Shown: positions 1-64,000 of the stretch, piece by piece
Layout of the letters: every line of letters begins with the position of its first letter
How positions within the stretch are numbered: the stretch's first letter is position 1
Assembly: GCA_041674765.1 (NCBI GenBank)
Contig: JBAYVE010000001.1
Span: 198,177 to 262,176 of the forward strand
Direction: 5' to 3'
DNA from: Patescibacteria group bacterium
GTDB lineage: Bacteria; Patescibacteriota; UBA1384; XYA2-FULL-43-10; 1-14-0-10-43-13
Length of the DNA: 64,000 nt
Program-made: the position numbers and the translations under genes
Notes under the pieces: generated by a model
Told to the model about the DNA's origin: nothing
The model's database searches: none
Seen by the model: only the letters and a program-made list of their open reading frames with translations

Positions 1-420
1 GAGACGGATATTTTAGCGGTAGCCGATGGACGGATAATCAATATTCGCAAAAACCAGGACGGGCAATACATCGTCGAGCAGAGCCTCGGTCTCTATTATC
101 GGACAGCTTACCAAGAGCTCAATAAAATTGAGCCTGAAATCCGTTTTTTAGCAAAAGTAAAGAAAGGTCAGGTAATCGGACAAACCGGCCGGCCGCATGT
201 TGAAGGAATGGAGCTGCAAAGCGGTGGTCCTTCCAGGCAGATGCATTGGGATTTCGCTTCCTCCTCCATGCTGATTGACCGGCTCTGCCCTATTGGCTAT
301 TTTGATGCCGATTCGAGAGCAAGGATTGAAGCAATCTGGGCTCGCGTACCAGCCGATGATAAATTCAAAAAATTATACCCGGATATTTGCAGCGGATATT
401 TTAAGGACAGAGAGGATTAA
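1..420 (+). CDS. C-terminal fragment of M23/LytM-family metallopeptidase (5' end lies upstream of the window)
   Basis: Frame 1 is open from base 1 and stops at 420. Translation (..ADGRIINI..GQYIVEQSLGLYYRTAYQEL..VKKGQVIGQTGRPHVEGMELQ) resembles the M23 peptidase catalytic region. Assignment is from memory of the family signature, not a search. Confidence 0.45.
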   Translation, partial: ETDILAVADGRIINIRKNQDGQYIVEQSLGLYYRTAYQELNKIEPEIRFLAKVKKGQVIGQTGRPHVEGMELQSGGPSRQMHWDFASSSMLIDRLCPIGYFDADSRARIEAIWARVPADDKFKKLYPDICSGYFKDRED

Positions 421-701
421 GATAGAAAAGAAGCCAGAGTTGAAAGTTCGTAAAGTGCCCTCTTTCTGCAATTCCAGTTATTATTGCCTCTGTCCCCAAA
501 AAATGCTATAGTCCGATTAATTGGTTTAGATACTCCTGTTCTGCCCTTGGAACACTCAAAGGAGTCCAATATAGAACTCAAGGGCCCCAACTATTCAAAC
601 TTTGGCTTGTTTCTAAAGCTTGTCGAAGGGTCGAAATGAATAGTCTATCAGCCTAATTAGCGCAAGGATCAGGTAGTAAACTTCACTACCTGAAAGACAT
701 T

Positions 702-905
702 ATGGACAACAAAGAGTTCAACAAGGCATTTGATGAAGCTGTGAAGAAACAAATGCTCGAGGAACCGGAAATTTGGTGGAAGCCACGAAGAGCGCATTGG
801 GATGAATGGGGCTCGCCGGTAGGATTGTCACTCGGCTGGGCAATATTCATTGTCCCGCTCGGTGTATTCCTCTGGCTATTGCATCTTGCCGGACTCATTG
901 GCTAG
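702..905 (+). CDS. hypothetical small membrane protein
   Basis: 67-aa ORF with a C-terminal hydrophobic helix (WAIFIVPLGVFLWLLHLAGLIG). Weak RBS. Confidence 0.3.
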   Translation: MDNKEFNKAFDEAVKKQMLEEPEIWWKPRRAHWDEWGSPVGLSLGWAIFIVPLGVFLWLLHLAGLIG

Positions 906-1033
906 AAAAAGAAAATCGTCTCGACATTCGTCGGGACGATTTTAATTTGAAGTGCATTAATTGGCATGTTTTGAATGACATTTTCAGGACTTTCTTTTTG
1001 GTGTAAAATTGAATTAGAAGGTGAAACCAACAT

Positions 1034-1261
1034 ATGGATAGTCCAAAAGTTACACATCAAATAAACGAAAAGATATTTGAGTTACTCGATAAGCATCCGG
1101 AAGGGATACGATGGGTGGATTTGCGCCGAGAAATCGAGGCGTCGGATAAAAACTTCCATCCCAAAACGGTGAATGGACTTATCTGGAAACTAACTAATGA
1201 TTTTCCTGACAAAGTTTATAAACCATCAAAAGGAGTATTTAGGCTTTTGAAATATAAATGA
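1034..1261 (+). CDS. hypothetical small protein, possible winged-helix DNA-binding
   Basis: 75-aa ORF preceded by the SD-like AAGGTGA. No recognisable signature. Confidence 0.35.
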   Translation: MDSPKVTHQINEKIFELLDKHPEGIRWVDLRREIEASDKNFHPKTVNGLIWKLTNDFPDKVYKPSKGVFRLLKYK

Positions 1262-1278
1262 GCAATTTTATTTAGTAA

Positions 1279-1630
1279 GTGATAATTATTGGTTCAATTA
1301 TGAAAACAATTGACGAGTACATTTCCTCTTTTCCGGAGGAGAAGAGGGTAACACTTCAAAAGATTCGGCATATTATCAAGAAGGCTGTGCCGGAGGCCGA
1401 GGAAGCGATGGGCTACGGTGTGCCCGCCTTCAAACTAAGAGGAAAATATTTGATCTATTATGCCGCCTTCAAAAATCATATTGGGCTTTTATCCAACACC
1501 GGAAGCTATTGTCGCCTTTCAAGAAGAGCTCTCCAAATACAAGCAAAGCAAGGGAACGGTTCAATTTCCATTGGATGACTCCATTCCCTTTCAACTGATA
1601 GAAAAAATAGTTAAACATAGGGCAAGTTAA
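1279..1630 (+). pseudogene. DUF1801 (YdhG-like) domain gene interrupted by a +1 frameshift near 1488-1492
   Basis: N-terminus MKTIDEYISSFPEEKRVTLQKIRHIIKKAVPEAEEAMGYGVPAFKLRGKYLIYYAAFKNHIGL is typical of DUF1801. The conserved C-terminal part (YPTPEAIVAFQEELSKYKQSKGTVQFPLDDSIPFQLIEKIVKHRAS) continues in another frame, after an extra T in GGGCTTTTATCC. Confidence 0.55.
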
Positions 1631-1873
1631 TCATTGCGATCTTCCTCATTGACACCATCTTGACCTCGTCCCATCGTCCGGCCCAGTTTATAACCAAATT
1701 TTTAATTAAGTCAGCTATCGTAGAAATAAAAAAAACTCGGTAATATATATTGAATACAAAATGGTAACGACATAATAATTAATGTCCTCCTTCGCCCATC
1801 CTTTGCTAAAGCTGCGATGGCAAAGTAATGCTACGGAGGATCTACGGTTGTAAAGCAACCTTGAGAGGGGAAA

Positions 1874-2902
1874 ATGAATGAAGAAGAAATAAGGCCTGAA
1901 GCTGATCTACTGGTGCCAAGCAAGAAGCCGGTTTGGCTCTTTGTTGTTATTGGCTTGATCATAATTGTCGGGGTTGGCATTTTGACATATTCGCTAGGTA
2001 AAGCAAAGCCGGCGAAAAACAGCGATGACAGTATTATTAAGACGGAAAATGAGACAAAGGATCTGCCGGCTGCTACTTCGGTTGACGACAGCCCGTACAA
2101 TTGGTCGACGATGGATCAGGGGCCATACAATGACAAGATTTCCTACGCCACAAGCACTGATCTTTTGAACTGGAAGGATTCCGGCAAGATTCTCGCCACT
2201 CATGCCAGCGTACCGGACTTAGTTATGAAAGACGGCACGATTTTTGCCTACTTTGTCGATGTTTCGACTGATGGCGTTGCCGAACAGACAGGGATGGTCA
2301 AATCAACAGATGGAGGAATTACCTGGAGCGAGAGGCAGATCATTAATATTGAGGGTATTGGTGACAAAGCGGTTGCTGATCCGGCTCCAATTTTATTGTC
2401 AGACGGACGAATCCGCCTTTTCTATTTTGATATCAAGGAAAATAGAATTAGGAAGCAAAAGGGACCTAGCACCAACAAAATTTACTCCGCCATTTCCTCC
2501 GATGGGGTAAATTTCACCCAAGAAGATGGCGTCCGGTTCGAGTACGAAATGGTTTTTGATCCCGATGTGATTAAAATCTCTGATAATTTATGGCGGATGT
2601 ATGTCGGAGACGGCGAGGGTCAAAAAGTTTTGTCGGCGACTTCGACTGACGGCCTGACCTTTACCTATGAGGGGATTGCTTTCTCTGGCGGAGCCATCCC
2701 GAATGTAATATTTGAGAATAACAGATATTATCTCTTTACAGTCGGCATCGAAATCTCTACTTCTCCTGATGGTAAAATATTCACAAAAGCTCCAAACCGT
2801 TTTGACAGTGGAAAACTAACTGCCGATCCTGGAGTTATCAAAATTGCTGAGGGCAAATATTTGATGGTCTACAAGACAAGCGAGATGAAGCCAAAAATAT
2901 AA
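1874..2902 (+). CDS. membrane-anchored Asp-box (BNR) beta-propeller protein, glycosidase/sialidase-like
   Basis: SD AGAGGGG precedes the ATG. N-terminal TM helix. Asp-box motifs STDGGITWSE, SSDGVNF, STDGLTF, SPDGKIF. Paralog of 13378..14457. Confidence 0.5.
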   Translation: MNEEEIRPEADLLVPSKKPVWLFVVIGLIIIVGVGILTYSLGKAKPAKNSDDSIIKTENETKDLPAATSVDDSPYNWSTMDQGPYNDKISYATSTDLLNWKDSGKILATHASVPDLVMKDGTIFAYFVDVSTDGVAEQTGMVKSTDGGITWSERQIINIEGIGDKAVADPAPILLSDGRIRLFYFDIKENRIRKQKGPSTNKIYSAISSDGVNFTQEDGVRFEYEMVFDPDVIKISDNLWRMYVGDGEGQKVLSATSTDGLTFTYEGIAFSGGAIPNVIFENNRYYLFTVGIEISTSPDGKIFTKAPNRFDSGKLTADPGVIKIAEGKYLMVYKTSEMKPKI

Positions 2903-3008
2903 TCATTTGAATGATTCTTCTACCAGCCTGTCTCTGATACATCGAAAGATATTTTGCATACCGTCTTCTGGATCTGCATTCAAGTCGGCGGACGCTGATC
3001 TATATGCC

Positions 3009-3911
3009 CTATGCTTTCTTTTCGCATTGAAATAGTTCGCCCAATGAAGAAGCGACTAAGTTTTCAGTCAATTTTCGAGAGCCAACCTTTATCGAAATTT
3101 CCTTTAAGTCTAGGAATCGGTCGGCTAGTCTTTTTTCAATGATGGCCACTTCCCGATCAATTTCCTCCAGAGTTTTTTTCGAATTATAAATCAGAGAAAA
3201 ACTGACAAAGTTATTCGATCCTAGCCTTCTTGTTTTAAGATCATCATATTTGATTTTGTTGGCTTCAAGCCACATCTTCAATCGTTCTCCGAGCTCCGGA
3301 TTCGATCGGTTTACCAGGGAGTCTGATACTTCATGACCCAGCTGCCAGGCTTCATAGAAAATATAAAGACCTAGGAGAATAGCCAGGACAGAATCGGCAA
3401 AATTATAGACCGAAATCAGTGCGAGCCCCAGGAAGAGGACAGCTGATGTCAGGCCATTTATCCTGGAATGTTCGGCATCTGAGATAAGCGCTATCGATGC
3501 ATATTTGCTGCCATAGTAAAACTTTAATCTGGCCATTATCTCATTGACGATAGCTGAGGCAAACATGACAACGAGGCTGAAATAGGTGAAAGTGGCATTG
3601 AATCGATGATCTACTAGAGTGGAGATCGCTTCAAAGATAATCCAGCCGCTAGCAGCAAAAAGCAACAAAATAATGGTAGAACGGATATATTTTTCGTATT
3701 TTTGTTGCTTTGCAATTCGTTCCTGACTTGGAACCCTAGTTTCAAGCCGGATGCCGAAATAAGCAATTATCGAAGAAAAAGCATCTAACAAGGAGCGGAC
3801 GGACTCGGTGATCAGAGATAGACAACCACTAAAAATACCTGCCAACAGTTTAATAATTGCAAGTAAAAGATTAATAAGAACAGACCACAATGCCAGATCT
3901 TTCGGTTTCAT
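3009..3911 (-). CDS. cation diffusion facilitator (CDF) family metal efflux transporter
   Basis: 300 aa with six predicted TM helices and a C-terminal cytoplasmic domain. Overall CzcD/FieF-like organisation. Confidence 0.75.
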   Translation of the reverse strand: MKPKDLALWSVLINLLLAIIKLLAGIFSGCLSLITESVRSLLDAFSSIIAYFGIRLETRVPSQERIAKQQKYEKYIRSTIILLLFAASGWIIFEAISTLVDHRFNATFTYFSLVVMFASAIVNEIMARLKFYYGSKYASIALISDAEHSRINGLTSAVLFLGLALISVYNFADSVLAILLGLYIFYEAWQLGHEVSDSLVNRSNPELGERLKMWLEANKIKYDDLKTRRLGSNNFVSFSLIYNSKKTLEEIDREVAIIEKRLADRFLDLKEISIKVGSRKLTENLVASSLGELFQCEKKA

Positions 3912-3980
3912 TTATACTATTATATGCTTCTTTTTAGCAAAAAAGTAGTATACCTTCAGAGTCACTTATCTATTCATTAT

Positions 3981-5381
3981 TTAAAAGTAAAGATCTCGTT
4001 CGCCTAATTCGAGTTTTTGTAGGCGTTCCCTGGTTTTATTTGCCACTTCTTTTGAGGGGATTAATCCTAAATATTTTTGGATGATGTTTTCACCTTTCCT
4101 CTTAACTTCCGGCGTAGCAAAATCGATCAAGTATTCCTTGAACGTAAGAATTGCATTTGGACGGCAGAAATTATGGATATTTCCAGGCTTCGCTATCTCC
4201 ATAAAATCTTTGCCGGTACGGTGGCTTCGATAGCAAGCGGTACAAAAAGAGGGGAGCAAGCCCTGCTTCAGGAGGCCTTCGACTACTTGATCCAGTGTCC
4301 GTTCATCGTTTACGACGAATTGAACTTCATGATCGGGGATCAAACTTTTATCTTTTTTTTCGCTATATCCGCCAACTTCGACACGGGAGGCGGCACTAGT
4401 CTGAGAGATGCCAAGCTTGAAAGCTTTTAATCTGGTTTCTGGTTTTTCTCTGGTCGAGATAATCATCCCAGTATACGGGACAGCCAGACGTAGGATAGCA
4501 ATAATTTTTAGCAGTTCATCTTCGGTGACAGGATATGGTGGCTTGAAATCGACAGTTGCAGCCGGCCTGAAACGGGGGACTGAGATAGTATGAGGGCCGA
4601 CGCCAAAAACCTTGTCCATATATTGGGCATGTGAGACAAGAGCCAAGACTTCAAATTGCCAATCATAAAGACCGAAAAGAACGCCGATGCCGAGATCGTC
4701 GATTCCGCCGGCAAAAGCATTGTTATGAGCAAAAAGCTGACGTTCATATTCTGCCTTGGGACCATTATGTAACTTCTCAAAAGTTGGCCTGTGATAAGTT
4801 TCCTGGAAAAGTTGATAGGTGCCGATCCCTGAATCTTTCAATTTTCGATAATTTTCCGCTGTAGTGGCAGCGATGTTTACATTAACACGGCGAATTTTGT
4901 TCGGTCCGACATTTACCTTATAGATCTCGTTGATGACCTTAACAACATAATCAATAGGGCATTCAAGAGGATGTTCGCCAAATTCCAAAAGTAGACGCTT
5001 ATGTCCCATTTTGATTAGGATCTCTGTCTGTTCGCGAACTTCTTGCAGAGTTAATTTTCGCCTTGGCAGGTTGTTCCTTCGGTGAAAGCCGCAATATTCG
5101 CAGTCGTTGACGCAAAAATCAGAGACATAGAGCGGGGCAAAAAGAACGATCCGTTCGCCATAAATTTCCTGCTTGATTTTCCAGGCTGTATCGAAGATCT
5201 CTTTGATTAATTTTGGTTCTTTGCAACCGCAAAGTAAACCGACCTCGGAGAGGGTGAGCCCTTTTTTCTTTTCCGCTTTCCTTAGAATAGCCTTGATTTG
5301 TAGTGGTTTTGGATTCGATGACCGCTTCAAGACATCATCAATCAGTTGTTCATCAATAACTTCTTTTACGTTTTTTCCCAT
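3981..5381 (-). CDS. hydG: radical SAM protein of the ThiH/HydG family; the C-terminal CX2CX22C motif suggests a HydG-like tyrosine lyase
   Basis: Radical SAM motif CVNDCEYCGF (CX3CX2C). Length 466 aa. C-terminal CTAC-(22 aa)-C matches the auxiliary-cluster motif of HydG. Confidence 0.55.
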   Translation of the reverse strand: MGKNVKEVIDEQLIDDVLKRSSNPKPLQIKAILRKAEKKKGLTLSEVGLLCGCKEPKLIKEIFDTAWKIKQEIYGERIVLFAPLYVSDFCVNDCEYCGFHRRNNLPRRKLTLQEVREQTEILIKMGHKRLLLEFGEHPLECPIDYVVKVINEIYKVNVGPNKIRRVNVNIAATTAENYRKLKDSGIGTYQLFQETYHRPTFEKLHNGPKAEYERQLFAHNNAFAGGIDDLGIGVLFGLYDWQFEVLALVSHAQYMDKVFGVGPHTISVPRFRPAATVDFKPPYPVTEDELLKIIAILRLAVPYTGMIISTREKPETRLKAFKLGISQTSAASRVEVGGYSEKKDKSLIPDHEVQFVVNDERTLDQVVEGLLKQGLLPSFCTACYRSHRTGKDFMEIAKPGNIHNFCRPNAILTFKEYLIDFATPEVKRKGENIIQKYLGLIPSKEVANKTRERLQKLELGERDLYF

Positions 5382-5473
5382 AAGACCATCATAGTGGAAA
5401 AATGATTAAGATGGAAGCAAACAAAAAAACCGCTCGTTGCGAGGCGGCATTTTGTTAGCGAAGATAGGCTTTT

Positions 5474-5692
5474 CTACATTTTTAGCCATTCTAAGACTTT
5501 GTATATTACGATTGCCGGCCACACGATGGCTTTTAGAACTCCGAGTACTCCCATACCAAAAGTATCAGCGTTTTGAATAAAATATATTACAGCACCGATA
5601 AAGCCCAAGCCATAGACAGCCCCTGGGGTGTTGCCGTAGTTAACTGGCTTTCTCTCTTTACAACAATCGTTTTTTGTAATTTCCTCTGCCAT
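5474..5692 (-). CDS. hypothetical small membrane protein
   Basis: 72 aa with two hydrophobic helices. Followed on the minus strand by a hairpin plus T-run (5420-5450). Confidence 0.3.
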   Translation of the reverse strand: MAEEITKNDCCKERKPVNYGNTPGAVYGLGFIGAVIYFIQNADTFGMGVLGVLKAIVWPAIVIYKVLEWLKM

Positions 5693-5792
5693 CAGAACTC
5701 CTTTTTAATTTATTTTATTATAAACTATTTTTCGGTTCATCAATATATGATTTGTCCTGAAAATTAGAGGTTCTGATTTTAGGGCAGAGTCT

Positions 5793-5822
5793 ACTAAATA
5801 AAAATGTGCCTTCCGACGATGT
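5793..5822 (-). terminator. rho-independent terminator for 5847..6422
   Basis: Hairpin GTGCCTTCCGACGATGTCGGAAGGCAC followed on the minus strand by a T-run. Confidence 0.55.
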
Positions 5823-5846
5823 CGGAAGGCACGGGATCGGTCGAAG

Positions 5847-6422
5847 CTAGGCTAGCTCTTGTAGGTAATCAAGGTTGGCCGCAACTTGTTTTCTCCTAGC
5901 TTGTAGCACCTCGGCTCTAGCAAGGAGCGGTTTGAGTTCGACATCAATGTCCGACAATTCTTGTTGGTTGCAACTAATCAGAAAATTTTTAGCAGCTTCA
6001 GAGGTTAGCTCAGTCTGAACAGCTTCCGGATTAGCCTCTATTGTCGGCTTTACTGCTGTCGGAGTATGGTTCTGTTTTTTCCTCCTCAACAAAGGAGTTC
6101 GCTGCTTGATTGCTTTATAAACTTCCTTCACTACAAAGTTGGATGGGATATCCAGCTTTATCTTCAAACAAGTACTATTATCTCCAGGCTGGACATGAAG
6201 AAAAAGCCAATGCTCCCTCTCATACGGATAACCAGTTACTTTTAATTTTCTGGCACCCATATGGGCGGTACCTTTTTCGTTTGAGATAATCATTCCGGTG
6301 AATAACATCTCATGATCGGGATAGATCTGGTTTAGGATCTGTGCTATTTCCTGTTCATAATCAGGGATAGAAAAGTCCTCCATCGTGTGACTGTTACCAA
6401 CACGTAGTACAACTTTGACCAT
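5847..6422 (-). CDS. hypothetical protein
   Basis: 191-aa ORF with coding-like composition and terminator hairpin downstream. No recognisable motif. Confidence 0.4.
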   Translation of the reverse strand: MVKVVLRVGNSHTMEDFSIPDYEQEIAQILNQIYPDHEMLFTGMIISNEKGTAHMGARKLKVTGYPYEREHWLFLHVQPGDNSTCLKIKLDIPSNFVVKEVYKAIKQRTPLLRRKKQNHTPTAVKPTIEANPEAVQTELTSEAAKNFLISCNQQELSDIDVELKPLLARAEVLQARRKQVAANLDYLQELA

Positions 6423-6675
6423 TGCTATTGCTCCTTCTGGGGAATTTGCTCTTCAAATGGAAGAACAGTCTATTTTGTTATATCGAACATGTTAAGTCAA
6501 GCAATATAAAGCTGTATATGCAGTTATGGAGGTAGCGGATACTTAAAAGCCGATTAAAAGTTTTGTCAAAAAAATAATAATTATTGTCCCAAAATAGTAA
6601 CATTCTCCAATTCTTGTGATGGCAAGATGGTTTAGATTACTAGAAGAACGATTGGGCCATATGAAGGAGGTATCT

Positions 6676-7200
6676 ATGGCGAAATTAGTTCTTGCTATCG
6701 TAATTGCGGTAGCGCTTGTCGGTGTTTTCGGTTGCGACGGCGGTGATAGCGATAGCGTCCCCACGCTAAAGGGAGTCGCCAATATTCATGCGGAAAGCGT
6801 GAAGCCGAGGGTCGGGGCGCTCGCGCTGAATTCACAGAGCGAATTCTATTCCGTAACTTCGACAGGCACCAAGAAATCCAGCAGCGGTTGGCAGGATGTG
6901 AACTTCACGCTTCCGCTACCCATCGGACGTTCGCGCGAAGTCTATGCGCTCGCGGCGTACAATGATCTCGATGGCAATCAGGCCTATGAGACCGGTGAAC
7001 TGCTCGGATTTTGCAGCCACTTCCTGGTCGGTCCGGACTCGGACGGCAAATTCCAGATCGTCAGCTCTGGAAATCAGGTCATCAAAGCTGACGCCACTAA
7101 ATGCTCGGGTCGCGATGTTTACATTGATTGTCTATTCACCAAAAAAACATCCGTCCAGGACATCGTCGAGAGCTACAAAAAGATTCAGAGTGCCTTGTAG
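6676..7200 (+). CDS. lipoprotein (lipobox VFGC), GC-rich gene
   Basis: Strong SD GAAGGAGGT 6 nt before the ATG at 6676. Signal peptide MAKLVLAIVIAVALVGVFGC. The 6616 start offered by the ORF track is rejected. Confidence 0.55.
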   Translation: MAKLVLAIVIAVALVGVFGCDGGDSDSVPTLKGVANIHAESVKPRVGALALNSQSEFYSVTSTGTKKSSSGWQDVNFTLPLPIGRSREVYALAAYNDLDGNQAYETGELLGFCSHFLVGPDSDGKFQIVSSGNQVIKADATKCSGRDVYIDCLFTKKTSVQDIVESYKKIQSAL

Positions 7201-7229
7201 CATTCTGGCGGCTTCTGCCGCATTTTCCG

Positions 7230-7268
7230 GTGCCGCCCCATGTCGGGCGGCATCTTTTGTGATTTCCT
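7230..7268 (+). terminator. rho-independent terminator after the lipoprotein gene
   Basis: Hairpin GCCGCCCCATGTCGGGCGGC followed by TCTTTTGTG. Confidence 0.45.
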
Positions 7269-7321
7269 TATTCCTCACTAGAAACTCATCTTATGATAAA
7301 ACAAAACTTCAATTATAAAAA

Positions 7322-7356
7322 ATCCGGATCGCCCCAGAAGGGTGGGGCGATCCGGC
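7322..7356 (-). terminator. rho-independent terminator for 7362..7745
   Basis: Perfect hairpin CCGGATCGCCCCAGAAGGGTGGGGCGATCCGG with a T-run on the minus strand. Confidence 0.6.
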
Positions 7357-7361
7357 AGGTA

Positions 7362-7745
7362 TTAGAAGCGTCCATCGAAGAGGCGCTTTCTGAAAGGGCG
7401 GCCATCGATTTGCTCCATCTTGTAGAGAATATATCTCTTGCCGATTCTCCAAAAAGGGATATGAATCGAGAGATGATAGACAATCGTCTCACGGTCTTTA
7501 AAACGGTTGGCCATTTGTGCGATAAGGAGACTCGGATAATCGCCGAAGAAAACGATCATCAGGGATTTTGCTGGTAGGGCATTTCTCTCCAGACCGAATA
7601 AACTATCCGGTGATAGGATTTTGAGTTCGCCGACATCCTCAATCAAATGCCATTCTATCGCTTGGAGTAAAACGCGGCGGCTTAAGGAAAACCTCATATC
7701 AACCTGTTGTGCCCTCATTGAGTCGTGGATAATGAACATACTCAT
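7362..7745 (-). CDS. hypothetical protein
   Basis: ORF with SD GGAGGGAGG upstream of the ATG (MSMFIIHD..). The GTG start at 7754 offered by the track is less likely. Confidence 0.4.
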   Translation of the reverse strand: MSMFIIHDSMRAQQVDMRFSLSRRVLLQAIEWHLIEDVGELKILSPDSLFGLERNALPAKSLMIVFFGDYPSLLIAQMANRFKDRETIVYHLSIHIPFWRIGKRYILYKMEQIDGRPFRKRLFDGRF

Positions 7746-7910
7746 AATAGGCACCTCCCTCCTGTAAAATAATCTTTATTAGTGCAAAAATAATTGGACT
7801 AATTTCCAAAGAGTATGTTTTTGGCGATATGTATTTCTTCACATACTTTCTTGTTGTCTGTTATTCTTCTGGCTACCTCTGATACAATATAAACATCTTA
7901 ATTATGCTTA

Positions 7911-10040
7911 TTGGGAGATTTCAAGATGAGGGGAAAAATAAGAATCAAGTTGCCGCTCTGGGCAAAAATCACTCTGGGTGCGCTGGCTTTGATGATCTGC
8001 TTATTAATAGCGCTATCTATAATTATGCGCCTTTCTCCAATCAAGATCGGCGTACTTTTGAATCTGAGCGGACCGGAGTCTTTGCCCTATAGACAAGTTC
8101 TTGAGTGGGCCCGTGAAAACACTGGCCGGAATATCGAGCTTGTTTATGTCGACTCGAATGGCGGCGATATTATGGAAAAAGCCAAGACGCTTTTGGACGA
8201 TCACAGCATTCGTGTGGTGATCGGACCGCAAAACTCTGACGAAGCGATGGCCTTGGCTCCGCTCTTTATTGAAAAGAAGAAATTGCTAATCAGTCCGACC
8301 ACTACCTCTGGCGATCTCTACCGGGCGTTCGCAGGAGAGGAATATTTCTGGCGGACAGTCGAATCAGATGTGGCTCAAGCCAGAACAATTATGGATATTC
8401 TGGCCGAGAAGGGCACAAAAAAAGTCGCTCTAGTCTATGCCGACACTTCTTATGGCAAAACTTTTTACGATTGGATCGGCTTCTATGCGACTGAAAAAAA
8501 TATTGAGGTGACTTCGATTCAGGCGCTAAAGACAAACCCGGATTATGATACTTTGGCCGCCAATGCGGCCATGGGCGAGCCCGACTATATTATTTTGACT
8601 ATGCCTCCCAAAGATTCGATCGAGCTGAAAAACCGCTTCGACAAAAACAACGTAAAATCGAAACTTTTTCTAACTGACTTGAGTCAATTTGATTCTCTGA
8701 TAGCAGAGCTTGGCGAGAGAGCTGAGGGCTTAGAATCTACCGGCCCTTCAACTGATCCAGAAAGCGGATTTGAGAAAGCTTACAGGGAAAGATTTAGTGA
8801 AGACCCGCCGATCATGATGGCTTCGACCTATGACGCCTTTATGATGGCGGCTACAACTCTCGCGAGACAAGAATACGCTCATAGATATTCACTTCTACCT
8901 TTTTCCGTCAAGGAGAATACTGCTACATCTCTTAAGCAAATTCTTTTTGGTGATATTGGCGGCAATGAATTTCGCTGGGATGAACTTGGACCAATGCTTG
9001 ATGATATTGGCCGCGGCAATATTCCTACATTGACAGGCGCTACCGGCATCGTTGCCTACGACAAAGAGAAAGGGGTTGATCCGGTCGGCACCTTTTACGC
9101 TTACTCGATTGTGAAAGACGGCAAATTCCACATCGAGCGCTTGATTTCCGCCAACAAGGGCAGAACCGTTTCGGCCGCCGGCACTATTGCAAGCGATCAT
9201 TTGGCCTATATTTCCGATACTGATACACAAACCAATTTGCCGGAGAAGAAGGATCTGCAAGCCGTTATCATTGCCACGACCGACCAATGGCAAAACTATC
9301 GCCATCAATCCGACGCCTTTGCCATGTATCAGCTGCTTAGAAGTAATAATGTCCCTGATGATAAAATCACACTCTTTTTGATCGACGATATCGCAAATTT
9401 TTCGAAAAATAATCCAAAACCCAGTCTCTTCCATATCAAAGACGGCTCGGATAATTACTCAAGCTCGGCAATTGATTTTTCGGGGGATAAAGTGACGGCC
9501 GAGAATCTAAAACAAACTCTTCTAAATTTGGACAGCGACAACCAAACAAATTTACTGGTTTATGTTGCCGGCCATGGCGGGACGGGTAGCAATTCTACTG
9601 ATTCAGCCAATAATCAGCTTGGAGATGAGGGGATCATCCGCTTCTCCAATGGCAATAATATGACCTCGACCGAATTAAAATCCGTCATTGAAGAAATGGC
9701 TGGCAAGCAAAAATACCGCCAGATGATGGTAGTCTTAGAGACCTGTTTTAGCGGCGCAATGGGTAAGGATATCACAACTCCAAATGTCCTCTTTATGACT
9801 GCGGCCTCCGATCAGGAGGTCTCCTATGGCGCCAACTATAGCCCGAAGATCAAACAGTGGCTCGCAGATAATTTTACTTACCAATTAATCGCCCAAATCA
9901 ATAAGGATCCCGAATCTTCAATCGCCGACCTTTACAGTAAGGTGTACAAAAATGTCCCCGGCTCCCATGTAACGCTATTGAATTGGAAAAACTTCGGCAA
10001 CCTGACAAAAACACCGATCAGCAGCTTCTTGAGACCGTAA
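7911..10040 (+). CDS. fusion protein: N-terminal TM anchor, type-I periplasmic binding protein-like (Leu/Ile/Val-binding, ANF-receptor-type) domain, and C-terminal peptidase C13 (legumain/GPI8-like) domain
   Basis: TM helix ITLGALALMICLLIALSIIM. PBP1 signatures IKIGVLLNLSGPESL..VVIGPQNSDEAMALAPL. C-terminal NYRHQSDAFAMYQ..DDIA, catalytic-type VYVAGHGG and ETCFSGAMG, matching the legumain His/Cys dyad context. Confidence 0.7.
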   Translation: MGDFKMRGKIRIKLPLWAKITLGALALMICLLIALSIIMRLSPIKIGVLLNLSGPESLPYRQVLEWARENTGRNIELVYVDSNGGDIMEKAKTLLDDHSIRVVIGPQNSDEAMALAPLFIEKKKLLISPTTTSGDLYRAFAGEEYFWRTVESDVAQARTIMDILAEKGTKKVALVYADTSYGKTFYDWIGFYATEKNIEVTSIQALKTNPDYDTLAANAAMGEPDYIILTMPPKDSIELKNRFDKNNVKSKLFLTDLSQFDSLIAELGERAEGLESTGPSTDPESGFEKAYRERFSEDPPIMMASTYDAFMMAATTLARQEYAHRYSLLPFSVKENTATSLKQILFGDIGGNEFRWDELGPMLDDIGRGNIPTLTGATGIVAYDKEKGVDPVGTFYAYSIVKDGKFHIERLISANKGRTVSAAGTIASDHLAYISDTDTQTNLPEKKDLQAVIIATTDQWQNYRHQSDAFAMYQLLRSNNVPDDKITLFLIDDIANFSKNNPKPSLFHIKDGSDNYSSSAIDFSGDKVTAENLKQTLLNLDSDNQTNLLVYVAGHGGTGSNSTDSANNQLGDEGIIRFSNGNNMTSTELKSVIEEMAGKQKYRQMMVVLETCFSGAMGKDITTPNVLFMTAASDQEVSYGANYSPKIKQWLADNFTYQLIAQINKDPESSIADLYSKVYKNVPGSHVTLLNWKNFGNLTKTPISSFLRP

Positions 10041-10077
10041 TACTGATTCAGGAGAATACCCTCCTTACCTTATTGTC

Positions 10078-10130
10078 AAAACCGCCGTGCCACGCCGTAG
10101 CTCCGCCAGCTGGCGGAAGCGAAGGATGGT
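10078..10130 (-). repeat. interspersed core-repeat copy (reverse orientation) with a CCGCCAGCTGGCGG palindrome
   Basis: AAACCGCCGTGCCACGCCGTAGCTCCGCCAGCTGGCGGAAGCGAAGGATGG. Inverted partner at 11180..11219. Confidence 0.5.
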
Positions 10131-10403
10131 ACTTAATTATGTAGCGTCCCCTAACCCCTATAAATTCAGAATCTTCAACATGGAACTCTTGAAGTTTGAA
10201 CAGTTTAATGAAACAACTTTCCGTGGGTAGGCTCCTTGTATTAACTTGCTGGTTATCACAATTAGTCTACCCTTTTTCGTTTTAAGCATAAAACGAGATT
10301 GGTAGTACCACATTATTTAGTATAGAGCCAGTTAATTCTTGATAGATTATTCATTTTATGCTATGGATACTAGTATCAAACCCAGGGCAAGGAGGGTATC
10401 ATA

Positions 10404-11012
10404 ATGCCTGACAACTTACGAGACGCAGTCGACCTGCTGCTCAAGCTTCGGCCTTCTTATGTGAAGGCAGTCTGCTATCTGCTTCAGGATCTAGCCGGAG
10501 CCTCCTGTGAAAGTGCTCTTGAATTCTTCAGGTCTGTCCTTGTACAGGAATACTGGACAACAACAGTTCCCAGTGTCGAGACATTCGACGTTGGCGCACA
10601 TTTCAGAAAAGGAGAAACTGACGGTGTGAAGATTGCTTATTTTGGAATCATCAGTCCTTTGCAGATAGATGGTATCGTCGAGGAAAATGTCCCAGAGCAA
10701 ACCCTTGGATTCTGTCAGACAAAAAGGGCTTGTGGCTTTGCGGAGATTGCCGATGCTTTCCATCAACCTACTACCACCTACTTTGCTCATATCTGGAGTC
10801 TGATGAAGGAAGAAGCCCCAGAGTTCATGGGTGAATCAAAGTCATTCATTGTAGAAGTGGCGGGAAAAAAGCTGCATGTTTCCTGCAGTGATAGCGAAGG
10901 CACCTCCTACAATGATAAAGGGTGGCACATACATATCTGTATCTTGGGCGAGGAGGGGTATATTCAGCACAAAGGTACAAAGGTTGCTTTCCCACTCTTT
11001 TTGGAGCAGTAG
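10404..11012 (+). CDS. hypothetical protein (GC-rich relative to neighbours)
   Basis: 202-aa ORF with SD AAGGAGGGT upstream and a strong terminator downstream. Confidence 0.45.
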   Translation: MPDNLRDAVDLLLKLRPSYVKAVCYLLQDLAGASCESALEFFRSVLVQEYWTTTVPSVETFDVGAHFRKGETDGVKIAYFGIISPLQIDGIVEENVPEQTLGFCQTKRACGFAEIADAFHQPTTTYFAHIWSLMKEEAPEFMGESKSFIVEVAGKKLHVSCSDSEGTSYNDKGWHIHICILGEEGYIQHKGTKVAFPLFLEQ

Positions 11013-11039
11013 CAAAACCGGAATAAAATAGAATACCGA

Positions 11040-11078
11040 GACCTTCCCTGCAAATGCGCGGGAAGGTCTATTTTTTTT
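11040..11078 (+). terminator. rho-independent terminator
   Basis: GACCTTCCCTGCAAATGCGCGGGAAGGTC followed by TATTTTTTTT. Confidence 0.75.
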
Positions 11079-11179
11079 AAAACAAAAAAGTTTTCAAAAA
11101 TTCTTATTCAACTTTTTTGGAGGAGTAGCTTTTTGATTTCTGTGATTTTGTTTTTTTGGGGATGCTACACTTCCAAGCG

Positions 11180-11219
11180 CCATCCTTCGCCAAGCCTACG
11201 GAGTGGCACGGCGGTTTTG
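11180..11219 (+). repeat. interspersed core-repeat copy (forward)
   Basis: CCATCCTTCGCCAAGCCTACGGAGTGGCACGGCGGTTTT. Confidence 0.5.
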
Positions 11220-11388
11220 ACGATATTACTGGTATGGCTACCCAAGAATCCAAGCGGTTGCTATAATGTAACCATTGCAAAAATCTAAAAACAAAAAGAA
11301 AAAATGGTTAACCAGAGGTTTCTTGGTGGGTTTTTTGGCAGGGATTGAACATGTAAGTTCTAAGTTAATTAAACAATTGGAGGGGGCA

Positions 11389-11793
11389 ATGAAATCGAGC
11401 AAGAAAAATGTGTTTAAGATCACAAATTTTATCATTGGAACAGTGCTCGGGATTATCTTGGTTATCGCCGGCACTTTTGTGTATTTTCAAATAAATATTT
11501 CTACTCATAGTTTTCCCCCGGCAAATGGCGGGACGGGTGTCAACTGTGGTGAAACAGCTACCAAAGATTTTTTCCAATGCTTCGAAAGTGGCAAAAACAG
11601 GCTCGACTGTTACTTTAGCTGGGCTGCCAACATAAAGGCTTGCCAGCCACGACCCACCATGGCAGAGTGCTCTAATTATTTTGTCCCACATTATAATGAA
11701 TGTGTAGCTAAATGCTTCAAGTGGGAATGTAATATCGGTTGCAACCGGGAGCTGGCAACACTTCAGAATGGTTGCTTTTATACACTATGGTGA
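11389..11793 (+). CDS. membrane-anchored cysteine-rich protein, member of the KK-TM-PPTNG / hypervariable Cys-rich family
   Basis: SD GGAGGGGG before the ATG at 11389. Lys-rich N-terminus, TM helix IIGTVLGIILVIAGTFVYF, PPANGG motif, then 12 Cys in 80 aa. The longer 11275 start is less likely. Confidence 0.5.
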   Translation: MKSSKKNVFKITNFIIGTVLGIILVIAGTFVYFQINISTHSFPPANGGTGVNCGETATKDFFQCFESGKNRLDCYFSWAANIKACQPRPTMAECSNYFVPHYNECVAKCFKWECNIGCNRELATLQNGCFYTLW

Positions 11794-11847
11794 GCATTTA
11801 ATAACTTTGAATTATATTCAAAGAGCGCAAGTGTGGTATGTAGCTCC

Positions 11848-11912
11848 GACAGATTCCCGCCTTCCGCCTTCGCTCGCTTGAGCTACGGAGGGACAAGTCG
11901 CGGGAATGACAA
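11848..11912 (+). repeat. hairpin element GATTCCCGC/GCGGGAATGAC with the core insert in its loop
   Basis: ACAGATTCCCGCC-TTCCGCCTTCGCTCGCTTGAGCTACGGAGGGACAAGT-CGCGGGAATGAC. Near-identical copy at 13219..13281. Confidence 0.55.
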
Positions 11913-12181
11913 TACATAGACATGAGATCTACTGATGGAGCTTACCTCGAACTCGGAGCCCGAAATGACGGTAAAAACTAGATCCCCGGATCAAGTTCGA
12001 GTATAACAACCGTAGCTTGGATTAGTCCAAGTCCGAGAGCCTGCACTCGACTCGATTAGGGAAATGGACTCCAGCAAAAGTCAGAATTAGCCGCAAATAT
12101 GGCTTTTCCGTCAGCTGGCGGATGAAGTGTTCCCGGCGCTCAGTTAAAACTATAATAAAAGCTAATCTTAATGCCAAGATT

Positions 12182-12541
12182 TCAGTCTGTGTCTGCAAGT
12201 TCGCCCTGTGCGATGTCTATAAGCAAGTCTGCTAGATTTTGCAATGCAGTACATCTGGCATTCCCTTCTTGGACGCCACTTGTAGAAAGTCGAACATGGG
12301 TTGGTATTTGAGCCTCAAATTCACGGGCTATAGTAAATAAATCTTCGGTGGAGGCATCTAAAATCCGCTCGAGTTTCTCTTGGATTTCCTCCTCTCCAAA
12401 ATTGGCTGCCTCTAGTAGTTTTCTTATACTATCTTCAGCGTTCAGTAATTGCTCACGGGGATCCACGGGGACTTTGCCAGGGTCACCGGAATCATCAATA
12501 ACTTGTTCCAACGGCAAGGACCCATAATCTTCAAAAGCCAT
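12182..12541 (-). CDS. hypothetical acidic protein
   Basis: 119-aa ORF rich in D/E. Confidence 0.35.
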   Translation of the reverse strand: MAFEDYGSLPLEQVIDDSGDPGKVPVDPREQLLNAEDSIRKLLEAANFGEEEIQEKLERILDASTEDLFTIAREFEAQIPTHVRLSTSGVQEGNARCTALQNLADLLIDIAQGELADTD

Positions 12542-12863
12542 ATTCTCCCTTTTGTTAATTACTTATTTGAATGATTACAGGATAACAAAATGCCAAACAT
12601 TTAGCAATTTGGCACTCCTTTATAGGGGCGCTCCCAAAACGAAGCAAGATTCTCAATAGACCATTTTTGGCAAAAAAGCCAGGAGATACTAAGCACTGAC
12701 AGATCCCCGGGTCATGGCGTTGCTTGCCCAAGGATGACAGTATAAGCAAGAACTAAGTCAAGGATTTATAGTCTATCGCTTCCAACCACATTCTCTATCA
12801 TTTCTGTCCACATTCAATGGCATTCACGCTACACTATTTCTGTCATTCCAGCCCTCTTCAAAT

Positions 12864-12888
12864 GTCATTCCCGCGCAGGCGGGAATCT
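12864..12888. repeat. short form of the GATTCCCGC hairpin element (no core insert)
   Basis: TGTCATTCCCGCGCAGGCGGGAATC. Second short copy at 13332..13357. Confidence 0.5.
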
Positions 12889-12914
12889 CTGATGGGTAAG
12901 CTCTGGCGGTAAAC

Positions 12915-13208
12915 TTACGAAGAGATGATCTCCGAATACAAATCACGCATTTCCGGGTTATCTTTTCTTATCAAATTAAGCTTCCACTCTCTGTTCCATT
13001 TTTTGATTTGTTTTTCTTTCGTAATCGCACTATTAATATCGCTGCAAGAATCGAAATAGAGAAGGTGCTTAATATTATATTTTTTGGTGAAACCATCAAC
13101 TAGACCTTCTTTGTGTTGGTAAACTCTTCGAATTAAATCATTGGTAACTCCGACATAGAGAGTTAGGCTTATGCTGCCCATAATGTAAACATAGTATTGT
13201 TTTTGCAT
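12915..13208 (-). CDS. GIY-YIG family nuclease (UPF0213-like small standalone)
   Basis: YYVYIMGS..LYVGVTNDLIRRVYQHK is the GIY-YIG signature. 97 aa. Confidence 0.8.
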   Translation of the reverse strand: MQKQYYVYIMGSISLTLYVGVTNDLIRRVYQHKEGLVDGFTKKYNIKHLLYFDSCSDINSAITKEKQIKKWNREWKLNLIRKDNPEMRDLYSEIISS

Positions 13209-13218
13209 GGTTGCTTCA

Positions 13219-13281
13219 GCAGATTCCCGCCTTCCGCCTTCGCTCGCTTGAGCTACGGAAGGACAAGTCGCGGGAATGACC
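13219..13281 (+). repeat. hairpin element with core insert (copy of 11848..11912)
   Basis: AGATTCCCGCCTTCCGCCTTCGCTCGCTTGAGCTACGGAAGGACAAGTCGCGGGAATGAC. Confidence 0.55.
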
Positions 13282-13377
13282 TACTAATGTTGTAAAAGTT
13301 TCGGCAGATTGCCCAAGGAATTTACCCCCGACAGATTCCCGCCTGCGCGGGAATGACACAGGGATTGTGGGGATGGG

Positions 13378-14457
13378 CTATTTATACTCCGCATAGTAGA
13401 TACCTTTTTCGTGCTGGCCGAAGTACATAAACCAATTATCACTGATCTTTATAAAAGTCGGGTCACTCGCTGGATTGGCTACAAATACAACTGATTTATC
13501 ATTGTTGTTGGTCCAGACAAATTCCGGGGTGGAGAAAGTGCCATTTTCATATTTGGAGTGATAAATACCATTATAGCTCCAAAAATAAGCACGAATCTCT
13601 GTCTCGCCGGTCGCTTCATTTGTCCAGCTAACAAATTCTCCGCCATCAGCAAAATTATACAATTCATCATTTCGCGAATCGATTGCCAGTCCCTTCTTTT
13701 CAAAAGTAAGCCCATCATTTGAAATTGCATAGAAATATATCTGCGTGTTGTTATTTGGAACCTTCATCGTGCCTTGATAAGGCTGATTGATAGTACCGCG
13801 ATAAATCATAAGATAGGTGCCATCCGAAAGCTGAATAGTGGAAGTTGCGCCGACATTTTCTAGAGTAAAGCCAGTCTCATCTTTATCTATTCTAGCACCA
13901 GCTTCATCAGTGAACTTTAGTCCATCAATAGAAACTGCACTTTTGACCACGCCGCTATTTTGAAAATACATTCGCCATCGGCCATCCGGAAGTTTTATAA
14001 CATCAGCAAAGGTCGATTTTCGCTTTATTTCTCCTTCATCTGTCCAATTGATTCCATCAGAAGAAACCGCCGAGAATACACGCGCTTGGAAATCGTTTAC
14101 TTCTGGCTCTTCTGAGTAGTACATCCGATATTGGCCGTTACCCGGATCAACGATTTCAGAATCAGCGTATTTACCGGCAATGGCCACGCCGCCCTCCTGC
14201 CAAGTCTTAGCTATCTCGGTGGTACCGATAGTAGAGTCATCTTCGTTGGCAACGGTTTCTTTGGCATCTTTGGGCCACAAAAAGTAGGCAGCCGCCCCTA
14301 CCACGATAAGGACTGCAATAAGCAAGATAATCAGCCCTAGTTTCTTTTTGTTGCCATTAACTTCAATAGCTTCTATTTCCTGATCCATTTCCCTCCAAGT
14401 ATATTTATAAATATTTAGTTGATGCTTGCTTATTCGTGTAGCGCCCTCGCTTTGCAT
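13378..14457 (-). CDS. membrane-anchored Asp-box (BNR) beta-propeller protein, paralog of 1874..2902
   Basis: N-terminal TM helix. SSDGINWTDEGE, SIDGLKF, SNDGLTFEKKG Asp-box-like repeats. Confidence 0.5.
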   Translation of the reverse strand: MQSEGATRISKHQLNIYKYTWREMDQEIEAIEVNGNKKKLGLIILLIAVLIVVGAAAYFLWPKDAKETVANEDDSTIGTTEIAKTWQEGGVAIAGKYADSEIVDPGNGQYRMYYSEEPEVNDFQARVFSAVSSDGINWTDEGEIKRKSTFADVIKLPDGRWRMYFQNSGVVKSAVSIDGLKFTDEAGARIDKDETGFTLENVGATSTIQLSDGTYLMIYRGTINQPYQGTMKVPNNNTQIYFYAISNDGLTFEKKGLAIDSRNDELYNFADGGEFVSWTNEATGETEIRAYFWSYNGIYHSKYENGTFSTPEFVWTNNNDKSVVFVANPASDPTFIKISDNWFMYFGQHEKGIYYAEYK

Positions 14458-14463
14458 ATTTAG

Positions 14464-16182
14464 CTAATTCTTTTTCACATAATCGGCAAAATACGCCGGA
14501 TTGAGTTTTTCTCCGGTTGATTTTTCTATCATTTTTTGCCAGGGATATTTGGCGCCGAGTGAAAAGACTTCTCTTTGGAAATATTCGCCGATCTTTTTCT
14601 CTCCCGAGTAGCTTGCAAACTTTTCAGAACCTTTTGCTATGTTGTTATCAATATAGTGGCGAAATTGAGCGGACAGGAGATAGCCAAGCATGTAGTTATG
14701 ATAATATACCGGTGTCTGGATAACATGTATTTTGGTTGCCCAGTCGGGCATATCACGATTCTCCGGCCGGTTTACGAGCTGGTATTTCTCTACCAAACCC
14801 CACCACAGTTTATTCAAATCCTGATCGGGGTTTTCGTACATTGCTTTCTCGAAGCGATACATTACCTGCGTCCAGCGTGAAAAAATCAAAGCGTTCAAAC
14901 GATTGTATTCCGAAGCAGCGGAGCTAACTTCAGCGATTTTACCCGCCTCAATGTCAAAACTTCCTTTCACCCACTCAGGAGAATAGACCATATCTTCAAA
15001 AAAGAGGGCGACGGCTTCGGTGGTAAAAATATGAGCCGGCGTTCGAAGTTCCCACGGCAACTGTGGATCTATTTTTTGGTCGTACAGAGCGTGGCCAAAT
15101 TCGTGAAGCGATTTTGCCATCCAATAATTGTTGTTTTCCAGATTGACAATCACTCGGATATCATCGCGTCTGTCCATATTAAAGGCGACGGCATGCTGGT
15201 ATTTTCCGTCTCTCTGATAGAGATCGCTTTTTTCTGCCAACGGATCGATAGGCAATCCTAAGCTATTGAAATAATCTTTGGCCAAAGTCAACACATTCTT
15301 ATCTTTGTACAATTCATCCAAGTCGACGCTCAAGATGCGAGGTACTTCCTGAAAATAGCGGTTTTGATAGTGCCAAGGACGAAGATCCTCTACTTTAATC
15401 TGATATTTTGAGGCGAGCGCCTCGTCGATTGACGCTTTTGCCTCCGCATAAATTTCTCCGGTTGCGAGATCCAAATCGTCAAAGATCTTGTCCATCTCTG
15501 TGGGATCCTGCTCCGAGAGGGTCAGTGTCATCTTTTGAAAATCGGAAAAGCCTAGATCGCGAGCGATTTCGTTTCTGATTTTCGCCATTTTCACAATCTC
15601 TTGGCTGGTTAGATCGCCGATTTTTTTGCTTGCCTCCCAAACTTCTTTTAATTCATTCGAATTTGTCGAGGTCTTTAAGATATTTTCCACTTCGTTATCA
15701 GTGATTTCTTTCCCATTCAAAGAAGGTCGAAAGGTATTAAACTTCTGCTCGAGTTCACTTTGAGTTATTGTAATTTTCTCAATTTTTTTCTCATCTGATT
15801 GACTGGATATAAAACCAGCGTACTGGATATCCAATTGCCGTTTCAGAAGAGGGTCTTTGATATGACCGGCTTCTTTCCATTTTTTTAGCTTCAAAAAAGC
15901 ATCCTTATCCAAGAAAATCTTTTCCATTTGCAGATTTAGTTCAGTCGATTTCTTGTAATCTTCCTCCCGGCCGGAGGCCAAAGCAGTAAAATATGCGATG
16001 TTGGCTTCCTTTTCCAGGGGGATAATACGGTTTTCGTATGAGGCAAGAAATTCTTTGTACCCGGCTTCTGCCCGATAAGTTTTTGCTACCGGATATCCCA
16101 CGATAACAAATAAAATAGTAGCTACCAGAGACGTTAAAACATACCATAGAATTTTTTTTATTTTAAACATTTCCTCCCTCAT
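14464..16182 (-). CDS. zinc metallopeptidase, M3 (oligoendopeptidase F)-like or M32-like, with N-terminal TM anchor
   Basis: HEFGHALYD zinc-binding motif. 572 aa. N-terminal hydrophobic helix. Confidence 0.55.
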   Translation of the reverse strand: MREEMFKIKKILWYVLTSLVATILFVIVGYPVAKTYRAEAGYKEFLASYENRIIPLEKEANIAYFTALASGREEDYKKSTELNLQMEKIFLDKDAFLKLKKWKEAGHIKDPLLKRQLDIQYAGFISSQSDEKKIEKITITQSELEQKFNTFRPSLNGKEITDNEVENILKTSTNSNELKEVWEASKKIGDLTSQEIVKMAKIRNEIARDLGFSDFQKMTLTLSEQDPTEMDKIFDDLDLATGEIYAEAKASIDEALASKYQIKVEDLRPWHYQNRYFQEVPRILSVDLDELYKDKNVLTLAKDYFNSLGLPIDPLAEKSDLYQRDGKYQHAVAFNMDRRDDIRVIVNLENNNYWMAKSLHEFGHALYDQKIDPQLPWELRTPAHIFTTEAVALFFEDMVYSPEWVKGSFDIEAGKIAEVSSAASEYNRLNALIFSRWTQVMYRFEKAMYENPDQDLNKLWWGLVEKYQLVNRPENRDMPDWATKIHVIQTPVYYHNYMLGYLLSAQFRHYIDNNIAKGSEKFASYSGEKKIGEYFQREVFSLGAKYPWQKMIEKSTGEKLNPAYFADYVKKN

Positions 16183-16205
16183 TTTTTCATAGATTAGAAT
16201 TCAAT

Positions 16206-16610
16206 TCATTCAAACCTGCAGGTTCCTTTGCATTCGTCATATTGGGTATCGCATTTGGTAGAATTTGAGCCAAAGGTCATCCGGCAATTTCTAAGCTTGA
16301 CATCGCATTTACTGGAGACGCATTCGTTAGTGCATTTTTGGGATTCTTTTTGGCACCTCCAGTAGTCCTTGGTGTTGTTGTAACAGCAAGTTTGGAAATT
16401 CCGGCACATACTCGGGTCTGACCAAATATTGTTTGAATTCCAACCGCAAAAACCGTAGCCTCCGCCGTTTGTTGGCGGCAGGAGAGTCTTGCTGCAAGAA
16501 AAGAAATAGTTATAGGCAAAGAAGCCGGCAGCAATGATAGCCAAGCCGACAACAAAACCAATGATTCCGCCCTTAGTTAAAAATCGCTTTTTCGCTTTAT
16601 TTTTTGTCAT
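16206..16610 (-). CDS. membrane-anchored cysteine-rich protein (family member 1)
   Basis: MTKNKAKKRFLTKGGIIGFVVGLAIIAAGFFAYNYF..PPTNGG, then 16 Cys. Confidence 0.55.
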   Translation of the reverse strand: MTKNKAKKRFLTKGGIIGFVVGLAIIAAGFFAYNYFFSCSKTLLPPTNGGGYGFCGWNSNNIWSDPSMCRNFQTCCYNNTKDYWRCQKESQKCTNECVSSKCDVKLRNCRMTFGSNSTKCDTQYDECKGTCRFE

Positions 16611-16732
16611 TTATCCCTCCTATCTATATTATATAACGTAACCGCTCAATGTTATTTCAGTTTTACTCTTACTTTGTAGTCCAGACTTTAGTCTGTTTTA
16701 TTATTTACAAGCTTACTACTTCGTTAAAGCTA

Positions 16733-16800
16733 CCATCCTTCGCCCTACGGCTACGGCATGGCATAGCGAAGGACAAGCTAAAGCTTGGGCTACGGTGAGT
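16733..16800 (+). repeat. interspersed core-repeat copy
   Basis: CCATCCTTCGCCCTACGGCTACGGCATGGCATAGCGAAGGACAAGCTAAAGCTTGGGCTACGG. Confidence 0.45.
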
Positions 16801-16831
16801 GGTTACCTCGCGGCACTACGGCGGTTGCGAT

Positions 16832-17239
16832 TTATTGCCATTTGAACCCGCAAGCCTTCCTACATTTACCGAGGTTTTCGGTGCAGTGATACCATTCCGG
16901 ACCGTTTTCATCATAGGCCGCGTCACATGCTTCAAATTTGGCCTCACAGCAATCATGGCAAGTATCGATGCATTTATCTTTTTCCTTGGTGCACCCGGTT
17001 AGGCAGGGAATAAATCTATTGCACGTGCCGTTGCAGCATCTGCTATATTCAGCGCAATTTCCGGTGCAATTATCGCTGACATTCCAAGCGCACTCACCGT
17101 TGGTTGGCGCGTTACCGCAAGAAAAGTAATTGTACGTAAAGAATCCTCCGACGATCAGAACCAACCCGACGATGAAACCAATCACTCCGCCTTTGGTTAA
17201 AAATCGCTTTTTGTTTCCAGGTAGTGAAAATTTTGTCAT
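16832..17239 (-). CDS. membrane-anchored cysteine-rich protein (family member 2)
   Basis: ..NKKRFLTKGGVIGFIVGLVLIVGGFFTYNYF..APTNGE, then 19 Cys. Start overlaps the stop of the upstream GIY-YIG gene. Confidence 0.55.
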   Translation of the reverse strand: MTKFSLPGNKKRFLTKGGVIGFIVGLVLIVGGFFTYNYFSCGNAPTNGECAWNVSDNCTGNCAEYSRCCNGTCNRFIPCLTGCTKEKDKCIDTCHDCCEAKFEACDAAYDENGPEWYHCTENLGKCRKACGFKWQ

Positions 17240-17508
17240 TTTTCAACTTTCTTTTTGTATAAGTATTCTTTAATCATTCGCTTAATAAGTCTAGCTCCTT
17301 GGCTAGTTTTGAGATATTTTTCTCTTCGTCTGGCATCTTGCTCTTCCAAATAACTTTCGTAAAAAATTAATTTCCACGGTTTACCGTTCTTTGTTGAAAA
17401 ATTCAGCCCTTTATTATGTTCCGAGAGACGACGCTTGAGATCACTGCTATAACCGATGTAAAAACCATTGTTCTGTTCACTTTGTAATAGATAAACATAG
17501 TGGAACAT
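17236..17508 (-). CDS. GIY-YIG family nuclease
   Basis: HYVYLLQSEQNNGFYIGYSSDLKRRLSEHN, 90 aa. Confidence 0.8.
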   Translation of the reverse strand: MFHYVYLLQSEQNNGFYIGYSSDLKRRLSEHNKGLNFSTKNGKPWKLIFYESYLEEQDARRREKYLKTSQGARLIKRMIKEYLYKKKVEK

Positions 17509-17577
17509 AGTTATAAAATTTCTACTACCTGGTTTTTTAATATTTTTTTCATTTTCCTCCTAATGGTAAATTGACTG

Positions 17578-17850
17578 TCAATTGCCCTCTTGTTTTTGGC
17601 AATTGCCGTAACAATTTGTACAATCAGTAACACAATTGCGCACGCAAAAATTATTGCCTCCGCAACCCCCAACACAGCTGTTATACGCATAGTCGCAGCA
17701 TCTTCGGCAACTAGCAAAGCAATTAGTCGGAGCAACTTTTCCTGATGAAGCATAATTGTAAGCCAAAAAGCCGCCGACGAAGAGAACCAAGCCTACAGCA
17801 AAGCCTAGAATTGCCCCTTTGGTGATGAATTTATTCTTTTTAGTTTTCAT
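17578..17850 (-). CDS. membrane-anchored cysteine-rich protein (family member 3)
   Basis: MKTKKNKFITKGAILGFAVGLVLFVGGFLAYNY..APTN, then 17 Cys in 60 aa. Confidence 0.55.
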   Translation of the reverse strand: MKTKKNKFITKGAILGFAVGLVLFVGGFLAYNYASSGKVAPTNCFASCRRCCDYAYNSCVGGCGGNNFCVRNCVTDCTNCYGNCQKQEGN

Positions 17851-17956
17851 AATTTTATTAATAACCTATCTTTTATTGTTTGAGACCTGCCTTATGAGAA
17901 GGTCCGGAACTATAAAAACTCTCACTCTATTCGAAGAATGTTTTCTACTGCCTTGC

Positions 17957-18088
17957 TTAGAAATTAGTTGGCGGCAAAAGATCGATTTGATAATAAAATT
18001 TGAACACCAAATACAGCCCGATCAGACCAATGACAATACCAGCAATCAGGCCTGTCAAAAAGCTCGATGAAACTATTCTTTTCAACAT
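17957..18088 (-). CDS. truncated or leader-only member of the Cys-rich family (ends right after PPTNF)
   Basis: SD GGAGGGAG before the ATG. MLKRIVSSSFLTGLIAGIVIGLIGLYLVFKFYYQIDLLPPTNF-stop. Confidence 0.35.
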   Translation of the reverse strand: MLKRIVSSSFLTGLIAGIVIGLIGLYLVFKFYYQIDLLPPTNF

Positions 18089-18265
18089 TTTCTCCCTCCG
18101 TTTATAGAACAATATTAATTTATGTCTCATGCATTTTCCGTAGACCACGCTTCAGCGTGCTACAAATTCCTTCACGGAAAGTTTTTTTACTGACAAACTA
18201 AAGTTTGGTCTCCAAATATGTAAATCCCATATTTCCTCTATTATCCTAGCATTTGGTACCACTTG

Positions 18266-18326
18266 TCAAACACCCCCACCCTTCGCACAAGGCTACGGAG
18301 TGGCACGACATGTGGTGGGGCGTTTG
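18266..18326 (+). repeat. hairpin CAAACNCCCCA/TGGGGCGTTTG carrying the core insert
   Basis: CAAACACCCCCACCCTTCGCACAAGGCTACGGAGTGGCACGACATGTGGTGGGGCGTTTG. Confidence 0.55.
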
Positions 18327-18364
18327 AAATTAGAGATCTTAATCACATCAATTTTTGGAATTAT

Positions 18365-19030
18365 TTAACTTAACGGTTCAAATTTCTTCCATTTGCCCTC
18401 GGAAATCACCTCTATTCGGCCATCTGTTACGGCAACTGCCGAGTTGTCATCAATAGCATAAAAAGTTGATTTCAATTCATCCGCCAACACCTGAACTGTC
18501 TCATCTGTATATTGAGGACGGTTTGGATTGTAAAAGTGAGGCCTGATGCTGAAATCGACATATTCTAAGCCCTTGTCTCCTTCGAATTCTGGAATTTCCT
18601 CAACATATTTCTTAGGTGCTGTTGAAACGATCACCTTCCCCAAAATTACAGAGCCGGCGCTGCAACCAACATAAACTTTTTCTTTAATCAAATCCTTCAG
18701 AATTTCTGTCAAACCGGCTTTCTCCATCCAGTAAATCAAATGGTATGGGTTACCTCCGCCAACCATGATTGCATCGGCTTGTTTTAGTCTTGGAAGCCAG
18801 ATTTCTTTTGGGATGGCGGAAAACTCAACAATATCTATCTTCCCGATTTTCATCTGATCGAGTTCGATTAAATTCTTGATAATCCAACGTTTATCAGTCG
18901 GTTTGGCCACGTTTACGGCTGTTGGAATATAAGCAACAGTCAAATCTTGCGGCGGTTTGCCGACCATCTCGAGAAATTTATTTTCTATCGATTTATTTGT
19001 AATACCTGTCGAGGTTAAAAGTAATTTCAT
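18365..19030 (-). CDS. peptidase S51 (dipeptidase E / cyanophycinase-like) family protein
   Basis: LLTSTG..YIPTA..GGNPYHL..VGCSAGSVI, 221 aa. Confidence 0.7.
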   Translation of the reverse strand: MKLLLTSTGITNKSIENKFLEMVGKPPQDLTVAYIPTAVNVAKPTDKRWIIKNLIELDQMKIGKIDIVEFSAIPKEIWLPRLKQADAIMVGGGNPYHLIYWMEKAGLTEILKDLIKEKVYVGCSAGSVILGKVIVSTAPKKYVEEIPEFEGDKGLEYVDFSIRPHFYNPNRPQYTDETVQVLADELKSTFYAIDDNSAVAVTDGRIEVISEGKWKKFEPLS

Positions 19031-19085
19031 ATAGTAATGATAACATAAGTTTTTGAAACATTTAATTATTTAGCTTAAATCATTG

Positions 19086-19143
19086 AACGGCCCCACCCTT
19101 CGCACAAGGCTACGGAGTGGCACGGCATGTAGCGGGGCGTTTA
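19086..19143 (+). repeat. second copy of the hairpin plus core-insert element
   Basis: ACGGCCCCACCCTTCGCACAAGGCTACGGAGTGGCACGGCATGTAGCGGGGCGTTTA. Confidence 0.55.
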
Positions 19144-19155
19144 ATGATATTAATT

Positions 19156-19362
19156 TTATTCACTTCTGTATTCCAAAATATCACCAGGCTGGCAGTCTAG
19201 CGCCTTGCAGACTGATTCTAAGGTTGAAAATCGAATCGCTTTTGCCTTGCCATTTTTGAGGATAGAAAGATTGGCCATCGTGATCCCGACTTTCTCCGAG
19301 AGTTCGGTAACGCTCATTTTCCGTTTGGCCAGCATCACATCGATATTGATGATAATTCCCAT
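19156..19362 (-). CDS. XRE-family helix-turn-helix transcriptional regulator (YozG-like)
   Basis: MLAKRKMSVTELSEKVGITMANLSILKNGKAKAIRFSTLESVCKALDCQPGDIL. Confidence 0.75.
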   Translation of the reverse strand: MGIIINIDVMLAKRKMSVTELSEKVGITMANLSILKNGKAKAIRFSTLESVCKALDCQPGDILEYRSE

Positions 19363-19370
19363 AGCACTCC

Positions 19371-19850
19371 TTAGACCGTGAGGTCGTTTTCTTTCTTAAT
19401 ATCGATGGCATTTTGAAACAGCTTCTGAAAGACTGCGGCAGCGGTGGCAACTACAAACGAAGCACCGACGATAACCAGGCCAATCAATGCTACCCCAGGC
19501 GCGTCGTCTAGCTCTGCCACAATAAATATGAATGGCAGGCACGCTGCATACAGGGCACCGATAATAGTGGCGCAATTTTTTATATTTTTCAACGCTTTGA
19601 CAGATAGTTCTGAGAAGGCAATATTTTTATCGATATAGGTCAAAAGTTTAAGCGCCTGAAACAAGGCGATATAAAAGGGGATAGTTGACGCGATCAAAAC
19701 TATTAAAATCGGCAGGAGCTGATACTGAACCGGCATAACATCTACCATTTCTCTGGCTATCGAGGGCAGCACAAATATGCATAAGGCAAGGACGGCTAGG
19801 CCAATGAGAATAATAACGCCTTTTAAGAACAGTGTTGATACTTGTTTCAT
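19371..19850 (-). CDS. DUF2975-like membrane protein, commonly paired with YozG-type HTH regulators
   Basis: Four TM helices. Immediately upstream of, and co-oriented with, the HTH gene. Confidence 0.5.
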   Translation of the reverse strand: MKQVSTLFLKGVIILIGLAVLALCIFVLPSIAREMVDVMPVQYQLLPILIVLIASTIPFYIALFQALKLLTYIDKNIAFSELSVKALKNIKNCATIIGALYAACLPFIFIVAELDDAPGVALIGLVIVGASFVVATAAAVFQKLFQNAIDIKKENDLTV

Positions 19851-19864
19851 AAAAATTACCTTAA

Positions 19865-20188
19865 CTATTTAATGATTAGTAATGTTGCAAATACGACAAA
19901 AGTTACCAAGAATAACCAAATAATACTGTAAATTGCTGATTTCACGCTCTCGGATTTTTTGTTTTCGAAAAATAGGTAAACGGCTGGTCCAAAAACTAAA
20001 CTTCCGACAATAGCAGCGGAGAGACAGAGGAGCAGAAGAATCGCAAAGGGAGCTAAATTGTTGTCTACTTTGCTAAATAACTGCTCTCCGTAGAACATGA
20101 GCTGTGAAATGCCAAAGACATAAGCCCCTGCAAGAAGGATGTTTCGCAGAGTTGCTAGCATTAATTTCTTATCCATAGGTTCTCTCAT
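19865..20188 (-). CDS. hypothetical membrane protein
   Basis: 107 aa with three hydrophobic helices. Same operon orientation as the two downstream genes. Confidence 0.4.
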   Translation of the reverse strand: MREPMDKKLMLATLRNILLAGAYVFGISQLMFYGEQLFSKVDNNLAPFAILLLLCLSAAIVGSLVFGPAVYLFFENKKSESVKSAIYSIIWLFLVTFVVFATLLIIK

Positions 20189-20344
20189 TTAACTTATATA
20201 TTAATCAGATGCTAGCAAACTATTTATCGTTTGTCAATAAATAAATATCGATAAAATTACCCTTCGGCTTTTCCAGACTTTCCTTATTTTTGACATAATT
20301 ATAAAAATGGCAGGAACCTTTCGGTTCCTGCCACGAATACAGCG

Positions 20345-20731
20345 TTAGAGTGTCGAGTTTATATCGCTCTGCCTTATCTGTCTGGCCATTCCCTCGACAA
20401 ACTGTGCAAGTTTGCCCTTTGTGTTGAAAGGGAATGGCTTGGGACGGTCATAGATCACCCCTTTGTACGTGACCGAGAGACGGTAACCTCTCACGACATC
20501 GTCATGAGACATTACCTTTATGTCTGCAGTCTCGAAATCAGTGATGGCGGCACCCAGACTTATCGCCTCCTCAACCACGGCAGCGCCATCTCGCGATGAA
20601 CATCGAGCCCCAACAGTTTTGCCCGCCAGGATTTGGCGCGGCACCGGCTGTTTTTGGCTCTGCGCTCCAAGACCGTAACCAATGGCTAAGCCAATGGTTA
20701 GGACAATAGCTATGACAAGCATTTTCGGCAT
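20345..20731 (-). CDS. hypothetical secreted protein (GC-rich gene)
   Basis: Signal peptide MPKMLVIAIVLTIGLAIGYGLGAQS. Confidence 0.4.
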   Translation of the reverse strand: MPKMLVIAIVLTIGLAIGYGLGAQSQKQPVPRQILAGKTVGARCSSRDGAAVVEEAISLGAAITDFETADIKVMSHDDVVRGYRLSVTYKGVIYDRPKPFPFNTKGKLAQFVEGMARQIRQSDINSTL

Positions 20732-21189
20732 TATACTTCCCTTTCACTCTCAGTATAATCATTGGCATGCTACCAATAATATAATCGATAATAGCACATT
20801 TCAAGTTTTTGTCAATAAATTTTTCCCGTGATTCCGAAAACCTTGCCATTTCCCTGTTTCTTATTGTTCGAGGAGGAACGACGAGAACTTTGGTTATTTG
20901 TTAGTACCGACAGACTTCTCATTTTTAAGAGTACCATTCGAAGAATAAATACATTTAATAGGGTTTTAAGGAATCACAGTTGTGTAATGTTTCAATACCT
21001 TGGAAACAGCTTTGCCTCTGGAATTATGTTCTAACCCAGAGCATGCGATCCAACGTGCCGTCCGCCTGGTGTATTGATCGGTCGACTGAAGCTTGACTAA
21101 ATAAAAAACAATCATCCTTTGATGATCATTTTTTATGTTACTTTTACACAGGGGACAAGAGTTCGAGCTATTGCCATAATCTAAACTGA

Positions 21190-22074
21190 TTAGGGTGCAA
21201 TATCTGTCTTATAATCCAGAGGCACTGCATCGGAGACTAGCTTTTGATCGGGAAATTCTTTTCTAATTTTCTCAATATCTTCCTTGTCCATTGACCAACC
21301 AAGCGCGCCTAAATTATCCTTTAAGTGAGTCAGATTACTTGTCTTCGAGAGCGTTATCACATTATCCTGTGAAATCAACCAGTTGATGGCTATTTGCGCA
21401 GTAGTTTTATCATATTTTTTGGCCATCTCTTCGATTAAAGGAGACTTTGGCAAAAGACCTTTTTGTAATGGCCTCCAAGCACTCAGCAGAATATCATTTT
21501 TCTGACAAAAATCGAGGACGCCCTTGTCTTCAGCTTCCCGATATTGAAGATTGTAGTGCACTTGATTGCATACAATCTTATTGACTGTATGCTTTTGTGC
21601 TTCGATAAGACGATTCGGGGTAAAATTGCAGACGCCAATATTTTTGACAGCTCCCTGATCTACCAAATTGTCCATTGCTTTCATTGTCTCTGAAATTGGA
21701 ATGCCTGGTTCAGGAAAAAAATGCAAGAGATAGAGATCGATGTAATCAGTCCCAATCCGTCTGAGGCTAGCTTCGAAAGAGTGAAGTAAATCATCATATT
21801 TTTGATTACGTCCGGTTACTTTCGTCGCGATTATCAGTTTTTTTCTATCAACACCCTTCAGGGCTTCTCCGAGCAATTCTTCTGCGTGCCCATTTCCGTA
21901 GATCTCTGCTGTGTCGATATGGGTAACACCCAAATTAATAGCACTATGAATTGCCTCGATCTCTTCCTTGTCTTTGCTTGTATCGGCTTCCCATCTACCG
22001 CCCATCTGCCATAGACCAAGACCGTAAACGGGCAATTCAAATCCATTTTTGAGTTTTTTTACTGGTATTTCCAT
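21190..22074 (-). CDS. aldo/keto reductase
   Basis: GLGLWQMGG, IDTAEIYGNGHAEELLG, typical AKR length. Confidence 0.85.
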   Translation of the reverse strand: MEIPVKKLKNGFELPVYGLGLWQMGGRWEADTSKDKEEIEAIHSAINLGVTHIDTAEIYGNGHAEELLGEALKGVDRKKLIIATKVTGRNQKYDDLLHSFEASLRRIGTDYIDLYLLHFFPEPGIPISETMKAMDNLVDQGAVKNIGVCNFTPNRLIEAQKHTVNKIVCNQVHYNLQYREAEDKGVLDFCQKNDILLSAWRPLQKGLLPKSPLIEEMAKKYDKTTAQIAINWLISQDNVITLSKTSNLTHLKDNLGALGWSMDKEDIEKIRKEFPDQKLVSDAVPLDYKTDIAP

Positions 22075-22136
22075 ATATAGATATTAACAGATGTTGAGTA
22101 TTAGTTCGAATCCAACGGCAGGGGCGCGAATGCTTG

Positions 22137-23285
22137 TTATTGACAGAATGAATCGCCGTCTTTTGTCATACCCTGATGTTGAAGTAGATTAAATTTTGCC
22201 TTATAGGTAGCTTGAAATGAGCTGGAAAAATAGTCATACGGGCACACTGCAGTTGTGTAAATGCTGCTTGTTTGGCTGCCGACATACCGATTGGGTTTGG
22301 TCGAATTGTAGACCCCAAAATCCAGTCCATTATTTAATACATAGGGTGGGCCGCCGCTATAGGCAAACAATTCACCGGCCTTAAGAATAATAGGCGGAGA
22401 AATCTCTATCTCTCCTGCGGCGTTCGGATCTGCCCCAAACGCATCCTTAATTTTATCGATTGGCTCTGTAACATGCGCCACCCGTAGCGTGACCTCGCAA
22501 GTGATGCGAAAATCAAAATAATATGGCCCGCCAGTATAATAATCCCCCTTGATTAGGACCATATCGACTGGTGCATAGAGTGGTACTCTCGAAGAAAACA
22601 CGTCTATATAACTATGGGTTTTTAAGTGTCCGCTCGGCTGTGCGACATTGGGGGGCGGTAGAATATTAGTGATATAACTCGGATCGATCAGCTGATTAGT
22701 AAACACTGGATTTGCGTTGCTTGTACATTTTGTGGGATCTACTACAGCAGGAGTCGATGATGCTTTCGGTGTTGTTTGAGTAGAGGCTGATGATGCCACT
22801 GTTTTTTTTGAGCTACTTTGAGCTGCTTTTTCCTTTGCCGCTTCGGCAGCCGCAGCTTCCTCCTCTGCTTTTTTCTTGGCTGCCGCCTCTTCGCCTGCTT
22901 TGACCTGGCATCCAAGTATCATACCTTGGGCCGGAGAAAATGACTTTGAGTCAGGAGTAATACCGCCTAACTTGTCGATGCATCCTTGCCAGTTATTTTC
23001 ACCGGTTAGTCTCTTCCCGTCGTCAAGAATGGTCGAGAAAACTTTTTCTTTTTCTGCATTATTCTTCTTGTTTAGAACCTCTTTCTTTTTCCAATGCGAA
23101 AGTGACCTCTCGTACAAAGAAGCCGCCTCGCCATAATTTCCATTGATGAACGACAAGTCTGCCGCTTTGTGATATTTCACGGATTGAGAATATTGAAAAC
23201 CGGCGAACCCGCCTCCTGCAAGACCAAGCGATCCAACTACGATAAGCGCAATAAATATCGGTAAAATACCTTTTGCTTTTTTCAA
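22137..23285 (-). CDS. hypothetical membrane-anchored protein with Ala/Glu/Lys-rich linker
   Basis: N-terminal TM helix. Low-complexity AAAKKKAEEEAAAAEAAKEKAA. C-terminal globular domain unassigned. Confidence 0.4.
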   Translation of the reverse strand: MKKAKGILPIFIALIVVGSLGLAGGGFAGFQYSQSVKYHKAADLSFINGNYGEAASLYERSLSHWKKKEVLNKKNNAEKEKVFSTILDDGKRLTGENNWQGCIDKLGGITPDSKSFSPAQGMILGCQVKAGEEAAAKKKAEEEAAAAEAAKEKAAQSSSKKTVASSASTQTTPKASSTPAVVDPTKCTSNANPVFTNQLIDPSYITNILPPPNVAQPSGHLKTHSYIDVFSSRVPLYAPVDMVLIKGDYYTGGPYYFDFRITCEVTLRVAHVTEPIDKIKDAFGADPNAAGEIEISPPIILKAGELFAYSGGPPYVLNNGLDFGVYNSTKPNRYVGSQTSSIYTTAVCPYDYFSSSFQATYKAKFNLLQHQGMTKDGDSFCQ

Positions 23286-23449
23286 TATTCCTCCGAGAAC
23301 TTAAAAGTATAAAGAAATTATATCAATATAAGTGTAGTTTGAAAAACTCTGTGCCAATAATCTTGTTATGGTTCTATGCATCCGTACCTGTGTATCTTTG
23401 CCTCGAAGTAGAGTAGCTGTAGTTGTGGCAACTATGCTATGATTATCTT

Positions 23450-23698
23450 ATGAAAATAAAACCAATTACAAAAAAGCCATGGTTTGGACCAAGGAAATTG
23501 GGCTGGGGATTTGCTCCTGTCACCTGGGAAGGCTGGGTCTCAATGTTGATACTTTTTGCGATTGTTCTCTACCTCATCACAACAAGGGCAACCGATCCTT
23601 ATCTAGTTTTTTATATCTTAAGTCTAGTTGCCGTGTTCACAATCTTTTGTTTCTTGACTGGCAGTAAGCCAGGCTACAAACCATTTGATAAAAAGTAG
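23450..23698 (+). CDS. hypothetical small membrane protein
   Basis: MKIKPITKKPWFGPRKLGWGFAPVTWEGW, then two TM helices. Confidence 0.35.
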   Translation: MKIKPITKKPWFGPRKLGWGFAPVTWEGWVSMLILFAIVLYLITTRATDPYLVFYILSLVAVFTIFCFLTGSKPGYKPFDKK

Positions 23699-23825
23699 AA
23701 CCCTTGCATCAAGAATTTTAATTCGCCACCATCTGGCATGTTGACCGGTCAAACTGAAGTTTGGGCTGCACAAAGAAGTGATAGCAAAAGCGGTATATTA
23801 GTTAAAAAATATTATAAGGAGAAGA

Positions 23826-24200
23826 GTGGGCAGCTATATAGAAATAAACGACACATTACAGATCAATAAAGAGCAGGGATTTCCTATCGATCTTGAAATT
23901 AGTAAGCATCTATCAAATCCTTACAAGGCAGAGGATTTTGAAGGCAAAGTGTTTAAATTTCAGGGCAAGCCAAGTATTAGATTTTATCACCAACCTCCCG
24001 TGAGAGTGTTTCTAGTTGAAAATATTGATGGCAAGTGGGTCTATTGGGGACTAGTTCATATCTTATCAATCACCCATAATTATATAGATAAAACAACTTC
24101 TGGCGAATATAAAATAATTTACTTAAATTCCCCGGAAGAGATGAAAAAGGCTCATGATTTAATAGATAGGAATCCAGAAACCAATTATTTTGTAAAATAA
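23826..24200 (+). CDS. hypothetical protein
   Basis: 124-aa ORF immediately upstream of the dehydrogenase gene. Stop and next start are 2 nt apart. Confidence 0.4.
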   Translation: MGSYIEINDTLQINKEQGFPIDLEISKHLSNPYKAEDFEGKVFKFQGKPSIRFYHQPPVRVFLVENIDGKWVYWGLVHILSITHNYIDKTTSGEYKIIYLNSPEEMKKAHDLIDRNPETNYFVK

Positions 24201-24202
24201 AT

Positions 24203-25099
24203 ATGAGAATAATTATTGCTCAAAATCTTAATTTCGATGATGACCAATTGGAAAAGTTGGGAAAACTTGGCAGCTTAAAGGTGTATGAAAACCCAAAATC
24301 TGAAGAAGAATGGCTAGAAAGGTGCCAGAATGCCGATATTATCTGCAGTGGCTCTAGATTTATGAAAACTGAAGTTTACGGCCTCACGAATAAATTCATT
24401 ACTATTCCAATGACTGGTTATTCCTGGCTAGACCTTGAAAAATTGAAAGAAAAAAACATCATTTTTGCGAATTGTCCAGGTTGTAATAAGTACGCCGTGA
24501 CCGAATGGATACTGGCAATGACCTTAGAATTAACACGTAAATTCACAAAGTTTATAAATACCAATAAGTCTTATGATATAAATTTTCCAAGCATTGGTCT
24601 TAAAGGCAAAAACATTGTCATCTTAGGAAAGGGTAGTATAGGAGCACTTACTGGTAATGTGCTTACTGCCCTTGGTTCGAGCGTTAGTTTTTATCAAAGA
24701 GGTGATAGTCTAGTAGGCAAGATTAAAAATGCTGACATTGTTATAAATTGTCTAAGTACAAATCCAACAACAATAGGACTACTAGATAAAAACTTTTTCG
24801 ATCATCTTAAAAAAGGTGTTTATTTTGTTACAACTACTCCTTCTGACATACTAGATCAAAAGTCAATGATGGGGGCTTTGGATCAGGGAATTATTGCTGG
24901 AATAGCAACGGACTGTGCTTCTGTGGGACCAAGAGATACTGCCGATCCCAGGTACATAGAAATGTCTTCTAATCCCAAAATTATCGCCACTCCTCATATT
25001 GCATGGTTCTCCGATACTTCAATTAAGGATGAAAATGATATTATGATTGACAACATCGAAGCTTGGATTGAAGGCAAGCCACAAAATATCATCACTTAG
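24203..25099 (+). CDS. D-isomer-specific 2-hydroxyacid dehydrogenase family protein
   Basis: NAD-binding ILGKGSIGALTGNVLTALGS. C-terminal ATPHIAWFS. Confidence 0.65.
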   Translation: MRIIIAQNLNFDDDQLEKLGKLGSLKVYENPKSEEEWLERCQNADIICSGSRFMKTEVYGLTNKFITIPMTGYSWLDLEKLKEKNIIFANCPGCNKYAVTEWILAMTLELTRKFTKFINTNKSYDINFPSIGLKGKNIVILGKGSIGALTGNVLTALGSSVSFYQRGDSLVGKIKNADIVINCLSTNPTTIGLLDKNFFDHLKKGVYFVTTTPSDILDQKSMMGALDQGIIAGIATDCASVGPRDTADPRYIEMSSNPKIIATPHIAWFSDTSIKDENDIMIDNIEAWIEGKPQNIIT

Positions 25100-25197
25100 T
25101 TCGAACCTAGGTTTTGCTATTTTGGTACGGTTCTCTACTTGTCGACCGTAGCCTTATGCGAAGGTTGATTTGAATACGGTTTTAGCAATAAACTGAC

Positions 25198-25221
25198 AAA
25201 CGCCCCATGTGGTGGGGCGTT
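25198..25221. repeat. short form of the CAAACGCCCCA hairpin (no core insert)
   Basis: AAACGCCCCATGTGGTGGGGCGTT. Possible bidirectional terminator. Confidence 0.5.
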
Positions 25222-25248
25222 CTAAAAAAGGGATAAAATGACCATAAT

Positions 25249-25290
25249 AAAACACCAATTTCTTGGTGTTTTTATAATGGCTCTGCACAG
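25249..25290 (+). repeat. composite hairpin + tRNA-Asn 3'-like repeat, unit A (degenerate)
   Basis: AAAACACCAATTTCTTGGTGTTTT TATAATGGCTCTGCACAG. Confidence 0.45.
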
Positions 25291-25428
25291 TAGATGAAGT
25301 TCGAACTGTAACCGCTGAATCGGTCACAATAATTAAAATTTAATTACTCTGACCGATTCCATACCTTACTTTATTGGGGTATGGAACGGTAACACTGGCC
25401 CGCAGACGATTATTCCTTGCTGTATGTC

Positions 25429-25905
25429 TTAGGGGTTACTGTGTCGTTCAACGAACTCTTTAATCAGGAACAGCGCGTCATCGGGGTCGTCATATATCTT
25501 GCAATCCATCAAGGGCTGCACGAATTGTGATCCTTTCTTGCCCCGAGTGTAACCAGAGATCTTATCGGGGTCAACCCTGGTCGACCACAGGCACAGAACT
25601 GGTTTTCCATGATGTAATGCATCAGAGATTTCACTACCAACTCCGAGGCTGGGGTTGCTAATCTCAAAAATGCAAACATCTGAGCGAAAAATTCGCTCAT
25701 ACTCACGATCGTGGACTTCTGTCGGAGCGAGCATAATTTCTTGGCTCACAATGCCGGGCTGGGTTTGATGCTTTGTTGCAAGTTGAAAACCGAGCTTGGT
25801 TTCAATGGATTCTTGGATTGAACGTAACTCGTCCTGAGAAACCGCTCCACATCCACCTCTCATTGAACAACCGAAGAAAACAACGGGTTGATTTTCACTC
25901 ATCAA
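25429..25905 (-). CDS. 2'-deoxynucleoside 5'-phosphate N-hydrolase (DNPH1/Rcl-like; nucleoside 2-deoxyribosyltransferase superfamily)
   Basis: VFFGCSMRGG.., EISNPSLGVGSEISDAL, GKPVLCLW align with the DNPH1 YFCGSIRGG / PSLGVGYELG / ILCLF blocks (recalled from memory). Confidence 0.6.
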   Translation of the reverse strand: MMSENQPVVFFGCSMRGGCGAVSQDELRSIQESIETKLGFQLATKHQTQPGIVSQEIMLAPTEVHDREYERIFRSDVCIFEISNPSLGVGSEISDALHHGKPVLCLWSTRVDPDKISGYTRGKKGSQFVQPLMDCKIYDDPDDALFLIKEFVERHSNP

Positions 25906-26027
25906 GGTTACCTCCGTTCATAATATAACATAAATGTCTTAATTTAGCAAATTGAGTCTCTCAACAGCAGGCGGTATTTTTCAGCGCCTTGGAAACAATT
26001 CTAGTTCGAGTTTACAGCGGGTAACAC

Positions 26028-26073
26028 AAAAAATAACTAGTCCTAGACTAGTTATTTTTATGGCTCCCCGAAC
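26028..26073 (+). repeat. composite repeat unit B: perfect 13-bp-stem hairpin + tRNA-Asn 3'-end fragment
   Basis: AAAAATAACTAGTCCTAGACTAGTTATTTTTA TGGCTCCCCGAAC. Confidence 0.6.
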
Positions 26074-26209
26074 CCTCCTTCGCTTTTTATGCTACGGAGG
26101 GGCAGGCTGGATTTATCACATCTCTACAAAAAACCATCCCGCATAGCCAACATAAAGTTGGCAACGTGGGATGGCTCCGTACAGCGAACGAAGTTCAAAC
26201 TAACGCCAT

Positions 26210-27619
26210 CTAGTCTGTTATCTTTGTCATTTTTCCGCTATTTATGTTCACGTTGTAGAAACTGGAATGATTATCCCAAAGTAGCACATTATTTTCGTTC
26301 CCGTTCCAGCCGATTATAGCAAAGAAGCTACCAGGGAATTCAAGATCTTTCGAAGTTCCAGCCGCCAAATCAAGCACTTTCAATCCGGTTTCACCTTTAC
26401 CAAAGGTATCTGTAGAAAAAACAATTTTATCTGCTTTTGAGTTTACAATCCAATCACGAACTGAAACATCTTCTATGTCTGCATTTCCTATAGAAGCAGT
26501 TTTGTACTCTTTTAATTCCTTTGTAGCTTTGTTAAAGCTAGCTAGCCATCCACATTGACGCATGCATGTATGGTCGTAATCAGAAGTAATCCCAAAAACC
26601 ATATTATTAACTAAGGCTGGGTAAAGCAAATTAAATTTACCATCTTTTATGGTTGTTGAGGTGACATTTCCGCCAAGTGCCACCTGGGTAACGGAGTTTT
26701 GAGCCATATGCCCACCAGGCAAATTATTCCAAGTACCGAAAGCTACACTCGTACTTGTTTCATCCCAAACCATGTTGTTTCCTGCCGAAGACCATCGATA
26801 TGTGTCGGGAACATCGATTGGAATTAATTTCTCTTGTACAACATCATAAAATTCAATCTTGAGTTTCGGATTGGTTTGGCTGTCTAACATCTCAGCATAA
26901 GCAAAAAACTTGCCATCAGGAGACCATTTAGGGCTTGTTCCGCTTGAACTGCCAGAAAGATTTTCTGCGATTATCTTCTTAGTTTTTGACGACAGATTAA
27001 ATAGCACGATATCATAATTATTTCCGCCAATTGTATTGCCATCAACCGTCTCTGTATGATATTTAGCATAAACAATACTGTCCTGTGCTTGGTTAAAATC
27101 TAGAGATGAAATAAGGGTATTCTCCTGGACAACTAGTTGCTTTTCTCCAGTAAGAGTGTTCTTTTGCCAAATCTGATGGTAGCCTGCAATCCCTCCCTCG
27201 ATATAATTAATATAAAATACGACTGGTTGTTTGTCTTGAGCCATAATATGCTTAACCATGAAACTGGAACTTTTGCTGCCCGATGTACTTACTATACCCG
27301 TCTTGGCATTAAGCTTAGAACTACCACTGAAATTATAGAGGTTATCCACCAAAGAACCGAGATCATATTTTGTAGTACTGGTAGTGTTTGCTGTTTTTTT
27401 CGTATCTGATGATGTGCCAGGGCTTTCTTCGGTAGGAATAAAATAATTATCTTTAGAACCATTCAAAAGCACAACGCTTGATTTATTGTTGACAGTATTC
27501 CCGCTATCCTTTGAGTCAATGACTTCGTAGCTCAAAAATCCCATTACTAATAACAATAATACTATTAGCGAGTTTTGAACCGGATGGTTTTTATAGCCAT
27601 CAATAATTTTTCTAAACAT
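26210..27619 (-). CDS. membrane-anchored TolB-like / PD40 beta-propeller domain protein
   Basis: N-terminal TM helix. SPKWSPDGKFFAYAE PD40-type repeat. 469 aa. Confidence 0.45.
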   Translation of the reverse strand: MFRKIIDGYKNHPVQNSLIVLLLLVMGFLSYEVIDSKDSGNTVNNKSSVVLLNGSKDNYFIPTEESPGTSSDTKKTANTTSTTKYDLGSLVDNLYNFSGSSKLNAKTGIVSTSGSKSSSFMVKHIMAQDKQPVVFYINYIEGGIAGYHQIWQKNTLTGEKQLVVQENTLISSLDFNQAQDSIVYAKYHTETVDGNTIGGNNYDIVLFNLSSKTKKIIAENLSGSSSGTSPKWSPDGKFFAYAEMLDSQTNPKLKIEFYDVVQEKLIPIDVPDTYRWSSAGNNMVWDETSTSVAFGTWNNLPGGHMAQNSVTQVALGGNVTSTTIKDGKFNLLYPALVNNMVFGITSDYDHTCMRQCGWLASFNKATKELKEYKTASIGNADIEDVSVRDWIVNSKADKIVFSTDTFGKGETGLKVLDLAAGTSKDLEFPGSFFAIIGWNGNENNVLLWDNHSSFYNVNINSGKMTKITD

Positions 27620-27699
27620 TGAGTTACCTCCTTCTTATTTTTGTTAATCTTATTATACAGTTATCCTTTAATCAGTTCGAGTCCAGTATGGGTTATACT

Positions 27700-27742
27700 A
27701 AAAATAACTAGTACTAAACTAGTTATTTTTATGGCTCCCCGA
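27700..27742 (+). repeat. composite repeat unit C
   Basis: AAAAATAACTAGTACTAAACTAGTTATTTTT ATGGCTCCCCGA, preceded by AGTTCGAGTCCAGT (tRNA T-arm-like). Confidence 0.6.
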
Positions 27743-27898
27743 TAGTACTGCTATACGAATGATCTTAAATGATTTCGACTATTGGAGAAGAATTGGTTTT
27801 CTAATTGCCGCTACCTCTTAGCTCAACGGTTTGAGATAAAAGGGGCGAGACGTTGCTCTTGAGCAACGCCCGGAGCCCAATACTTTGAACATATTGGT

Positions 27899-28351
27899 TC
27901 AGATCGAGACACGATACTTTTCTGCATCTTGATGCAATCGGTCATACGATGCGCGATCCATCAACCCGCCTGGCCCTTCCAGGACAATTTGTATGCCAGG
28001 CAGTGCTTCTTGTAGTTCTTCTACTCGCTTTTCTCCGTGGAGAAAATGCTTGATGGCGGCATTGCGTCTCTCTTCGGAATCTGAGAATCCTCGAGCGCTT
28101 CCGAATCGCTCGAAGAGACACTCACGGAATTTGACTTTCCGTCCTTTAGTCGTGAGTGCAGTGTAATCCAGGATATACTGAAAAGTTGCAATCATACCGA
28201 CTGCTCCAGTTTCAGAGCGATTCTTAGCGGTTAGATTTGGGCTAATCAGCAGTTCCTTTTTGCATCCCTGGCTTTTTAGAATCTCTGCTAACTCAGCCAG
28301 TGACTTAGCCTTGAGAGGGAACAAACTCAGTACAAAACGTAGCATCGCCAT
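27899..28351 (-). CDS. hypothetical protein
   Basis: 150-aa ORF with no recognisable motif. Bounded by composite repeat units C and D. Confidence 0.4.
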   Translation of the reverse strand: MAMLRFVLSLFPLKAKSLAELAEILKSQGCKKELLISPNLTAKNRSETGAVGMIATFQYILDYTALTTKGRKVKFRECLFERFGSARGFSDSEERRNAAIKHFLHGEKRVEELQEALPGIQIVLEGPGGLMDRASYDRLHQDAEKYRVSI

Positions 28352-28493
28352 ACTCCTTCACGGTTGAGAACTGGTCTATTATTATGATAACATATTTAGC
28401 TATTTATAGCAACTCCATAATCACTCTAGAGATATGCATCACGCTCCAATGCTCGCTTAAAAATACTGGTTTGAGTCCACTCTGGCCTATACA

Positions 28494-28538
28494 AAAATAA
28501 CTAGTTTAAGACTAGTTATTTTTATGGCTCTACACAGC
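28494..28538 (+). repeat. composite repeat unit D
   Basis: AAAAATAACTAGTTTAAGACTAGTTATTTTT ATGGCTCTACACAG, preceded by GGTTTGAGTCCACT. Confidence 0.55.
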
Positions 28539-28647
28539 CGCGCCCTTCCATAGCTTTAGCGAAGGAGGGTGGCAGAAGTTCGAGCTAGCTTTGTATTAAA
28601 CCTACAATTGGCTTGAACTATAAATGATTCGAATATAAGATAATTGT

Positions 28648-29460
28648 ATGGAAAAATTTCATCAACCAGAATTTGAAACTCAACCAAAGCAAAGAACTCA
28701 TGACTTACTAAATTTATCATCTGGTGAGGAGATTGAATTCAACGAAAGAGTTGCTATGTTTAATGGGCAAGTGCGAGTTTTTGTGCATCCTTTTTATTGG
28801 TTGTCAAGAGAACCAGTAGATGAGGATACTAAGAATTCTGAGATTGAAGCATTAGAGGTAATCAAGTTTTTATTTAAACTCTTTGAGACTGATAAGGATA
28901 AGTTCCCTCCAACAATCGTGATGGATGAATATGCTGCTGCAGATGAAGTCAAGGATATCTATGATAGAAAAGTCCCGGATGATCGTTCTATTTACACTGT
29001 AGAAACCCTAGTAAATGAATCAATGCCAGCAGTTACAAGGCCAGAAGGTTTTGATGAAGATGAAATTGAGGCATTTATTCAGAAACATTTTCACGAATAT
29101 TGGCAAAAAATGATCGATGTATTGAAAAAAGCTGGCGTCAAAAAAATTATCATTTCCGGGATGGATTTGGAGTTGACTAAAATAGGAGAAGAAACCCCAG
29201 AATATGTAATTGAAACAATGCTTCCATATCTAAGACAGAGATACCAGAAAGGTGTTAAGAACTTTGATTATTATGCGAAATATTGTGTTGGAACAGCAGT
29301 ATGGAAATTGGCTAGTGATTTTGAAATTGAAATATCAAGATTTGCAGTACCACACGGCAGAAAAGAGTTACTCGATTATGAAAAAGGCCGCAGTGACTTG
29401 CCTGAAGAAACGGAAGAAATTAAACCCATTGAAAACAGCATTGATCGAAATCCTGAATAA
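28648..29460 (+). CDS. hypothetical acidic protein
   Basis: 270-aa ORF. Bounded by composite repeat units D and E. Confidence 0.45.
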   Translation: MEKFHQPEFETQPKQRTHDLLNLSSGEEIEFNERVAMFNGQVRVFVHPFYWLSREPVDEDTKNSEIEALEVIKFLFKLFETDKDKFPPTIVMDEYAAADEVKDIYDRKVPDDRSIYTVETLVNESMPAVTRPEGFDEDEIEAFIQKHFHEYWQKMIDVLKKAGVKKIIISGMDLELTKIGEETPEYVIETMLPYLRQRYQKGVKNFDYYAKYCVGTAVWKLASDFEIEISRFAVPHGRKELLDYEKGRSDLPEETEEIKPIENSIDRNPE

Positions 29461-29481
29461 TTTAAAATAGAGCTTCATAAT

Positions 29482-29516
29482 AAGATTAACTAGTCTAAGA
29501 CTAGTTAATCTTATTA
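29482..29516 (+). repeat. composite repeat unit E hairpin (variant stem, same ACTAGT core)
   Basis: AAGATTAACTAGTCTAAGACTAGTTAATCTT, runs directly into the pseudo-tRNA copy. Confidence 0.55.
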
Positions 29517-29612
29517 TGGCTCCCCGAACTGTCCGCCGGCTGGCGGATTCGTTAACAGCGAATTGCTCTGCCTCCTCCGTCCGCCAGCTGGTCGGAGGCG
29601 GAGAGCTATCGG
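29517..29612 (-). pseudogene. degenerate tRNA-Asn pseudo-copy: arms replaced by CCGCCAGCTGGCGG-type palindromes
   Basis: TGGCTCCCCGAACTG..CGTTAACAGCG..TTGCTCTGCC..GAGAGCTATCGGGGA matches the tRNA 3' end, anticodon loop, D-arm and 5' end in order. Insertions occupy the T-arm and D-loop. Confidence 0.5.
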
Positions 29613-29630
29613 GGAATAAAAAAATAGTGA

Positions 29631-29705
29631 TTATGGCTCCCCGAACTGGACTCGAACCAGTAACCTTCGCGTTAACAGCGCGCTGCTCTGCCATTGAGCT
29701 ATCGG
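29631..29705 (-). tRNA. tRNA-Asn (anticodon GTT), genomically encoded CCA
   Basis: Reverse complement folds as acceptor TCCCCGA/TCGGGGA, D-arm GCTC-AATGGCA-GAGC, anticodon stem GCGCG with loop CTGTTAA (GTT), V-loop AGGTT, T-arm ACTGG-TTCGAGT-CCAGT, discriminator G and CCA. 75 nt. Confidence 0.8.
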
Positions 29706-29710
29706 GGAGC

Positions 29711-29986
29711 TTAACCACTATTTTTTATCATGGACTTAATGAATTCTCTGCCTCGGAAACTTTTTAATTGTTTCTCTCTAATTAAAGCTTCCTTTCGAGC
29801 GGCAACCTCTTCTTTGTAAATCAACTGCCATTCGCCATCAAACCTAGCCGTATAACAATTTGGAAATCTATGATCATTGTGAGCAGCCATTCGTTCCTCT
29901 AAATCTTCAGTCTGGCCGATATAAAACTTTTCGTAAGATTTGTTATAAATTGCATAAATGATTACCATAATGCAATTATAATCCAA
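29711..29986 (-). CDS. GIY-YIG family nuclease, abutting tRNA-Asn
   Basis: FYIGQTEDLEERMAAHN..REKQLKSFRGREFIKSMI. Stop 3 nt from the tRNA 5' end. Start abuts another tRNA 5'-half fragment. Confidence 0.7.
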   Translation of the reverse strand: MDYNCIMVIIYAIYNKSYEKFYIGQTEDLEERMAAHNDHRFPNCYTARFDGEWQLIYKEEVAARKEALIREKQLKSFRGREFIKSMIKNSG

Positions 29987-30027
29987 TTGCTCTGCCTCCG
30001 CCAGCTGGCGGAGAGCTATCGGGGAAT
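29987..30027 (-). repeat. tRNA-Asn 5'-half fragment with CCGCCAGCTGGCGG palindrome insertion
   Basis: TTGCTCTGCCTCCGCCAGCTGGCGGAGAGCTATCGGGGAAT. Confidence 0.5.
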
Positions 30028-30171
30028 ATCGATAACAAGCACAATCTTAGCAAAAAAAGGTTAATCTGTAAATAATAATTATAGTAAAAATTTTTGTTGA
30101 CAAAAATAGCAATTAAGCATATAAATTAGACAATAATTTGGCGCTATTTTGGGCAAAGGAGGTAGACGTCA

Positions 30172-30522
30172 TTGCAGAATCCAGAGTATAGGATCATCTA
30201 CGTGTTCCTTATCCTGACATTGTTGACAAGGAAGGAACTGCATATCCACGTTGCCGCCAACAACGCTCTAACCGGCGGCGACTACAACTGGCCCCATCTT
30301 ATGGAAATCGGGGCCAGGAGACTGGGACGAGAGTTGGGCCAAACCATCGCTCCGGTAAGAGAGAATTTTCAATTGTTGCCGACCGGACAATACGTTTCTG
30401 CTTCTCGAACTAAAAAACCGACGAAGAAGAAGCCACCACCGTCCGAACCGCCGCAAAAAAGGCGCCCGAGGAAAAGGTCCGCTAACGTACAAGAGTCCCT
30501 CACCCTCAGTTTGGGACTGTAA
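30172..30522 (+). CDS. hypothetical protein with highly basic Pro/Lys/Arg-rich C-terminal tail; TTG start; GC-rich
   Basis: SD AAGGAGG 8 nt upstream of TTG. Tail KKPTKKKPPPSEPPQKRRPRKRS. Hairpin CCCCGAGGTT..AACCTCGGGG downstream. Confidence 0.3.
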   Translation: MQNPEYRIIYVFLILTLLTRKELHIHVAANNALTGGDYNWPHLMEIGARRLGRELGQTIAPVRENFQLLPTGQYVSASRTKKPTKKKPPPSEPPQKRRPRKRSANVQESLTLSLGL

Positions 30523-30657
30523 TCTCTCCCCCCGAGGTTAATGGTAAAAACCTCGGGGACAAATCAGAACAATTAATATTTAATTGCTCTGATTTTGTCT
30601 TTAAGGGTGAAAATAATTATGTTTGCTACATATTGTTTATAGGTATATTATTCATTT

Positions 30658-31878
30658 ATGAACAACTTTGGGGTCTCAAAAAGGGGAGAGCTTGCGCCGG
30701 CTTCGCCTATTCGGAAACTGGCGGCTTTTGCGGATCAGGCGGAGAAGGACGGCGTCCATATTTACCATCTCAATATAGGACAACCGGATTTGGTTGTGCC
30801 AAAGTCTGTAGAGCATAGGATTAAAAACTGCTCCATCTCTTATATTCCGTATGAGAATTCTCACGGTATGGCCTGTTTTATTGATAGTTGGCGACGATAT
30901 TATGAGGAAATGAATGTTTCTCTAATGCCAAGGAACATTCTCGTCACCTCCGGAGGTAGCGAAGCGATAAGCTTCGCTCTGGCGGCCGTATGTGATCACG
31001 GAGATGAAGTAGTTTGCTTTGAGCCGCTCTATGCCAATTATTTAGGATTTGCCAATTTCTTGGGTATAGACTTAAAACCTATCTGTCTAGATGAGAATTA
31101 TCATCTGCCTAAGATGGAGATAATTGAACACAGCATCGGTAATCAAACCCGGGCGATTTTGTTAAACAACCCAAATAATCCGACGGGTACTGTCTTTTCG
31201 GAGCCGGAAATTAAAATGATACTAAAGTTGGCAAAGAAAAAGAGTCTTTATGTAATCTGCGACGAAGCTTATCTTGGGATTACTTTTGATGGCAAATCCA
31301 GTAAAAGCATTTTACAAATTGCTGACGAAAGTGAACTCGAGCGAATTATCGTAGTAGACAGCGTCTCGAAACGTCTAAATGCTTGTGGCCTCCGTGTCGG
31401 CATTCTCGTTACAAAAAATCTCAAATTAATGGATACCGTTGATAGATTTGCCCAAGCCCGTTTATCGGCCGGCATGCTAGATCAGTGGATACTGGCCGAT
31501 GCCCCGCGAGAAATTTCTAAATATTCTAAAAAGTTAGCCTCTGAATATCAAAAGAGACGTGACGCTTTTATCGACACCTTTGAGGCGGAATCGGGGATTA
31601 CGGTACATCGTCCGGAAGGTGCCTTCTATGCTTTTTTCAAAATTCCAGTAGAAGATACTGATCATTTTGCCAAATGGCTCTTGACGGACTTCAGAATTGA
31701 CAGTAAAACAGTAATGGTTGCTCCTGGCGCCGGGTTCTATGCTTCAGCAGAAAAGGGCAAGGATGAAATACGGGTAGCTTATGTCCTTAAGAAATCGGAA
31801 ATGAAAAAAGCCGCCAAAATTCTAGCGGCAGCGTTAAAAACTTATAATAGTTTATTTCCAGGAAGAGTAGGCCGATAA
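30658..31878 (+). CDS. PLP-dependent aminotransferase class I/II (aspartate aminotransferase-like)
   Basis: SPIRKL near the N-terminus, NNPNNPTGTV, SVSKRLNACGLRVG (PLP lysine). Confidence 0.85.
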   Translation: MNNFGVSKRGELAPASPIRKLAAFADQAEKDGVHIYHLNIGQPDLVVPKSVEHRIKNCSISYIPYENSHGMACFIDSWRRYYEEMNVSLMPRNILVTSGGSEAISFALAAVCDHGDEVVCFEPLYANYLGFANFLGIDLKPICLDENYHLPKMEIIEHSIGNQTRAILLNNPNNPTGTVFSEPEIKMILKLAKKKSLYVICDEAYLGITFDGKSSKSILQIADESELERIIVVDSVSKRLNACGLRVGILVTKNLKLMDTVDRFAQARLSAGMLDQWILADAPREISKYSKKLASEYQKRRDAFIDTFEAESGITVHRPEGAFYAFFKIPVEDTDHFAKWLLTDFRIDSKTVMVAPGAGFYASAEKGKDEIRVAYVLKKSEMKKAAKILAAALKTYNSLFPGRVGR

Positions 31879-32202
31879 TTCGGCGAAGATGAAGAGATCC
31901 ATCGACTTGATAACTCTCGGAACGAGTAGACGTCTCTTTCTAATAACGTCCATTTTTCTCCTTTCCTTAATTACTCTTGGGCTCTCTATTTTAGTCCTCG
32001 CTTTAATTTAGTCAAGCAAGAGACCGTCTGCAGATTTTAAATGCGACACGGTAAAGACTTAAGAATTTTATCCTTTTTGTATAAACAGCCAAAAATATGG
32101 CTGTTATTTTTGTATTACTAATTATCTTTCTCCAATGCGCTTGTAAGCCCTATAAGCAATAATTTGACTATTCCAGATGCTTTTAAAAAAGAAGGCTATT
32201 TT

Positions 32203-33579
32203 ATGTCTATGAGTGCTGCTGAGACTTTATCAAAAGGACAAAAGAGATTGCTGATCATCTTCGGTTTATTGTTGGCGGTTTCTTTGGTTCTTTATTTCCA
32301 ATCGACTGTTATTACAATCCTGGCCTTTCTCACGGCTTTTTATCTTATCCATGTAATATTCTCATTTTACATGCTGATTAGATCAATGTTTTATGGTCAG
32401 GAGATTATTATTACAAAAGAGGAAATAGATAATTTCAAGAATTGGCCAAAGTATACTATACTCTGCCCCTTGTATAAGGAGGCCAATATGCTTCCAGATT
32501 ATGTTCTCAATATGAGTGCGATCGATTATCCGAAGGAAAGACTGGAATGCCTTCTTCTTTTAGAAGAGGATGATAGGGATACGATCAAAGCCGCAAGAGA
32601 ATTTGGACTTCCGGACTACTTCAAGATTGTCGTCGTGCCTGATAGCTATCCCAAGACAAAACCGAAGGCGTGCAACTTTGGATTGGCACAAGCCACCGGT
32701 GATTTTGTCGTTATTTACGATGCCGAGGATTTGCCGGAAACGGATCAATTGAAGAAGGCTATTCTTGCGTTCCGAAAAGCCAACCGGGATGTAGCCTGTA
32801 TCCAAGCAAAATTAAATTATTATAACCCGAACCATAATTTTCTGACCAGAATGTTTACTAGCGAATATACACTTTGGTTTGACCTGATTCTCCCTGGGTT
32901 TCAATCGATTAATGCTCCGATTCCTCTCGGAGGTACTTCCAACCATTTTCCGACCAAGATTTTGAGGTTGCTAAACGGTTGGGACCCCTACAATGTTACC
33001 GAGGATTGCGATCTCGGTTTGAGATTGAAAGAAGCCGGCTTCAAGACGGAGATTTTGGATTCTACTACTTGGGAGGAGGCAAACTGTAACCTCAAAAACT
33101 GGATTCGCCAGCGGTCCCGTTGGATTAAAGGATATTTTCAAACTTTTTTGGTTCACGGACGGACTCCTATCTATACCATCAGAAAAATAGGTTTTTTAAA
33201 TACTATGCTATTTGGATTATTTACTGGATTTCTGCCCTTTGCTTCTATGATTAATCCATTTCTTTGGCTAACCACAATCAGTTATTTTGCGCTGCGTCCC
33301 ATTATCGGAGAGACGATAGAACAATTCTTTCCAGGTTATATTCTCTACCCGTCGGCATTCTGTTTGATTGTTGGCAACTTTTTGTACATCTATAACTATT
33401 TGGTGGGATCGTCCAAGAGGGGATATGACGGCTTGGTGAAATATGGTCTTCTGATGCCGGTTTATTGGCTTTTAATTAGCTTTGCAGGTTGGTATGGGCT
33501 GATTCAACTCACTTTTAAACCTCATTTTTGGGAGAAAACGAAACATGGGCTTAGTAAAATCAAGGAAACAAATGCGTAA
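32203..33579 (+). CDS. family 2 glycosyltransferase, processive membrane-integrated synthase type
   Basis: N-terminal TM helices. DAED motif in VIYDAEDLPE. QRSRW (QxxRW) motif. C-terminal TM helices. ATG at 32203 is preferred over the TTG at 32164. Confidence 0.7.
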   Translation: MSMSAAETLSKGQKRLLIIFGLLLAVSLVLYFQSTVITILAFLTAFYLIHVIFSFYMLIRSMFYGQEIIITKEEIDNFKNWPKYTILCPLYKEANMLPDYVLNMSAIDYPKERLECLLLLEEDDRDTIKAAREFGLPDYFKIVVVPDSYPKTKPKACNFGLAQATGDFVVIYDAEDLPETDQLKKAILAFRKANRDVACIQAKLNYYNPNHNFLTRMFTSEYTLWFDLILPGFQSINAPIPLGGTSNHFPTKILRLLNGWDPYNVTEDCDLGLRLKEAGFKTEILDSTTWEEANCNLKNWIRQRSRWIKGYFQTFLVHGRTPIYTIRKIGFLNTMLFGLFTGFLPFASMINPFLWLTTISYFALRPIIGETIEQFFPGYILYPSAFCLIVGNFLYIYNYLVGSSKRGYDGLVKYGLLMPVYWLLISFAGWYGLIQLTFKPHFWEKTKHGLSKIKETNA

Positions 33580-35122
33580 CTTTAAATATATTTTTGCTTT
33601 AGTATTCATCATCAGTTTATTTCTGATTGCCACCTCGCGAGCTAGTCTCGGGAGTCCTTCTAAGGAAGATATCCAAAGTAATCTCAAAGAAGCCGGACAA
33701 TCATTTGAAAGCTCTCAGGAACGGGCTCGTTACTCTTTAGCGGAAGCGATAGTAAGAGACAAAACACTAGTGCTGGATAACTATGCGGATCAAGCCCTGC
33801 CCGATATCGCGTATAAGGACAACCACTATTACAGTGTATTCCCGCCAGGGTTTTCCTTTCTTATTGCTCCTGCCCTGTATCTAGGCGATAAAATAGGCCA
33901 GCCAGTTATCGCAGTTTTTGCGATTCCGCTCCTAGCAAGTATTTTGAGTGCAATTTTTATCTATCTGATAGCAGTAAATCATCTACAGATCTCAAAATTA
34001 TCCGGCCTGATCTCGGCTGTAGTATTTTCTCTGACGACTATTTCTTGGAGCTATTCGGTCACACTCTATGCGCACACAACTTCGGCGCTGTGTTTAATTG
34101 CAGGCATATATTTTGCCCTCAATTCAGTGAAGGGATCGGCAATCAATCATTTTTTGGTTTGGTTACTTTATGGGATTGCCATTTTGATTGATTATCCGAA
34201 TGCTCTAATCATGCTGCCGGTAGTCGGATTCATGTTTGTCACGAGTTTTGCGAGAGATAATAAATTTATCGAGCGCAAAGAGAGAATGTTCCTTCAATTC
34301 CGATTTGCTTCTACTTATACCATCCTGCCCTTTCTCCTTTTAGCATTAGCGCTTGCGTTTTATAACATCAAAACCTTTGGCGAATGGACAGCATTAGCTC
34401 ATAATTTTAGAGTAACTAATTTAATCGAGAATGGAGAGGTAACATACCAATTTCTAATTAGTCGCGCTCTTGATTTCAAGTATTTACAAAATGGTTTGTT
34501 TACCCTGCTTTTGAGTAAAAGTAGGGGAATAATTTATTATTGCCCTATCCTGTTGTTTTCGATTTATGGATATATAAAGGTAAATGAAAAATGGCCCAAG
34601 GTTGCGAGCTTATTCGTTCTGATATTTTTCATTAATCTAGTGATTTATGGCAGTTTCTATGACCCTTGGGGAGGTTGGGCATACGGCCCCAGATATTTGA
34701 TCGTTGCTATGCCGGTTTTGGCACTTCTAACCGGTGTCGCTTACGAATATATCAAAATTAGGAGTTCCTGGGTCTTTGGATTTGCCCTCTTGTTCTTCGC
34801 AAGCTTTGGCATCGCGCTTTTAGGGGCTTTGACTACAAATTTATTGCCCCCAGCCGCTGAGATAGGCCAGCAAATTGGTGCATTGGGTGCTCTGCCGATG
34901 CTTCACTCCGGGATAAGTGGTTCTCTTGTATTTAATCTAATTAGAAACACCATCAATATTTCATCACCCGAATTCTATCTTTTTTTAACAGCCCTTTTTG
35001 CTCTGTTTTTTATTCCGATTTTTCTTGGTCAAATCACTTTTAACTTTGTATTGGCTTTGAGGAGAAGGCATTCTAAGCAGAGCGAATATATTCTTAGCGA
35101 GAAGGAGGCTTTATGTTCTTGA
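33545..35122 (+). CDS. polytopic membrane protein, GT-C-fold glycosyltransferase-like (ArnT/PMT-like)
   Basis: More than 10 predicted TM helices. Periplasmic loop with DNYADQ..PPGFSFLIAP. Overlaps the upstream gene's end, consistent with operon coupling. Confidence 0.45.
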   Translation: MGLVKSRKQMRNFKYIFALVFIISLFLIATSRASLGSPSKEDIQSNLKEAGQSFESSQERARYSLAEAIVRDKTLVLDNYADQALPDIAYKDNHYYSVFPPGFSFLIAPALYLGDKIGQPVIAVFAIPLLASILSAIFIYLIAVNHLQISKLSGLISAVVFSLTTISWSYSVTLYAHTTSALCLIAGIYFALNSVKGSAINHFLVWLLYGIAILIDYPNALIMLPVVGFMFVTSFARDNKFIERKERMFLQFRFASTYTILPFLLLALALAFYNIKTFGEWTALAHNFRVTNLIENGEVTYQFLISRALDFKYLQNGLFTLLLSKSRGIIYYCPILLFSIYGYIKVNEKWPKVASLFVLIFFINLVIYGSFYDPWGGWAYGPRYLIVAMPVLALLTGVAYEYIKIRSSWVFGFALLFFASFGIALLGALTTNLLPPAAEIGQQIGALGALPMLHSGISGSLVFNLIRNTINISSPEFYLFLTALFALFFIPIFLGQITFNFVLALRRRHSKQSEYILSEKEALCS

Positions 35123-36723
35123 AATACCGCGATGCCATCGTCGTTGAGTTGCCATCAGGTTTGATAGCAGGACTCCGGGAAGGTGCAAATAGTCTTAAGA
35201 GGACTGCGGATGTCATTGTTTTGGCGATGGCGAGTGCCATTAGCTTTATCGGCTGGAAATTTTATTTTGACCAAAATCTGGTTTTGGCCTACAACGACTC
35301 GATGAGTCATTTGGATATCGCACGCCGGGTGGTTGACGGTTTAAATCCAGGTATCGCTCAGATAGGAAGTGTTTGGTTGCCTTTGCCCCACCTGCTTTCC
35401 TTGCCTTTTGTTTGGAGTGATTTTTTGTGGCACTCAGGTTTAGCCGGTACTTTGATATCCTGTCTCGCTTTCATCGGCACAGCGTACTTTCTTTATCGGC
35501 TTGTGTTGCTGCTGACCAGGGATACTATCTCTGGGATCCTTGCATCGTTGGTGTACATTCTTAATCCTAACATAATTTATCTTCAAGCTACACCGATGAC
35601 CGAATCGCTGCTTCTGTTCTTCTTTGTTATTTCAACTTATTATCTACTCCTTTGGCAGAAAAAAGACAGTTATAAATATCTGGCCTTGGCGGGATTTTAT
35701 ACTCTTGCTGCAACTTTGACCCGCTATGATGGATGGATGCTCCTAGCGCAAATGCTGATTGTGGTGGCGATAATCTCATATCGTTTTGGAAAATGGAAAA
35801 AAGTAGAGGGCAATCTGTTTTTGTTTGGAACGATTGCAGTATATGGTATTTTGCTCTGGTTTTTGTGGAATTTATTGATATTTCAAGATCCATTATATTT
35901 TTTAAATGGTCCATTTTCAGCCAAGGCTCAGCAGCTTGTTTTTGAGGCTGAAGGACGTTTGCCAACCAAGCACGATCTTCTATACTCCTCTTATATTTAT
36001 ATCCTGGCCGTTCTTCGAAACAATGGTGCGCTTCTCTCATTACTGGGCGGGGTAGGTCTGATTGGTTTTCTGTTTAGAAAAAAATTGAGCTCGGAAACCC
36101 TCGTTATTTCTCTGCTGCTGTCTCCACTGATTTTCAATATCGCGGCATTATTTACCGGTAATTCTATTATCAATCTGCTTGAACTACCACCTTATACATT
36201 ATTCAATGTGCGCTACGGCATAATGATGCTACCTTTTGTCGCGGTGATGGTTGCATATTTAGCTAGGAGGCAGCGGTTAATTCAATTGCTGTTTCTCATA
36301 GTATTGCTGCTCCAGACGGCTAGTATTTATAGAAATGACGATGTTATTACCGTGAAAGATGGAATTTCTGGAGCTTCGGCCCAAGGAATGACCGAAACCG
36401 GACGATGGCTCGGTGAAAATGCAAAAAGCGGGTTAATCCTAATCGCTGCCTCCAGTCAGGATTCGCTGATTTTTCAGAGTGGTCTTCCGATGACACGGTT
36501 CATTTATGAAGGTGATGGGGAATACTGGAAGGAGTCTTTGGCGGATCCCACTTCTCATGCTTCCTATATTGCGATGCACCACGGAGATCTTATTTACAGA
36601 GAGATTTTTGACAAGTCTTCATTTCTTTTGAATTACAAAAAAATATATGACGGAGAATTCACAGATATTTTCGAATATTCTCCTGATGCAGAGATCCCAT
36701 TAACGGCTAAGGATCTACCATAG
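35113..36723 (+). CDS. polytopic membrane protein, GT-C-fold glycosyltransferase-like (second copy)
   Basis: More than 10 TM helices. Start overlaps the previous stop (ATGTTCTTGA). Confidence 0.45.
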   Translation: MFLKYRDAIVVELPSGLIAGLREGANSLKRTADVIVLAMASAISFIGWKFYFDQNLVLAYNDSMSHLDIARRVVDGLNPGIAQIGSVWLPLPHLLSLPFVWSDFLWHSGLAGTLISCLAFIGTAYFLYRLVLLLTRDTISGILASLVYILNPNIIYLQATPMTESLLLFFFVISTYYLLLWQKKDSYKYLALAGFYTLAATLTRYDGWMLLAQMLIVVAIISYRFGKWKKVEGNLFLFGTIAVYGILLWFLWNLLIFQDPLYFLNGPFSAKAQQLVFEAEGRLPTKHDLLYSSYIYILAVLRNNGALLSLLGGVGLIGFLFRKKLSSETLVISLLLSPLIFNIAALFTGNSIINLLELPPYTLFNVRYGIMMLPFVAVMVAYLARRQRLIQLLFLIVLLLQTASIYRNDDVITVKDGISGASAQGMTETGRWLGENAKSGLILIAASSQDSLIFQSGLPMTRFIYEGDGEYWKESLADPTSHASYIAMHHGDLIYREIFDKSSFLLNYKKIYDGEFTDIFEYSPDAEIPLTAKDLP

Positions 36724-36845
36724 CAAATGGAAATTAACAATTAAGAATTTCTGATTTCTAATCAAATCCCAATTAATTAATTTTAAATTTTCTAAATTGG
36801 GGATTGATTAAGCCATTCGAAAATTAGTAATTTAGGAATTTTATT

Positions 36846-37616
36846 ATGGAGTTATCAATTATTATCCCAGTCTACAACGAAGAGAAAAGAATAGGTAAAA
36901 CTCTCTCTGAACTTCAGGAATATTTATCTAAATGCAAACTTGAATATGAGGTAATCGTCGTTGACGATGGATCAACAGATCAGACTTCTTTTATGCTTTA
37001 CAGATATAAATCCTTCATTAAAATACTTCCTGTTTGGCCCAACCGTGGCAAAGGTCATGCGATCCGTTTGGGAATGCTGATGGCCTCGGGCCAAAAGATC
37101 CTGTTTATGGATGCTGATCTGGCCACCCCACTCTATGAAGTGAAAAAAATTCTTCAGATCTCTGGAGATTACGACCTTGTCATCGGCTCCCGATCAGACC
37201 AAAAAATAGCGAAGAGAGAGCGATTCCGCAGCTTGTGTGCGAAAATATTTAATTCTGTAACCAAGGTGATCTTTCCCCTGCAAATTAAAGATACTCAGTG
37301 TGGATTTAAGCTGTTCACAAATGCAGCGGCTAAGGAGATATTTTCACGCGCCAGGATAAACCGCTGGGCCTTTGATATCGAGGTATTATTCCTTGCTAAA
37401 AAACTGGGCTTTTCTATCGGCGAACAGTCTGTTGCCTGGGAGGAAAAAGCTGGCAGCAAAGTTAGAATGTTCAGAGACGCGTCCAGAATGATCGTTGATC
37501 TCGTGAGAATTCGTATATACAATCTGTTTGATTTTTATCATTTGAAAGCCGAAGAAAGGAGCGAAGATGATTCGTTCGCAATCAGCCAAAAACCTCAGGA
37601 AATCAAAGAGCTTTAG
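36846..37616 (+). CDS. polyprenol-phosphate glycosyltransferase (GT2, DPM1/GtrB/ArnC-like)
   Basis: SIIIPVYNEE, VIVVDDGSTDQT, FMDADLATP. Confidence 0.8.
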   Translation: MELSIIIPVYNEEKRIGKTLSELQEYLSKCKLEYEVIVVDDGSTDQTSFMLYRYKSFIKILPVWPNRGKGHAIRLGMLMASGQKILFMDADLATPLYEVKKILQISGDYDLVIGSRSDQKIAKRERFRSLCAKIFNSVTKVIFPLQIKDTQCGFKLFTNAAAKEIFSRARINRWAFDIEVLFLAKKLGFSIGEQSVAWEEKAGSKVRMFRDASRMIVDLVRIRIYNLFDFYHLKAEERSEDDSFAISQKPQEIKEL

Positions 37617-38625
37617 GATAATTTTTCTCTTACTTATTTTTTTCTTTTTCCCTATTTTGAATATTGGATACGCAAAGTATTCTGATCCGAAAGGGAAGAA
37701 TACTATTCAGGAGAGTAGTAAACTTTCGGGCAAGGGAATGCAGATCCGAAGCATCGATACCCAGATAGTTTCTAAACATTGGGAGAATGTTGATGAAAAC
37801 GATATCAAGGAGCAGGTCTTGATGATCAAAAATCTGGGAGCCAATTATATCGCTGTTAGCACTCCCTATGACAATCCCGCTACCTTGAAACTATGGGCCG
37901 ATTCAATACATAATGCAGGCCTAAATGTTTGGTTTCGTTCTCATTGGCTTGATTGGGAAGGTGATAATAACCATCAATCTGTAATGAAAGTCGAGGACTA
38001 CTTAAAAAAGACCGGTGATTTTATCCAAGCTAATCCGGCGTTCTTCCGCCAGGGGGATGCATTCACCGTTTGCGTCGAGCCCGAGCAGGTCTTCACCGCC
38101 AGAAAAATCCAAGTTTTTGATTGGTACGGCTATAATAAATTTGTTATTGATCAAATTGATATTGCCAATGCCTCGTTTACAGAGATTGGACTTTCCGGTC
38201 AAATTCATACCAATTGGATTTCTATGAACGGTTGGGTCGTTGAAAACGGTCTGTCGCAAGAAGCAGTTGATAAAATGGGGTTGATCACCGTTGATCATTA
38301 TTCCAATGAAAAAACAATTGTGCCTCCTGCCGTTTTGGCGGATAAGATGGCTTCGGATCTTGAGAGAATGTATGAAAAATGGCAGAAGCCGATAATATTG
38401 GGTGAATGGGGCTATAACATCGAGCAGGAAGTCGATGATTATACCCAAAAACAAACTGTTGAGGAAACGCTTAATCGTCTGTCAAATTTAAGATTCTTGG
38501 TAGGTATAAATTACTGGGATCATATGGGCAACTCATCCAGGCTAATTAATGATGTTGACGGAGTACGCCTCGAATACCGTCCTTCAGCATTGACTGTCAG
38601 AGATTTTTTTCAAAGCAAAAAATAG
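37567..38625 (+). CDS. membrane-anchored clan GH-A-like glycoside hydrolase domain protein (paralog family, member 1)
   Basis: TM helix, then a domain shared with 39268..41460 and 42367..44346: SIDTQIVSKHWENV..GLNVWFRSHWLDWEGD..FTVCVEPE..ILGEWGY..INYWDHMGNSSRL. Putative acid/base and nucleophile Glu in EPE and GEWGY. Confidence 0.5.
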   Translation: MIRSQSAKNLRKSKSFRIIFLLLIFFFFPILNIGYAKYSDPKGKNTIQESSKLSGKGMQIRSIDTQIVSKHWENVDENDIKEQVLMIKNLGANYIAVSTPYDNPATLKLWADSIHNAGLNVWFRSHWLDWEGDNNHQSVMKVEDYLKKTGDFIQANPAFFRQGDAFTVCVEPEQVFTARKIQVFDWYGYNKFVIDQIDIANASFTEIGLSGQIHTNWISMNGWVVENGLSQEAVDKMGLITVDHYSNEKTIVPPAVLADKMASDLERMYEKWQKPIILGEWGYNIEQEVDDYTQKQTVEETLNRLSNLRFLVGINYWDHMGNSSRLINDVDGVRLEYRPSALTVRDFFQSKK

Positions 38626-38769
38626 TTCTCTAACCCCTCTTGAGACTTTATTAATTTTGTTTCTAATAAGGAGTTTTTTGTTATGTAAACAAATTTTTTT
38701 GCCAAAGAAACTAGTCTTCTAAAGGATTAATATTGGTCCAATTTAACCTTTGGAAGGAGGTGGAAAAAG

Positions 38770-39071
38770 TGAAATATCTAATATTAAGTGTGGTCCTAGC
38801 TTTGACAATGGGTGCCGGTGGATCAATTGCCTTCACATTGCCAACTGTTCTACAAAAAGCAGAGAATAACCCAAATAGAGTTGCTTATTATAAAACTGGA
38901 ATTCATGGTATTCCTGATCGTCCGGGGATCGTTCATAAAGGCGAGGATTCTGATGACTTTGTCCTGATTCCAGACGCAAGAGAGAACGGTTGGGGAGATT
39001 ATCTGACTCCCGGTGCTGATTATTGTGCGAAATCAAACGATTTGGCAGTCGAGAATATACCTGGGTTTTAA
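38770..39071 (+). CDS. small secreted protein with ENGWGDYL-PG-DYC motif (family of two)
   Basis: SD GGAGGTGG before the GTG at 38770. Signal peptide. Motif shared with 44610..45110. Confidence 0.4.
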
Positions 39072-39267
39072 TAGAAAATTTGTCTTGCAGAAATGTCCGG
39101 AGATGATGTCAAAGGGCATTTCTGAATGGCAACAATCTTTAACTTTAAACAATATAGGAGTTTCATCTTAAAAACTACTCCGTTGTAGAGTAGTTTTTAA
39201 GGGTTTACATGACTCGTTTCCCCTCGGCCATCTGCCCCGATGGATATTGGGGCAGATGAGCCGAAAG

Positions 39268-41460
39268 TTAAATATAGTATTGTTTTATTATATTCGCGAT
39301 CGGTCGTGGAGTGTAATCCAGGAGATTGGCTGTATCAAAGAGTCTTGAGGCATGTCCGACATCAATCCAATAGTTCATTCCGATAATATAGCCTCTGGCC
39401 GAGAATTCTTTCAGAACTGCTGCCGCTAGTTCTGCTTGGTGATTTGGATCCATACTTTGGTTGAATGTTGAATAGCCCCATTCTCCGGCCATCATCGGCA
39501 CTTTCCACTTATTATAATATTCATCATAGCCATAGAAACCGTTACCATTACCTTTGAAGAGGGCATTTACATAGGTGCCGGTATCATCTGTCCAGTCAAT
39601 AATATGATCCAAGGTTAATTGGCCAATCACGTTGACAGTAGCCTGATCAAGCACATTCCAGGCGACCCAACCATTCATGTTGATCCAATTAGTCTTTATC
39701 TTGCCGCCAAGCCCAATTTGGCTGAATGCTTCGTTGGCATAGATGACCTGATTTCTGGTAAACGCTCTCCAGCTTTCCCAACCGGTGAAAGCACCGTGGT
39801 CGATTCCAGTCCACCAGGCGGCGTTTTCAGATTCAACACACATTGTGAATGCATCGCCTGCTCGGAATAATTCTGGGTGATCTAGAATAAATTGTTTTGT
39901 TCTTTTCAAATATTCGATATTGGTAATACCATTTTTTATCTCAGGCTTTTCCCAACTATCCCATTCATCCCAGTGGGCCCGAAACCATACATTTAGTCCC
40001 TCGGAATGAATGATGTCGGCCCATTTCCTCATTAACGGATAATTATTGTAATTGATACTGATCGCAATTTGTTTTGCACCGATTGCTTTATCAGCCAGTA
40101 CCAAGCGACGGATCTGATTATCATCTGAAATAGCCCAGTATTTACTCATAACCTGACTATCGATGGATTGTGCCTGCCATTTAGAATTGGTGGGAGGTAT
40201 TACTACAGCCGGCACAAGAATTGTGATGGCGTTCGAGAAATCTGAAACCTTGGAACCATCAGTTGCTTTTATTTGATATTGGTAATTATTACCAGCTGAA
40301 ATATTGGTGTCCGTATAAGAGGAGTTACTCACCCGAGCAATTTCGTTTCCATTTCTGTAAATAATGTATGACGGACCGGAACCATTCCAGGTCAGTAATA
40401 TTTTATCATTATTATAGTTTGCGTTTAGGCTACTCGGGGTTGTCAGATCGGTGATTGGAGCCGGAACTGTATTGCCAGTGAGAGTTACATTATCGATATT
40501 ATAGGTACCCGGGAGGTAGTTCCAAAAACGAAAGGAGAGTGACGCGATTCCGTTATTATTATCCAACCCCGGGAATTCGGAGAGGCCGATTTTCACATGC
40601 TGCCAGACTGAAATACCATTGGTTACCTTATTCTTTAATGATACCATTCTGGTTCCGCCTTGATCGAAAGAGACTATCGCTGCATCGCCCGAAAGTAGAT
40701 AGGCGCCATTTAAATTCAAATCGAATTCTATGGTCTGATAACCTTTAAGAACCGGAGAATTTATAATTTTCTTCGTAGAGGCATCACCATTGGCAGGGTT
40801 TTGAAGTTGCAATGCTTCGCTATTATTGTTGCCCCTATCAAAACCGTTCAATCCGTTATCAAAATTAGCGATTATGTACCCAGATGCTGGTGTGGTGGGC
40901 GGTGTCACCGGGGGAATAACAGGGGGCGTTATTGGGGGGGTGATTGATTTGTTCGAAACTTTGATATTATCAAAATAATAATCACCGGCAGTATAGTTCC
41001 AGAGTCTAAGCGTCATTGAAGCGATGCCTTGACTAGTATTTAGACCGGCAAAATCAGACAACGGAATGGTCACATGTTGCCAGCTGTTCTGACTGTTGTT
41101 GACATATTTTTTGAGCGGCACCATCTTCCAGCCACCCTGGTCAAAAATAATTCCGGAAGCGTCTCCATCCAGAATAGTTGAACCATTTAAATTTACATCC
41201 ATCTCCAAAGTTGTCCAACCGTTTAAAAAGCGGTTGTTGAAAACCTTCGTCGCACCCACAGAGTCGTTGGCACTGTTATGCAAGGACAGAGCCTTGCTTG
41301 AACTAAAACCAGCCGCCAGACTCCCGTTGTTCCATCCTTCCAAAGTGTTCGTTTCAAAATCAGCAATCTTTGACTCCGCTGCACTGGCAAAGATTGGATT
41401 TAGGAACAGAACAGAGGCAAGGATTAATAAAGCCAAAGAGAGTTTCTTCATTTGTAGCAC
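39268..41460 (-). CDS. secreted multidomain protein: 2x beta-sandwich (CBM-like) + fibronectin-III-like + C-terminal GH-A-like hydrolase domain (member 2)
   Basis: Signal peptide. Two ~140-aa repeats ending ..DQGGWKMVPL..WQHVTIPLSDF.. and ..DQGGTRMVSL..WQHVKIGLSEF... FN3-like segment. Hydrolase domain with FTMCVESEN and MMAGEWGY. Confidence 0.6.
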   Translation of the reverse strand: MLQMKKLSLALLILASVLFLNPIFASAAESKIADFETNTLEGWNNGSLAAGFSSSKALSLHNSANDSVGATKVFNNRFLNGWTTLEMDVNLNGSTILDGDASGIIFDQGGWKMVPLKKYVNNSQNSWQHVTIPLSDFAGLNTSQGIASMTLRLWNYTAGDYYFDNIKVSNKSITPPITPPVIPPVTPPTTPASGYIIANFDNGLNGFDRGNNNSEALQLQNPANGDASTKKIINSPVLKGYQTIEFDLNLNGAYLLSGDAAIVSFDQGGTRMVSLKNKVTNGISVWQHVKIGLSEFPGLDNNNGIASLSFRFWNYLPGTYNIDNVTLTGNTVPAPITDLTTPSSLNANYNNDKILLTWNGSGPSYIIYRNGNEIARVSNSSYTDTNISAGNNYQYQIKATDGSKVSDFSNAITILVPAVVIPPTNSKWQAQSIDSQVMSKYWAISDDNQIRRLVLADKAIGAKQIAISINYNNYPLMRKWADIIHSEGLNVWFRAHWDEWDSWEKPEIKNGITNIEYLKRTKQFILDHPELFRAGDAFTMCVESENAAWWTGIDHGAFTGWESWRAFTRNQVIYANEAFSQIGLGGKIKTNWINMNGWVAWNVLDQATVNVIGQLTLDHIIDWTDDTGTYVNALFKGNGNGFYGYDEYYNKWKVPMMAGEWGYSTFNQSMDPNHQAELAAAVLKEFSARGYIIGMNYWIDVGHASRLFDTANLLDYTPRPIANIIKQYYI

Positions 41461-41612
41461 CTCTTGTTATTAATGATTTCTAGATCGATTATATGCTTGC
41501 CGAGCACTACTTTTCTTTGGCGAAAAATGCAAAAAGGGTCTTTATAAACTGTGATTAATCAAAAGAAACATATAAAACTACCTTTTCTTTGCGAGAGTAG
41601 TATAATGAATAT

Positions 41613-42239
41613 ATGAAAAGATTAATGAGTTTCTTTTTTATCGCACTTGTAGCTGCGGCTGTGATTGGAGGATTTACATATTTTTATATTGAGTCCAAAT
41701 CTGAAAAGGAGTTGGTGAAACTTCAGGTTGAGATCAACCGACTCAAGGTAAAAATTGATCCTGTCTCGGAGGATGAAGATTTGGCAATCGATCTCTCCGG
41801 CTGGCAAACCTTTGCAAATAAAACAGCCGCTTATGAGGTAAAAACACCGCCAGATTGGCAGGTAAATAGTCGAAATATGCAGACAGTGACATTAAATAGC
41901 CCTGATCATGAGAAGCTACGAGGTATTACAGACGAGGGATATGTCGAGGATATAGTAATCAGACACTATAAAGATATCGCTCAGGCCGCTGTGGCTTTAG
42001 CCAGCCCGGCTAAGGACCTGGGAGAATTAGCAGCTGATAGCAAAATGTTTGTTTCTTCAACGAAGACGACTATATCAAAGAATTTGGCCTATGGTGTAAT
42101 AGCCAAGGAAACAAATGCCTATATAGTATTTTGTGAGAATATGGGTCACATTTATAGTCTAGCTTTTGGCAACCGGCCGAGTGAGGACGAGTTAAATGCT
42201 ACAGAGAGAGCAATTCTTGACAGTTTTGTATTCATGTAA
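41613..42239 (+). CDS. hypothetical membrane-anchored protein
   Basis: N-terminal TM helix, 208 aa. Bidirectional terminator hairpin at 42322..42357 downstream. Confidence 0.45.
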   Translation: MKRLMSFFFIALVAAAVIGGFTYFYIESKSEKELVKLQVEINRLKVKIDPVSEDEDLAIDLSGWQTFANKTAAYEVKTPPDWQVNSRNMQTVTLNSPDHEKLRGITDEGYVEDIVIRHYKDIAQAAVALASPAKDLGELAADSKMFVSSTKTTISKNLAYGVIAKETNAYIVFCENMGHIYSLAFGNRPSEDELNATERAILDSFVFM

Positions 42240-42321
42240 AAAGGAAAGATTTCCTTTGGACGATTAAGTGGGATGGAACGCTTGAACAACAGAAACCTTC
42301 ACGAATTAAAATAGATATAAA

Positions 42322-42357
42322 AAATGCCTCCAGCTTTTACTGCCGGAGGCATTTTTG
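42322..42357. terminator. bidirectional rho-independent terminator
   Basis: AAAAATGCCTCCAGCTTTTACTGCCGGAGGCATTTTT between convergent genes. Confidence 0.65.
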
Positions 42358-42366
42358 TAGATCTGA

Positions 42367-44346
42367 TTATTTTAGCACGTAGGTAATATTATCAATATTG
42401 TAACTCGCGGCGTGGTCGTTCCAGAAACGGAAGCCGATACTGGCAAGGCCTGATTGCTTATTCAAACCGGCAAAATCAGATAGTGGGATCGACACATGTT
42501 GCCAGCCGTTTAAGCCATTCTTGACATATTTTTCCAGACTTACCCATTTCCAGCCGCCTTGATCGAAGTATAGAGCAGAGGCGTCACCGGGAAGGATCTT
42601 GTTGCCTTTCAAATTAATATCCAACTCGATATAGTTATAGTTTCCGATCTTGGCATCATTCAAATCCTTTTTTGATCCGTTGCTGCCGTTGATTGGATTG
42701 CTAATCTCGAGTGAGTAATTCGAATTATTTCCCTCTGTCAGTCTGCCGCCGACAAAACCGTTCATACCTGATTCAAAATTTGCAAGGATTGAAGATGCTG
42801 CAGGATCAGTTTCGCCAGTTGGAGGAGTTGTTGCCAAATTCGCAGAGCCAAGCGAAACATTATCGATATCATAGTTGCCCGCATTTATATTCCAGAATCT
42901 GACTCCAAGAAAAGCCGCCTCTGTTCCGTTAAGTTTAAAGTCACTGATTGGAACAGAAATGTGCTGCCAGCCGCTTTGTCCGTTTTGAACATAATTGGCA
43001 AGGGAGACGTATTTCCAGCCACCCTGGTCAAAATAAAGTGCTGAAGCATCACCAGGTAAGATTTTGTTGCCGTTTAGGTTTATATCCATTTCCACTTTAT
43101 CGTAGCCTGATAACGAAATGTTGGATATATTTTTCTTGGCGCCGTTACTACCATCTGCAGGATTCGAAATTCGGAGCGCCCCGCCCGAATTGTTGCCGGC
43201 GATAATTGATCCGGCATCCCAACCATTAAGGCCATTTTCAAAATCAGAGATTATTTTTGTTCCAATCGGTGCCGGAGTTGGTGCCGGTGTCGGAGTTGGT
43301 GCCGGCGCTATACTGCCAGAATAGTATGATTTTATCACATCGGCTGCCGGACGCATTGTGGTCGGCGTGCCACTATTATCATTTATGATACGGGTTTGGT
43401 TACCCATATGATCCCAGTAAGACACTCCCATAATGTAGGATTTCGAAGCGAACACATAATAGACGGCCTCTGTGGCCTGCTTTTGCAGATCGTTTGAAAC
43501 TTCTCCTCCAATATGATATCCCCATTCGCCAATCATAATCGGTTTTTGCCATTTAGCATAGAAACGATCTAAATCTCCGCTCATATCAGAAGCTAGTTTG
43601 GCAACAGGAGTTGGGTTTGAAGGATCGCCCTGTGGCGAATAATGATCAGGAGTGATTAGCCCCATTTTATCGACTGTCGCTTGGGTCAAAGCATTCTCAA
43701 TAATCCAACCATTCATCGAAAGCCAGTTGGTTTTGATTTGTCCGCCCAAACCTATTTGATTGAAGGCGGCGTTTGACTCGTCGATCTCCTGAACTAAAAA
43801 TCTGTTGTAAGCATTCCAGTCGGCAAATGCTCCTGGATTGACTCCTGCATTTTCAGCTTCGACCGACATTGTAAATGAATCGCCTGATTTGAAGAACGAA
43901 GGATGATCAATTATGAATTGCTTTGTTTTGATAACATATTGGTCTGGTGTCATGTTTTTGGGCTGACCCTCGTCGCCTTCCCAATTTAACCAGTGTGAAC
44001 GGAACCAAACATTTAGGCCCGCATCGTGGATTGAAGTGGTCCATTTTTCCATCTCCTCCGGACGGTCATACGGAGTGCCGATGGCGATATAATTGACTCC
44101 AAGACCCTTGAGCATTTGTACTTGTTGATCTATCGAATTCTGCGGCACGTTATTCCAGCATTTGCTGATTATTTGCGTGTCAACGCTTTTTACCTGCCAG
44201 TTTGCTCCTGCCGCTTCAACCGTTTTTGACGGGGAGAAAGCAATTGCGAAAAAGGTTGCGAATGGGAGCATCAGAAAAAGCATCAAGATACTAATCGCTT
44301 TTGTCAGACTCTTTCTCGAACCTTTATATTTTGTGGAATTCTCCAT
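42367..44346 (-). CDS. membrane-anchored/secreted GH-A-like hydrolase domain + Pro/Thr linker + 2x C-terminal beta-sandwich (CBM-like) modules (member 3)
   Basis: Hydrolase domain (SVDTQIISKCWNNV..FTMSVEAEN..IMIGEWGY), PAPTPTPAPTPAP linker, two DQGGWKYVSL/DQGGWKWVSL modules. Same modules as 39268..41460 in the opposite order. Confidence 0.6.
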   Translation of the reverse strand: MENSTKYKGSRKSLTKAISILMLFLMLPFATFFAIAFSPSKTVEAAGANWQVKSVDTQIISKCWNNVPQNSIDQQVQMLKGLGVNYIAIGTPYDRPEEMEKWTTSIHDAGLNVWFRSHWLNWEGDEGQPKNMTPDQYVIKTKQFIIDHPSFFKSGDSFTMSVEAENAGVNPGAFADWNAYNRFLVQEIDESNAAFNQIGLGGQIKTNWLSMNGWIIENALTQATVDKMGLITPDHYSPQGDPSNPTPVAKLASDMSGDLDRFYAKWQKPIMIGEWGYHIGGEVSNDLQKQATEAVYYVFASKSYIMGVSYWDHMGNQTRIINDNSGTPTTMRPAADVIKSYYSGSIAPAPTPTPAPTPAPIGTKIISDFENGLNGWDAGSIIAGNNSGGALRISNPADGSNGAKKNISNISLSGYDKVEMDINLNGNKILPGDASALYFDQGGWKYVSLANYVQNGQSGWQHISVPISDFKLNGTEAAFLGVRFWNINAGNYDIDNVSLGSANLATTPPTGETDPAASSILANFESGMNGFVGGRLTEGNNSNYSLEISNPINGSNGSKKDLNDAKIGNYNYIELDINLKGNKILPGDASALYFDQGGWKWVSLEKYVKNGLNGWQHVSIPLSDFAGLNKQSGLASIGFRFWNDHAASYNIDNITYVLK

Positions 44347-44609
44347 AAATTTCTCCTATTAATGACCTCTTTTTGTGAGAGGTGATAACGGAGTATAAGG
44401 CCGGAGGGTATCAAAGTCAAGCAAGAAAACAATGGGAAGATTACAAATTTAAAGACTTTAGAAAAGTAACAAATATTCTTTGTTTATGATAAATCTGCTT
44501 ATTCTGAACCGTATTATTAATAGTTCCTTTGTCTGGTTATCCAGTGTTTTAAGTGCTAGTTCCGTCTATATTCTTAGGTAAGTAATCAAACGGAAAGGAG
44601 GTGAAATAA

Positions 44610-45110
44610 ATGAAGTATCTAATTGGAATTTTCTTTGCGCTCGGAATGATGTTTGTGGCCACACCAAAGGCATCTGCTGCGACTTCATCTGCGGTTGATA
44701 ATTTCTTTCAGAATAAACTAGAGAAGTACGAAGGTCATATCCTTGCCTATTACACAGACGGGCTTCATGGTATTGTCGGAGAATCGGGAATAACACATGA
44801 GGGCATCGATCTTGTTGTCGAAGTTTCTCACGGTTGTAAGAAGGTAATCAAGCAATGGTTTTGGGGCACTTCCGACACAGAGGGTCTGCATGGCGAGAAA
44901 AGTGTATGGAGAGAAGTCGGTTTGGACGCGAAAAAATGCTTGAAGAGCGAAGTATTGGTTAAGGACGCAAAAGAGAACGGTTGGGGTGATTATTTGAAGC
45001 CGGGGATGGATTATTGTGTTAAAACAACCAATTTTAGCATCAAGGATAAAAATCAGAAAGATTTCAAATGGAAAAATAAGCTAAATCATTGGGATTGGGA
45101 CAGGAGATAG
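44610..45110 (+). CDS. small secreted protein with ENGWGDYL-PG-DYC motif (paralog of 38770..39071)
   Basis: SD GGAGGTG. Signal peptide MKYLIGIFFALGMMFVATPKASA. Terminator hairpin at 45125..45155. Confidence 0.5.
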   Translation: MKYLIGIFFALGMMFVATPKASAATSSAVDNFFQNKLEKYEGHILAYYTDGLHGIVGESGITHEGIDLVVEVSHGCKKVIKQWFWGTSDTEGLHGEKSVWREVGLDAKKCLKSEVLVKDAKENGWGDYLKPGMDYCVKTTNFSIKDKNQKDFKWKNKLNHWDWDRR

Positions 45111-45124
45111 TTTTCTTGTCATTA

Positions 45125-45155
45125 CAAAAAAAGGCTCCTAAAGGAGCCTTTTTTT
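45125..45155. terminator. bidirectional rho-independent terminator
   Basis: AAAAAAGGCTCCTAAAGGAGCCTTTTTTT. Confidence 0.65.
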
Positions 45156-45257
45156 GTAATGAATTATCAGAACTATTTTGTATAATAATCGCCATAGCAA
45201 ATAGAATAGACAAACCAGATACCGATAATTATGGCAATTATTGTTTCTAACATATAA

Positions 45258-45671
45258 TTATTTCTCCTCTTCCTCTTCTAGATCGATCATATTTCGACAG
45301 ACATCGGCGCAATTTCGGCAAGCCATAGCACAATCCTTCATTTTCTGATCGTTGAAAAATTTCTCACATGATTCGGCGCAGTCATCACATATAAAAGCAC
45401 ACAAACTAAGCATATCTCCTGCATATTCTGAATCGCGTAAGAAAAAATTTTGGGCTATTTTACAGATATCGGCGCAATCCATCAACCACCGGAGGTGATC
45501 TTTTTCAACGAAATCTCCGCCTTGATCGAGACAATGGGTAATTCCGCTAACGCATTCTTCATAACATTGGTCCAGGTTTGCGATCAGATCTCTAGCTGAT
45601 TCGTCCTGCATAATGTCTTCGACAATCTCATCTTTTTCTTCCTCGGCTTCTTTGTTCTCGTCATTATCCAT
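45258..45671 (-). CDS. cysteine-rich four-helix-bundle protein (DUF326/Csp-like copper-storage type), acidic tails
   Basis: Repeated CxxxC / CxxC pairs (CYEEC, CADIC, CDDCAESC, CAMACRNCADVC) on predicted helices. Acidic N- and C-termini. Confidence 0.5.
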   Translation of the reverse strand: MDNDENKEAEEEKDEIVEDIMQDESARDLIANLDQCYEECVSGITHCLDQGGDFVEKDHLRWLMDCADICKIAQNFFLRDSEYAGDMLSLCAFICDDCAESCEKFFNDQKMKDCAMACRNCADVCRNMIDLEEEEEK

Positions 45672-45850
45672 AAATCCCTTTTCATTAATAATTATCTTCC
45701 AACTTATTTAAACTTCTTTTGCTCCGGCAAAAAATGTCATAGTTTATAAAAAAGACTACTCGATTGCTTCATTCATCTAACTTTTGAATAAAAAGACGAT
45801 GAAAAGATGGATTCGGAGGACTATCTTCAAATAAATTAAACAAGGATAGT

Positions 45851-46249
45851 ATGGAAAACGTTTTGGAGATTCTTCAAAACAGTCTCAGACACAATCATTT
45901 TCTGAAAGCGATTTATTCATCAAATTTCCAGACAATACTGGATGGGATCGGTCCGTTTACAGTGCTAGCACCGGTTGACGAGGCCTTTTTGAATTTACCG
46001 GACGATGTCTTTAATAAGTTGCTGGAGAATCAAGATCAGTTGAATATGATGGTCGGGCAACATGTTTTTACAGGTCGTTATGATGAAAAAGATCTTCGGG
46101 ATACGGATGAAATAATAACAATGGATAACAAAAACTTGGCGATTGAACTGCATGGCGAAGGGCTAATAGTGGGCGGCGCCAAAATAATTGAGTCCGATAT
46201 TGAATGCTCAAATGGCATCATCCATAGGGTGGATTTAGTGCTATTGTAA
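45851..46249 (+). CDS. fasciclin (FAS1) domain protein
   Basis: FTVLAPVDEAFLNLP.. and ..NGIIHRVDLVLL are FAS1 motifs. Confidence 0.65.
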   Translation: MENVLEILQNSLRHNHFLKAIYSSNFQTILDGIGPFTVLAPVDEAFLNLPDDVFNKLLENQDQLNMMVGQHVFTGRYDEKDLRDTDEIITMDNKNLAIELHGEGLIVGGAKIIESDIECSNGIIHRVDLVLL

Positions 46250-46309
46250 TAGCCTATGGGGTGATATAATAAAGGCAAATAAAGAAAGTAACATTTTGAG
46301 GAGGGGGAG

Positions 46310-47251
46310 ATGAATTTGCATCAATCGTTGTTATCGCTAAAACAAAAGAAGTTCTGGTTAATTCTAGGATTAATTATTATTACCGCCGTAGTTGTTGGCG
46401 GTGGTACTTATTATTTCATTCATACTAAGGCCGATAATGATAAAAATAACCTTCAGGCCCAAATTGATGATTTGAACGGAAAATTATCAAATGCCAATGT
46501 TAATGCAAATACTAATTTAAATATAAATGCAAATAATAACACGAACACAGCACCCGATCCGACCGCTGGTTGGACTGAATTTTCTTTGTCTTTCGCTAAT
46601 GCTGCCATAAAATATCCGGCAAATTGGCCTTCTATTAAGAGGTTGGATGCTCCGGCAGATGAAAACCAGGTGGCTTATTACTCATTCGATAATAATCCAG
46701 AGATCGAATCACCTCAGCGTGCCTTAACAGAATATAATATAGCTGAGTGGGTAAAATCTACTCCAGAGGAAGGTTACCGTTTATATAAAGAGAGGAAGGC
46801 AGAATTATTAAATATAGTAAAAGAGTTATTTGCGACAAGCAGTCTGACTGAAGCGTTAAAAACAAAGTTTAATAATTATAGTCTTGAATTTATGCCTTAT
46901 AGCACAAGAGTGTATGTCGATTATTTCTCAACGGTAGATGAAAAGTCCAAAGGCATTTCAATGATAAATATCCAGGGACAGGATGTTGGGTTAGCTTCAA
47001 CTTACAATGCATTTATTTATAACAGTGAGCATAATATTGTTGTAAGTGCCCGCAAAGAATTATCAGCACCATCAATTGAAAGAATCCGCAGTACAGTTGA
47101 CTACAGTCTTAAAGGAGACCCTTTGGAAAAATCTGGTAAGGACGCTCAGGATTCCTTTGCTAATTTGGTAAAGAATACCCCGAGAAACCAACTTGATTTT
47201 GCAGATCAGATGGATGAGGTAAACAACATACTCAAGTCACTAACATTTTAA
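46310..47251 (+). CDS. hypothetical membrane-anchored protein with Asn-rich low-complexity region
   Basis: N-terminal TM helix. NANVNANTNLNINANNNTNT stretch. Confidence 0.45.
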   Translation: MNLHQSLLSLKQKKFWLILGLIIITAVVVGGGTYYFIHTKADNDKNNLQAQIDDLNGKLSNANVNANTNLNINANNNTNTAPDPTAGWTEFSLSFANAAIKYPANWPSIKRLDAPADENQVAYYSFDNNPEIESPQRALTEYNIAEWVKSTPEEGYRLYKERKAELLNIVKELFATSSLTEALKTKFNNYSLEFMPYSTRVYVDYFSTVDEKSKGISMINIQGQDVGLASTYNAFIYNSEHNIVVSARKELSAPSIERIRSTVDYSLKGDPLEKSGKDAQDSFANLVKNTPRNQLDFADQMDEVNNILKSLTF

Positions 47252-47417
47252 TGACGACCAATAACAGTATTCAACAATTTTGAATATCCCAAAAGCTTGA
47301 CTCTGATATTTGATTTGATCGCTCTTGCGCTGGTTTGGATAGATTTCGGTTGTTGACAGTTACACTAAATAATGCTATAGTTAACGACAACCTAAACCTA
47401 TATGGAGGAGGGCTGTC

Positions 47418-47789
47418 ATGGCTCAACTAGAAATCAGCGGATTCCCTATCCACTATGATTATGAAGACCAGAGGCGGGAAATCGAGGATAAGGTTACTGG
47501 TGTCGTCAACCAGATCTTCGACACACATTTTATGGTCGGTTATTCGAGCGACATACTCCAGTACTCTGGAGTCGGCTGCGTCGTAGTCCGACTTGAAGTG
47601 GACCGGTCGACTGCAAAGCCGGACGTTGCGGACATGCAAACGGCGATCTACGAATTGGGTGTGAATATTTCGAACATCTTACGCCAATCTTTGACGATGT
47701 TCGGGATACACGGTATTGATGGTGTCGTAACGCAAATCGACACAGACACAACTGAAAATGCCTTTCTGCAGGTGATCAAGCTCCGCTAG
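47418..47789 (+). CDS. hypothetical protein (GC-rich gene)
   Basis: SD GGAGGAGGG before the ATG. 123 aa. Composition deviates from neighbours. Confidence 0.4.
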   Translation: MAQLEISGFPIHYDYEDQRREIEDKVTGVVNQIFDTHFMVGYSSDILQYSGVGCVVVRLEVDRSTAKPDVADMQTAIYELGVNISNILRQSLTMFGIHGIDGVVTQIDTDTTENAFLQVIKLR

Positions 47790-47866
47790 CAGCCGTTAGA
47801 CAGGCCTTCCGAGTATTCGGGAGGCCTGCATTTATAGTTTTAAGATATTGGTGTTATAATTGATCT

Positions 47867-48355
47867 ATGGTTTCGATTCTGATTTTTATATTTCTTTTGG
47901 TTTTGCTCCTTTTGGGACTGCTGGGAGTAATTTTGCCGATGCTTCCAGGCATTCCCCTGATGTTCTTGACGGTGCTGCTTTACGCTATTTTCGATCATTT
48001 CGATCGGATTACGGTTACAAATATTGTTATACTCGGCATCTTTACAGCTCTATCTATATTAACCGACTACGCCTCAGGAATCCTTGGCGCCAAATTTTTC
48101 GGGGCATCGAAACAGGGGATGATTGGCGGCCTCATCGGTGGTATTGCCGGCTTATTTATCTTTCCGCCGTTTGGAATTTTTATCGGGTTATTTTTGGGCG
48201 TCATAGCATCAGAACTATTGCTTACTGGCAAAAAGATAAATCGTGCGATAAAATCAGGTGCCGGAGCCTTGCTCGGATCACTCGCCGGAATCTTAACAAA
48301 CTTTTTGGTCGGGTTGATATTTATTATCTATTTTATCTTTGGCTTTTGGCGATGA
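47867..48355 (+). CDS. DUF456-like small membrane protein
   Basis: Four TM helices, with GIPLMFLTVLLYAIFDHFD. Confidence 0.5.
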   Translation: MVSILIFIFLLVLLLLGLLGVILPMLPGIPLMFLTVLLYAIFDHFDRITVTNIVILGIFTALSILTDYASGILGAKFFGASKQGMIGGLIGGIAGLFIFPPFGIFIGLFLGVIASELLLTGKKINRAIKSGAGALLGSLAGILTNFLVGLIFIIYFIFGFWR

Positions 48356-50436
48356 AAAAAAAGAAGAATCAATTAGTAATTGCAATTTCCGGAGTTTCCG
48401 GAGCAGGGAAAGGGACACTGCTCGATTTTTTGCGTGATATGAAGGAGACTTTTTGCAATGTACCTTCCTATACAACAAGAGCCAAGAGACCGGGCGAGGC
48501 AGAGGGCACAAATCGTTTTTTTATTTCCGAAGAAGAATTTGATGCGGGTATAAAGGCCGGTGAATTTATCGAATGGGAGAAAGTCCATCAATACCGCTAT
48601 GGCCGGAAAAAGAAGGACGTCGAAGCGGCGATAGAGAGCGGCAAAATCCCTTTTATGGAGATTGATGTCAAAGGCACGCAAAAGTTCAAAAAGATATTTC
48701 CCGGACTCGTCAGTATTTTTATATTGCCACCAAGTTTTGAAGAAGCAATGAAAAGAGTTCGAAACAGGGGAGCTGAATCCGAGGAGGACATTAAACTTCG
48801 AGCTTCGCGCTATGAAATGGAAACATCTTATAAAAATGCCTATGATCATATTCTGATCAATGATGATTTGAATAAAGCCAAGGCCGATCTTCTGTCGATC
48901 ATTCGCAAAGAGGAAGAGAAATTAAGAAAAAGTCAATTTGATCTGAGACATTCGATTTTGATCGGTCTGGGAGCGTTGTTTCTAACAACTTTTTTCACGG
49001 TGGCTGCGGCAGCTTCACTTCTGCTGACCGGAACGATGAGCGAGCAGACAAAGGAAAACAAAATTTTACAAACGGAGGAAGAAGCCCAAACTCCCGAGCC
49101 CGAGGTAGTCGAGGCCATTCCATCTGTAGAAGAAATATCCAAGGAAGTCGCCAAAAATCCTCCAAAACGCACAGCTCCGATAAACTCGGGGCAGACAACC
49201 ACAAATAGCGACGGAACTAAAACCACGGTTGTTTCGACCGGCGGAGGCCTCGGCGATCTGAGTGGCGTCTTATCCAGCAATGTGAGTGCTAGCACTCCAT
49301 ATGGGGTTCCCTACAGGGATGAGACTGGAGAATATTCTAATTTGGGTACTGTCTTGAAGGACTATCTAAATAACAGTCTTCGCTGGAAGAACGAGATTAC
49401 TGCCTTGAAGGAGATTGTATTGCGGAATGCCGGCAATACCGGATGGAGTGGCCAGTATCTTGGCCAATATACGGCAGATTCCAGTGGGAAGATTACAAAT
49501 GCTAGTGGTGTCATCGTTTTGAATGCCTATTATGGAAGCGGCTCCAACTTTATTGAGGATATGAAATTGGTTTTTTCCCATGAATATGGGCATCACTATA
49601 CGCTTTATCATAAATGGGTGGATTGGAGTTTGCCAAATGGTGTACGCTTTCCTGATAGCTACTATCAACTAAGAGGACTCTCCAAAACAACAACTTCAAC
49701 AGACTACTCGAAAGGATGGATCAATTGCGAATCTGAAATCATTGCCGAGGACTATTCTTACCTCTATTCCGGCTATGGCTATAGCGGAGTAGCGGATATC
49801 TATGGTCTTCCTTCCTCTGCAGTTAGAAATTGGCTGGACAAAATCGGTGATAGTTCGCTTTTGAATACTATTGTTAATCAGGCGCCAACAATTAATATAA
49901 TTTCGCCAGCTCCCGCCGCTGTACTTTCTGGTACTTTTTCATTTTCAGCTGAAGCTAGTGACGATATTGGAATTTCAAAGGTCTCTTTCTATATCGATAA
50001 CACTTTGATCCTTGAGGATACAAAGGCACCGTATGCTGTCGAGATCAATACATCAAGTTTCCAAAACGGCCAGTATAATCTTCGGGCTGTAGTTTCAGAT
50101 GGCACTTTGTCGGCTGAAAAGATTACGGCTGTCACTTTGCAAAATAATGTGGTTGATCTGGAGAAACCTGTAGTTACTATTATTTCACCTACTGAAAACC
50201 CTCAAATTCTGAAAAATGATAATTTAACTCTAAATGTTACAGCAACAGATAATAATCGGATTGATCGGATCGAACTCTATCTTGATGACGAAAAGCAAAA
50301 CAGTTGGAAGCTTGCGGATCTCTCACTACGGGTCTCATTCAAAAATTTCCCTGTTGGGAACTATACTCTAAAATTTAGAGCTTTCGATGAGGCGGGGAAT
50401 TATGGTGATGCCACACTTCAAGTAGTCAAAATTTAA
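48352..50436 (+). CDS. gmk: fusion protein: complete guanylate kinase domain + TM helix + extracytoplasmic HExxH (zincin-like) region + two Ig-like domains
   Basis: ATG overlaps the upstream stop (ATGA). Gmk motifs ISGVSGAGKGTLL, YTTRAKRPGEAEGTNRFFISEEEF, EIDVKGTQK. TM ILIGLGALFLTTFFTVAAAASLLLTG. FSHEYGHHYTLYH. Two ~100-aa Ig-like repeats (..ISPAPAAVLSGTFSFSAEASDDIGISKVSFYID.., ..IISPTENPQILKNDNLTLNVTATDNNRIDRIELYLD..). Confidence 0.55.
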   Translation: MKKKKNQLVIAISGVSGAGKGTLLDFLRDMKETFCNVPSYTTRAKRPGEAEGTNRFFISEEEFDAGIKAGEFIEWEKVHQYRYGRKKKDVEAAIESGKIPFMEIDVKGTQKFKKIFPGLVSIFILPPSFEEAMKRVRNRGAESEEDIKLRASRYEMETSYKNAYDHILINDDLNKAKADLLSIIRKEEEKLRKSQFDLRHSILIGLGALFLTTFFTVAAAASLLLTGTMSEQTKENKILQTEEEAQTPEPEVVEAIPSVEEISKEVAKNPPKRTAPINSGQTTTNSDGTKTTVVSTGGGLGDLSGVLSSNVSASTPYGVPYRDETGEYSNLGTVLKDYLNNSLRWKNEITALKEIVLRNAGNTGWSGQYLGQYTADSSGKITNASGVIVLNAYYGSGSNFIEDMKLVFSHEYGHHYTLYHKWVDWSLPNGVRFPDSYYQLRGLSKTTTSTDYSKGWINCESEIIAEDYSYLYSGYGYSGVADIYGLPSSAVRNWLDKIGDSSLLNTIVNQAPTINIISPAPAAVLSGTFSFSAEASDDIGISKVSFYIDNTLILEDTKAPYAVEINTSSFQNGQYNLRAVVSDGTLSAEKITAVTLQNNVVDLEKPVVTIISPTENPQILKNDNLTLNVTATDNNRIDRIELYLDDEKQNSWKLADLSLRVSFKNFPVGNYTLKFRAFDEAGNYGDATLQVVKI

Positions 50437-50499
50437 AAGGCAAAACGAAAAAGTTAAAACTAATCTGTTCGTTCCACGAACGGACTTTATAATAGTTCA

Positions 50500-50550
50500 G
50501 CCACTCTGCCTGCCGGCAGGCAGAGTGGCTACCAAAGTTTTACATTTTTA
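50500..50550 (+). terminator. rho-independent terminator after the gmk-fusion gene
   Basis: 13-bp-stem hairpin GCCACTCTGCCTGCCGGCAGGCAGAGTGGC, followed by a U-rich tail. Confidence 0.5.
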
Positions 50551-50686
50551 CTTTTAACTTTTAAGTTAATATATGCCCCGTCCTTCAAGATATCATTTTC
50601 CAATCAGGGTTTCCCTGTAAAAATAAATTATGTTAAAATCCAATCTAGAATTGCTAAATTAGCACCCTGTTGATAACATCGTATAA

Positions 50687-50740
50687 AACCACTATATATA
50701 GTATATTTGTACTAACATTAACCACTACATATAGTGGTTA
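50687..50740 (+). promoter_or_regulatory. two putative NrdR boxes upstream of nrdD
   Basis: CCACTATATATAGTAT and CCACTACATATAGTGG, centres 33 bp apart, about 150 bp upstream of the nrdD ATG. Resemble the acaCwAtATaTwGtgt NrdR consensus as remembered. Confidence 0.45.
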
Positions 50741-50889
50741 ATTTTTTTGAAATTGTTGCCATAAAATTTCAAGAATAGTAATATAGTTATTACCGAACAA
50801 AAGACGGACAGAATTTTTAGCCGGCGATTGATTCTTGGCCAGAAAATAATCAAAGGCTGGAACGATTAATAATAAGGAATGGAGGGAGA

Positions 50890-53142
50890 ATGTTCACAAA
50901 AATCCGGAAAAGAAATGGCAAACTTGTCGATTTCGATGCTGAAAAAATTGCAACAGTCATAGCCAAAGCTGGTAAAGCCGCAGGTGAGTTCGACGAAGCG
51001 GTTGCCAAAAAGCTGGCAGACAAAGTCCTGAGGGAGGCACCGGAAAAAATCAGGCGCAAAATTCCGACGGTAGAGGAGATACAAGATATCGTCGAAGACG
51101 TTTTATTGACGTCTAAATATAAAGCGACAGCGAGGGGATACGTTATCTACCGTCAGAAACACGCTGAAATGCGTGAATTAGCTGAAACTCAAAGAGTCGA
51201 TCTGATGGATCAATATTTGAAAAATCTTGACTGGCAGGTCAAGGAGAACTCCAATATGGCTTATTCGCTTCAGGGGTTAAACAATTATATTTCCTCCGAA
51301 GTTTCGAAAAGCTACTGGTTGCACAAAGTTTACACTCCAGAAGTCGCCCGTGCCAATTCTGAAGGCGATATGCATATCCATGACCTAGATAAGCTCTCGA
51401 CCTATTGTGTCGGCTGGGACCTTCAGGATCTCTTGCGCGAAGGTTTTAAGGGTGCTGAAGGCAAGATCGAGTCGAAGCCTGCAAAACATCTCAAAACTGC
51501 CTTGGGCCAGCTTGTAAATTTCTTCTACACAATGCAGGGCGAGTCAGCCGGGGCTCAGGCCGTTTCTAATTTCGATACCCTGATGGCACCATATATTCGC
51601 TATGATAAGCTCTCGGTCAAAGAGGTCAAACAGAGTTTGCAGGAATTCATGTTCAATATGAATGTGCCAACGAGAGTTGGTTTTCAGACACCTTTTACTA
51701 ATGTGACGATGGATTTGATTTGCCCGAGCACTTTGGCTGACGAACCGGTTATCTCGGGGGGGCAACCTCAAAAGGAGACCTATAAAGAGTTCCAAAAAGA
51801 GATGAATATTTTCAACGAAGCCTTTACTGAAGTTATCTCTGAGGGCGACGCCAGAGGCCGTGTTTTTACTTTCCCGATCCCTACTTACAACATCACCAAG
51901 GATTTTGACTGGAGCAACAAAGAAATCGACGGGGTTTGGAAGATGACCGCTAAATATGGAATTCCTTATTTCTCAAACTTTGTAAATTCCGATATGAGTC
52001 CTGAAGATGCCCGAAGCATGTGTTGCCGTCTCCGTCTGGATAATCGCGAGCTTCGGAAACGCGGCGGCGGACTATTCGGCGCAAATCCGCTGACTGGTTC
52101 TGTCGGCGTGGTAACAATCAATTTACCCAGACTCGGTTACCGTTCAAGGGACAAAAGAGAATTCCTCTACAATCTTTCCTATGTCATGGATCTGGCCAAA
52201 GAGAGTCTCGAAATGAAGCGTAAAGTTTTGGAGAATATGACCGAAGCCGGACTCTATCCTTACACCAAATTCTATCTGCGCAATATTAAAAAGAGAGACG
52301 ATCGTTATTGGGGCAACCATTTCTCGACCATCGGCCTCTTGGGTATGAATGAAGCTTGTCTGAACCTTTTCGGCCGTGATGTTACAACGGCAGAAGGTCA
52401 GCAGTTTGCCAGAGAAGTGCTCGAATTTATGCGCGAGAGAATGGCTGTTTACCAAAATGAAACCGGTAATTATTACAACTTGGAAGCAACTCCGGCCGAA
52501 GGCACCTCCTTCCGTTTGGCGTTAAAAGACAAAGAGAGATATCCGGACATTATGGTCGCCAATGAAGGACAATATCAAGATCAAAAAGTCTCTCCATATT
52601 ATACCAATTCATCCCACGTCCCCGTTGATTTTACGGATGATGCCTTCGAACTGCTTGATCTCCAAGATGATCTACAGACAAAATATACCGGCGGTACGGT
52701 GGTCCATCTCTTTGTCGGAGAAGAAATAAAGGATACTACGGCAGTCAAAAACTTTGTTCGGACAGTTTGTGAAAATTATCATCTACCATACTTCACGATC
52801 ACTCCGACCTTCTCTATCTGCCCAAACCACGGTTATATCGCCGGCAAGGTGATGACCTGTGAAAAGTGTGGTGCCGCGAACGAAGTTTACTCACGAATAG
52901 TTGGTTATATCCGCCCTATTCAGCAGTGGAATGCCGGCAAACGGGCCGAATTTGATGACCGCCAGACTTACCATATTGAGGTTAAGAAGAACAAAGAAGA
53001 AGAAAGCGCAACTGAAGAATTATCATTTGTTGATCAGATCAAAGATAAAGCGGACGAGATCAAGGAGAAAATTGCCGATGTTGTGATAGAGCCGGCTTTA
53101 GCGGAGGTGGGAGCAGACTCGGAACAAGCAGCACTGGTATAG
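50890..53142 (+). CDS. nrdD: anaerobic ribonucleoside-triphosphate reductase (class III)
   Basis: SD GGAGGGAG. N-terminal ATP-cone (KIRKRNGKLVDFDAEKI). C-terminal Zn ribbon CPNHG..CEKCG. Glycyl-radical motif RIVGYIR. Confidence 0.9.
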   Translation: MFTKIRKRNGKLVDFDAEKIATVIAKAGKAAGEFDEAVAKKLADKVLREAPEKIRRKIPTVEEIQDIVEDVLLTSKYKATARGYVIYRQKHAEMRELAETQRVDLMDQYLKNLDWQVKENSNMAYSLQGLNNYISSEVSKSYWLHKVYTPEVARANSEGDMHIHDLDKLSTYCVGWDLQDLLREGFKGAEGKIESKPAKHLKTALGQLVNFFYTMQGESAGAQAVSNFDTLMAPYIRYDKLSVKEVKQSLQEFMFNMNVPTRVGFQTPFTNVTMDLICPSTLADEPVISGGQPQKETYKEFQKEMNIFNEAFTEVISEGDARGRVFTFPIPTYNITKDFDWSNKEIDGVWKMTAKYGIPYFSNFVNSDMSPEDARSMCCRLRLDNRELRKRGGGLFGANPLTGSVGVVTINLPRLGYRSRDKREFLYNLSYVMDLAKESLEMKRKVLENMTEAGLYPYTKFYLRNIKKRDDRYWGNHFSTIGLLGMNEACLNLFGRDVTTAEGQQFAREVLEFMRERMAVYQNETGNYYNLEATPAEGTSFRLALKDKERYPDIMVANEGQYQDQKVSPYYTNSSHVPVDFTDDAFELLDLQDDLQTKYTGGTVVHLFVGEEIKDTTAVKNFVRTVCENYHLPYFTITPTFSICPNHGYIAGKVMTCEKCGAANEVYSRIVGYIRPIQQWNAGKRAEFDDRQTYHIEVKKNKEEESATEELSFVDQIKDKADEIKEKIADVVIEPALAEVGADSEQAALV

Positions 53143-53266
53143 GCGGGAACACCCAAATCTCAAGTACCAAATAACAAATAAATTCCAATGCCCAAAAATA
53201 AAATATTGGAATTTGATGATTTTAAGATTTATTTGGTACTTGTTATTTGTAATTTATTATTTAACT

Positions 53267-54028
53267 ATGAACATCGCAGGTATCCAAAAACTTACTCTGG
53301 TGGACTTTCCCGGTCATGTGGCAGCGACGGTTTTTACTAGAGGCTGTACTTTTCGCTGTCCTTTCTGCCACAATCCTGAGCTGGTTGTACCGGAACAATT
53401 TAGTCCTCTTCTATCCGAAAAACAGATTTTTGATTTCTTAGAGTCGCGCTACGGGAAATTGACTGGAATATGCCTGACCGGTGGTGAACCGACCATGCAA
53501 AAGGATTGCGACCAGTTCATCTCCCATATGAAGGCGCTTGGCTTTGATATGAAATTAGATACCAACGGCTCGAATCCAAAGATGCTGGAGAAAATCATCA
53601 AGGATGGTGATGTCGACTATATCGCCATGGACATCAAGGGAACACTTGAAAAGTATCCCCAAATTATCAATTATCAATTATCAATTATCAATAATGGAAT
53701 TGGCAATTTAGAGATTGAAAAATTAAGTGAAAATTGGAAATTGAAAAATGAAAATTTAATATCGAACATTCAAAAATCCATCAAATTGATCATGTCATCG
53801 GGAATTGACTATGAATTTCGGACCACGATTTGCCATCCCATTCATGAAGTCGAGGATTTCTACGGCATAGGGGAATTGATCAAAGGTGCCAAGCGCTATT
53901 TTATACAACAATTTGTCAAGTCAAAACATGTCGATGCTCACCAGAACTTTGAGCCGTTTACTGACTCTGAGATCGCAAAATCTCTCGATATTATACAACA
54001 ATTTGTCAAGTCGGCAGAGGTAAGATAG
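53267..54028 (+). CDS. nrdG: anaerobic ribonucleotide reductase activating protein (radical SAM) with low-complexity insertion
   Basis: MNIAGIQKLTLVDFPGHVAATVFTRGCTFRCPFCHNPEL (CX3CX2C). Insertion IINYQLSIINNG is encoded by an AATTATC triplet repeat. Duplicated IQQFVKS near the C-terminus. Confidence 0.7.
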   Translation: MNIAGIQKLTLVDFPGHVAATVFTRGCTFRCPFCHNPELVVPEQFSPLLSEKQIFDFLESRYGKLTGICLTGGEPTMQKDCDQFISHMKALGFDMKLDTNGSNPKMLEKIIKDGDVDYIAMDIKGTLEKYPQIINYQLSIINNGIGNLEIEKLSENWKLKNENLISNIQKSIKLIMSSGIDYEFRTTICHPIHEVEDFYGIGELIKGAKRYFIQQFVKSKHVDAHQNFEPFTDSEIAKSLDIIQQFVKSAEVR

Positions 54029-54087
54029 AGAAACGATTATAATAATTATCCAGATCTAAAGTACTAGAATCACCAACCTTCTAAGCC

Positions 54088-54711
54088 ATGGCTAAGGTAT
54101 TGCCAAGAGGGCCGTTTTGTTGTATCATGAGCCCAGCAATGATACCGGAAAGGATGGGCAAGCTCATGAGAAGTAGAGCATATAGGATTTCTCTGCGGGA
54201 ATGGTTGATGCTTTTCCTATTATCGATCATTTTGCCAAAGAAGGAAATTCATCAGCATGACAGCAATGAAAATATTCCAGACGAGGTGAAAAGAACGATT
54301 GCGTATCTCCTGACGCCATGGCGGGAAGACGCCTTGATGCAGATGGAAGCCAGCCTTGTCTTTGCGCTTGACAAGGAGCTTGACCGGCTTCAAAGCCTCT
54401 TGGAAAGGACTTCATATTGCCTTTTTGGGATCAAAGATCTCCGGCTACTGGCGCAAAGAAGTCGTTCTGACGGTAATGTCGAAATCGCTCTGCTCGAGAA
54501 GAGACGGCAGCTTGCCGAGGTCTATCTGACAAACTTCTATCCGGCAGAACCTTCCTTTGAACAGGTGAGATTCTTCAGATCCTGCTTTCTCTATCTAGCC
54601 AAGAAGGCGAGGATGGAAGAGCAGGAAGTGGAGTCTCGGGTCAACATGATGATCCGTTTCCATGCGGAAATCATCTACCAGCGAATAATAGGGTTGGCCA
54701 TTGGAGACTAG
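54088..54711 (+). CDS. hypothetical protein (GC-rich)
   Basis: 207-aa ORF; terminator hairpin downstream. Start uncertain. Confidence 0.35.
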   Translation: MAKVLPRGPFCCIMSPAMIPERMGKLMRSRAYRISLREWLMLFLLSIILPKKEIHQHDSNENIPDEVKRTIAYLLTPWREDALMQMEASLVFALDKELDRLQSLLERTSYCLFGIKDLRLLAQRSRSDGNVEIALLEKRRQLAEVYLTNFYPAEPSFEQVRFFRSCFLYLAKKARMEEQEVESRVNMMIRFHAEIIYQRIIGLAIGD

Positions 54712-54743
54712 CGGAAACCTGATCATGTCTGGGCGCGGGAAAG

Positions 54744-54800
54744 GATTCCCAAGCCCAGTTTTTTTTATAAAAAAAGGATACGGCCGGGGTACCGTATCCA
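54744..54800. terminator. pair of back-to-back terminators between convergent genes
   Basis: CTGGGCGCGGGAAAGGATTCCCAAGCCCAG + T8, then GGATACGGCCGGGGTACCGTATCC preceded by A-run. Confidence 0.5.
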
Positions 54801-54818
54801 AGGGAAATGTGGGGAGGG

Positions 54819-55058
54819 CTAAAGAAAGCTCTCATTCACCACTTCGCCGGTAATCTCAGCTACTCCGGCCCTTCGGCCGGTAAAACCATGCTGTCCACAG
54901 TAGCCTGCCACCGCCTGAGGGATGGGGGTCGTATCAGCCGGACCTTCGGAGAGGAACGGTAGCGGCGGTCCTTCCAGTGTCGAACTCTGTTGTCGACTTG
55001 GCCCGTCAGGAATAGGACTGTTACCGTCTTGGACCTGCTTACCAAGCTCTATTGTCAT
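54819..55058 (-). CDS. hypothetical small protein (GC-rich)
   Basis: SD AGGAGGTAG 6 nt before the ATG. 79 aa, Pro-rich. Confidence 0.4.
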   Translation of the reverse strand: MTIELGKQVQDGNSPIPDGPSRQQSSTLEGPPLPFLSEGPADTTPIPQAVAGYCGQHGFTGRRAGVAEITGEVVNESFL

Positions 55059-55144
55059 ATTCTACCTCCTACGCCATATTGGCGAAGTACTCGGATAAAA
55101 TGATAAATCAACGCTATCTCAAAATCACCTTTTAGTCAATCCGT

Positions 55145-56317
55145 ATGATTTTTGCAAAAAAGATAATAATCAAATACCATGAATTTATGAACGGTATTAT
55201 TTATGATACTCTTTACGGCAAAATCCCTTACACAGATCTTGATCTGAAAATTTTTGCATCGCCTGAAATGGCTCGGTTGAGGCGGGTTTCGCTTTCGACT
55301 GTGCCAAATTGGTGTTCGGCCAGCGGTGCCTGTTGTAGCCGTTTTGAGCACAGCATAGGTGCATGGCATTTGGCAAAGCTTGTTGCCAGGAAACCGGAGT
55401 TTGCGAATATCGCTAAAGATATTGAGTTTGCTGGCCTCTTTCATGATGCCGGCTCGCCGCCATTTTCGCATGGCGCTGACCATTTTCAGAAAAAAATACT
55501 TGGTAAAAAGCACGATGAAATTGTAGCCGATCTAATCATGGGCTCAGCGTTAGGGAAGGAGATTGAAAGCCAGGGAGGCAATCCTGAAGTTATCTCTAAA
55601 TTAATCTCAGGCACGTTTCCGCCGTTCTCAGATCTCATCAATAACTCGATTGATTTGGATAATCTTGATAATACCCTCCGTTTTGGCCTCTCGATGGGGA
55701 TATTCAAGAAGCGCTATTACAATCCGCTCAGGATCGCTGACAATTTTTACCTAAAATCAGGAGAACTAGCTCTAAGAAGTTCAAAGAATATCAGGGAATG
55801 GGAAAATTGCCGGGAGATTGTGTATGACTTCATTAATAATAAATATCCCGAGGGCATGATTTACCGTGCGATGCATTTAGCTTATCGAGCCGGTGATTTG
55901 ACAAAAGACTTTTTTCGGCTGGATGACTTCCAAGCGACAGCATTTCTAAAAAAGTGTAACCCGGGGACAAAACGGATTATTGAACGGCTGGAATCATGGG
56001 ACTTTGACAAAGTCATATTTAGCCAGAATTTTCTGAGCTTAGACAAAATCGAGCCTAGAATGATAGATGATCCTGATTATCGCTTCATTCTTGCAGATAG
56101 GATTAGTTCTGAATTCAAGATTCCGCCGGAAGATATTTCCTGCCTCGCTGGAAAGAATAAAGGCTTCAAACAAATTCATCTGCCAATTGGCAGAGAATTT
56201 CATCAACCGCAGACCAAGCCATCGTGGCGGCTTCGGATTGATGTGAATAAAAAATGGCTATATCTCAAAAAAGAGATAAATCATTTCGTGAAACAGAGGC
56301 TGACAAATGGAAATTGA
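55145..56317 (+). CDS. HD-domain dNTP triphosphohydrolase-like protein (Dgt/SAMHD1-like)
   Basis: RFEHSIGAWHLA and LFHDAGSPPFSHGADH are HD motifs. True start may be the MNGIIYD.. at 55187. Confidence 0.6.
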   Translation: MIFAKKIIIKYHEFMNGIIYDTLYGKIPYTDLDLKIFASPEMARLRRVSLSTVPNWCSASGACCSRFEHSIGAWHLAKLVARKPEFANIAKDIEFAGLFHDAGSPPFSHGADHFQKKILGKKHDEIVADLIMGSALGKEIESQGGNPEVISKLISGTFPPFSDLINNSIDLDNLDNTLRFGLSMGIFKKRYYNPLRIADNFYLKSGELALRSSKNIREWENCREIVYDFINNKYPEGMIYRAMHLAYRAGDLTKDFFRLDDFQATAFLKKCNPGTKRIIERLESWDFDKVIFSQNFLSLDKIEPRMIDDPDYRFILADRISSEFKIPPEDISCLAGKNKGFKQIHLPIGREFHQPQTKPSWRLRIDVNKKWLYLKKEINHFVKQRLTNGN

Positions 56318-56843
56318 AGGTGAAAAAATAATAATCAGACAAAATAATCTTTCCGAATTCAATTACAACTTTATTCTTCGCTGGCTGACAGATCCGGAGG
56401 TGATGAAGTATGTCGGCTATTTTAGACGGACCTTTTTCTTTAAAAGCAAAGAGCAAGCCCGTGAATTTTTCGAGGCGCTAGAAGATGGTGTCTTTTTTGG
56501 TATTTATTTAAAGAATAGCGATGAGCTGATTGGCTATGCTACTCTTTCAAACTTCAATCCTGAGAAAAAGGAGTGTAAATTCGGTATAGTGATTGGCGAA
56601 AAGAGGTATTGGGGGCAGGGAGCTGGTAGCGAGGTAGCCCTGCTGGTGGCCGGTTATGCTTTTATTAAGTTAAAACAAGACAAAGTAACCTTGACTTGTG
56701 CTGAGGCCAATAGAGCCGCCATAAAGGCTTATGAAAATGCCGGCTTTGAAGTTGTACAGAGAATCCCCAAGGAGAGGACTATTTTTCTGAATGGGCGCTG
56801 GCAACTACACGGCACGATCAAAATGTCCAAGGATAAAAAATAG
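56307..56843 (+). CDS. GNAT family N-acetyltransferase (RimJ/RimL-like)
   Basis: ILRWLTDPEVMKYVG, RYWGQGAGSEVA, 178 aa. Confidence 0.7.
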   Translation: MEIEGEKIIIRQNNLSEFNYNFILRWLTDPEVMKYVGYFRRTFFFKSKEQAREFFEALEDGVFFGIYLKNSDELIGYATLSNFNPEKKECKFGIVIGEKRYWGQGAGSEVALLVAGYAFIKLKQDKVTLTCAEANRAAIKAYENAGFEVVQRIPKERTIFLNGRWQLHGTIKMSKDKK

Positions 56844-56883
56844 GCAAGGATCCTTCGGGGGGAGGATACCTTGCCACGGACGG

Positions 56884-57483
56884 TTAGATGGATTTACTGG
56901 CGACGATTTCATCAACCCTTCGCTCGAAGGATCTAATGGTTGATTCGCCATACATAGTCATGGCTATAAGGAAAGTATCATCATCCTCTACGCAGCCATA
57001 GCTTTCATAGCTCCAGATCTGTATCATCACCAGGTTCGACAGTATGAATCCGACCAGTCTCTTTACGTCGGTTTCGGTATTGCCGAGTATGGTGTTTTTG
57101 GACTCTGCCGTCCAGAAGATCAGCGCATTGTAGGCACTCCACCACCTGGCCTGCATACTGACTCGGATCAAATGTTCTTTGATGGCCTCCTGCCCTGGCG
57201 GCAGATTCAGAACTTCGCTCATCGAGGAAATCGGCGGGAAATCTTTCGGTGCAAAATGGTCTATCATTTGCTCCATAATTTCCCACAACTCGGTTGAGCT
57301 GATCGAAGTAGTAGCCAACCTTTTGCCCAAGAATTCATCCATGAAATCCTGGCAGGGACATAAAATGAAGGCTCGAGTTAGAGTCAGATCGTCTTCCTTC
57401 GAAAACTCGTCATACTCAAATCCGGCGTCGGGCCCCCATCTCTCGAAGATCCACTCCGAAAATAAATAAGGATCGATAAGCAT
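56884..57483 (-). CDS. hypothetical protein
   Basis: 199-aa ORF with SD GGAGGTG upstream. Confidence 0.4.
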   Translation of the reverse strand: MLIDPYLFSEWIFERWGPDAGFEYDEFSKEDDLTLTRAFILCPCQDFMDEFLGKRLATTSISSTELWEIMEQMIDHFAPKDFPPISSMSEVLNLPPGQEAIKEHLIRVSMQARWWSAYNALIFWTAESKNTILGNTETDVKRLVGFILSNLVMIQIWSYESYGCVEDDDTFLIAMTMYGESTIRSFERRVDEIVASKSI

Positions 57484-57620
57484 TTTTCACCTCCAGGATT
57501 CGCGTCAGACAATCCTAGCCCAAAATCATAACTTTTTCAACCGTTTGATGTATCGCCCTTTTTAAAATTTCTAGACTGCCCATGCTTGCCAAGATGAGAA
57601 TATAATAATACTATAAATCC

Positions 57621-58199
57621 ATGACGTTAATTGCCAAAGCAAAAGATTTTTTTCTTCAAACTATCAAAGCAGCAGGACATGACAAATATGGCCTGGTTGC
57701 CCATACGGCCGAGATGGAAAAATGGGTATACCGGTTGAAGGAAATGCATCCGGAGGCCGACCTCGAAATTATCCTACTGACGGTTTGGTTCCATGATATT
57801 TCTCTCTATTTAGGAGAAGAGAAAGATGACCATGCAGTAAAGTCAGAACGGATTGCCAGAGTTTTTCTGGAAAAAGCAAATTATCCCAAGAATAAAGTTG
57901 ACCAGGTTTGCCACTGTGTCAGGGCCCACCGGAATCGTGACATTGCCCCTCTGACGCTCGAGGCGAAAATTATTGCCTGTACTGATTCGGCAAGTCATAT
58001 GACCGGAGAGATGTATGTTTCTATCGCCATGGCAGGCAAATTTGATTTTTTGGAAGGGAAAATAGACCGTGATTATAGAGATATTGGTGTCTTTCCTGAA
58101 CTACAGCAAAAAATAAAGCCCCTATACGATAATTGGAAAGAGTTTGTATCAATCTATCGCTCTCTCAATATTGTGCCGGAAAAAGAGTACAATAACTAA
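57621..58199 (+). CDS. HD domain-containing phosphohydrolase
   Basis: HTAEMEKW..VWFHDISLY (H..HD). Confidence 0.55.
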   Translation: MTLIAKAKDFFLQTIKAAGHDKYGLVAHTAEMEKWVYRLKEMHPEADLEIILLTVWFHDISLYLGEEKDDHAVKSERIARVFLEKANYPKNKVDQVCHCVRAHRNRDIAPLTLEAKIIACTDSASHMTGEMYVSIAMAGKFDFLEGKIDRDYRDIGVFPELQQKIKPLYDNWKEFVSIYRSLNIVPEKEYNN

Positions 58200-58226
58200 G
58201 AAAGCTAGTGCTTTGGGGGTTTTCCG

Positions 58227-58433
58227 ATGCTGCTCTTCTTTAGTATGACAGCGATTTCTGTTTTTTTAGTGATTGTCTGGATAGGCGACGTACGAGGAAA
58301 CAATGCTCAAGTCATTGTCTACCTCCTCTACGCAGTACCAAACCTTTTGGCTGCAATTTTCATCAGCCTTCCAGAAATCATTAAAATTACCAGACGTATC
58401 CGTTCTGTCCGCCGCCGGAGCTCCTCACCATGA
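58227..58433 (+). CDS. hypothetical small membrane protein
   Basis: 68 aa, two hydrophobic helices. Weak support. Confidence 0.25.
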   Translation: MLLFFSMTAISVFLVIVWIGDVRGNNAQVIVYLLYAVPNLLAAIFISLPEIIKITRRIRSVRRRSSSP

Positions 58434-58582
58434 GGTAGGTGAAGAGCTCCTTTTTTAGTACAAAAACGAAAAATAGTTTTTTTGTTGGGTTTTCAGCCAA
58501 AACGAGCTTTGTTCGGTAGACCGAAAAATAATTAGAGGGCGGCATTCCGCTGGGAAATGCCTCCCTCAAAGCGTTTTACGGC

Positions 58583-58966
58583 CTACGCGACCTTTTTATG
58601 GCCGGGTATGACTTCGATTTGGTAGTCGTGCTCGCTTGAAGCGAGCTGCCAGGAAATAGTCCGGCAGGTTTCCCGGCCTGCTTCGGCAGGCGTTTCTAAT
58701 CTGAGAAACATTATCAGCAGATCCATCGTACGTTCACTGATCAGGATAGGTGTGACCTTGCAGACGATACTGGTTATCTTTTCCTGCAGTCTAACCTCCG
58801 GAGCTTCTATACAGTTGAGATAAAGCAACTGTCCGTTTGTTTGTACCCTGACGTTTATGCCCTTGGCAGGCATCTCTTCCAATCCCCCGATATTGGCGAG
58901 GACGTGCAGGAAAAGCTGTCTGGCATTTACAAGCGCTCCAATGCCAGCCTCGGTGAGTAGAACCAT
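58583..58966 (-). CDS. hypothetical protein
   Basis: 127-aa ORF with SD GAAGGAGGGA upstream. Confidence 0.35.
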   Translation of the reverse strand: MVLLTEAGIGALVNARQLFLHVLANIGGLEEMPAKGINVRVQTNGQLLYLNCIEAPEVRLQEKITSIVCKVTPILISERTMDLLIMFLRLETPAEAGRETCRTISWQLASSEHDYQIEVIPGHKKVA

Positions 58967-59307
58967 ATCGGAAATCCCTCCTTCGGAATTTTGTTCTGCT
59001 ATTAATGCTAGCGATTTTGAGTAGGTATAGCAAACTTTTTTATGTGCATAAGTCTATGTTTTCTGCATGTATTTATACATTATTAATCGGATGCCTGAAA
59101 AATTCGCTCTCAAACAAAGATTTTCAACAAATTTATCGTGAATTGCCTGTAGATTTTTAATTGCTTTTGGTCTATGATTGCAGGGAAGCTAGGGTCGAGG
59201 TTTCAAAAAATTAATAATGAATCTAGATTTTAATTAGGGTGCGTTCCCAGTTTAGTCCACGAAATAGTTTTTATTTTTGGCACTAATTAAATCTAAGTAA
59301 AGGTAAA

Positions 59308-59607
59308 ATGGACGATAAAAAAGATTTTACTCCTGCAGAGCCAAATCAGAAGCTGTTCATTGGTGGGTTAGCTTGGGCTGCAACTGATGAAGATTTACAA
59401 GAGGCTTTCAGTCCGTTTGGTGAAGTTGTTTCTGCATCTGTAGTCAAGTATCCTGACACAGGCAGATCAAAGGGCTTCGCTTTTGTCGAGTTTGCAACCG
59501 TCGAGGAAGCAACCAAAGCAAAAGAGGAAATGGACGGCAAGGAAATTCAAGGCAGAGCAATCAAAGTTGATTTCGCTATGCCAAGAAAAGAAAGAACCGA
59601 AGAGTAG
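59308..59607 (+). CDS. RNA-binding protein with RRM domain
   Basis: RNP2 LFIGGL and RNP1 KGFAFVEF. Confidence 0.8.
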   Translation: MDDKKDFTPAEPNQKLFIGGLAWAATDEDLQEAFSPFGEVVSASVVKYPDTGRSKGFAFVEFATVEEATKAKEEMDGKEIQGRAIKVDFAMPRKERTEE

Positions 59608-59817
59608 TCTTCGAAAAGCAAGAAGCTTAAAAAAATACTCCAGAGAGAAATCCCGGGGGTATTTTTTTATGTCTGACTTATCCACAAAACCATGAGTAAT
59701 CCACAGTATAAAATATACGGTGGTAGGGTATAATGTGGATAGCGGGGGGTATGACGGTGGATAACAGAAATTATCCACAATCCAGCTGTAAAGTTATTAA
59801 TAGTCCAAGATCAAATC

Positions 59818-60063
59818 ATGAAACACAAAAATATTTATAGCCGTTTGAGGCGGATTGAAGGCCAGATTCGCGGTATTGAAGAGATGATCGAGAAGGGTCG
59901 GAGTGAACAGGAAATTATGATTCAACTTCAGGCCGCCAAATCATCAATTGCTGGAGCTATCACCTCGTTTGTTGAAGGGATGCTTACTAAAAATGAAAAA
60001 GGCGAAGTAATAGTGCCGCCGGAAAACGCTGCAACTATTCTTCGTCTCTTAAAAAACAGTTAA
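59818..60063 (+). CDS. CsoR/RcnR/FrmR-family (DUF156) transcriptional repressor-like protein lacking the usual Cys ligands
   Basis: RLRRIEGQIRGIEEMIE is the family N-terminal signature. No Cys in 81 aa. Confidence 0.55.
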   Translation: MKHKNIYSRLRRIEGQIRGIEEMIEKGRSEQEIMIQLQAAKSSIAGAITSFVEGMLTKNEKGEVIVPPENAATILRLLKNS

Positions 60064-60393
60064 ATTAAGTTTTTACCCAAAAAGAAGTCGGCCGCAGATC
60101 ATGCCGGTCGTTAGAGCTAAGGATACTGTCAAAAACATCAAAATTAGGTCAGGAAGTTTTAGCCTGCTTATTTGAAACTCAGTTGTACCTATTTCGAAAA
60201 TGTCAGCTCTGTTTTTCATAATCGCCTTTTCTAAATTAAGCCATTGTACCAAATATATAACATTTTGTCAAGGTGTTAGCGCCAATTCGCCTATTATAAT
60301 AATGAATGCCTCTTCGCAAAGCCATTTTTTCGATTGCGCTAGAGTCAAAATATGAATATAATAGATTAAGTTAGTATTAAGAGGATTTTTTGC

Positions 60394-60612
60394 ATGTCAG
60401 AAGAAAAAAAGAAAGTTTTGAAAATTGATGAGGACGTTTGTATCGGTTGCAATACCTGTGAAAGTATAGCGCCAGATTATTTCAAGATTGATGGCGGAGT
60501 CTCCAAGGTGATAAAAGCTTATGACGAGAATGATGCAGAGCTAATACAGGACGTTATTGACAGTTGTCCGGTTCAGGCTATTACTGTTGAGGAAGAAACA
60601 CCGCAAGAATAA
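60394..60612 (+). CDS. small ferredoxin (single [4Fe-4S]/[3Fe-4S] cluster type)
   Basis: CIGCNTCESIAP ... DSCPVQAI. Confidence 0.7.
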   Translation: MSEEKKKVLKIDEDVCIGCNTCESIAPDYFKIDGGVSKVIKAYDENDAELIQDVIDSCPVQAITVEEETPQE

Positions 60613-60674
60613 ACATTTATTGTTCCAGCTCTAAGAATTAAGGAAATATTTTAATTCTTAGGCTTGATCCTTAA

Positions 60675-61076
60675 TTGCTGGAAATAATGGAGAGGGGAAG
60701 CAAAATAAACACAATTTTCTCTTGGTGGTATGGCCTGGCCTTTCAGAATCTGGCATCCAACCTCAGAGGAATATATCTATATCTCTTTGATGCCTTTTCG
60801 GTCAAGATTTGCCTCTCGACTCTCTTTTCTGTTTGGCGCCGGGATATGATTTCTTATCAGAATCTATCACTCCAGGAAGTTTTGCAGGCTTGGATGCTAA
60901 ATTTATCATCAAGAATAATAGGCTTTCTGGTAAAAGTAGCTACACTGATATCTTTTGCCGCCATGACGCTAGCTTTCTCATTTGTTTCGGTGATTCTGAT
61001 TTTTTGCTGGTTTCTCATGCCGCTCCTAATCCCAGCAATATTTGTTATCGGCATTAAAATTGCGATAGGAGTTTGA
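60675..61076 (+). CDS. hypothetical membrane protein immediately upstream of the Clp ATPase gene
   Basis: C-terminal three TM helices. Stop 1 nt before the next ATG. Confidence 0.35.
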   Translation: MLEIMERGSKINTIFSWWYGLAFQNLASNLRGIYLYLFDAFSVKICLSTLFSVWRRDMISYQNLSLQEVLQAWMLNLSSRIIGFLVKVATLISFAAMTLAFSFVSVILIFCWFLMPLLIPAIFVIGIKIAIGV

Positions 61077-61077
61077 G

Positions 61078-63570
61078 ATGCCGGTAAAGTACTATCTGAA
61101 GGCGGCGGGTCCTATCTTCCGCTCAGTAAAATATAAGGGCAACTACACTTCCTCATCTTATAAATTCTTTTCTTTTGGCGTCTGGCTATTGGGAATATCT
61201 TCGATAGTTACGATTATTGCCAATTACACCTTTTATCCTTTTGGAAATGCGATTGGTTTTTCGTTTATGATTTTCGCCCCTTTCTTAGCATATGCGATTT
61301 ATAGTTTCTATATTAAAGATACTATTTTAGAGCCAAAATATCCGGCGTTGGCAAAGATCAATGAGCGAGAAGGGGACATTAATCTTTTCGACTATATCTC
61401 AGTCGATCTTGCTGAAAAAATTTGGCCGCTTTTCAAATCGGGAAATGTTGTTTCCTCGATGGAATTCTTACCCAAACTAATCGAATGCAGCTCTCTAAAT
61501 TTCATTTTTCTTCGTCTGGGAATTAACAAAGACGATTTTTTGGCGGCCATCTTGGCCATACCCAAAGAGGAGGACATTACTTCGACAATATTGAAAACGG
61601 TTAGCGTCGCTATTAAAAATGGTCATTCTTCTATTTGGGCCGGGGATATATTGATCACTTTGGCGGAAGAGGGACGGATGGATAAGATTCTCGACGCTCT
61701 GAAGCTTGAGGAGAAGGATCTTATCTCATTGGTCAGGTGGCAGACGAAAAATTTAGATAGAATCAATGAGTTCAATAAGAGATTTGATTTCAAGAATCCT
61801 AAATTGACGGGAGGCATCGGTCGGGATTGGGCCTATGGCTACACACTTTTTCTGCGTCAATTTGCTTATGATTTGGAGTCGATAATCCAAAAGTCAGGTC
61901 TCGGGTCCGAAGTCGTCGGTCGGGAGAGAGAGATGATGGAGATGGAGGAAGGATTGCTAAATCAATCTAATAGTAACGTCGTAGTTGTGGGAGAGGCTGG
62001 GGTAGGCAAAAAAACAACCATCATCGGCTTTGCAAAAAAGATATTGGACGGAGAAGTCAGCCCCGGATTGGCACATTACCATGTCTTTCAGTTGAATATT
62101 GAAGCGCTGTTATCAGGGAGTGGCGGTATTAATGAAACTATTGCCAACATCGGCCAGGTTATGGCCGAAGCTTCCTACGCCGGCAACGTTATTATTTTTG
62201 TTGAGAATATAGACAATCTTTTCTCCAACCGAAATGCCGGTCAGATCGACGCGTCTGAGGTATTAATGCCTTATCTCGATGCCGGTAATGTCCGGATCAT
62301 CGGTACCTGCGATGTCGCTGGTTATAACAATTCGATTCTTTCTAATTCAGCTCTTTCCAGTAAATTCATCCGGGTTTCCTTAAATGAACCGACTGTTGAT
62401 CAGACCATCGAGATATTGGAAGATTCGGTGCCGCTGATTGAATATAGGACTAAATCGATTATTTCATATGAGGCATTGAAGGAGGCCGTTAAGCTGGCGG
62501 ATAAATTCATTATGGATATTCCAAATCCAGAAAAATCAATTGGCTTATTGGAGGGAGCTTCTTTGCGAGCCTCTTCCGATCGAGCAGAAACTATTGTTCT
62601 ACCGAAGGATGTCAGCGATTATATCGAATCGAAATATCAAATTCCTCTTGGAGAGGTTACCGACAAGGAGCGAGAAGTCCTTTTGGCTCTTGGTGAGGAA
62701 ATGCACAAATCGGTAATCGGGCAGAATGAAGCGATCGAATCAGTCGTCGGAGCGATGAGAAGAGCCAGGGCTCAGGTGACGGACTCGAAGAAACCGATCG
62801 GTTCTTTTCTCTTTCTGGGGCCGACAGGTGTAGGAAAAACGGCGACTGCAAAAGCATTGGCCAAAGCTTATTTTGGCGGAGAGGAAAGGATGATCCGCTT
62901 TGATATGTCTGAATATCAAAACAGCCAAGATATATATAGGCTCATCGGTAAAAGTTTTGGTGGAGATGAAGAGCAGGGAAATCTTGTCACTGCAATTCGT
63001 GAAAAACCTTTTTCTTTGCTTTTATTTGATGAGGTAGAAAAAGCCGATCCGGATATTCTTAATTTGTTTTTGCAAATATTGGACGAGGGCATTTTGACCG
63101 ATGGCAGTGGACGGAAGGTGTCTTTTGCTAATACAATTATTATTGCCACTTCGAACGCCGGTGCTGATTTGATACGTGAGTCGATCTCAAACGGTGAAAA
63201 CTATGAAAAAACTAAAACCGCTCTGGTTGAATATTTGCAAGATCAGCATATTTTCAGACCCGAATTGATTAATCGTTTTTCCGGCGTCATCGCCTTCTCG
63301 ACTTTGTCCTCAGAGGAGATCAGGCAGGTAGCTACTATCATGTTTGCAGGCGTTCAGGACACAGTTTACAACAATCAGGGAATTAAGGTGATGATTTCAC
63401 CTGATGCCATCGATATTCTCTCCGAGATGGGCTTTGACCAGAGGATGGGCGCTCGTCCGATGGAAAGAATTATTCAGGAAAAGGTTGAAAATCTCTTGGC
63501 TGAGAAAATATTGAGTCGTGAACTAAAAAAGGGTGATCAATTTATGATCACCAAAGAGTTGATACTTTAA
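61078..63570 (+). CDS. membrane-anchored Clp/Hsp100-family AAA+ ATPase (TM helices + Clp_N repeats + degenerate D1 + canonical D2)
   Basis: Two N-terminal TM helices. Clp_N-like double repeat. D1 Walker A GEAGVGKKT (Lys insertion) and Walker B IIFVENID (no DE). D2 GPTGVGKTATAKALA and LLLFDEVEKA. ATSNAG sensor. Confidence 0.7.
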   Translation: MPVKYYLKAAGPIFRSVKYKGNYTSSSYKFFSFGVWLLGISSIVTIIANYTFYPFGNAIGFSFMIFAPFLAYAIYSFYIKDTILEPKYPALAKINEREGDINLFDYISVDLAEKIWPLFKSGNVVSSMEFLPKLIECSSLNFIFLRLGINKDDFLAAILAIPKEEDITSTILKTVSVAIKNGHSSIWAGDILITLAEEGRMDKILDALKLEEKDLISLVRWQTKNLDRINEFNKRFDFKNPKLTGGIGRDWAYGYTLFLRQFAYDLESIIQKSGLGSEVVGREREMMEMEEGLLNQSNSNVVVVGEAGVGKKTTIIGFAKKILDGEVSPGLAHYHVFQLNIEALLSGSGGINETIANIGQVMAEASYAGNVIIFVENIDNLFSNRNAGQIDASEVLMPYLDAGNVRIIGTCDVAGYNNSILSNSALSSKFIRVSLNEPTVDQTIEILEDSVPLIEYRTKSIISYEALKEAVKLADKFIMDIPNPEKSIGLLEGASLRASSDRAETIVLPKDVSDYIESKYQIPLGEVTDKEREVLLALGEEMHKSVIGQNEAIESVVGAMRRARAQVTDSKKPIGSFLFLGPTGVGKTATAKALAKAYFGGEERMIRFDMSEYQNSQDIYRLIGKSFGGDEEQGNLVTAIREKPFSLLLFDEVEKADPDILNLFLQILDEGILTDGSGRKVSFANTIIIATSNAGADLIRESISNGENYEKTKTALVEYLQDQHIFRPELINRFSGVIAFSTLSSEEIRQVATIMFAGVQDTVYNNQGIKVMISPDAIDILSEMGFDQRMGARPMERIIQEKVENLLAEKILSRELKKGDQFMITKELIL

Positions 63571-63596
63571 CACTAATTATCAAGATATCAAATTTT

Positions 63597-63652
63597 ACGT
63601 CTTAGACCTTAGACCTTAGAACTTAGACCTTAGACCTTAGACCTTAGACCTT
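63597..63652. repeat. heptanucleotide tandem repeat (CTTAGAC) x7
   Basis: CTTAGAC CTTAGAC CTTAGAA CTTAGAC x4, between convergent genes. Confidence 0.8.
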
Positions 63653-63918
63653 TATTTATGGATATACACGGTGGTTCCGATATCAGTCCAATCGAAAACT
63701 GTTTGGGCAGAGCCTATTCCTAAGCGAACACAGCCATGGGAAACAGGGGTGCCCAAATGGGATTCGCCTTCCTTGTAGCCGTTGGGCCACTCGGGAAGTT
63801 CATGGATGCCATAGTCTCCACTAAACTGCTGCCAGTATGGCATCCAGAGACCGTATTTGCCTGACCATTGTTTTGGATTCTTGCTGGTAATATGAAATTC
63901 ACCGGTTGGTGTAGGCAT
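63652..63918 (-). CDS. L,D-transpeptidase (YkuD) catalytic domain protein; N-terminal extent uncertain, may continue beyond 63918
   Basis: HLGTPVSHGCVRL catalytic His/Cys motif. Confidence 0.5.
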   Translation of the reverse strand: MPTPTGEFHITSKNPKQWSGKYGLWMPYWQQFSGDYGIHELPEWPNGYKEGESHLGTPVSHGCVRLGIGSAQTVFDWTDIGTTVYIHK

Positions 63919-64000
63919 TGACGGCTTCCCTGAGGATATAATAAAACAATCAATTAAATTTGGACCCTCTACCCTGCATAGCTTTTGGTTTGCTAGGTCA

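Follow-up and report, generated by a model that had tools for sequence, protein, structure and literature searches.

The question raised by this locus is whether one gene encodes both a ligand-binding domain of the periplasmic binding protein (PBP) type and a legumain-type (C13) peptidase and, if so, what a protein built in this way may do. The gene lies within the window, i.e. the whole stretch of 64,000 nucleotides of Patescibacteria DNA analysed here, and its product is a surface protein in which a membrane-anchored Venus-flytrap is joined to an intact legumain-type cysteine protease. In the preliminary description, the reading frame was reported to span positions 7911-10040. The stop at 10040 was retained, but 7911 is a mechanical in-frame TTG; the likely start is the ATG at 7926, preceded at a distance of 8 nt by a GGGAGA Shine-Dalgarno sequence. 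The resulting protein, of 704 aa, corresponds to NCBI entry MFA7253124.1. Its features are collected in Table 1; residue ranges of Pfam matches, where given in the text, follow the 709-aa numbering, starting from the TTG at 7911.

Table 1. Coordinates, within the window, of the features of the PBP-C13 fusion gene and its product
Feature	Position	Strand	Basis
Shine-Dalgarno-like GGGAGA, 8 nt 5' of ATG 7926	7913..7918	+	read directly
CDS of PBP-C13 fusion protein, 704 aa + stop	7926..10040	+	identical to NCBI MFA7253124.1
N-terminal signal-anchor TM helix, residues 11-36	7956..8033	+	AF2 helix 11-36; sequence
Type-I PBP / Venus-flytrap domain, residues 39-405	8040..9140	+	Pfam PF13458/PF01094; Foldseek; conservation; alignment to Leu-binding 4mlc/4q6b
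Inter-domain linker, residues 406-442	9141..9251	+	AF2 model, conservation
Peptidase C13 (legumain/GPI8-type) catalytic domain, residues 443-704	9252..10037	+	Pfam PF01650; Foldseek; PDB phmmer
N457-Y-R459-H460: legumain Asn42 (third catalytic residue) and S1 Arg44/His45	9294..9305	+	alignment; roles PMC8491156, PMC9098846
Catalytic His550-Gly551: legumain His148-Gly149	9573..9578	+	alignment; PMC9098846
Lineage-private 15-residue insertion (GTGSNSTDSANNQLG) right after catalytic His-Gly	9579..9623	+	family alignment, AF2 model
E605-T-C607-F608: S1 acid (legumain E187 / PIGK D204), catalytic Cys (legumain Cys189), aromatic replacing legumain Glu190	9738..9749	+	PMC8491156, PMC9098846
D648: legumain Asp231 / PIGK D247, S1 pocket	9867..9869	+	alignment; PMC9098846

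The simplest explanation of the two-domain frame would be an artefact, in which an error of sequencing or assembly near 9200 would have joined a PBP gene to a neighbouring C13 peptidase gene, as the preliminary description had itself considered. No point in support of such an error was found. The forward-strand translation of 7911..10040, which contains all the motifs quoted earlier, is continuous from the ATG at 7926 to the stop at 10040, and two assemblies obtained independently (ENA ERZ27247358, Logan SRR6484325) contain an identical protein. In addition, relatives are encoded in many phyla, at 540 loci or more, nearly all of the 80 loci kept for analysis match over both domains, and the AlphaFold (AF2) model shows an ordered linker between the domains. 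The two assemblies and the many homologous loci carrying both domains rule out a frameshift or two-gene artefact, the probability of which is negligible. A recent horizontal transfer was also not indicated by base composition, the gene lying just 1.0 SD (GC) and 1.2 SD (GC3) above the ORFs of the window.

The protein contains only one transmembrane helix, predicted at its N-terminus by the AF2 model. The helix is preceded by the basic sequence MRGKIRIK, positive inside, so that the remainder of the protein is placed outside the membrane, in agreement with the location originally proposed; no canonical lipobox was found in the N-terminal sequence. Since only about 10 residues remain in the cytoplasm, any output must be extracellular.

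The PBP domain begins about 2 residues past the helix. Its assignment to type I, made earlier by inspection, was borne out by a Pfam scan, where Peripla_BP_6 (PF13458) matched residues 43-320 with an E-value of 5.4e-32 (112 bits; cut-off 31.7) and ANF_receptor (PF01094) with an E-value of 2.7e-16. A phmmer search of the PDB retrieved the Leu-binding protein 4mlc (E 4e-10), and Foldseek matched the two-lobe flytrap to LivK 3td9 (TMt 0.82), 4mlc (0.79) and 3ip5 (0.79). The motifs GPxxS (S104) and SPxxT (T127), together with Y176 and D251, are conserved, the residues indicated being kept in 117, 115, 113 and 116 of the 118 aligned homologs, respectively. These motifs align to those of the Leu-binding proteins 4mlc/4q6b, with an uncertainty of 1-2 residues in the correspondence of D251 to LivJ E226. 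The alpha-amino-acid pocket of LivJ is formed by S79, A100/T102, Y150, Y202 and E226; the position equivalent to Tyr202 is variable in the homologs (F, G, W, Y) and is occupied by Pro in the window protein. Judged by these alignments, a pocket of the amino-acid type may be retained, and the domain is a candidate for ligand binding.

The two-lobe fold and the motifs GPxxS, SPxxT, RT...D..Q and YG are shared with binding proteins of the LIVBP type (LivJ/LivK, 3td9, 4mlc/4q6b) and with the flytraps of ANF receptors and class-C GPCRs. Unlike the genes for the former, the fusion gene is not linked to ABC transporter genes; unlike ANF-receptor-type sensors, the protein lacks a cytoplasmic signalling domain, and has for its output a protease located outside the cell.

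The C-terminal part was recognized by Pfam as Peptidase_C13 (PF01650) over residues 451-689, with an E-value of 5.9e-45 and a score of 154.3 bits (cut-off 22.8), covering positions 3-241 of the 258 of the model. A PDB search by phmmer retrieved human legumain (E 2e-24) and GPI8/PIGK (E 5e-22). By Foldseek, the AF2 model superimposes on human legumain with a TMt of 0.87 and an rmsd of 1.7 Å, at about 26% identity, and on the entries 4aw9/7fqi with TMt values of 0.86-0.89 and an rmsd of 1.6-1.9 Å over some 280 columns, defining a caspase-hemoglobinase fold; for PIGK (8imx_K) the TMt is 0.71. A match to the NCBIfam model caspase_w_EACC1 is weak (22 bits; cut-off 140) and reflects generic clan-CD similarity.

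The catalytic His and Cys pointed out in the preliminary description, within VYVAGHGG (H550) and ETCFSGAMG (C607), correspond to invariant columns in the 118 homologs, and the doubt expressed there, whether a domain search would place them within a C13 fold, was dispelled, as both sit in it. The register of the His was set by the family alignment and by comparing an insertion-free homolog, P0010, with 4aw9; the direct alignment to legumain by phmmer was discarded, since in it the 15-residue insertion brings wrong residues opposite legumain His148. This insertion (GTGSNSTDSANNQLG) is modelled with low confidence and is common only to the closest relatives (P0003 in the alignment). Of the triad, H550 and C607 are retained by all 118 homologs and N457 by 113. 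The zwitterionic S1 pocket is equally preserved: R459, H460 and an acid at 605 in 118/118, D648 in 116/118. The corresponding residues of PIGK, R60/H61/D204/D247, match R44/H45/E187/D231 of legumain, an identical composition which does not guarantee a strict specificity for Asn in PIGK (PMC9098846).

Legumain and the window protein therefore share the fold, the Asn-His-Cys triad, the His-Gly oxyanion element and the S1 pocket, but differ in other respects. Glu190, Asp147 and Ser215 of legumain are replaced by Phe, Gly and Val, the Ser following the latter being conserved. Phe, Tyr or His occupies position 608, the equivalent of Glu190, in all but two of the 118 homologs. The residue preceding the catalytic His varies within the family (Ser in 59, Asp in 33, Gly in 20, Asn in 6); the Gly549 found here is also present in PIGK (G163), where legumain carries the succinimide-forming Asp147 (PMC9098846). 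Neither an activation peptide nor the LSAM prodomain is present: Pfam revealed no match to Legum_prodom (PF20985) in the window protein, in which the C13 domain forms the end of the chain, and a TM anchor and a 370-residue PBP domain are found at the N-terminus in place of the prodomain. A possible autoprocessing site at the conserved linker residue D/N443, analogous to that of the legumain N-terminal propeptide, was not supported, as Gly occupies this position in 22 of 118 homologs and the residue looks like part of a turn. Finally, legumain resides in the lysosome or vacuole, while the window protein is prokaryotic and predicted at the cell surface.

GPI8/PIGK is similar to the window protein in its C13 fold and S1 composition (PMC9098846), in being anchored to the membrane with a non-cytoplasmic catalytic domain, in the Gly preceding the catalytic His and in the lack of a Glu at the position of legumain 190. 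It differs in that its anchor is a C-terminal TM helix instead of an N-terminal one, in the lack of a fused PBP domain, and in acting only within a five-subunit complex (with PIGT, GPAA1, PIGU and PIGS), no such partners being encoded near the gene described here.

The whole chain of 704 aa was modelled by AF2 with a pLDDT of 93 and a pTM of 0.91; the latter value indicates that the arrangement of the two domains is confidently fixed and their predicted packing rigid. Mean pairwise identity among the 118 homologs is 55% for the PBP domain and 53% for the C13 domain, and is lower in the linker (29%) and the TM segment (26%). The linker, weakly conserved overall, nevertheless contains two near-invariant residues, S416 and S423.

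A search for homologs with the same fusion, suggested in the preliminary description, detected hundreds of them in archaeal and bacterial species-representative genomes, including Methanomicrobiales, Thermoplasmata, ANME-1, Patescibacteria, Actinomycetota, Chloroflexota, Bacteroidota and Myxococcota. Among the 150 closest C13 cluster representatives, 113 fit the fusion by their length and the C-terminal position of the C13 domain, and all six long representatives scanned with Pfam carry both PF13458 and PF01650. The same 150 include legumains from parabasalids (Histomonas), and the prodomain is present in the parabasalid relatives P0227, P0252 and P0253. A small and divergent clade contains the window protein, which is 69% identical to P0002 and 51-52% to P0003. 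Deposited relatives from Methanoregula (P0062, P0085), Flexivirga alba and Leekyejoonella antrihumi (loci L068 and L075) show 36-52% identity, the same architecture from end to end and the same invariant residues. In comparison with other PBP-C13 members, the window protein is distinguished by its private insertion and by lacking a Bmp-like neighbour.

Homologs are named in databases 'C13 family peptidase' (the name given also to MFA7253124.1), 'ABC transporter substrate-binding protein' or 'GPI8/ABC-type BCAA SBP'. The literature searched contained no study of a fusion of this type, nor any on what prokaryotic legumains do. The earlier statement that the architecture had not been described holds, then, for this literature, but not for databases, where hundreds of automatically named homologs are deposited.

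Gene neighbourhoods were analysed for functional links. ABC permease or ATPase families were found neither among the 25 commonest Pfam families of 144 immediate neighbours at 80 loci nor among the 30 window ORFs scanned, and no ABC-importer operon was found in these sets. The one recurrent neighbour is a Bmp/PnrA-like binding protein, encoded at about 30 of 82 loci and absent from the window; clustering by BLAST of the flanking ±8 kb revealed Bmp and sensor kinases as the only recurrent families. The invariant Asn303 of the Bmp-like neighbour was evaluated as a legumain cleavage site and discarded, because the same Asn is present in canonical BmpA and BmpD. A conserved substrate carrying a C-terminal signal was looked for in 80 neighbourhoods, as were partner subunits, and neither was found. 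In the window, the neighbours of the fusion gene are lineage-specific orphans: none of nine has a homolog in any of the loci fetched, and no synteny with the closest relatives was seen. Membership in a defence system was not supported, as PADLOC gave no match. Two other peptidase genes, M2/M32-like (14464..16182) and S51 (18365..19030), are located in the window.

These features are best accommodated, with a probability of about 0.5, by an Asn/Asp-specific surface endopeptidase or transpeptidase, working at neutral pH and targeted or gated by the fused ligand-binding domain. A single N-terminal pass would anchor the protein, leaving its entire body outside the cytoplasmic membrane; the LIVBP-type flytrap would sit directly on the membrane, with the C13 domain, predicted to be competent, packed rigidly against it. 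The latter would cleave or transpeptidate surface or extracellular proteins after Asn or Asp, at a pH close to neutrality; both the acid-switch Glu190 of legumain and the C-terminal LSAM prodomain are missing from it. The flytrap would be an accessory module in place of this prodomain; because its pocket is of the amino-acid type and no ABC importer is associated, it may bind an amino-acid-like ligand or the terminus of a substrate, and such binding could target or gate the protease. The data themselves show the architecture, fold and topology, the catalytic and S1 residues, the breadth of the family and the lack of linkage to transporters; P1 specificity, the response to pH, the binding of a ligand to the flytrap and any coupling of this binding to proteolysis are what we infer. 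The ligand-gated proteolysis, or built-in sensor, of the preliminary description is compatible with the equal conservation of the two domains, their rigid predicted packing and the absence of linked transporters, and is a reasonable inference.

Other functions were evaluated against the same data. The enzyme might serve in nutrient scavenging, freeing peptides or amino acids which the tethered PBP would pass to an ABC importer encoded elsewhere. The PBP domain is closest to substrate-binding proteins of the Leu/Ile/Val type, source databases often name the homologs accordingly, sediment archaea have C13 genes among those listed as putatively encoding extracellular peptidases (PMC6461988), and the M2/M32-like and S51 genes lie nearby. 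This role is nonetheless unlikely, given the lack of ABC permease and ATPase families among the 25 commonest of the neighbourhoods and among the window ORFs scanned, a narrow Asn/Asp specificity ill-suited to bulk degradation, and a very short tether which, with the rigid packing, would make docking to a permease awkward. Less probable is that the PBP has ceased to bind a ligand and acts as a scaffold, spacer or intramolecular chaperone, through which the C13 domain would be stable at neutral pH. The precedent is legumain, whose catalytic domain requires LSAM or another partner for stability at that pH (PMC8491156); the rigid two-domain unit predicted and the lack of conservation at the position of LivJ Y202 are consistent with it. 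A pure scaffold would have no use for near-invariant pocket motifs, and the PBP is conserved as much as the protease.

A GPI8- or sortase-like transpeptidase, modifying or ligating proteins rather than degrading them, is quite doubtful too, though a shade less so than the scaffold. A thioester formed at an Asn or Asp close to the C-terminus of a surface protein would be resolved by an amine held in the PBP, possibly an amino acid or a similar compound. Transamidases such as PIGK, as well as peptide ligases, are among the C13 homologs recovered, the residue before the catalytic His is Gly, which PIGK shares (PMC9098846), and Glu190, which in legumain disfavours thioester formation, is missing; legumain itself acts predominantly as a transpeptidase/ligase near neutral pH (PMC8491156). 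The short distance between helix and PBP would keep the enzyme near the membrane surface, as in the GPI transamidase, and the pocket appears, by alignment, to retain residues typical of alpha-amino-acid binding. Against these points, the residue before the His is variable in the family, scores favour legumain over GPI8 so slightly that they do not discriminate, and the 80 neighbourhoods contain neither a conserved substrate with a C-terminal signal nor partner subunits. More speculative, and the least probable of these readings, is a broader version, in which the protein would be a self-contained prokaryotic counterpart of the GPI transamidase and of plant peptide ligases, with a flytrap delivering or sensing the amino-acid-like amine that resolves the Asn-thioester. 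Surface proteins would then be modified at their C-terminus, or ligated, in a ligand-dependent manner at neutral pH, and the family would represent the prokaryotic stock of eukaryotic legumain and GPI8.

To our knowledge, legumains and GPI8 have been studied almost exclusively in eukaryotes. Control there is exerted, in the case of legumain, by a switch responding to acidic pH together with a C-terminal prodomain and, in that of GPI8, by a multi-subunit complex. In the family described here, the nearest prokaryotic C13 relatives seem to be fusions, with a flytrap in place of these control elements. The PBP-C13 family is also relevant to the origin of eukaryotic legumain and of GPI anchoring, and is open to experiment in cultured carriers such as Flexivirga alba and Leekyejoonella antrihumi. 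For protein engineering, it is a possible source of prodomain-free asparaginyl endopeptidases or ligases active at neutral pH. Should the protease be gated or fed by the flytrap, the family would provide a new coupling of small-molecule recognition to extracellular proteolysis or ligation.

The stretch 7911..10040 (+) is a single ORF without interruption, with TTG 7911 as its mechanical start. The true start is likely ATG 7926, because a GGGAGA Shine-Dalgarno sequence lies 8 nt 5' of it and the resulting 704-aa product is identical to NCBI MFA7253124.1, deposited as 'MAG: C13 family peptidase [Patescibacteria group bacterium]'; residues are numbered on this form. An ENA contig (365 kb) and a Logan contig (11 kb), from assemblies independent of each other, both encode this protein, and the chance that an assembly artefact produced the fusion is negligible. 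Pfam places Peripla_BP_6 (E 5e-32), ANF_receptor (E 3e-16) and Peptidase_C13 (E 6e-45) in this ORF, each scoring well over its curated cut-off, and the fusion of a periplasmic-binding-protein (PBP) domain to a legumain-type (C13) peptidase, proposed in the preliminary description, is real.

Comparison of the protein with the PDB by phmmer recovered human legumain (E 2e-24), the GPI transamidase subunit PIGK/GPI8 (E 5e-22) and plant asparaginyl endopeptidases and ligases, while the N-terminal half retrieved Leu/Ile/Val-type binding proteins (4mlc/4q6b, E 4e-10; 3td9). An AlphaFold2 model, built from 118 homologs, has a mean pLDDT of 93, with residues 552-566 as the only poorly predicted stretch; the whole-chain pTM of 0.91 implies a confident prediction of how the two domains are placed relative to each other. 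Foldseek searches of the PDB paired the N-terminal half with LivK 3td9 (TMt 0.82); for the C-terminal half they gave human legumain (TMt 0.86-0.89, rmsd 1.6-1.9 Å) as well as PIGK (TMt 0.71). Among solved structures, none spans both halves (best TMq 0.43). The original reading of the domains is right. Since a basic MRGKIRIK precedes the TM helix, the short N-terminal tail is predicted to be cytoplasmic and the remainder external. The protein is an outside-facing, membrane-tethered two-domain unit.

Features of the PBP-C13 protein, of the window and of homologous loci (L numbers) in other genomes. Fractions are homologs keeping the residue.
Feature	Position	Remarks
TM helix	residues 11-36	AlphaFold2 model; sole TM helix
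PBP domain	residues 39 to about 405	AlphaFold2 model; begins 2 residues past TM helix
Linker between PBP and C13		AlphaFold2 model; ordered
C13 domain	residues 443-704	AlphaFold2 model
N457		legumain Asn42; 113/118
R459, H460		legumain Arg44/His45, PIGK R60/H61; 118/118 each
H550-G551		legumain His148-Gly149; H 118/118, G 117/118
Insertion	9579..9623 (residues 552-566)	GTGSNSTDSANNQLG
E605		legumain Glu187, PIGK D204; acid 118/118
C607		legumain Cys189; 118/118
D648		legumain Asp231, PIGK D247; 116/118
Beta-propeller-like sequence	1874..2902 (+)	weak sub-threshold GH43/BNR/GH32 matches
Radical-SAM + BATS protein	3981..5381 (-)	HydG/ThiH/BioB-like, 466 aa; contig attributed to Patescibacteria
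Upstream lipoprotein-like ORF, and unusually long non-coding gaps beside the gene	6616..7200 (+), 7200..7911, 10040..10404
Divergent ORF	7362..7754 (-)	130 aa; no Pfam match
Beta-propeller-like sequence	13378..14457 (-)	N-terminal hydrophobic segment; no Pfam match at threshold used
Peptidase_M2 (ACE-like)/M32-like protein	14464..16182 (-)	572 aa; <10 kb from C13 gene
Peptidase_S51 gene	18365..19030 (-)	<10 kb from C13 gene
Guanylate kinase domain (residues 174-350) + bacterial Ig-like Big_7 domains at the C-terminal end (about 676-743)	47860..50436 (+)	858 aa
NrdD + its radical-SAM activase	50890..54028
Second gene, L004 (Thermoplasmata CP070629.1)	17154..18133	789 aa; faint Peptidase_C13 match; ~7 kb from PBP-C13 gene
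PBP-C13, then directly PBP-only paralog, L007 (Thermoplasmata MAG)	7848..11290	paralog 414 aa, Peripla_BP_6
PBP-C13 + Bmp pair, then tandem lipoprotein paralogs (Bacteroidota)	L062 11284..17467; L063 5740..9535

Conservation in the C13 domain was evaluated on alignments of 37 and 118 full-length homologs. The legumain-type active site and S1 pocket are intact (residue roles in legumain and PIGK: PMC8491156, PMC9098846). Directly after the catalytic His-Gly lies a private, Asn/Ser/Thr-rich insertion of 15 residues, of low model confidence and common to the closest relatives only. As it shifts the alignment, the direct phmmer placement of the catalytic His is wrong; the register was set by the family alignment and by an insertion-free homolog, P0010, whose 'YIVDHGLNGSILF' and 'IEACYGES' align with legumain 'IYFTDHGSTGILVF' and 'IEACESGS' (E 3e-37). 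Among three regulatory positions described in legumain (PMC8491156), that of Glu190 is aromatic in the family (F in 93, Y in 17 and H in 6 of 118), that of Asp147 is variable (S 59, D 33, G 20, N 6 of 118), the window protein having Gly there like PIGK (G163), and that of Ser215 is Pro or Val, with a conserved Ser following it. These changes, together with the lack of the legumain C-terminal prodomain (LSAM) in the Pfam scan, suggest an enzyme that would be active without acid activation.

In the PBP domain, near-invariant residues include GPxxS (S104), SPxxT (T127), WRT (142-144), D148, Q151, Y176 and D251, and the first four motifs match the Leu-binding protein 4mlc/4q6b one-to-one. We take S104, T127, Y176 and D251 to be the equivalents of LivJ S79, T102, Y150 and E226, which hold the alpha-carboxylate, alpha-ammonium and side chain of the ligand. 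A putative amino-acid-type ligand is plausible but unproven, because the position equivalent to LivJ Tyr202 varies in the family and the register at D251 is loose by 1-2 residues.

A word-indexed search returned 167 homologs, 36-52% identical and essentially all about 700 aa long with PF13458+PF01650; scanning one genome per species gave at least 540 loci. Archaeal carriers include Methanomicrobiales (whose genomes often carry several paralogs), ANME-1, Thermoplasmata and Undinarchaeota; bacterial ones are Patescibacteria, Actinomycetota (among them Flexivirga alba and Leekyejoonella antrihumi, both cultured), Chloroflexota, Armatimonadota, Bacteroidota, Myxococcota/'Deltaproteobacteria' and Spirochaetales. 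When 1.84 billion cluster representatives were searched exhaustively by HMMER with the C13 domain alone as query, 1,939 matches were obtained at E ≤ 1e-3, of which 1,022 reached E ≤ 1e-10. The fusion seems to prevail over other architectures in the closest prokaryotic C13 relatives, since 113 of the 150 best matches are 600-884 aa long with C13 at the C-terminal end and Pfam detected PF13458+PF01650 in each of the six long representatives scanned. The few matches with an N-terminal C13 are legumains, three of four having the legumain prodomain, and both source-named ones come from the parabasalid Histomonas. The second C13-like gene at L004 may represent a different prokaryotic architecture.

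Flanking ORFs of 82 fetched loci were clustered, and 144 immediate neighbours were scanned with Pfam. The only recurrent neighbour, at about 30 of the 82 loci (L003, L016, L034, L048, L050, L062 and others), is a Bmp/PnrA-like (PF02608) membrane-anchored binding protein, which retains the canonical GDxSF/Y..D and GVDxDQ motifs. Its gene directly follows the PBP-C13 gene in Methanomicrobiales and Bacteroidota and precedes it in Myxococcota/'Deltaproteobacteria', adjoining the PBP-C13 gene and often overlapping its stop codon; the pair is conserved across two domains of life without accompanying ABC transporter genes. Cache-domain proteins and two-component systems occur sporadically, as do the PBP-only paralog at L007, which closely resembles the fused PBP domain, and the tandem lipoprotein arrays of Bacteroidota. 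These arrays hold up to six paralogs of roughly 280 aa without Pfam match, and some of these loci have a LuxR-type response regulator ahead of the pair.

The Bmp partner is absent from the window, and none of the window neighbours recurs at other homolog loci. Here the gene is bordered by large intergenic gaps and ORFs without Pfam match; an upstream lipoprotein-like ORF (signal ...LVGVFGC) has a GC of 0.516 (z = +2.7), clearly above other window ORFs. Further out are a radical-SAM/BATS gene, a cation-efflux gene, GH43/BNR-like proteins, glycosyltransferases, NrdDG and a Clp ATPase. NrdD with its activase points to an anaerobe. The combination of a cytoplasmic-type enzyme domain with extracellular-type Ig domains in the 858-aa ORF is unusual.

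A full-text literature search found no paper on the PBP-C13 fusion or on the function of any prokaryotic legumain; a clan-CD review merely tabulates C13 occurrence by kingdom (PMC4357240), and an MBG-D study goes no further than naming a putative legumain in a list of putative extracellular peptidases (PMC6461988). The earlier statement that the architecture was not described holds for the literature searched but not for databases, where MFA7253124.1 and homologs are deposited: it is already recorded there and appears unstudied.

The protein has every tested sequence and fold feature of family C13, but differs from legumain proper, having no LSAM. It shares fold and sequence with LIVBP-type PBPs without being linked, as they are, to transporter genes, and an ANF-receptor-type sensor is excluded because there is no cytoplasmic output. 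The flytrap is well conserved and outside any importer operon: mean pairwise identity across the family is 55% in the PBP and 53% in the protease, against 29% in the linker and 26% in the TM segment, and a purely structural role of the PBP as a scaffold is improbable. A scavenging device, in which protease and binding protein feed an unlinked ABC importer, is unlikely, if somewhat less so; no ABC transporter component was found among 30 window ORFs scanned, and the 25 Pfam families commonest in the 144 immediate neighbours include none of ABC permeases or ATPases. About as improbable as the scaffold is a GPI8/sortase-like transpeptidase whose flytrap presents the nucleophile; the protein departs from GPI8 in lacking a C-terminal TM helix and complex partners.

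The preferred reading, to which we assign a probability of roughly 0.5, is a surface Asn/Asp protease or transpeptidase targeted or gated by a ligand-binding flytrap. Near neutral pH, the protease would act on extracellular or surface proteins, cutting or transpeptidating after Asn/Asp, and the flytrap would fill the accessory-domain role of the legumain LSAM, binding an amino-acid-like ligand or substrate terminus and so targeting or gating catalysis. Taken alone, the prediction of an active cell-surface C13 peptidase is much more secure than this combined picture.

Follow-up and report, generated by a model that had tools for sequence, protein, structure and literature searches.

The locus analysed here, a 64,000-nt stretch of DNA from a Patescibacteria group bacterium (the window), raises the question of what the short conserved sequence is that recurs between its genes and lies several times in the loop of another hairpin. 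The covariance model that had been proposed as a check in a first-pass annotation was built (R1), and it finds 11 copies in the window, namely all ten intergenic copies claimed in that annotation and one more at 1781-1848. The conserved unit proved not to be a linear core of about 35 nt, as had been described, but a structured hairpin with a tip of variable length, which we call element A. R1 was trained on cross-phylum copies together with 7 window copies, and the E-values of 1e-8 to 1e-5 for 9 window copies are thus partly by construction for 7 of these, which are the training sequences. The exact pattern CCTTCGC-N(1-14)-GCTACGGAG occurs 4 times in the window against 0.00 expected from 100 shuffles, none of which reaches the observed count. 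The reading that chance or low complexity accounts for the copies, and that the empty hairpins described below are unrelated to the filled ones, has only the shortness of the motif in its favour. It is refuted by the shuffles, by R1, by the extended consensus and by the alignment of stems and flanks, and we give it practically no credence.

Element A is an imperfect hairpin of 30-40 bases (26-45 nt over its wider range) with the consensus YCCTCC / 3-nt mismatch / GC / variable tip / GC / 3-nt mismatch / GGAGGR / CA(A/G)G. Its stem, CCTCC/GGAGG, of 5-7 bp is followed by a 3x3 mismatch (YNC/TNY, or GNA/GNA when the opposite strand is read), a GC/GC clamp and then a tip of free length, and the CA(A/G)G tail on one side gives the element its direction. 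The outer stem pairs covary: the outermost pair is C-G in 30 and T-A in 17 sequences, the pair closing the tip is C-G in 21 and T-A in 19, and covariation as strong as this was obtained in 0 of 500 shuffles. In addition, the central stem pair changes from T-A to G-C in the variants of loci L080 (CCGCC/GGCGG) and L294 (CCGGC/GCCGG). Element A is best read as a REP/SRM-like DNA hairpin repeat, a short imperfect palindrome with an orientation, and neither a gene nor a classical RNA motif.

Ten of the 11 copies are located within 10-29 kb of the window, and the R1 scan gave none in 30-64 kb. The copy at 1781-1848 (+; R1 26 bits), which lies beyond the range given in the first-pass annotation, has a second A-like unit (CCATCCTTTGC..GCGATGGCAAAG, 1800-1826) nested in its tip and is predicted to fold into nested stems. 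The tip is itself a hairpin also in the copy at 10083-10133 (-), where it consists of hairpin C (TCCGCCAGCTGGCGGA, 10102-10117); this copy follows the gene at 7911-10040 at a distance of 43 nt. The copy at 11176-11213 (+; 36.6 bits) represents a local subtype, CCATCC..GGAGTGGCACGGCGG, and that at 25134-25172 (-; 35.8 bits) a short form. A weak match at 16729-16769 (+) is part of a complex array of A halves (16729-16830, +), in which a closed palindrome, CCTTCGC..GCGAAGG, is followed by ACAAG, a small hairpin, GCTACGGTGAGTGG and GGCACTACGGCGG. The copy at 26069-26109 (+) abuts a 13-nt fragment of the 3' end of tRNA-Asn (TGGCTCCCCGAAC), and the copy at 28536-28573 (-) adjoins the same tRNA-end and terminator module in a degenerate form. 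The remaining copies lie inside hairpins of two further families, B and D.

A large cross-phylum family of element A exists. From a scan of 185,579 species genomes (one genome per species) the first 120 stretches listed were taken for analysis, and 55 of the 122 pattern matches in them share flanks that the pattern had left unspecified; among these first 120 stretches the carriers include Saccharibacteria, Verrucomicrobia, Planctomycetes, Bacteroidota, Acidobacteria and others. R1 gave 68 matches in the 707 kb of these loci, and a scan in which the mismatch was left unconstrained returned about 50 family members among 130 matches, with the mismatch loops TTC/TTC, TAC/TAC, TTC/TAC, TAC/TTC, TTC/TAT and GTC/TAT. 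About 25 identical bases are retained across phyla, and a full-text search of the literature for the sequence found no description of it. No difference between close strains in the presence or absence of element A was found, the single second assembly being 100% identical, and in relatives with 77-83% protein identity synteny with the window is lost.

When copy positions are set against the gene calls, 9 of the 11 copies in the window come shortly after the end of a gene. This would be expected if element A were primarily an RNA-level 3'-end element, either an intrinsic terminator or a stabiliser of mRNA or tRNA 3' ends, which is conserved for its role in the transcript and whose nesting reflects terminators rebuilt on top of each other. 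Several cross-phylum loci point the same way: six loci from Bacteroidota have an A or A-like hairpin behind the tmRNA gene (immediately behind it in five), with a clear T-run in four and a short TTT in two; two copies follow a tRNA in locus L068; and a tRNA or tmRNA is found within 150 nt of 8 of 55 copies, where 1% would be expected (p = 1e-7). However, copies downstream of an ORF show no orientation bias (14 in the same sense, 16 in the opposite one), which argues for action at the DNA level, and a T-run is absent from most copies, both in the window and across phyla. Termination does not need the conserved 3x3 mismatch or the one-sided tail, and convergence would not predict near-identity over 30 nt between phyla. 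The predicted stability of the hairpin is also unexceptional, only 1-2 sd better than that of shuffles, and none of the Rfam 15 families matches it: at gathering thresholds only tRNA-Asn matched in the window, and at E up to 5 over 9900-29800 no match fell on any copy. We consider a primary role in transcripts rather unlikely, and the even orientation and the negative Rfam search likewise disfavour an RNA-level form of the binding motif on stem-loops that the first-pass annotation had offered as one of its two readings.

Family B hairpins (GATTCCCGC..GCGGGAATGAC) are present in the window both with and without element A. The hairpin at 11852-11910 (-) is filled by element A at 11863-11900 (+), and that at 13222-13280 (-), a 93% copy of 11840-11910, by element A at 13233-13270 (+), while the hairpins at 12863-12890 (+; TGTCATTCCCGCGCAGGCGGGAATCTCT) and 13331-13358 (-) are empty; in an alignment, the stem and some 10 nt of 5' flank (GACAGATTCCCGCCT) are common to empty and filled copies. 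Both empty hairpins match the published SRM search sequence, HGTCWYN(0-2)YYVSBRHN(0-5)WNVSBRGN(0-2)RNCYNB, and are its only 2 matches in the window (mean of 0.18 in mononucleotide shuffles), and each has at most 3 mismatches to the 28-nt NTS consensus of N. meningitidis. An ssnA-like gene at 12915-13208 (-), predicted to encode a 97-aa single-domain GIY-YIG nuclease (Pfam PF01541, 50.5 bits), lies between the hairpins at 12863-12890 and 13222-13280, a layout in which the gene is bracketed by inverted SRM hairpins. In IMG/VR, 8 of 8 full-length homologues of its protein are likewise bracketed by cognate GTCAT..ATGAC hairpins. SsnA binds the NTS/SRM hairpin in its single-stranded DNA form and cleaves on the upstream side, and binding and one-strand ssDNA cleavage have been shown for four other Ssn/SRM pairs (Chenal et al., 2025, Nat Commun 16:2388, PMC11893778). 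Since it matches the published motif and brackets an ssnA-type GIY-YIG gene, family B is the known NTS/SRM element with a putative ssnA-type single-strand nuclease gene alongside.

The terminator-like hairpin D (CAAACACCCCCA..TGGGGCGTTTG) at about 18267-18326 (+), located downstream of an S51 peptidase gene, carries element A (18272-18310, +) in its loop. A second filled hairpin D at about 19084-19144 (+; element A at 19089-19127, +) duplicates the 18.27 kb unit together with its flank, and an empty one (CAAACGCCCCA TGTGG TGGGGCGTTC) is found at 25197-25222 (+); CCCCA followed by TGTGGTGGGGCGTT is common to the empty and the filled copies in the alignment. The earlier observation that two host families occur with and without the insert is upheld by these alignments, in which filled and empty hairpins are homologous. 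As the filled copies within each family duplicate each other (93% identity over 71 nt in family B, 77% over 96 nt in family D), there were at most two independent fillings, not four.

Hairpin units nest in each other and in other hairpins, and the composites were then duplicated whole. In the window this is seen at 1781-1848, 10083-10133, 11852-11910 and 18267-18326. Elsewhere, one A unit lies inside another (L227), in the Dojkabacteria locus L080 a tRNA arm is present twice side by side, once intact and once with its T-loop interrupted by an A-like unit, and on an unrelated contig (L294) the loop of an SRM holds an A variant at the same position and with the same junctions as in the window. 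The first-pass annotation had spoken of a miniature element that targets the loops of unrelated hairpins. A discrete repeat is indeed found inside other hairpins, but 'unrelated' is only partly right for hosts of which one, B, is a known repeat with a known nuclease, and loops are no general target: most copies across phyla stand alone, and an enclosing stem of at least 7 bp is present in 5.6% of cross-phylum copies against 2.1% in the null, so that with enclosure barely above the null we reject loop targeting as a general rule. A MITE, with a length of 70-300 bp, IS terminal inverted repeats and a target-site duplication, can be ruled out for a unit of 26-45 nt whose B and D junctions show no consistent target-site duplication.

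The explanation that we favour, and to which we attach about an even chance, takes element A for a DNA hairpin repeat akin to REP and SRM that is recognised by a small nuclease and copied into unpaired DNA. Element A would fold once the DNA is single-stranded, and the folded form would be recognised by a small nuclease specific for both sequence and structure, for which the most likely candidate, by analogy with Ssn, would be a single-domain GIY-YIG enzyme. Nicking and repair could then copy the element to new sites, with a preference for unpaired DNA such as hairpin tips, and it may double as a 3'-end hairpin in transcripts and, in Bacteroidota, as the tmRNA terminator. The window contains three GIY-YIG-only genes within 17 kb, none of which has element A directly at both ends; in locus L035, copies are present on both sides of such a gene. 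GIY-YIG-only genes occur in 5 of 55 A-positive loci and in none of the 65 A-negative ones (Fisher p = 0.018), and the 1.13 Mb of A-bearing viral contigs contain none. In the 'KYLKSGSG.AFRNKRL' GIY-YIG clade, the order tmRNA, A or A-like hairpin, GIY-YIG was found in 7 of 7 loci, 4 of which had been picked from the protein side, their DNA not having been inspected beforehand; R1 gave one strong (46 bits) and three weak A-like (18-20 bits) matches at these 4. In Bacteroidota, this order may be one inherited arrangement in which element A is simply the tmRNA terminator.

By contrast with this clade, the 80 homologue loci (294 kb) of the window GIY-YIG gene at 17236-17508 contain no copy of element A. 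Such a negative outcome, obtained for one clade, fits the idea that a non-GIY-YIG enzyme, be it an RAYT/IS200-type HUH transposase or a loop-specific integrase, mobilises element A, which would then be a non-autonomous mobile element, and that GIY-YIG genes share the same tRNA/tmRNA dumping grounds. Linkage to tRNA and tmRNA ends, as seen for element A, is a typical trait of integration hot spots, GTAG is present on one strand of the window copies, and the architecture is REP-like, with an oriented tag, an imperfect palindrome and a GC-clamped tip that varies (compare the GTAG-3 and GTAG-14 loops; PMC3733652). Within the family, however, GTAG is not conserved, GAAG being commoner and ATAG also found, and GAA/GAA (11) outnumbers the GTA-containing forms in the scan with the mismatch unconstrained. 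Moreover, the tetranucleotide at this position lies between two stems and is not an unpaired terminal tag, no REPIN-type doublets were seen, and a phmmer search found no RAYT-like ORF in the window or in 340 loci, although this last result is weak since the E. coli RAYT query was approximate and such genes are single-copy. Movement by an enzyme of this other kind seems improbable to us. Element A nevertheless shares with the REP/REPIN and RAYT system and with BIME mosaics (Bertels & Rainey, 2011, PMC3116915; Di Nocera et al., 2013, PMC3733652) the character of short imperfect palindromes that lie outside genes, for the most part downstream of them, with variable GC-clamped and sometimes palindromic loops, an occurrence in mosaics of several repeat types and a proposed action as ssDNA hairpins. 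It differs from them in having no conserved terminal GTAG or CGTC tag and in being cross-phylum, while REP sequences are usually species- or genus-specific.

Among the known systems closest to element A is the Ssn/NTS/dRS3/SRM system (PMC11893778), to which hairpin B belongs and whose NTS-ssnA-NTS layout is present in the window. Like SRM, element A is an oriented, imperfect, GC-rich palindrome of 25-45 nt that is intergenic, multi-copy and cross-phylum and that in some lineages adjoins a single-domain GIY-YIG gene of about 80 aa. Unlike SRM, its sequence is different and gives no match to the SRM search sequence in the window, it has a 3x3 mismatch and a 3' tail where SRM has a 5' CGTCA tag, the adjoining GIY-YIG clade looks different (YTGxT..KYLKSGSG), and it lies on one side of the GIY-YIG gene, behind tmRNA. 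Group IIC introns insert after terminators. IS1397 and ISKpn1 insert into REP loops (cited in PMC3116915). For both, as for element A, hairpin tips or flanks are the insertion site, but these elements are autonomous and kilobase-sized and have their own enzyme, whereas element A has 26-45 nt and encodes nothing. We know of no enzyme for the SDRs of Nostoc, which reportedly also insert into one another. SDR4-6 (Elhai et al., 2008, Genome Res 18:1484, as described in PMC4390886 and PMC5861425) are hairpin-forming repeats of 21-27 nt, of which SDR5 inserts precisely into HIP1 palindromes, and according to PMC5861425 no SDR is found beyond Nostocaceae. Compared by description only, they resemble element A as very small hairpin-forming repeats that enter palindromes, and differ in that element A is longer and cross-phylum, here in Patescibacteria. 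With nested mosaics of small palindromic repeats known from BIMEs, Nostoc SDRs and NTS/dRS3, the earlier view that either of its readings would be unusual was overstated.

A more specific form of the explanation that we favour can be put forward tentatively. There may be a second family of single-domain GIY-YIG ssDNA nucleases, namely the tmRNA-linked 'KYLKSGSG' clade or its relatives, that has element A as its recognition hairpin, in which case the A-in-SRM, A-in-A and A-in-tRNA-loop arrangements would record the copying of about 35 nt precisely into unpaired hairpin tips. If this is true, element A would represent a cross-phylum 'hairpin within hairpin' mobile DNA that is smaller than any element of known mechanism.

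Element A, an imperfect hairpin repeat of 30–40 bases, occurs in the window in 11 copies, which were found with a looser pattern scan and with R1, a covariance model built from 51 sequences; seven of these training sequences are window copies, and the R1 scores of those seven are therefore partly a matter of construction. Each of the ten copies listed in the first-pass annotation was recovered by both methods, and an additional one lies at 1781–1848. The pattern CCTTCGC-N(1-14)-GCTACGGAG had four exact matches in the window compared with none in 100 shuffles, and a local subtype, CCAYCC..GGAGTGGCACGGCGG, is also present. Ten copies fall within 10–29 kb and, with R1, none was found at 30–64 kb of the window. 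According to the gene calls, all 11 are intergenic and nine lie shortly 3′ of a called gene. The window, whose proteins are labelled as Patescibacteria, is part of a 365-kb metagenomic contig (ENA ERZ27247358); the closest named relative, with 79% identity for the S51 peptidase, is Candidatus Berkelbacteria. For such a host a cyanobacterial origin was rejected, and on the same ground SDR identity of element A is considered unlikely.

In aligned order, element A consists of Y-CCTCC, a 3-nt mismatch (TTC), GC, a tip of free length, GC, a mismatch (TAC), GGAGG-R and a tail, CA(A/G)G, which is found on one side only. At the outermost pair, 30 sequences have C-G and 17 have T-A; at the tip-closing pair, the corresponding numbers are 21 and 19. 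Variants in which the middle stem pair has changed from T-A to G-C read CCGCC/GGCGG and CCGGC/GCCGG. The covariation score was matched by none of 500 shuffles, and the pairing was lost when the partner strand was slid. In a scan whose pattern put no constraint on the mismatch, the loops were TTC/TTC (11), TAC/TAC (5), TTC/TAC (5), TAC/TTC (4), TTC/TAT (4) and GTC/TAT (4), counts which indicate that the two outer positions remain mismatched; these are pyrimidine–pyrimidine on one strand and G.A or A.G on the other. Predicted folds reproduced the nested stems with a stability just 1–2 sd above that of shuffles, and the proposed structure rests on conservation and covariation rather than on folding energy.

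When one genome per species was scanned, the first 120 stretches returned held 122 matches, and 55 of these 122 listed matches share bases that the pattern had left unspecified, namely C at −3, T at −1 and G at +1, followed by RCA.G. Because these flanks beyond the search pattern are shared, chance was rejected as the source of the cross-species matches. The carriers listed belong to Saccharibacteria and other Patescibacteria, Opitutaceae and other Verrucomicrobia, Planctomycetes, Chitinophagaceae, Flavobacteriaceae, Nitrospiraceae, Acidobacteria, Cloacimonadota, Sumerlaeota and Victivallales, with Muriicola and Flagellimonas as cultured isolates, and R1 gave 68 matches in 707 kb of cross-phylum loci. 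No copy was found among 72,556 plasmid records. No Rfam 15 family matched at curated or permissive thresholds, full-text literature searches with sequence and peptide strings gave no match, and the element was not found among the supplementary files that accompany the REP survey by Di Nocera et al. Element A is a real, structured, cross-phylum hairpin repeat, of which we found no earlier description.

Several known classes were tried and rejected. A self-cleaving ribozyme, a CRISPR repeat and attC had no Rfam match, and the only match to a CRISPR direct repeat was sub-threshold and fell on hairpin B, one of the host hairpins, rather than on element A. The 3′ half resembles the 341F region of 16S rRNA; since Rfam gave no support for an origin from a universal RNA, this likeness was taken as coincidence. 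Membership of the GTAG-REPs was dismissed because the GTAG of the window copies is not conserved across the family.

In the window, element A occupies the loops of two families of hairpins, B and the terminator-like D. The first-pass annotation had listed each family both with and without element A in the loop, and in both families filled and empty hairpins do align through both stems and flanks, so that the empty ones are not unrelated. That both families are filled also stands; the two fillings within each are copies of one, with 93% identity over 71 nt for the two filled B hairpins and 77% over 96 nt, flank included, for the two filled D hairpins. Each filled composite has a single origin and was then copied as one unit. 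Family B had been left as an anonymous host, and it is in fact of the known SRM/NTS type: the search sequence that was published for Ssn-related motifs is matched by its empty copies (TGTCATTCCCGCGCAGGCGGGAATCTCT), which differ at three positions from the 28-nt Neisseria NTS consensus (motif and consensus from PMC11893778).

Site-specific single-stranded DNA (ssDNA) nucleases with hairpin targets were first described in 2025, for a single motif class, and SsnA binds one strand of the NTS/SRM hairpin, solely as ssDNA, with cleavage a few bases upstream (Chenal et al., PMC11893778). In the window, a GIY-YIG-only gene of 97 aa (Pfam, 50.5 bits) lies between an empty B hairpin at 12863–12890 and a filled one at 13222–13280, forming an NTS–ssnA–NTS layout, whose likeness to an insertion sequence was remarked by the same authors (PMC11893778). 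Eight full-length homologues were retrieved from IMG/VR, and each of them lies between inverted GTCAT..ATGAC hairpins with a stem sequence that varies between loci. The association of GIY-YIG gene and SRM hairpin, already known from Chenal et al., was reached here independently and is thereby confirmed. At least three further hairpin families form mosaics with element A in the window, and one of them is the predicted SRM/NTS target of the locally encoded Ssn nuclease. Among the IMG/VR loci (L334–L432), SRM/NTS-type hairpins very often form inverted, REPIN-like doublets 20–35 nt apart, and the 3′ half was also seen in tandem arrays (GCGGGAATGAC repeated).

Nesting extends beyond these two hosts. 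The tip of the element A copy at 10083–10133 holds another hairpin, C (TCCGCCAGCTGGCGGA), and that of the copy at 1781–1848 an A-like unit. Among loci from other genomes, L227 has a unit that lies within the 3′ mismatch of a second one, L245 carries the 5′ half of element A three times in tandem, and in L294 a variant fills an SRM loop and shares its junctions, CTTCC... and ...GACAAGTC, with the window. In a Dojkabacteria locus (L080, 5640–5960), the tRNA-Ile gene is intact, GGTCCATGGTTC running uninterrupted into GAGTCCATGAACGCTCA, and about 60 nt downstream lies a duplicate of its T-arm, the T-loop of which is split precisely by a 31-nt A-like unit. Further along from this split copy, another small insert was noted. 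Such nested arrangements look like the marks of something copied into unpaired DNA. The idea that the core inserts into hairpin loops finds support in these cases and does not describe most copies, which sit otherwise: an enclosing stem of at least 7 bp was found for 5.6% of 90 family members, compared with 2.1% when flanks were paired randomly.

Orthologous filled and empty sites were not found, as no relative examined has kept synteny in the neighbourhood of the S51 peptidase gene; one relative (L212) has an empty CGCCCCA..TGGGGCG hairpin after this gene, its orthology being uncertain. No strain polymorphism at element A sites was seen, the single other assembly compared being an independent one of the same population (L434, Logan SRR6484325) that is 100% identical. 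It ends inside the A-filled SRM hairpin at about 11880, which shows that such repeats break short-read assemblies.

The region from 10 to 30 kb is a graveyard of small selfish elements that includes three different GIY-YIG-only genes. The second of these, of 90 aa (17236–17508, minus strand), lies in a 316-bp unit (17217–17532) whose ends are 18-nt imperfect inverted repeats (CCAGGTAGTAGAAATTTT and AAAATTTTCACTACCTGG) and whose insertion point follows codon 7 of the gene for a small cysteine-rich membrane protein. Excision in silico leaves an intact frame, MKKILKKNKKRFLTKGGVIGF..., colinear with the paralogue at 16206–16610. The same repeat pair is present in at least 39 of 80 metagenomic homologues (L128–L207), where the units typically sit at the start codon of the host gene with (T)ATG on both sides. 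The unit looks like a tiny autonomous mobile element, and we found no description of it. Three tandem paralogues of the small, N-terminally anchored cysteine-rich protein, one of them split by this unit, were observed at 16206–17850, and share a 94-nt stretch that is 64–74% identical. The third GIY-YIG-only gene (29711–29986, minus strand) lies between a tRNA-Asn 5′ fragment (29985–30030) and the intact tRNA-Asn gene (29634–29708, minus strand), itself amid degenerate copies of itself (29482–30030). In one degenerate copy (29507–29615) the T-arm and D-loop are replaced by hairpin C (TCCGCC..GGCGGA), and in the 5′ fragment this hairpin occupies the D-loop. Four copies (26003–26071, 27674–27742, 28467–28535 and 29482–29534) were observed of a module of about 70 nt, in which the apparent 3′ end of a different tRNA is joined by a shared terminator hairpin (AAAAATAACTAGT..ACTAGTTATTTTT) and, in the opposite sense, by the 3′ end of tRNA-Asn. 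The four copies mark off three single-gene segments of 0.8–1.7 kb, which resemble cassettes stacked at a tRNA site without an integrase. Elsewhere, a tandem heptamer, CTTAGAC, of about eight units was noted at 63601–63659.

The clade of the 17236–17508 gene was rejected as one flanked by element A: no copy was found in 294 kb around 80 homologues (0/80 loci), and this clade instead carries terminal inverted repeats of its own. Across phyla, a single protein family recurs near element A, that of a GIY-YIG-only protein of about 80 aa, whose gene is present at 5 of the 55 A-positive loci and at none of the 65 that are A-negative (p = 0.018). A tRNA or tmRNA gene lies within 150 nt of 8 of 55 copies, compared with 1% expected (p = 1e-7). 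The two neighbours come together in the 'KYLKSGSG.AFRNKRL' clade, with seven tmRNA-linked loci, six from Bacteroidota and one from Saccharibacteria (L056, L112, L066, L453, L454, L460 and L466), of which three, the Saccharibacteria locus included, were found from the element A side and four were chosen by protein search with their DNA unseen. All seven have the order tmRNA gene, element A or A-like hairpin, spacer and GIY-YIG gene, the last 200–400 nt 3′ of the tmRNA gene, and in six the hairpin directly follows the tmRNA gene. Under R1, one of the protein-side loci was strong (46 bits) and three were weak and A-like (18–20 bits). The 100–400 nt between hairpin and GIY-YIG gene hold small hairpins, among them GGTGGA..TCCACC, half-copies of element A or duplicated tmRNA ends (the 3′ end in L454 and L056). 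In viral contigs, GIY-YIG genes were found at 1 of 100 loci near SRM copies and 0 of 120 near element A copies, and those searched held no relatives of the 'KYLKSGSG' clade.

This order is suggestive of a link between element A and the GIY-YIG protein. A general link is opposed by the lack of element A copies around the 80 homologues of the 17236–17508 gene and by the lack of GIY-YIG-only genes in A-bearing viral contigs. It may also be a single inherited arrangement in which element A is merely the tmRNA terminator; the Bacteroidota hairpins present the purine-mismatch strand in the tmRNA sense with T-rich sequence after it, and a clear T-run in four of six. The main rival to a DNA element, that element A acts purely at the RNA level as a terminator or stabiliser, we consider unlikely, and the random orientation of its copies relative to adjoining ORFs argues for action at the DNA level and against action in transcripts. 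The next rival, a REP-like element moved by a different enzyme, seems doubtful to us. No RAYT-like ORF was seen in a weak search of the window and 340 loci. The unknown proteins of 10–29 kb gave no mobility-related matches in PHROGs or NCBIfam.

The best-supported reading, to which we give about an even chance, is that element A belongs to the same broad class of DNA hairpin elements as SRM/NTS. The cross-phylum family, its structure, its nesting and the identity of hairpin B are established by the observations above. Its enzyme and copying mechanism we infer: a small nuclease would recognise the element in its ssDNA form, new copies would go into unpaired sites, and the element might serve secondarily as a 3′-end hairpin. 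In practice, assemblies break at its repeats, which also give rise to spurious ORFs, ..SFAKATEDK... among them. Should element A be a second hairpin of this kind, it would offer a new enzyme/target specificity for ssDNA tools, and the ssDNA nuclease/hairpin system would extend to Patescibacteria, Bacteroidota and the PVC group. The nested copies would then offer a direct way to study the spread of such repeats, a question still open for REP, NTS and SDR. Even if element A were a mere shared terminator module, some 30 nt that are near-identical between phyla would call for an explanation.

Follow-up and report, generated by a model that had tools for sequence, protein, structure and literature searches.

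Architecture of the locus

The window analysed here, a stretch of 64,000 nucleotides from a Patescibacteria group bacterium, contains five small genes (members A to E; Table 1), each encoding a protein with a K/R-rich N-terminus, a single hydrophobic helix and a hinge of the form P[TA]N. A preliminary description of this DNA had already listed five ORFs with these elements, which we could confirm. Counted over whole proteins, A, B, C and D contain 10, 13, 17 and 11 Cys, respectively. Member A lies downstream of, and on the same strand as, a gene for a C13 peptidase fused to a periplasmic-binding domain (C13-PBP), with the cluster located 1.3–8 kb from that gene, and a GGAGG ribosome-binding site is found 5′ of the ATG in both A and E. 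Close to A we also found the remnant of a sixth member (anchor remnant sequence: MQKSKNKKKKWLTRGFLVGFLAGI). The anchor HMM matches the ORF segment 11272–11790 (E = 4.9e-12; the matched stretch corresponds to model positions 7–29), and the remnant resembles the 5′ end of the 170-aa member located directly 3′ of the C13 gene in the related contig L001, its DNA aligning with the 5′ end of L001 gene H.

As noted previously, a GIY-YIG nuclease gene interrupts the tandem copies between C and D. Its stop codon overlaps the start of C, an 18-nt inverted repeat flanks it, and it is absent from the related contigs L001 and L004, where the D–C spacer measures 24–26 bp. The gene is a mobile insertion and stands outside the anchored-protein family. 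The 202-aa ORF between the C13-PBP gene and member A yielded no Pfam or NCBIfam match. Since related contigs have other genes at that position (an unrelated 276-aa ORF in L004, no ORF in L001), it probably does not belong to the system.

Table 1 Features of the locus, with positions in the window
Feature	Position	Strand	Description
Radical SAM gene	3981–5381		BATS domain
C13-PBP fusion gene	7911–10040	+	N-terminal TM anchor, type-I periplasmic-binding domain (Peripla_BP_6), Peptidase_C13 (legumain/GPI8-like); candidate processing enzyme
202-aa ORF	10404–11012	+	Between C13-PBP gene and member A
Remnant of sixth member	11275–11346	+	K-rich N-terminus and half TM helix; in frame, upstream of A
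Member A	11389–11793	+	134 aa; hinge PAN 11518–11526; tail 88 aa, 10 Cys
Member B	16206–16610	-	134 aa; hinge PTN 16467–16475; tail 86 aa, 12 Cys
Member C	16832–17239	-	135 aa; hinge PTN 17099–17107; tail 88 aa, 16 Cys
Inverted repeat, first arm	17217–17234		18 nt
GIY-YIG nuclease gene	17236–17508	-	Between C and D; Pfam PF01541, E = 3.3e-17
Inverted repeat, second arm	17515–17532		18 nt
Member D	17578–17850	-	90 aa; hinge PTN 17722–17730; tail 47 aa, 11 Cys
Member E	17957–18088	-	43 aa; anchor, hinge PTN 17963–17971, one Phe, stop

The anchor ends in an invariant Pro-x-Asn

Alignment of the anchors against shuffled controls gave z = 15–23.5 among B, C and D and z = 3.4–8.6 for pairs with A or E, bearing out the earlier statement that the N-termini are conserved (z 3.4–23.5 overall). 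At the DNA level, a 94-nt repeat spans the B, C and D anchors with 64–74% identity. Across 32 anchors from about five phyla, Met1, Pro and Asn alone are invariant. Of the (P)PTNG hinge in the preliminary description, only P-x-N is invariant; A carries PAN. A set of 102 non-redundant archaeal relatives has Pro at P3 without exception, Asn at P1 and mostly Ala at P4; P1′ varies but is small (G or S), with Pro at this position only once. The linker between the TM helix and P-x-N measures ~5–15 residues, and sequence conservation ends abruptly past the hinge Asn. Judged by sequence, P-x-N together with this P1′ pattern is the signature of a leader–core junction. A Pro just after the Ala that precedes the hinge makes a signal-peptidase-I cut right before the hinge unlikely. 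Pro-Thr-Asn, the hinge of B–E, serves elsewhere as a legumain-cleavable linker (PMC12140387).

By the positive-inside rule, the K-rich N-terminus would place the Cys-rich part outside the cell. The N-terminus could also be read as a class III signal peptide of a type IV pilin-like protein or pseudopilin, with the basic residues and Gly (…TKG↓G…) addressed by a prepilin peptidase and the helix forming the filament core. B, C and D have a K-rich leader, then Gly, then a hydrophobic stretch of ~20 residues, and two archaeal relatives bear the JGI label 'FlaG'. However, there is no Glu at +5, A and E are without the KG motif, and the N-termini of the archaeal relatives are acidic and lack a K/R-G/A site. 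Moreover, the conserved P-x-N follows the helix while no conserved site precedes it, tails of 1–10 residues could not make pilin head domains, and the region contains no prepilin peptidase or pilus genes, which leaves a pilin-like identity very improbable.

Tails are Cys-rich, variable between paralogues and conserved between orthologues

The tails past the hinge in A–D comprise 47–88 residues with 10–16 Cys, rather than the 60–110 residues and 12–19 Cys given previously. Nor is the Cys spacing wholly different in each member, as had been claimed: B and C have homologous tails (z = 6, alignment), and gaps of 3 and 6 dominate. In 15 tails of the Patescibacterial lineage, gap 3 accounts for 52 of 131 Cys gaps (12.7 expected) and gap 6 for 27 of 131 (7.4 expected), yielding a common CX3C-X6 pattern in which CX3C is ~4-fold over-represented. 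In the archaeal relatives, tails past P-x-N are variable (1–47 aa), with 1–10 aa as the commonest form. The longest cores of the family reach 121 residues. Single-residue tails, as in E and several archaeal relatives, make no sense if the purpose is cargo release.

AF2 modelling of member D on a single sequence produced helices at residues 43–63 and 67–88 (pLDDT 78–86 in the tail) with a low-confidence hinge at 35–42, and the tail is accordingly predicted to be a helical hairpin. The model of member C is weak (pLDDT 58), with a TM helix, a disordered hinge and a helical tail. Both models leave the hinge unstructured, with the TM helix on one side and the helical tail on the other. The CX3C-X6 hairpins could be stapled by disulfides or bind metal through thiolates.

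The lack of a family assignment noted earlier persisted in our searches: the members matched nothing in Pfam, NCBIfam, PHROGs, PADLOC or PDB sequences, and no knottin, metallothionein, defensin or bacteriocin model in these collections gave a profile match to the tails. A Foldseek search against the PDB returned nothing with E < 3, the top matches being the non-significant Ole e 6 and neurotoxin B-IV (E > 3). We found no published description of the family in the literature and no Pfam or NCBIfam model for it.

Each paralogue has an orthologue in L004 and L001. Orthologous tails among the window, L004 and L001 are 69–93% identical with all Cys kept, and tail dN/dS amounts to 0.06–0.17 (window versus L004, plus the D comparisons; dS is saturated for comparisons of member C with L001). 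Member A is 93% identical to its L004 orthologue (tail dN/dS 0.11), the L004 orthologue of B keeps 12 of 12 Cys (0.17), the orthologues of C keep all 16 (0.06 versus L004) and those of D keep 11 of 11 (0.08–0.10). The orthologues of C, P0001 (90%) and P0002 (65%), are the only word-indexed matches among 5.8 billion proteins. In most orthologue pairs the tails are conserved more than the anchors. The cargo tails are under purifying selection, which speaks against the rapid diversification proposed before. Gene conversion, also proposed, does not fit the anchor DNA, which is 80–96% identical between closest orthologues (window versus L004) and at most 72% identical between paralogues within one genome. 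Likewise, member E, previously taken for a truncated copy, has 43-aa orthologues in both L004 and L001 (dN/dS 0.03–0.07); it is a conserved short-tail member and not a pseudogene.

The neighbouring C13 peptidase retains its catalytic and Asn-pocket residues

The public annotation of the C13-PBP protein is P0003 (704 aa), with its start probably at 7926. Its peptidase domain matches PF01650 with 154.3 bits (cut-off 22.8; E = 5.9e-45) and its binding domain matches PF13458 (E = 5.4e-32), the best PDB matches being legumain (E = 4e-25) and GPI transamidase. We found N462, H555-G556 and C612, equivalent to Asn42, His148 and Cys189 of human legumain, to be invariant in 19 of 19 homologues. The same holds for R464, H465 and D653 of the Asn-specific S1 pocket (Arg44, His45 and Asp231 in human legumain), while at S1 position 610 (equivalent to Glu187) 12 of the 19 have E and 7 have D. 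The catalytic and Asn-pocket residues are, by sequence comparison, intact; cleavage at Asn is itself a prediction. The proposed cleavage does not account for the fused periplasmic-binding domain.

Members recur beside related C13 genes

Methanomicrobiales, Undinarchaeota, Woesearchaeota and other Patescibacteria also have small TM-PxN genes within 3 kb of C13 genes related to that of the window. Each of the 16 C13-centred loci with members has its nearest member at most 2.4 kb from the C13 gene, and 34 of 43 members lie within 3 kb, compared with 33–36% of the flank space in that range. In Methanomicrobiales loci, we counted 13.2 members per 100 kb at ≤3 kb versus 0.4 at 3–10 kb (~30-fold enrichment; near versus far, 11 loci versus 1, p = 1.7e-4). 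The same adjacency occurs in independent lineages, namely the window, L001 and L004, contig L096 (C13 gene 51% identical and immediately preceded by four Cys-rich PP[TA]N genes in tandem), Undinarchaeota (L012) and Woesearchaeota (L042); another Patescibacterium (L010) and an Actinomycetota contig (L009) are weaker cases. No family members were found near C13 loci at ≤35% identity, and the member–C13 link is therefore specific to one C13 subclade. In Methanomicrobiales, members are missing from the neighbourhood of about 70% of C13 loci. Neither the invariant P-x-N nor the recurrence of the C13 neighbour in distant archaea was part of the preliminary description.

That description had seen a surface-displayed module. 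The N-terminally anchored paralogous family stands; invariant P-x-N and the recurring C13 neighbour, however, point to processing at the hinge and not to permanent surface display. If the Cys-rich modules were permanently anchored for adhesion or host contact, P-x-N would be a structural hinge only and the C13 neighbour coincidental. The predicted N-in, C-out topology fits such display. In addition, archaeal members on long contigs mostly have no adjacent C13 gene: a C13-PBP gene lies within 8–10 kb of only one of seven, and member clusters on Methanoregula contigs are far from any C13 gene. These distant clusters fit a many-to-one substrate set as well, without proving one. Permanent display leaves unexplained why Pro and Asn are invariant across phyla with free variation after Asn, as well as the ~30-fold enrichment beside C13 genes, and tails of 1–10 residues display nothing. 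We regard it as unlikely.

A candidate leader-processing system

Based on comparative genomics, we propose with moderate confidence that the anchor and P-x-N form a leader that is cut after Asn by the C13 enzyme. The precursors would each combine a conserved signal-anchor leader (basic N-terminus, one TM helix, the short linker and the invariant Pro-x-Asn) with a variable cargo, which would be a Cys-rich helical mini-protein in the Patescibacterium and mostly a 1–47-residue peptide in methanogens. After membrane insertion with the N-terminus predicted inside and the cargo outside, the co-encoded, membrane-anchored and extracytoplasmic C13-PBP would recognise the P-x-Asn junction and cleave after Asn, presumably freeing the cargo and leaving the anchor stub in the membrane.

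The C13 enzyme might instead act as a transpeptidase, like GPI8 and the plant peptide asparaginyl ligases: the anchored N-terminal part would be acyl-linked at Asn and ligated to an amine (another protein's N-terminus, part of the envelope or a ligand bound by the fused domain), with the tail as leaving group. Asparaginyl ligases typically use short tails as leaving groups (butelase N↓HV, OaAEP1 N↓GL), and many tails here are just 1–10 residues long; E ends in one Phe and evolves under strong purifying selection (dN/dS 0.03–0.07). The best structural relatives include GPI transamidase, and the fused binding domain could present the nucleophile. On the other hand, strong purifying selection also acts on the long Cys-rich tails and has preserved every Cys in them, so that they are not throwaway leaving groups. 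No acceptor candidate was found, and the sequences do not allow ligase determinants to be recognised. We judge transpeptidation to be rather unlikely. More doubtful still is a broader form of it, in which C13-PBP and TM-PxN proteins would together be an asparaginyl transpeptidase system of prokaryotes, paralleling GPI transamidase and plant ligases, with membrane-anchored P-x-Asn peptides as acyl donors that covalently tether or exchange extracellular cargo. Horizontal transfer would have carried this module between methanogenic archaea and habitat-sharing Patescibacteria, and it may help the bacterium to interact with archaeal hosts.

The proposed cleavage after Asn recalls the processing of cyclotide and knottin precursors by plant legumain (C13), where one enzyme likewise serves many variable cargos and an Asn with a small P1′ (G or S) borders a Cys-rich mini-protein. 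Here, in contrast, the setting is prokaryotic, and the enzyme is membrane-anchored, fused to a periplasmic-binding domain and without the legumain C-terminal prodomain. The Asn lies N-terminal to the cargo, after a TM anchor, and its cleavage is predicted. There is no sign of head-to-tail cyclisation, and the tails are predicted helical CX3C hairpins, not cystine knots. GPI transamidase (GPI8/PIGK, C13) shares a homologous catalytic domain and a substrate site at a short spacer from a hydrophobic membrane segment. GPI8, however, cleaves off a hydrophobic signal at the C-terminus and adds a glycolipid, whereas here the segment is N-terminal, P1 is strictly Asn, and known partner subunits or a lipid donor are lacking.

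Sortase/LPXTG, exosortase/PEP-CTERM, archaeosortase/PGF-CTERM, rhombosortase and myxosortase systems also rely on a tripartite signal (motif, TM helix, basic cluster); their dedicated peptidase handles many substrates, some encoded beside the enzyme, as would be the case for C13-PBP. All three elements are present in A–E in reverse order (basic cluster, TM helix, motif), and the signal is N-terminal in every member, unlike the C-terminal LPXTG, PEP-CTERM and PGF-CTERM signals. A cut at the motif would set the protein free instead of re-anchoring it. C13-PBP comes from another peptidase family (clan CD, C13), and NCBIfam holds no model for the N-terminal PxN signal. Bacteriocin, RiPP and pheromone precursors (double-glycine leader with C39 peptidase, Phr) resemble the cluster in their conserved leader, hypervariable core, tandem arrays and nearby protease, but the leader here is a TM signal-anchor ending in P-x-N rather than a soluble GG leader, and no GG motif is present. 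Neither a RiPP modification enzyme (radical SAM, LanM, YcaO or similar) nor a C39 exporter is encoded within 10404–19030; the sole radical SAM gene in the window lies ~6 kb from A, past the C13-PBP gene and outside the array. Finally, disulfide-stapled helical hairpins (plant alpha-hairpinins, twin-CX3C proteins, Ole e 6, nemertine neurotoxin B-IV) pair CX3C motifs on two antiparallel helices, an architecture that the prediction for the D tail resembles. The tails differ from them in having many more Cys in a CX3C-X6 repeat and no significant sequence or fold match, and in anaerobes their thiols may bind metal rather than form disulfides.

Because the hosts are anaerobes, the cargo could as plausibly bind metal or carry a signal as act as a toxin. 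In conclusion, since methanogens show the same pairing of members and C13 genes, these comparisons suggest an undescribed system that would cut variable peptides or Cys-rich mini-proteins from a membrane anchor.

Five small ORFs share an anchor that ends in P-x-N

Members A to E each begin with a K/R-rich stretch, pass through one hydrophobic helix and end a short linker, the hinge, with P-[TA]-N; we call the sequence from the start to the hinge Asn the anchor and the residues after it the tail. In local alignments against shuffled controls, the anchors reached z values of 15–23.5 among B, C and D and of 3.4–8.6 in pairs with A or E, far above the controls, which upholds the preliminary description of five related ORFs with a common N-terminal anchor. 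A 94-nt direct repeat (64–74% identity) spans the B, C and D anchors. The same description had counted 12–19 Cys per member, in wholly different spacing; the tails of A to E hold only 10, 12, 16, 11 and 0, and those of B and C are homologous (z = 6; alignment A3). Nor is E a truncated copy, as first proposed: with a good ribosome-binding site and a dN/dS of 0.03–0.07, it is a functional gene.

Features of the array and its surroundings (positions in the window)
Feature	Position	Strand	Description
C13-PBP	7911-10040	+	N-terminal TM helix, type-I periplasmic-binding domain PF13458, Peptidase_C13 PF01650 (E = 6e-45)
Sixth anchor remnant	11275-11346		Upstream of A, in frame
Member A	11389-11793	+	ORF; tail 88 residues, 10 Cys
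A-B block	11794-16205		M2/M32 gene, 359-aa gene, 119-aa acidic ORF, GIY-YIG gene
GIY-YIG nuclease gene	12915-13208		Small, stand-alone; bracketed by inverted repeat 12863-12921 / 13300-13358
359-aa protein	13378-14457		TM-anchored
M2/M32 metallopeptidase	14464-16182		ACE-like; N-terminal TM helix
Member B	16206-16610	-	ORF; tail 86 residues, 12 Cys
Member C	16832-17239	-	ORF; tail 88 residues, 16 Cys
GIY-YIG nuclease gene	17236-17508		Small, stand-alone; bracketed by inverted repeat 17217-17234 / 17515-17532
Member D	17578-17850	-	ORF; tail 47 residues, 11 Cys
Member E	17957-18088	-	ORF; 43 aa, tail 1 residue, 0 Cys
S51 peptidase gene	18365-19030		After E

Tails carry a periodic Cys pattern

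Across 15 Patescibacterial-type tails, a Cys–Cys gap of 3 accounts for 52 of 131 gaps (12.7 expected from shuffles) and a gap of 6 for 27 (7.4 expected), and the number of Cys is even in 13 of the 14 tails that contain any. The recurring unit, CX3C-X6, has an 11-residue period, which puts the Cys along one face of a helix. From a single sequence, AF2 predicted a hairpin of two helices for the D tail (43–63 and 67–88, pLDDT 78–86); C, modelled with a 4-sequence alignment, gave a poor model (pLDDT 58) with helices at lower confidence than in D. In both models, the hinge is a low-confidence segment between TM helix and tail. Archaeal Cys-rich relatives show the same gap rhythm (e.g., 3, 6, 3, 8, 3, 6, 3 in protein P0233).

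As in the first reading of the sequence, no family could be assigned: none of the five members had a profile match in Pfam, NCBIfam, PHROGs or PADLOC, the PDB yielded no sequence for a profile built from B, C and the two orthologues of C (alignment A3), and Foldseek with the D model returned nothing significant. If such Cys-rich hairpins are released, a role in metal binding or in signalling is no less plausible, given the anoxic habitats, than that of a toxin stabilised by disulfides. The last tail residue is Asn in D (…QKQEGN), where orthologues keep it, and in F (…SDKCDN), a member on the related contig L004; as nothing follows that could act as leaving group, this Asn cannot serve AEP-type cyclisation.

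Orthologous arrays differ in content and are constrained in sequence

Among 5.8 billion proteins, member C has only two word-indexed homologues, both on contigs syntenic with the window: L001, from an activated-sludge assembly, and L004 (GCA_964463585.1). In the L004 array, the orthologues E', D', C' and B' are joined by F, whose tail has 18 Cys, and G, both additional members, and by A'; that of L001 comprises E'', D'' and C'' plus a different 170-aa member, H. Missing from both are the GIY-YIG gene between D and C and the 4.4-kb A-B block (M2-like peptidase, 359-aa protein, second GIY-YIG gene), at whose position L004 carries F and G and none of the block's genes. As the comparison of the window with L001 and L004 shows, the array changes through insertions, deletions and the loss of genes. 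With the window anchors as query, an exhaustive HMMER search (1.84 billion representative proteins) returned only the same clade and one further relative, P0248, with three tandem members on its 1.2-kb contig; public data thus contain the Patescibacterial subtype very rarely. Two metagenome scans for further close relatives of the window C13 gene brought up no contig beyond the one already known.

Rapid diversification and gene conversion, both invoked in the preliminary description, find no support. Tail dN/dS is 0.06–0.17 (window versus L004 orthologues; D comparisons), which rules out positive or diversifying selection, and every Cys is retained; for C versus L001, dS was saturated and no ratio was computable. 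Tails are more conserved than anchors in most orthologue pairs; in A and in C versus L001, tail and anchor are conserved to the same degree. Anchor DNA is 80–96% identical between window and L004 orthologues and 63–75% against L001, compared with at most 72% between paralogues of one genome. Recent gene conversion and rapid diversification are thereby ruled out: each paralogue is old, distinct and under a constraint of its own.

The reported interruption of the array by a GIY-YIG gene does stand: the gene at 17236–17508 separates D from C. It lies exactly in the D–C spacer, its stop codon overlapping the start of C (ATGA), and as this spacer is just 24–26 bp in L001 and L004, the gene is a recent mobile insertion. 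A GC-rich element of ~70 nt (…CAGATTCCCGCCTTCCGCCTTCGCTCGCTTGAGCTACGGA…GACAAGTCGCGGGAATGAC) occurs at 11840–11910 and 13210–13280 (93% identity), with shorter copies at 11835–11862, 13205–13232 and 13317–13344; all copies surround the GIY-YIG gene at 12915–13208, of whose mobile unit the element may be part. An intergenic 20-nt motif, CAAG(C/G)CTACGGAGTGGCACG, is found at 11191–11210, 18288–18307 and 19105–19124 (none expected by chance); two of its copies bracket the entire A-to-E region, and it could be a REP-like repeat. With the M2/M32 gene between A and B and the S51 gene after E, the array is surrounded by extracytoplasmic peptidases. In L004, a gene fragment (2–298) just upstream of E'-D'-C'-B' ends with a sortase-like …LNLITCGG…, which we take to be the TLxTC catalytic signature of sortase; the window has no such fragment at that position. 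An Rfam scan of 10000–19500 found nothing, and promoter and terminator scans stayed at chance level.

Conservation ends at the hinge Asn

A search with a profile built from 32 anchors brought up 211 small proteins, and the figures that follow describe the best 120 of them. These relatives are 50–91 aa long, carry no Pfam domain and are labelled 'hypothetical', and most of the named ones are from Methanoregula. P-x-N ends the anchor in 107 of the 108 that align to the anchor end. Removal of duplicate tails left 102 junctions, in which P3 (counted from a putative cut after Asn) is Pro in every case and P4 is Ala in 69, while P1' is variable, mostly Gly or Ser and Pro once only; conservation ends at Asn. 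Judged by sequence, the junction has the pattern of a conserved leader followed by a variable core. The tails have a median of 10 residues (range 1–47), so that, seen against these archaeal relatives, a short tail like that of E is nothing unusual in the family. Fifteen tails are Cys-rich, and recurring ones include CxxxC nonapeptides (TPCQPMCFD, SGCKPYCIGN), …DPW hexapeptides and WRILIKEQIALPA-like peptides.

That the proteins are pilin-like is very improbable, a reading that fails on the position of the motif. Three further candidates were rejected: spontaneous Asn-Gly cleavage, as P1' is variable; N-glycosylation of the hinge Asn, after which the N-x-S/T pattern is not present; and a lipoprotein, considered for the FSC motif of B and C, which is not a lipobox and whose Cys D, A and E do not have.

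A legumain-like enzyme is encoded next to the array

The 709-aa C13-PBP product is identical to an annotated protein of a Patescibacteria MAG. Among solved structures, it is closest to the legumains (E = 4e-25), to GPI transamidase and to plant asparaginyl endopeptidases/ligases. Equivalents of the legumain catalytic residues (Asn42, His148-Gly, Cys189) and of the Asn-binding S1 residues (Arg44, His45, Glu187, here E or D, and Asp231) are kept in each of the 19 homologues aligned. Legumains cut on the C-terminal side of Asn. The hinge of the window, Pro-Thr-Asn, serves as a legumain-cleavable linker (PMC12140387). In the best-supported model, which we hold with about even confidence, the anchor and P-x-N would form a signal-anchor leader that the extracytoplasmic C13 enzyme cuts after Asn, releasing the variable cargo. 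Single-residue tails do not fit simple release and leave room for a transpeptidase that would use the anchored part as acyl donor, by analogy with GPI8 and plant ligases, a reading we consider unlikely.

Prokaryotic C13 peptidases are widespread, with C13-PBP relatives in at least 547 species-level genomes. Beyond its own small clade, the nearest relatives of the window protein are mostly archaeal (38–41% identity; loci L006–L042), from ANME-1, Thermoplasmata, Methanospirillum and Methanoregula, and small P-x-N genes travel along, which suggests that the whole module was transferred between domains in shared anoxic habitats.

Members cluster around C13 genes across lineages

We fetched 80 loci around C13-PBP homologues from GTDB species representatives and scanned them in six frames, blind to position, for a basic N-terminus, a TM helix and P[TSA]N, and then with the anchor HMM. 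Members, many in tandem arrays, were found in 14 of the 80, or in 16 loci with L004 and the window, including Methanoregula and other Methanomicrobiales, Methanoculleus, Undinarchaeota and Woesearchaeota. In all 16, the nearest member lies within 2.4 kb of the C13 gene. Methanomicrobiales loci hold 13.2 members per 100 kb within 3 kb compared with 0.4 at 3–10 kb (11 loci against 1, p = 1.7e-4). In locus L096, where C13-PBP is 51% identical to that of the window, four tandem K/R-TM-PP[TA]N Cys-rich genes lie directly upstream, and weaker candidates adjoin the C13 gene in a second Patescibacterium (L010), an Actinomycetota contig (L009) and, as a lipoprotein, in Coriobacteriaceae (L023). C13 loci at ≤35% identity (Bacteroidota, Myxococcota, most Actinomycetota, metagenome loci) had no members.

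Permanent surface display, as initially envisaged, leaves this enrichment, the invariant P and N and the tail-less members unexplained, and we regard it as improbable. Viewed from the member side, a C13-PBP gene lies within 8–10 kb for only one of seven archaeal members on long contigs (P0175), and Methanoregula contigs carry member clusters with no C13 gene nearby. Under the leader-cleavage model, such dispersed members fit substrates of one enzyme, as in sortase/exosortase systems, the link being a statistical one.

Of the 80 loci, 29 have a Bmp-family (PF02608) lipoprotein gene directly 3' of C13-PBP (e.g., 7815–8816 of L062, a Bacteroidota genome), so that a second solute-binding protein is a frequent partner of the enzyme. 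The gene has the same position (L087 8475–9488) in L087/L088, the only member-side locus with both a member and C13-PBP. No further conserved partner gene was found around archaeal C13 loci. In the Methanoregula-like locus L085 (6430–8273), which has no C13 gene, members flank an Rce1-like/CPBP intramembrane protease gene (6589–7443) that could encode an alternative processing or immunity protein; this arrangement did not recur beyond that one locus.

Novelty and significance

That a dedicated peptidase acts on a sorting or leader signal is a known concept. In contrast to the known C-terminal sorting signals, the signal here is N-terminal; neither the signal itself, nor this mirror-image arrangement, nor a C13 enzyme in such a role appears to have been described. 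Pfam and NCBIfam hold no model for anchors or tails, the literature searched describes no substrate or function for prokaryotic C13 peptidases and does not use the phrases 'bacterial legumain', 'prokaryotic legumain' or 'archaeal legumain', and our search turned up no relevant work on C13 peptidases of methanogens or on related precursor systems.

The C13-PBP family thereby gains a concrete, testable candidate substrate family with a defined motif, A/P-P-x-N with the cut after Asn, and several hundred unannotated small genes of methanogens and Patescibacteria are likely to encode precursors from which peptides or Cys-rich mini-proteins are secreted. To our knowledge, hardly any secreted peptides for signalling or metal binding are known from archaea. 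If confirmed, the system would be an N-terminal mirror-image counterpart of C-terminal sorting signals and a new route of peptide release in archaea, and might possibly provide new Asn-specific proteases or ligases for biotechnology.
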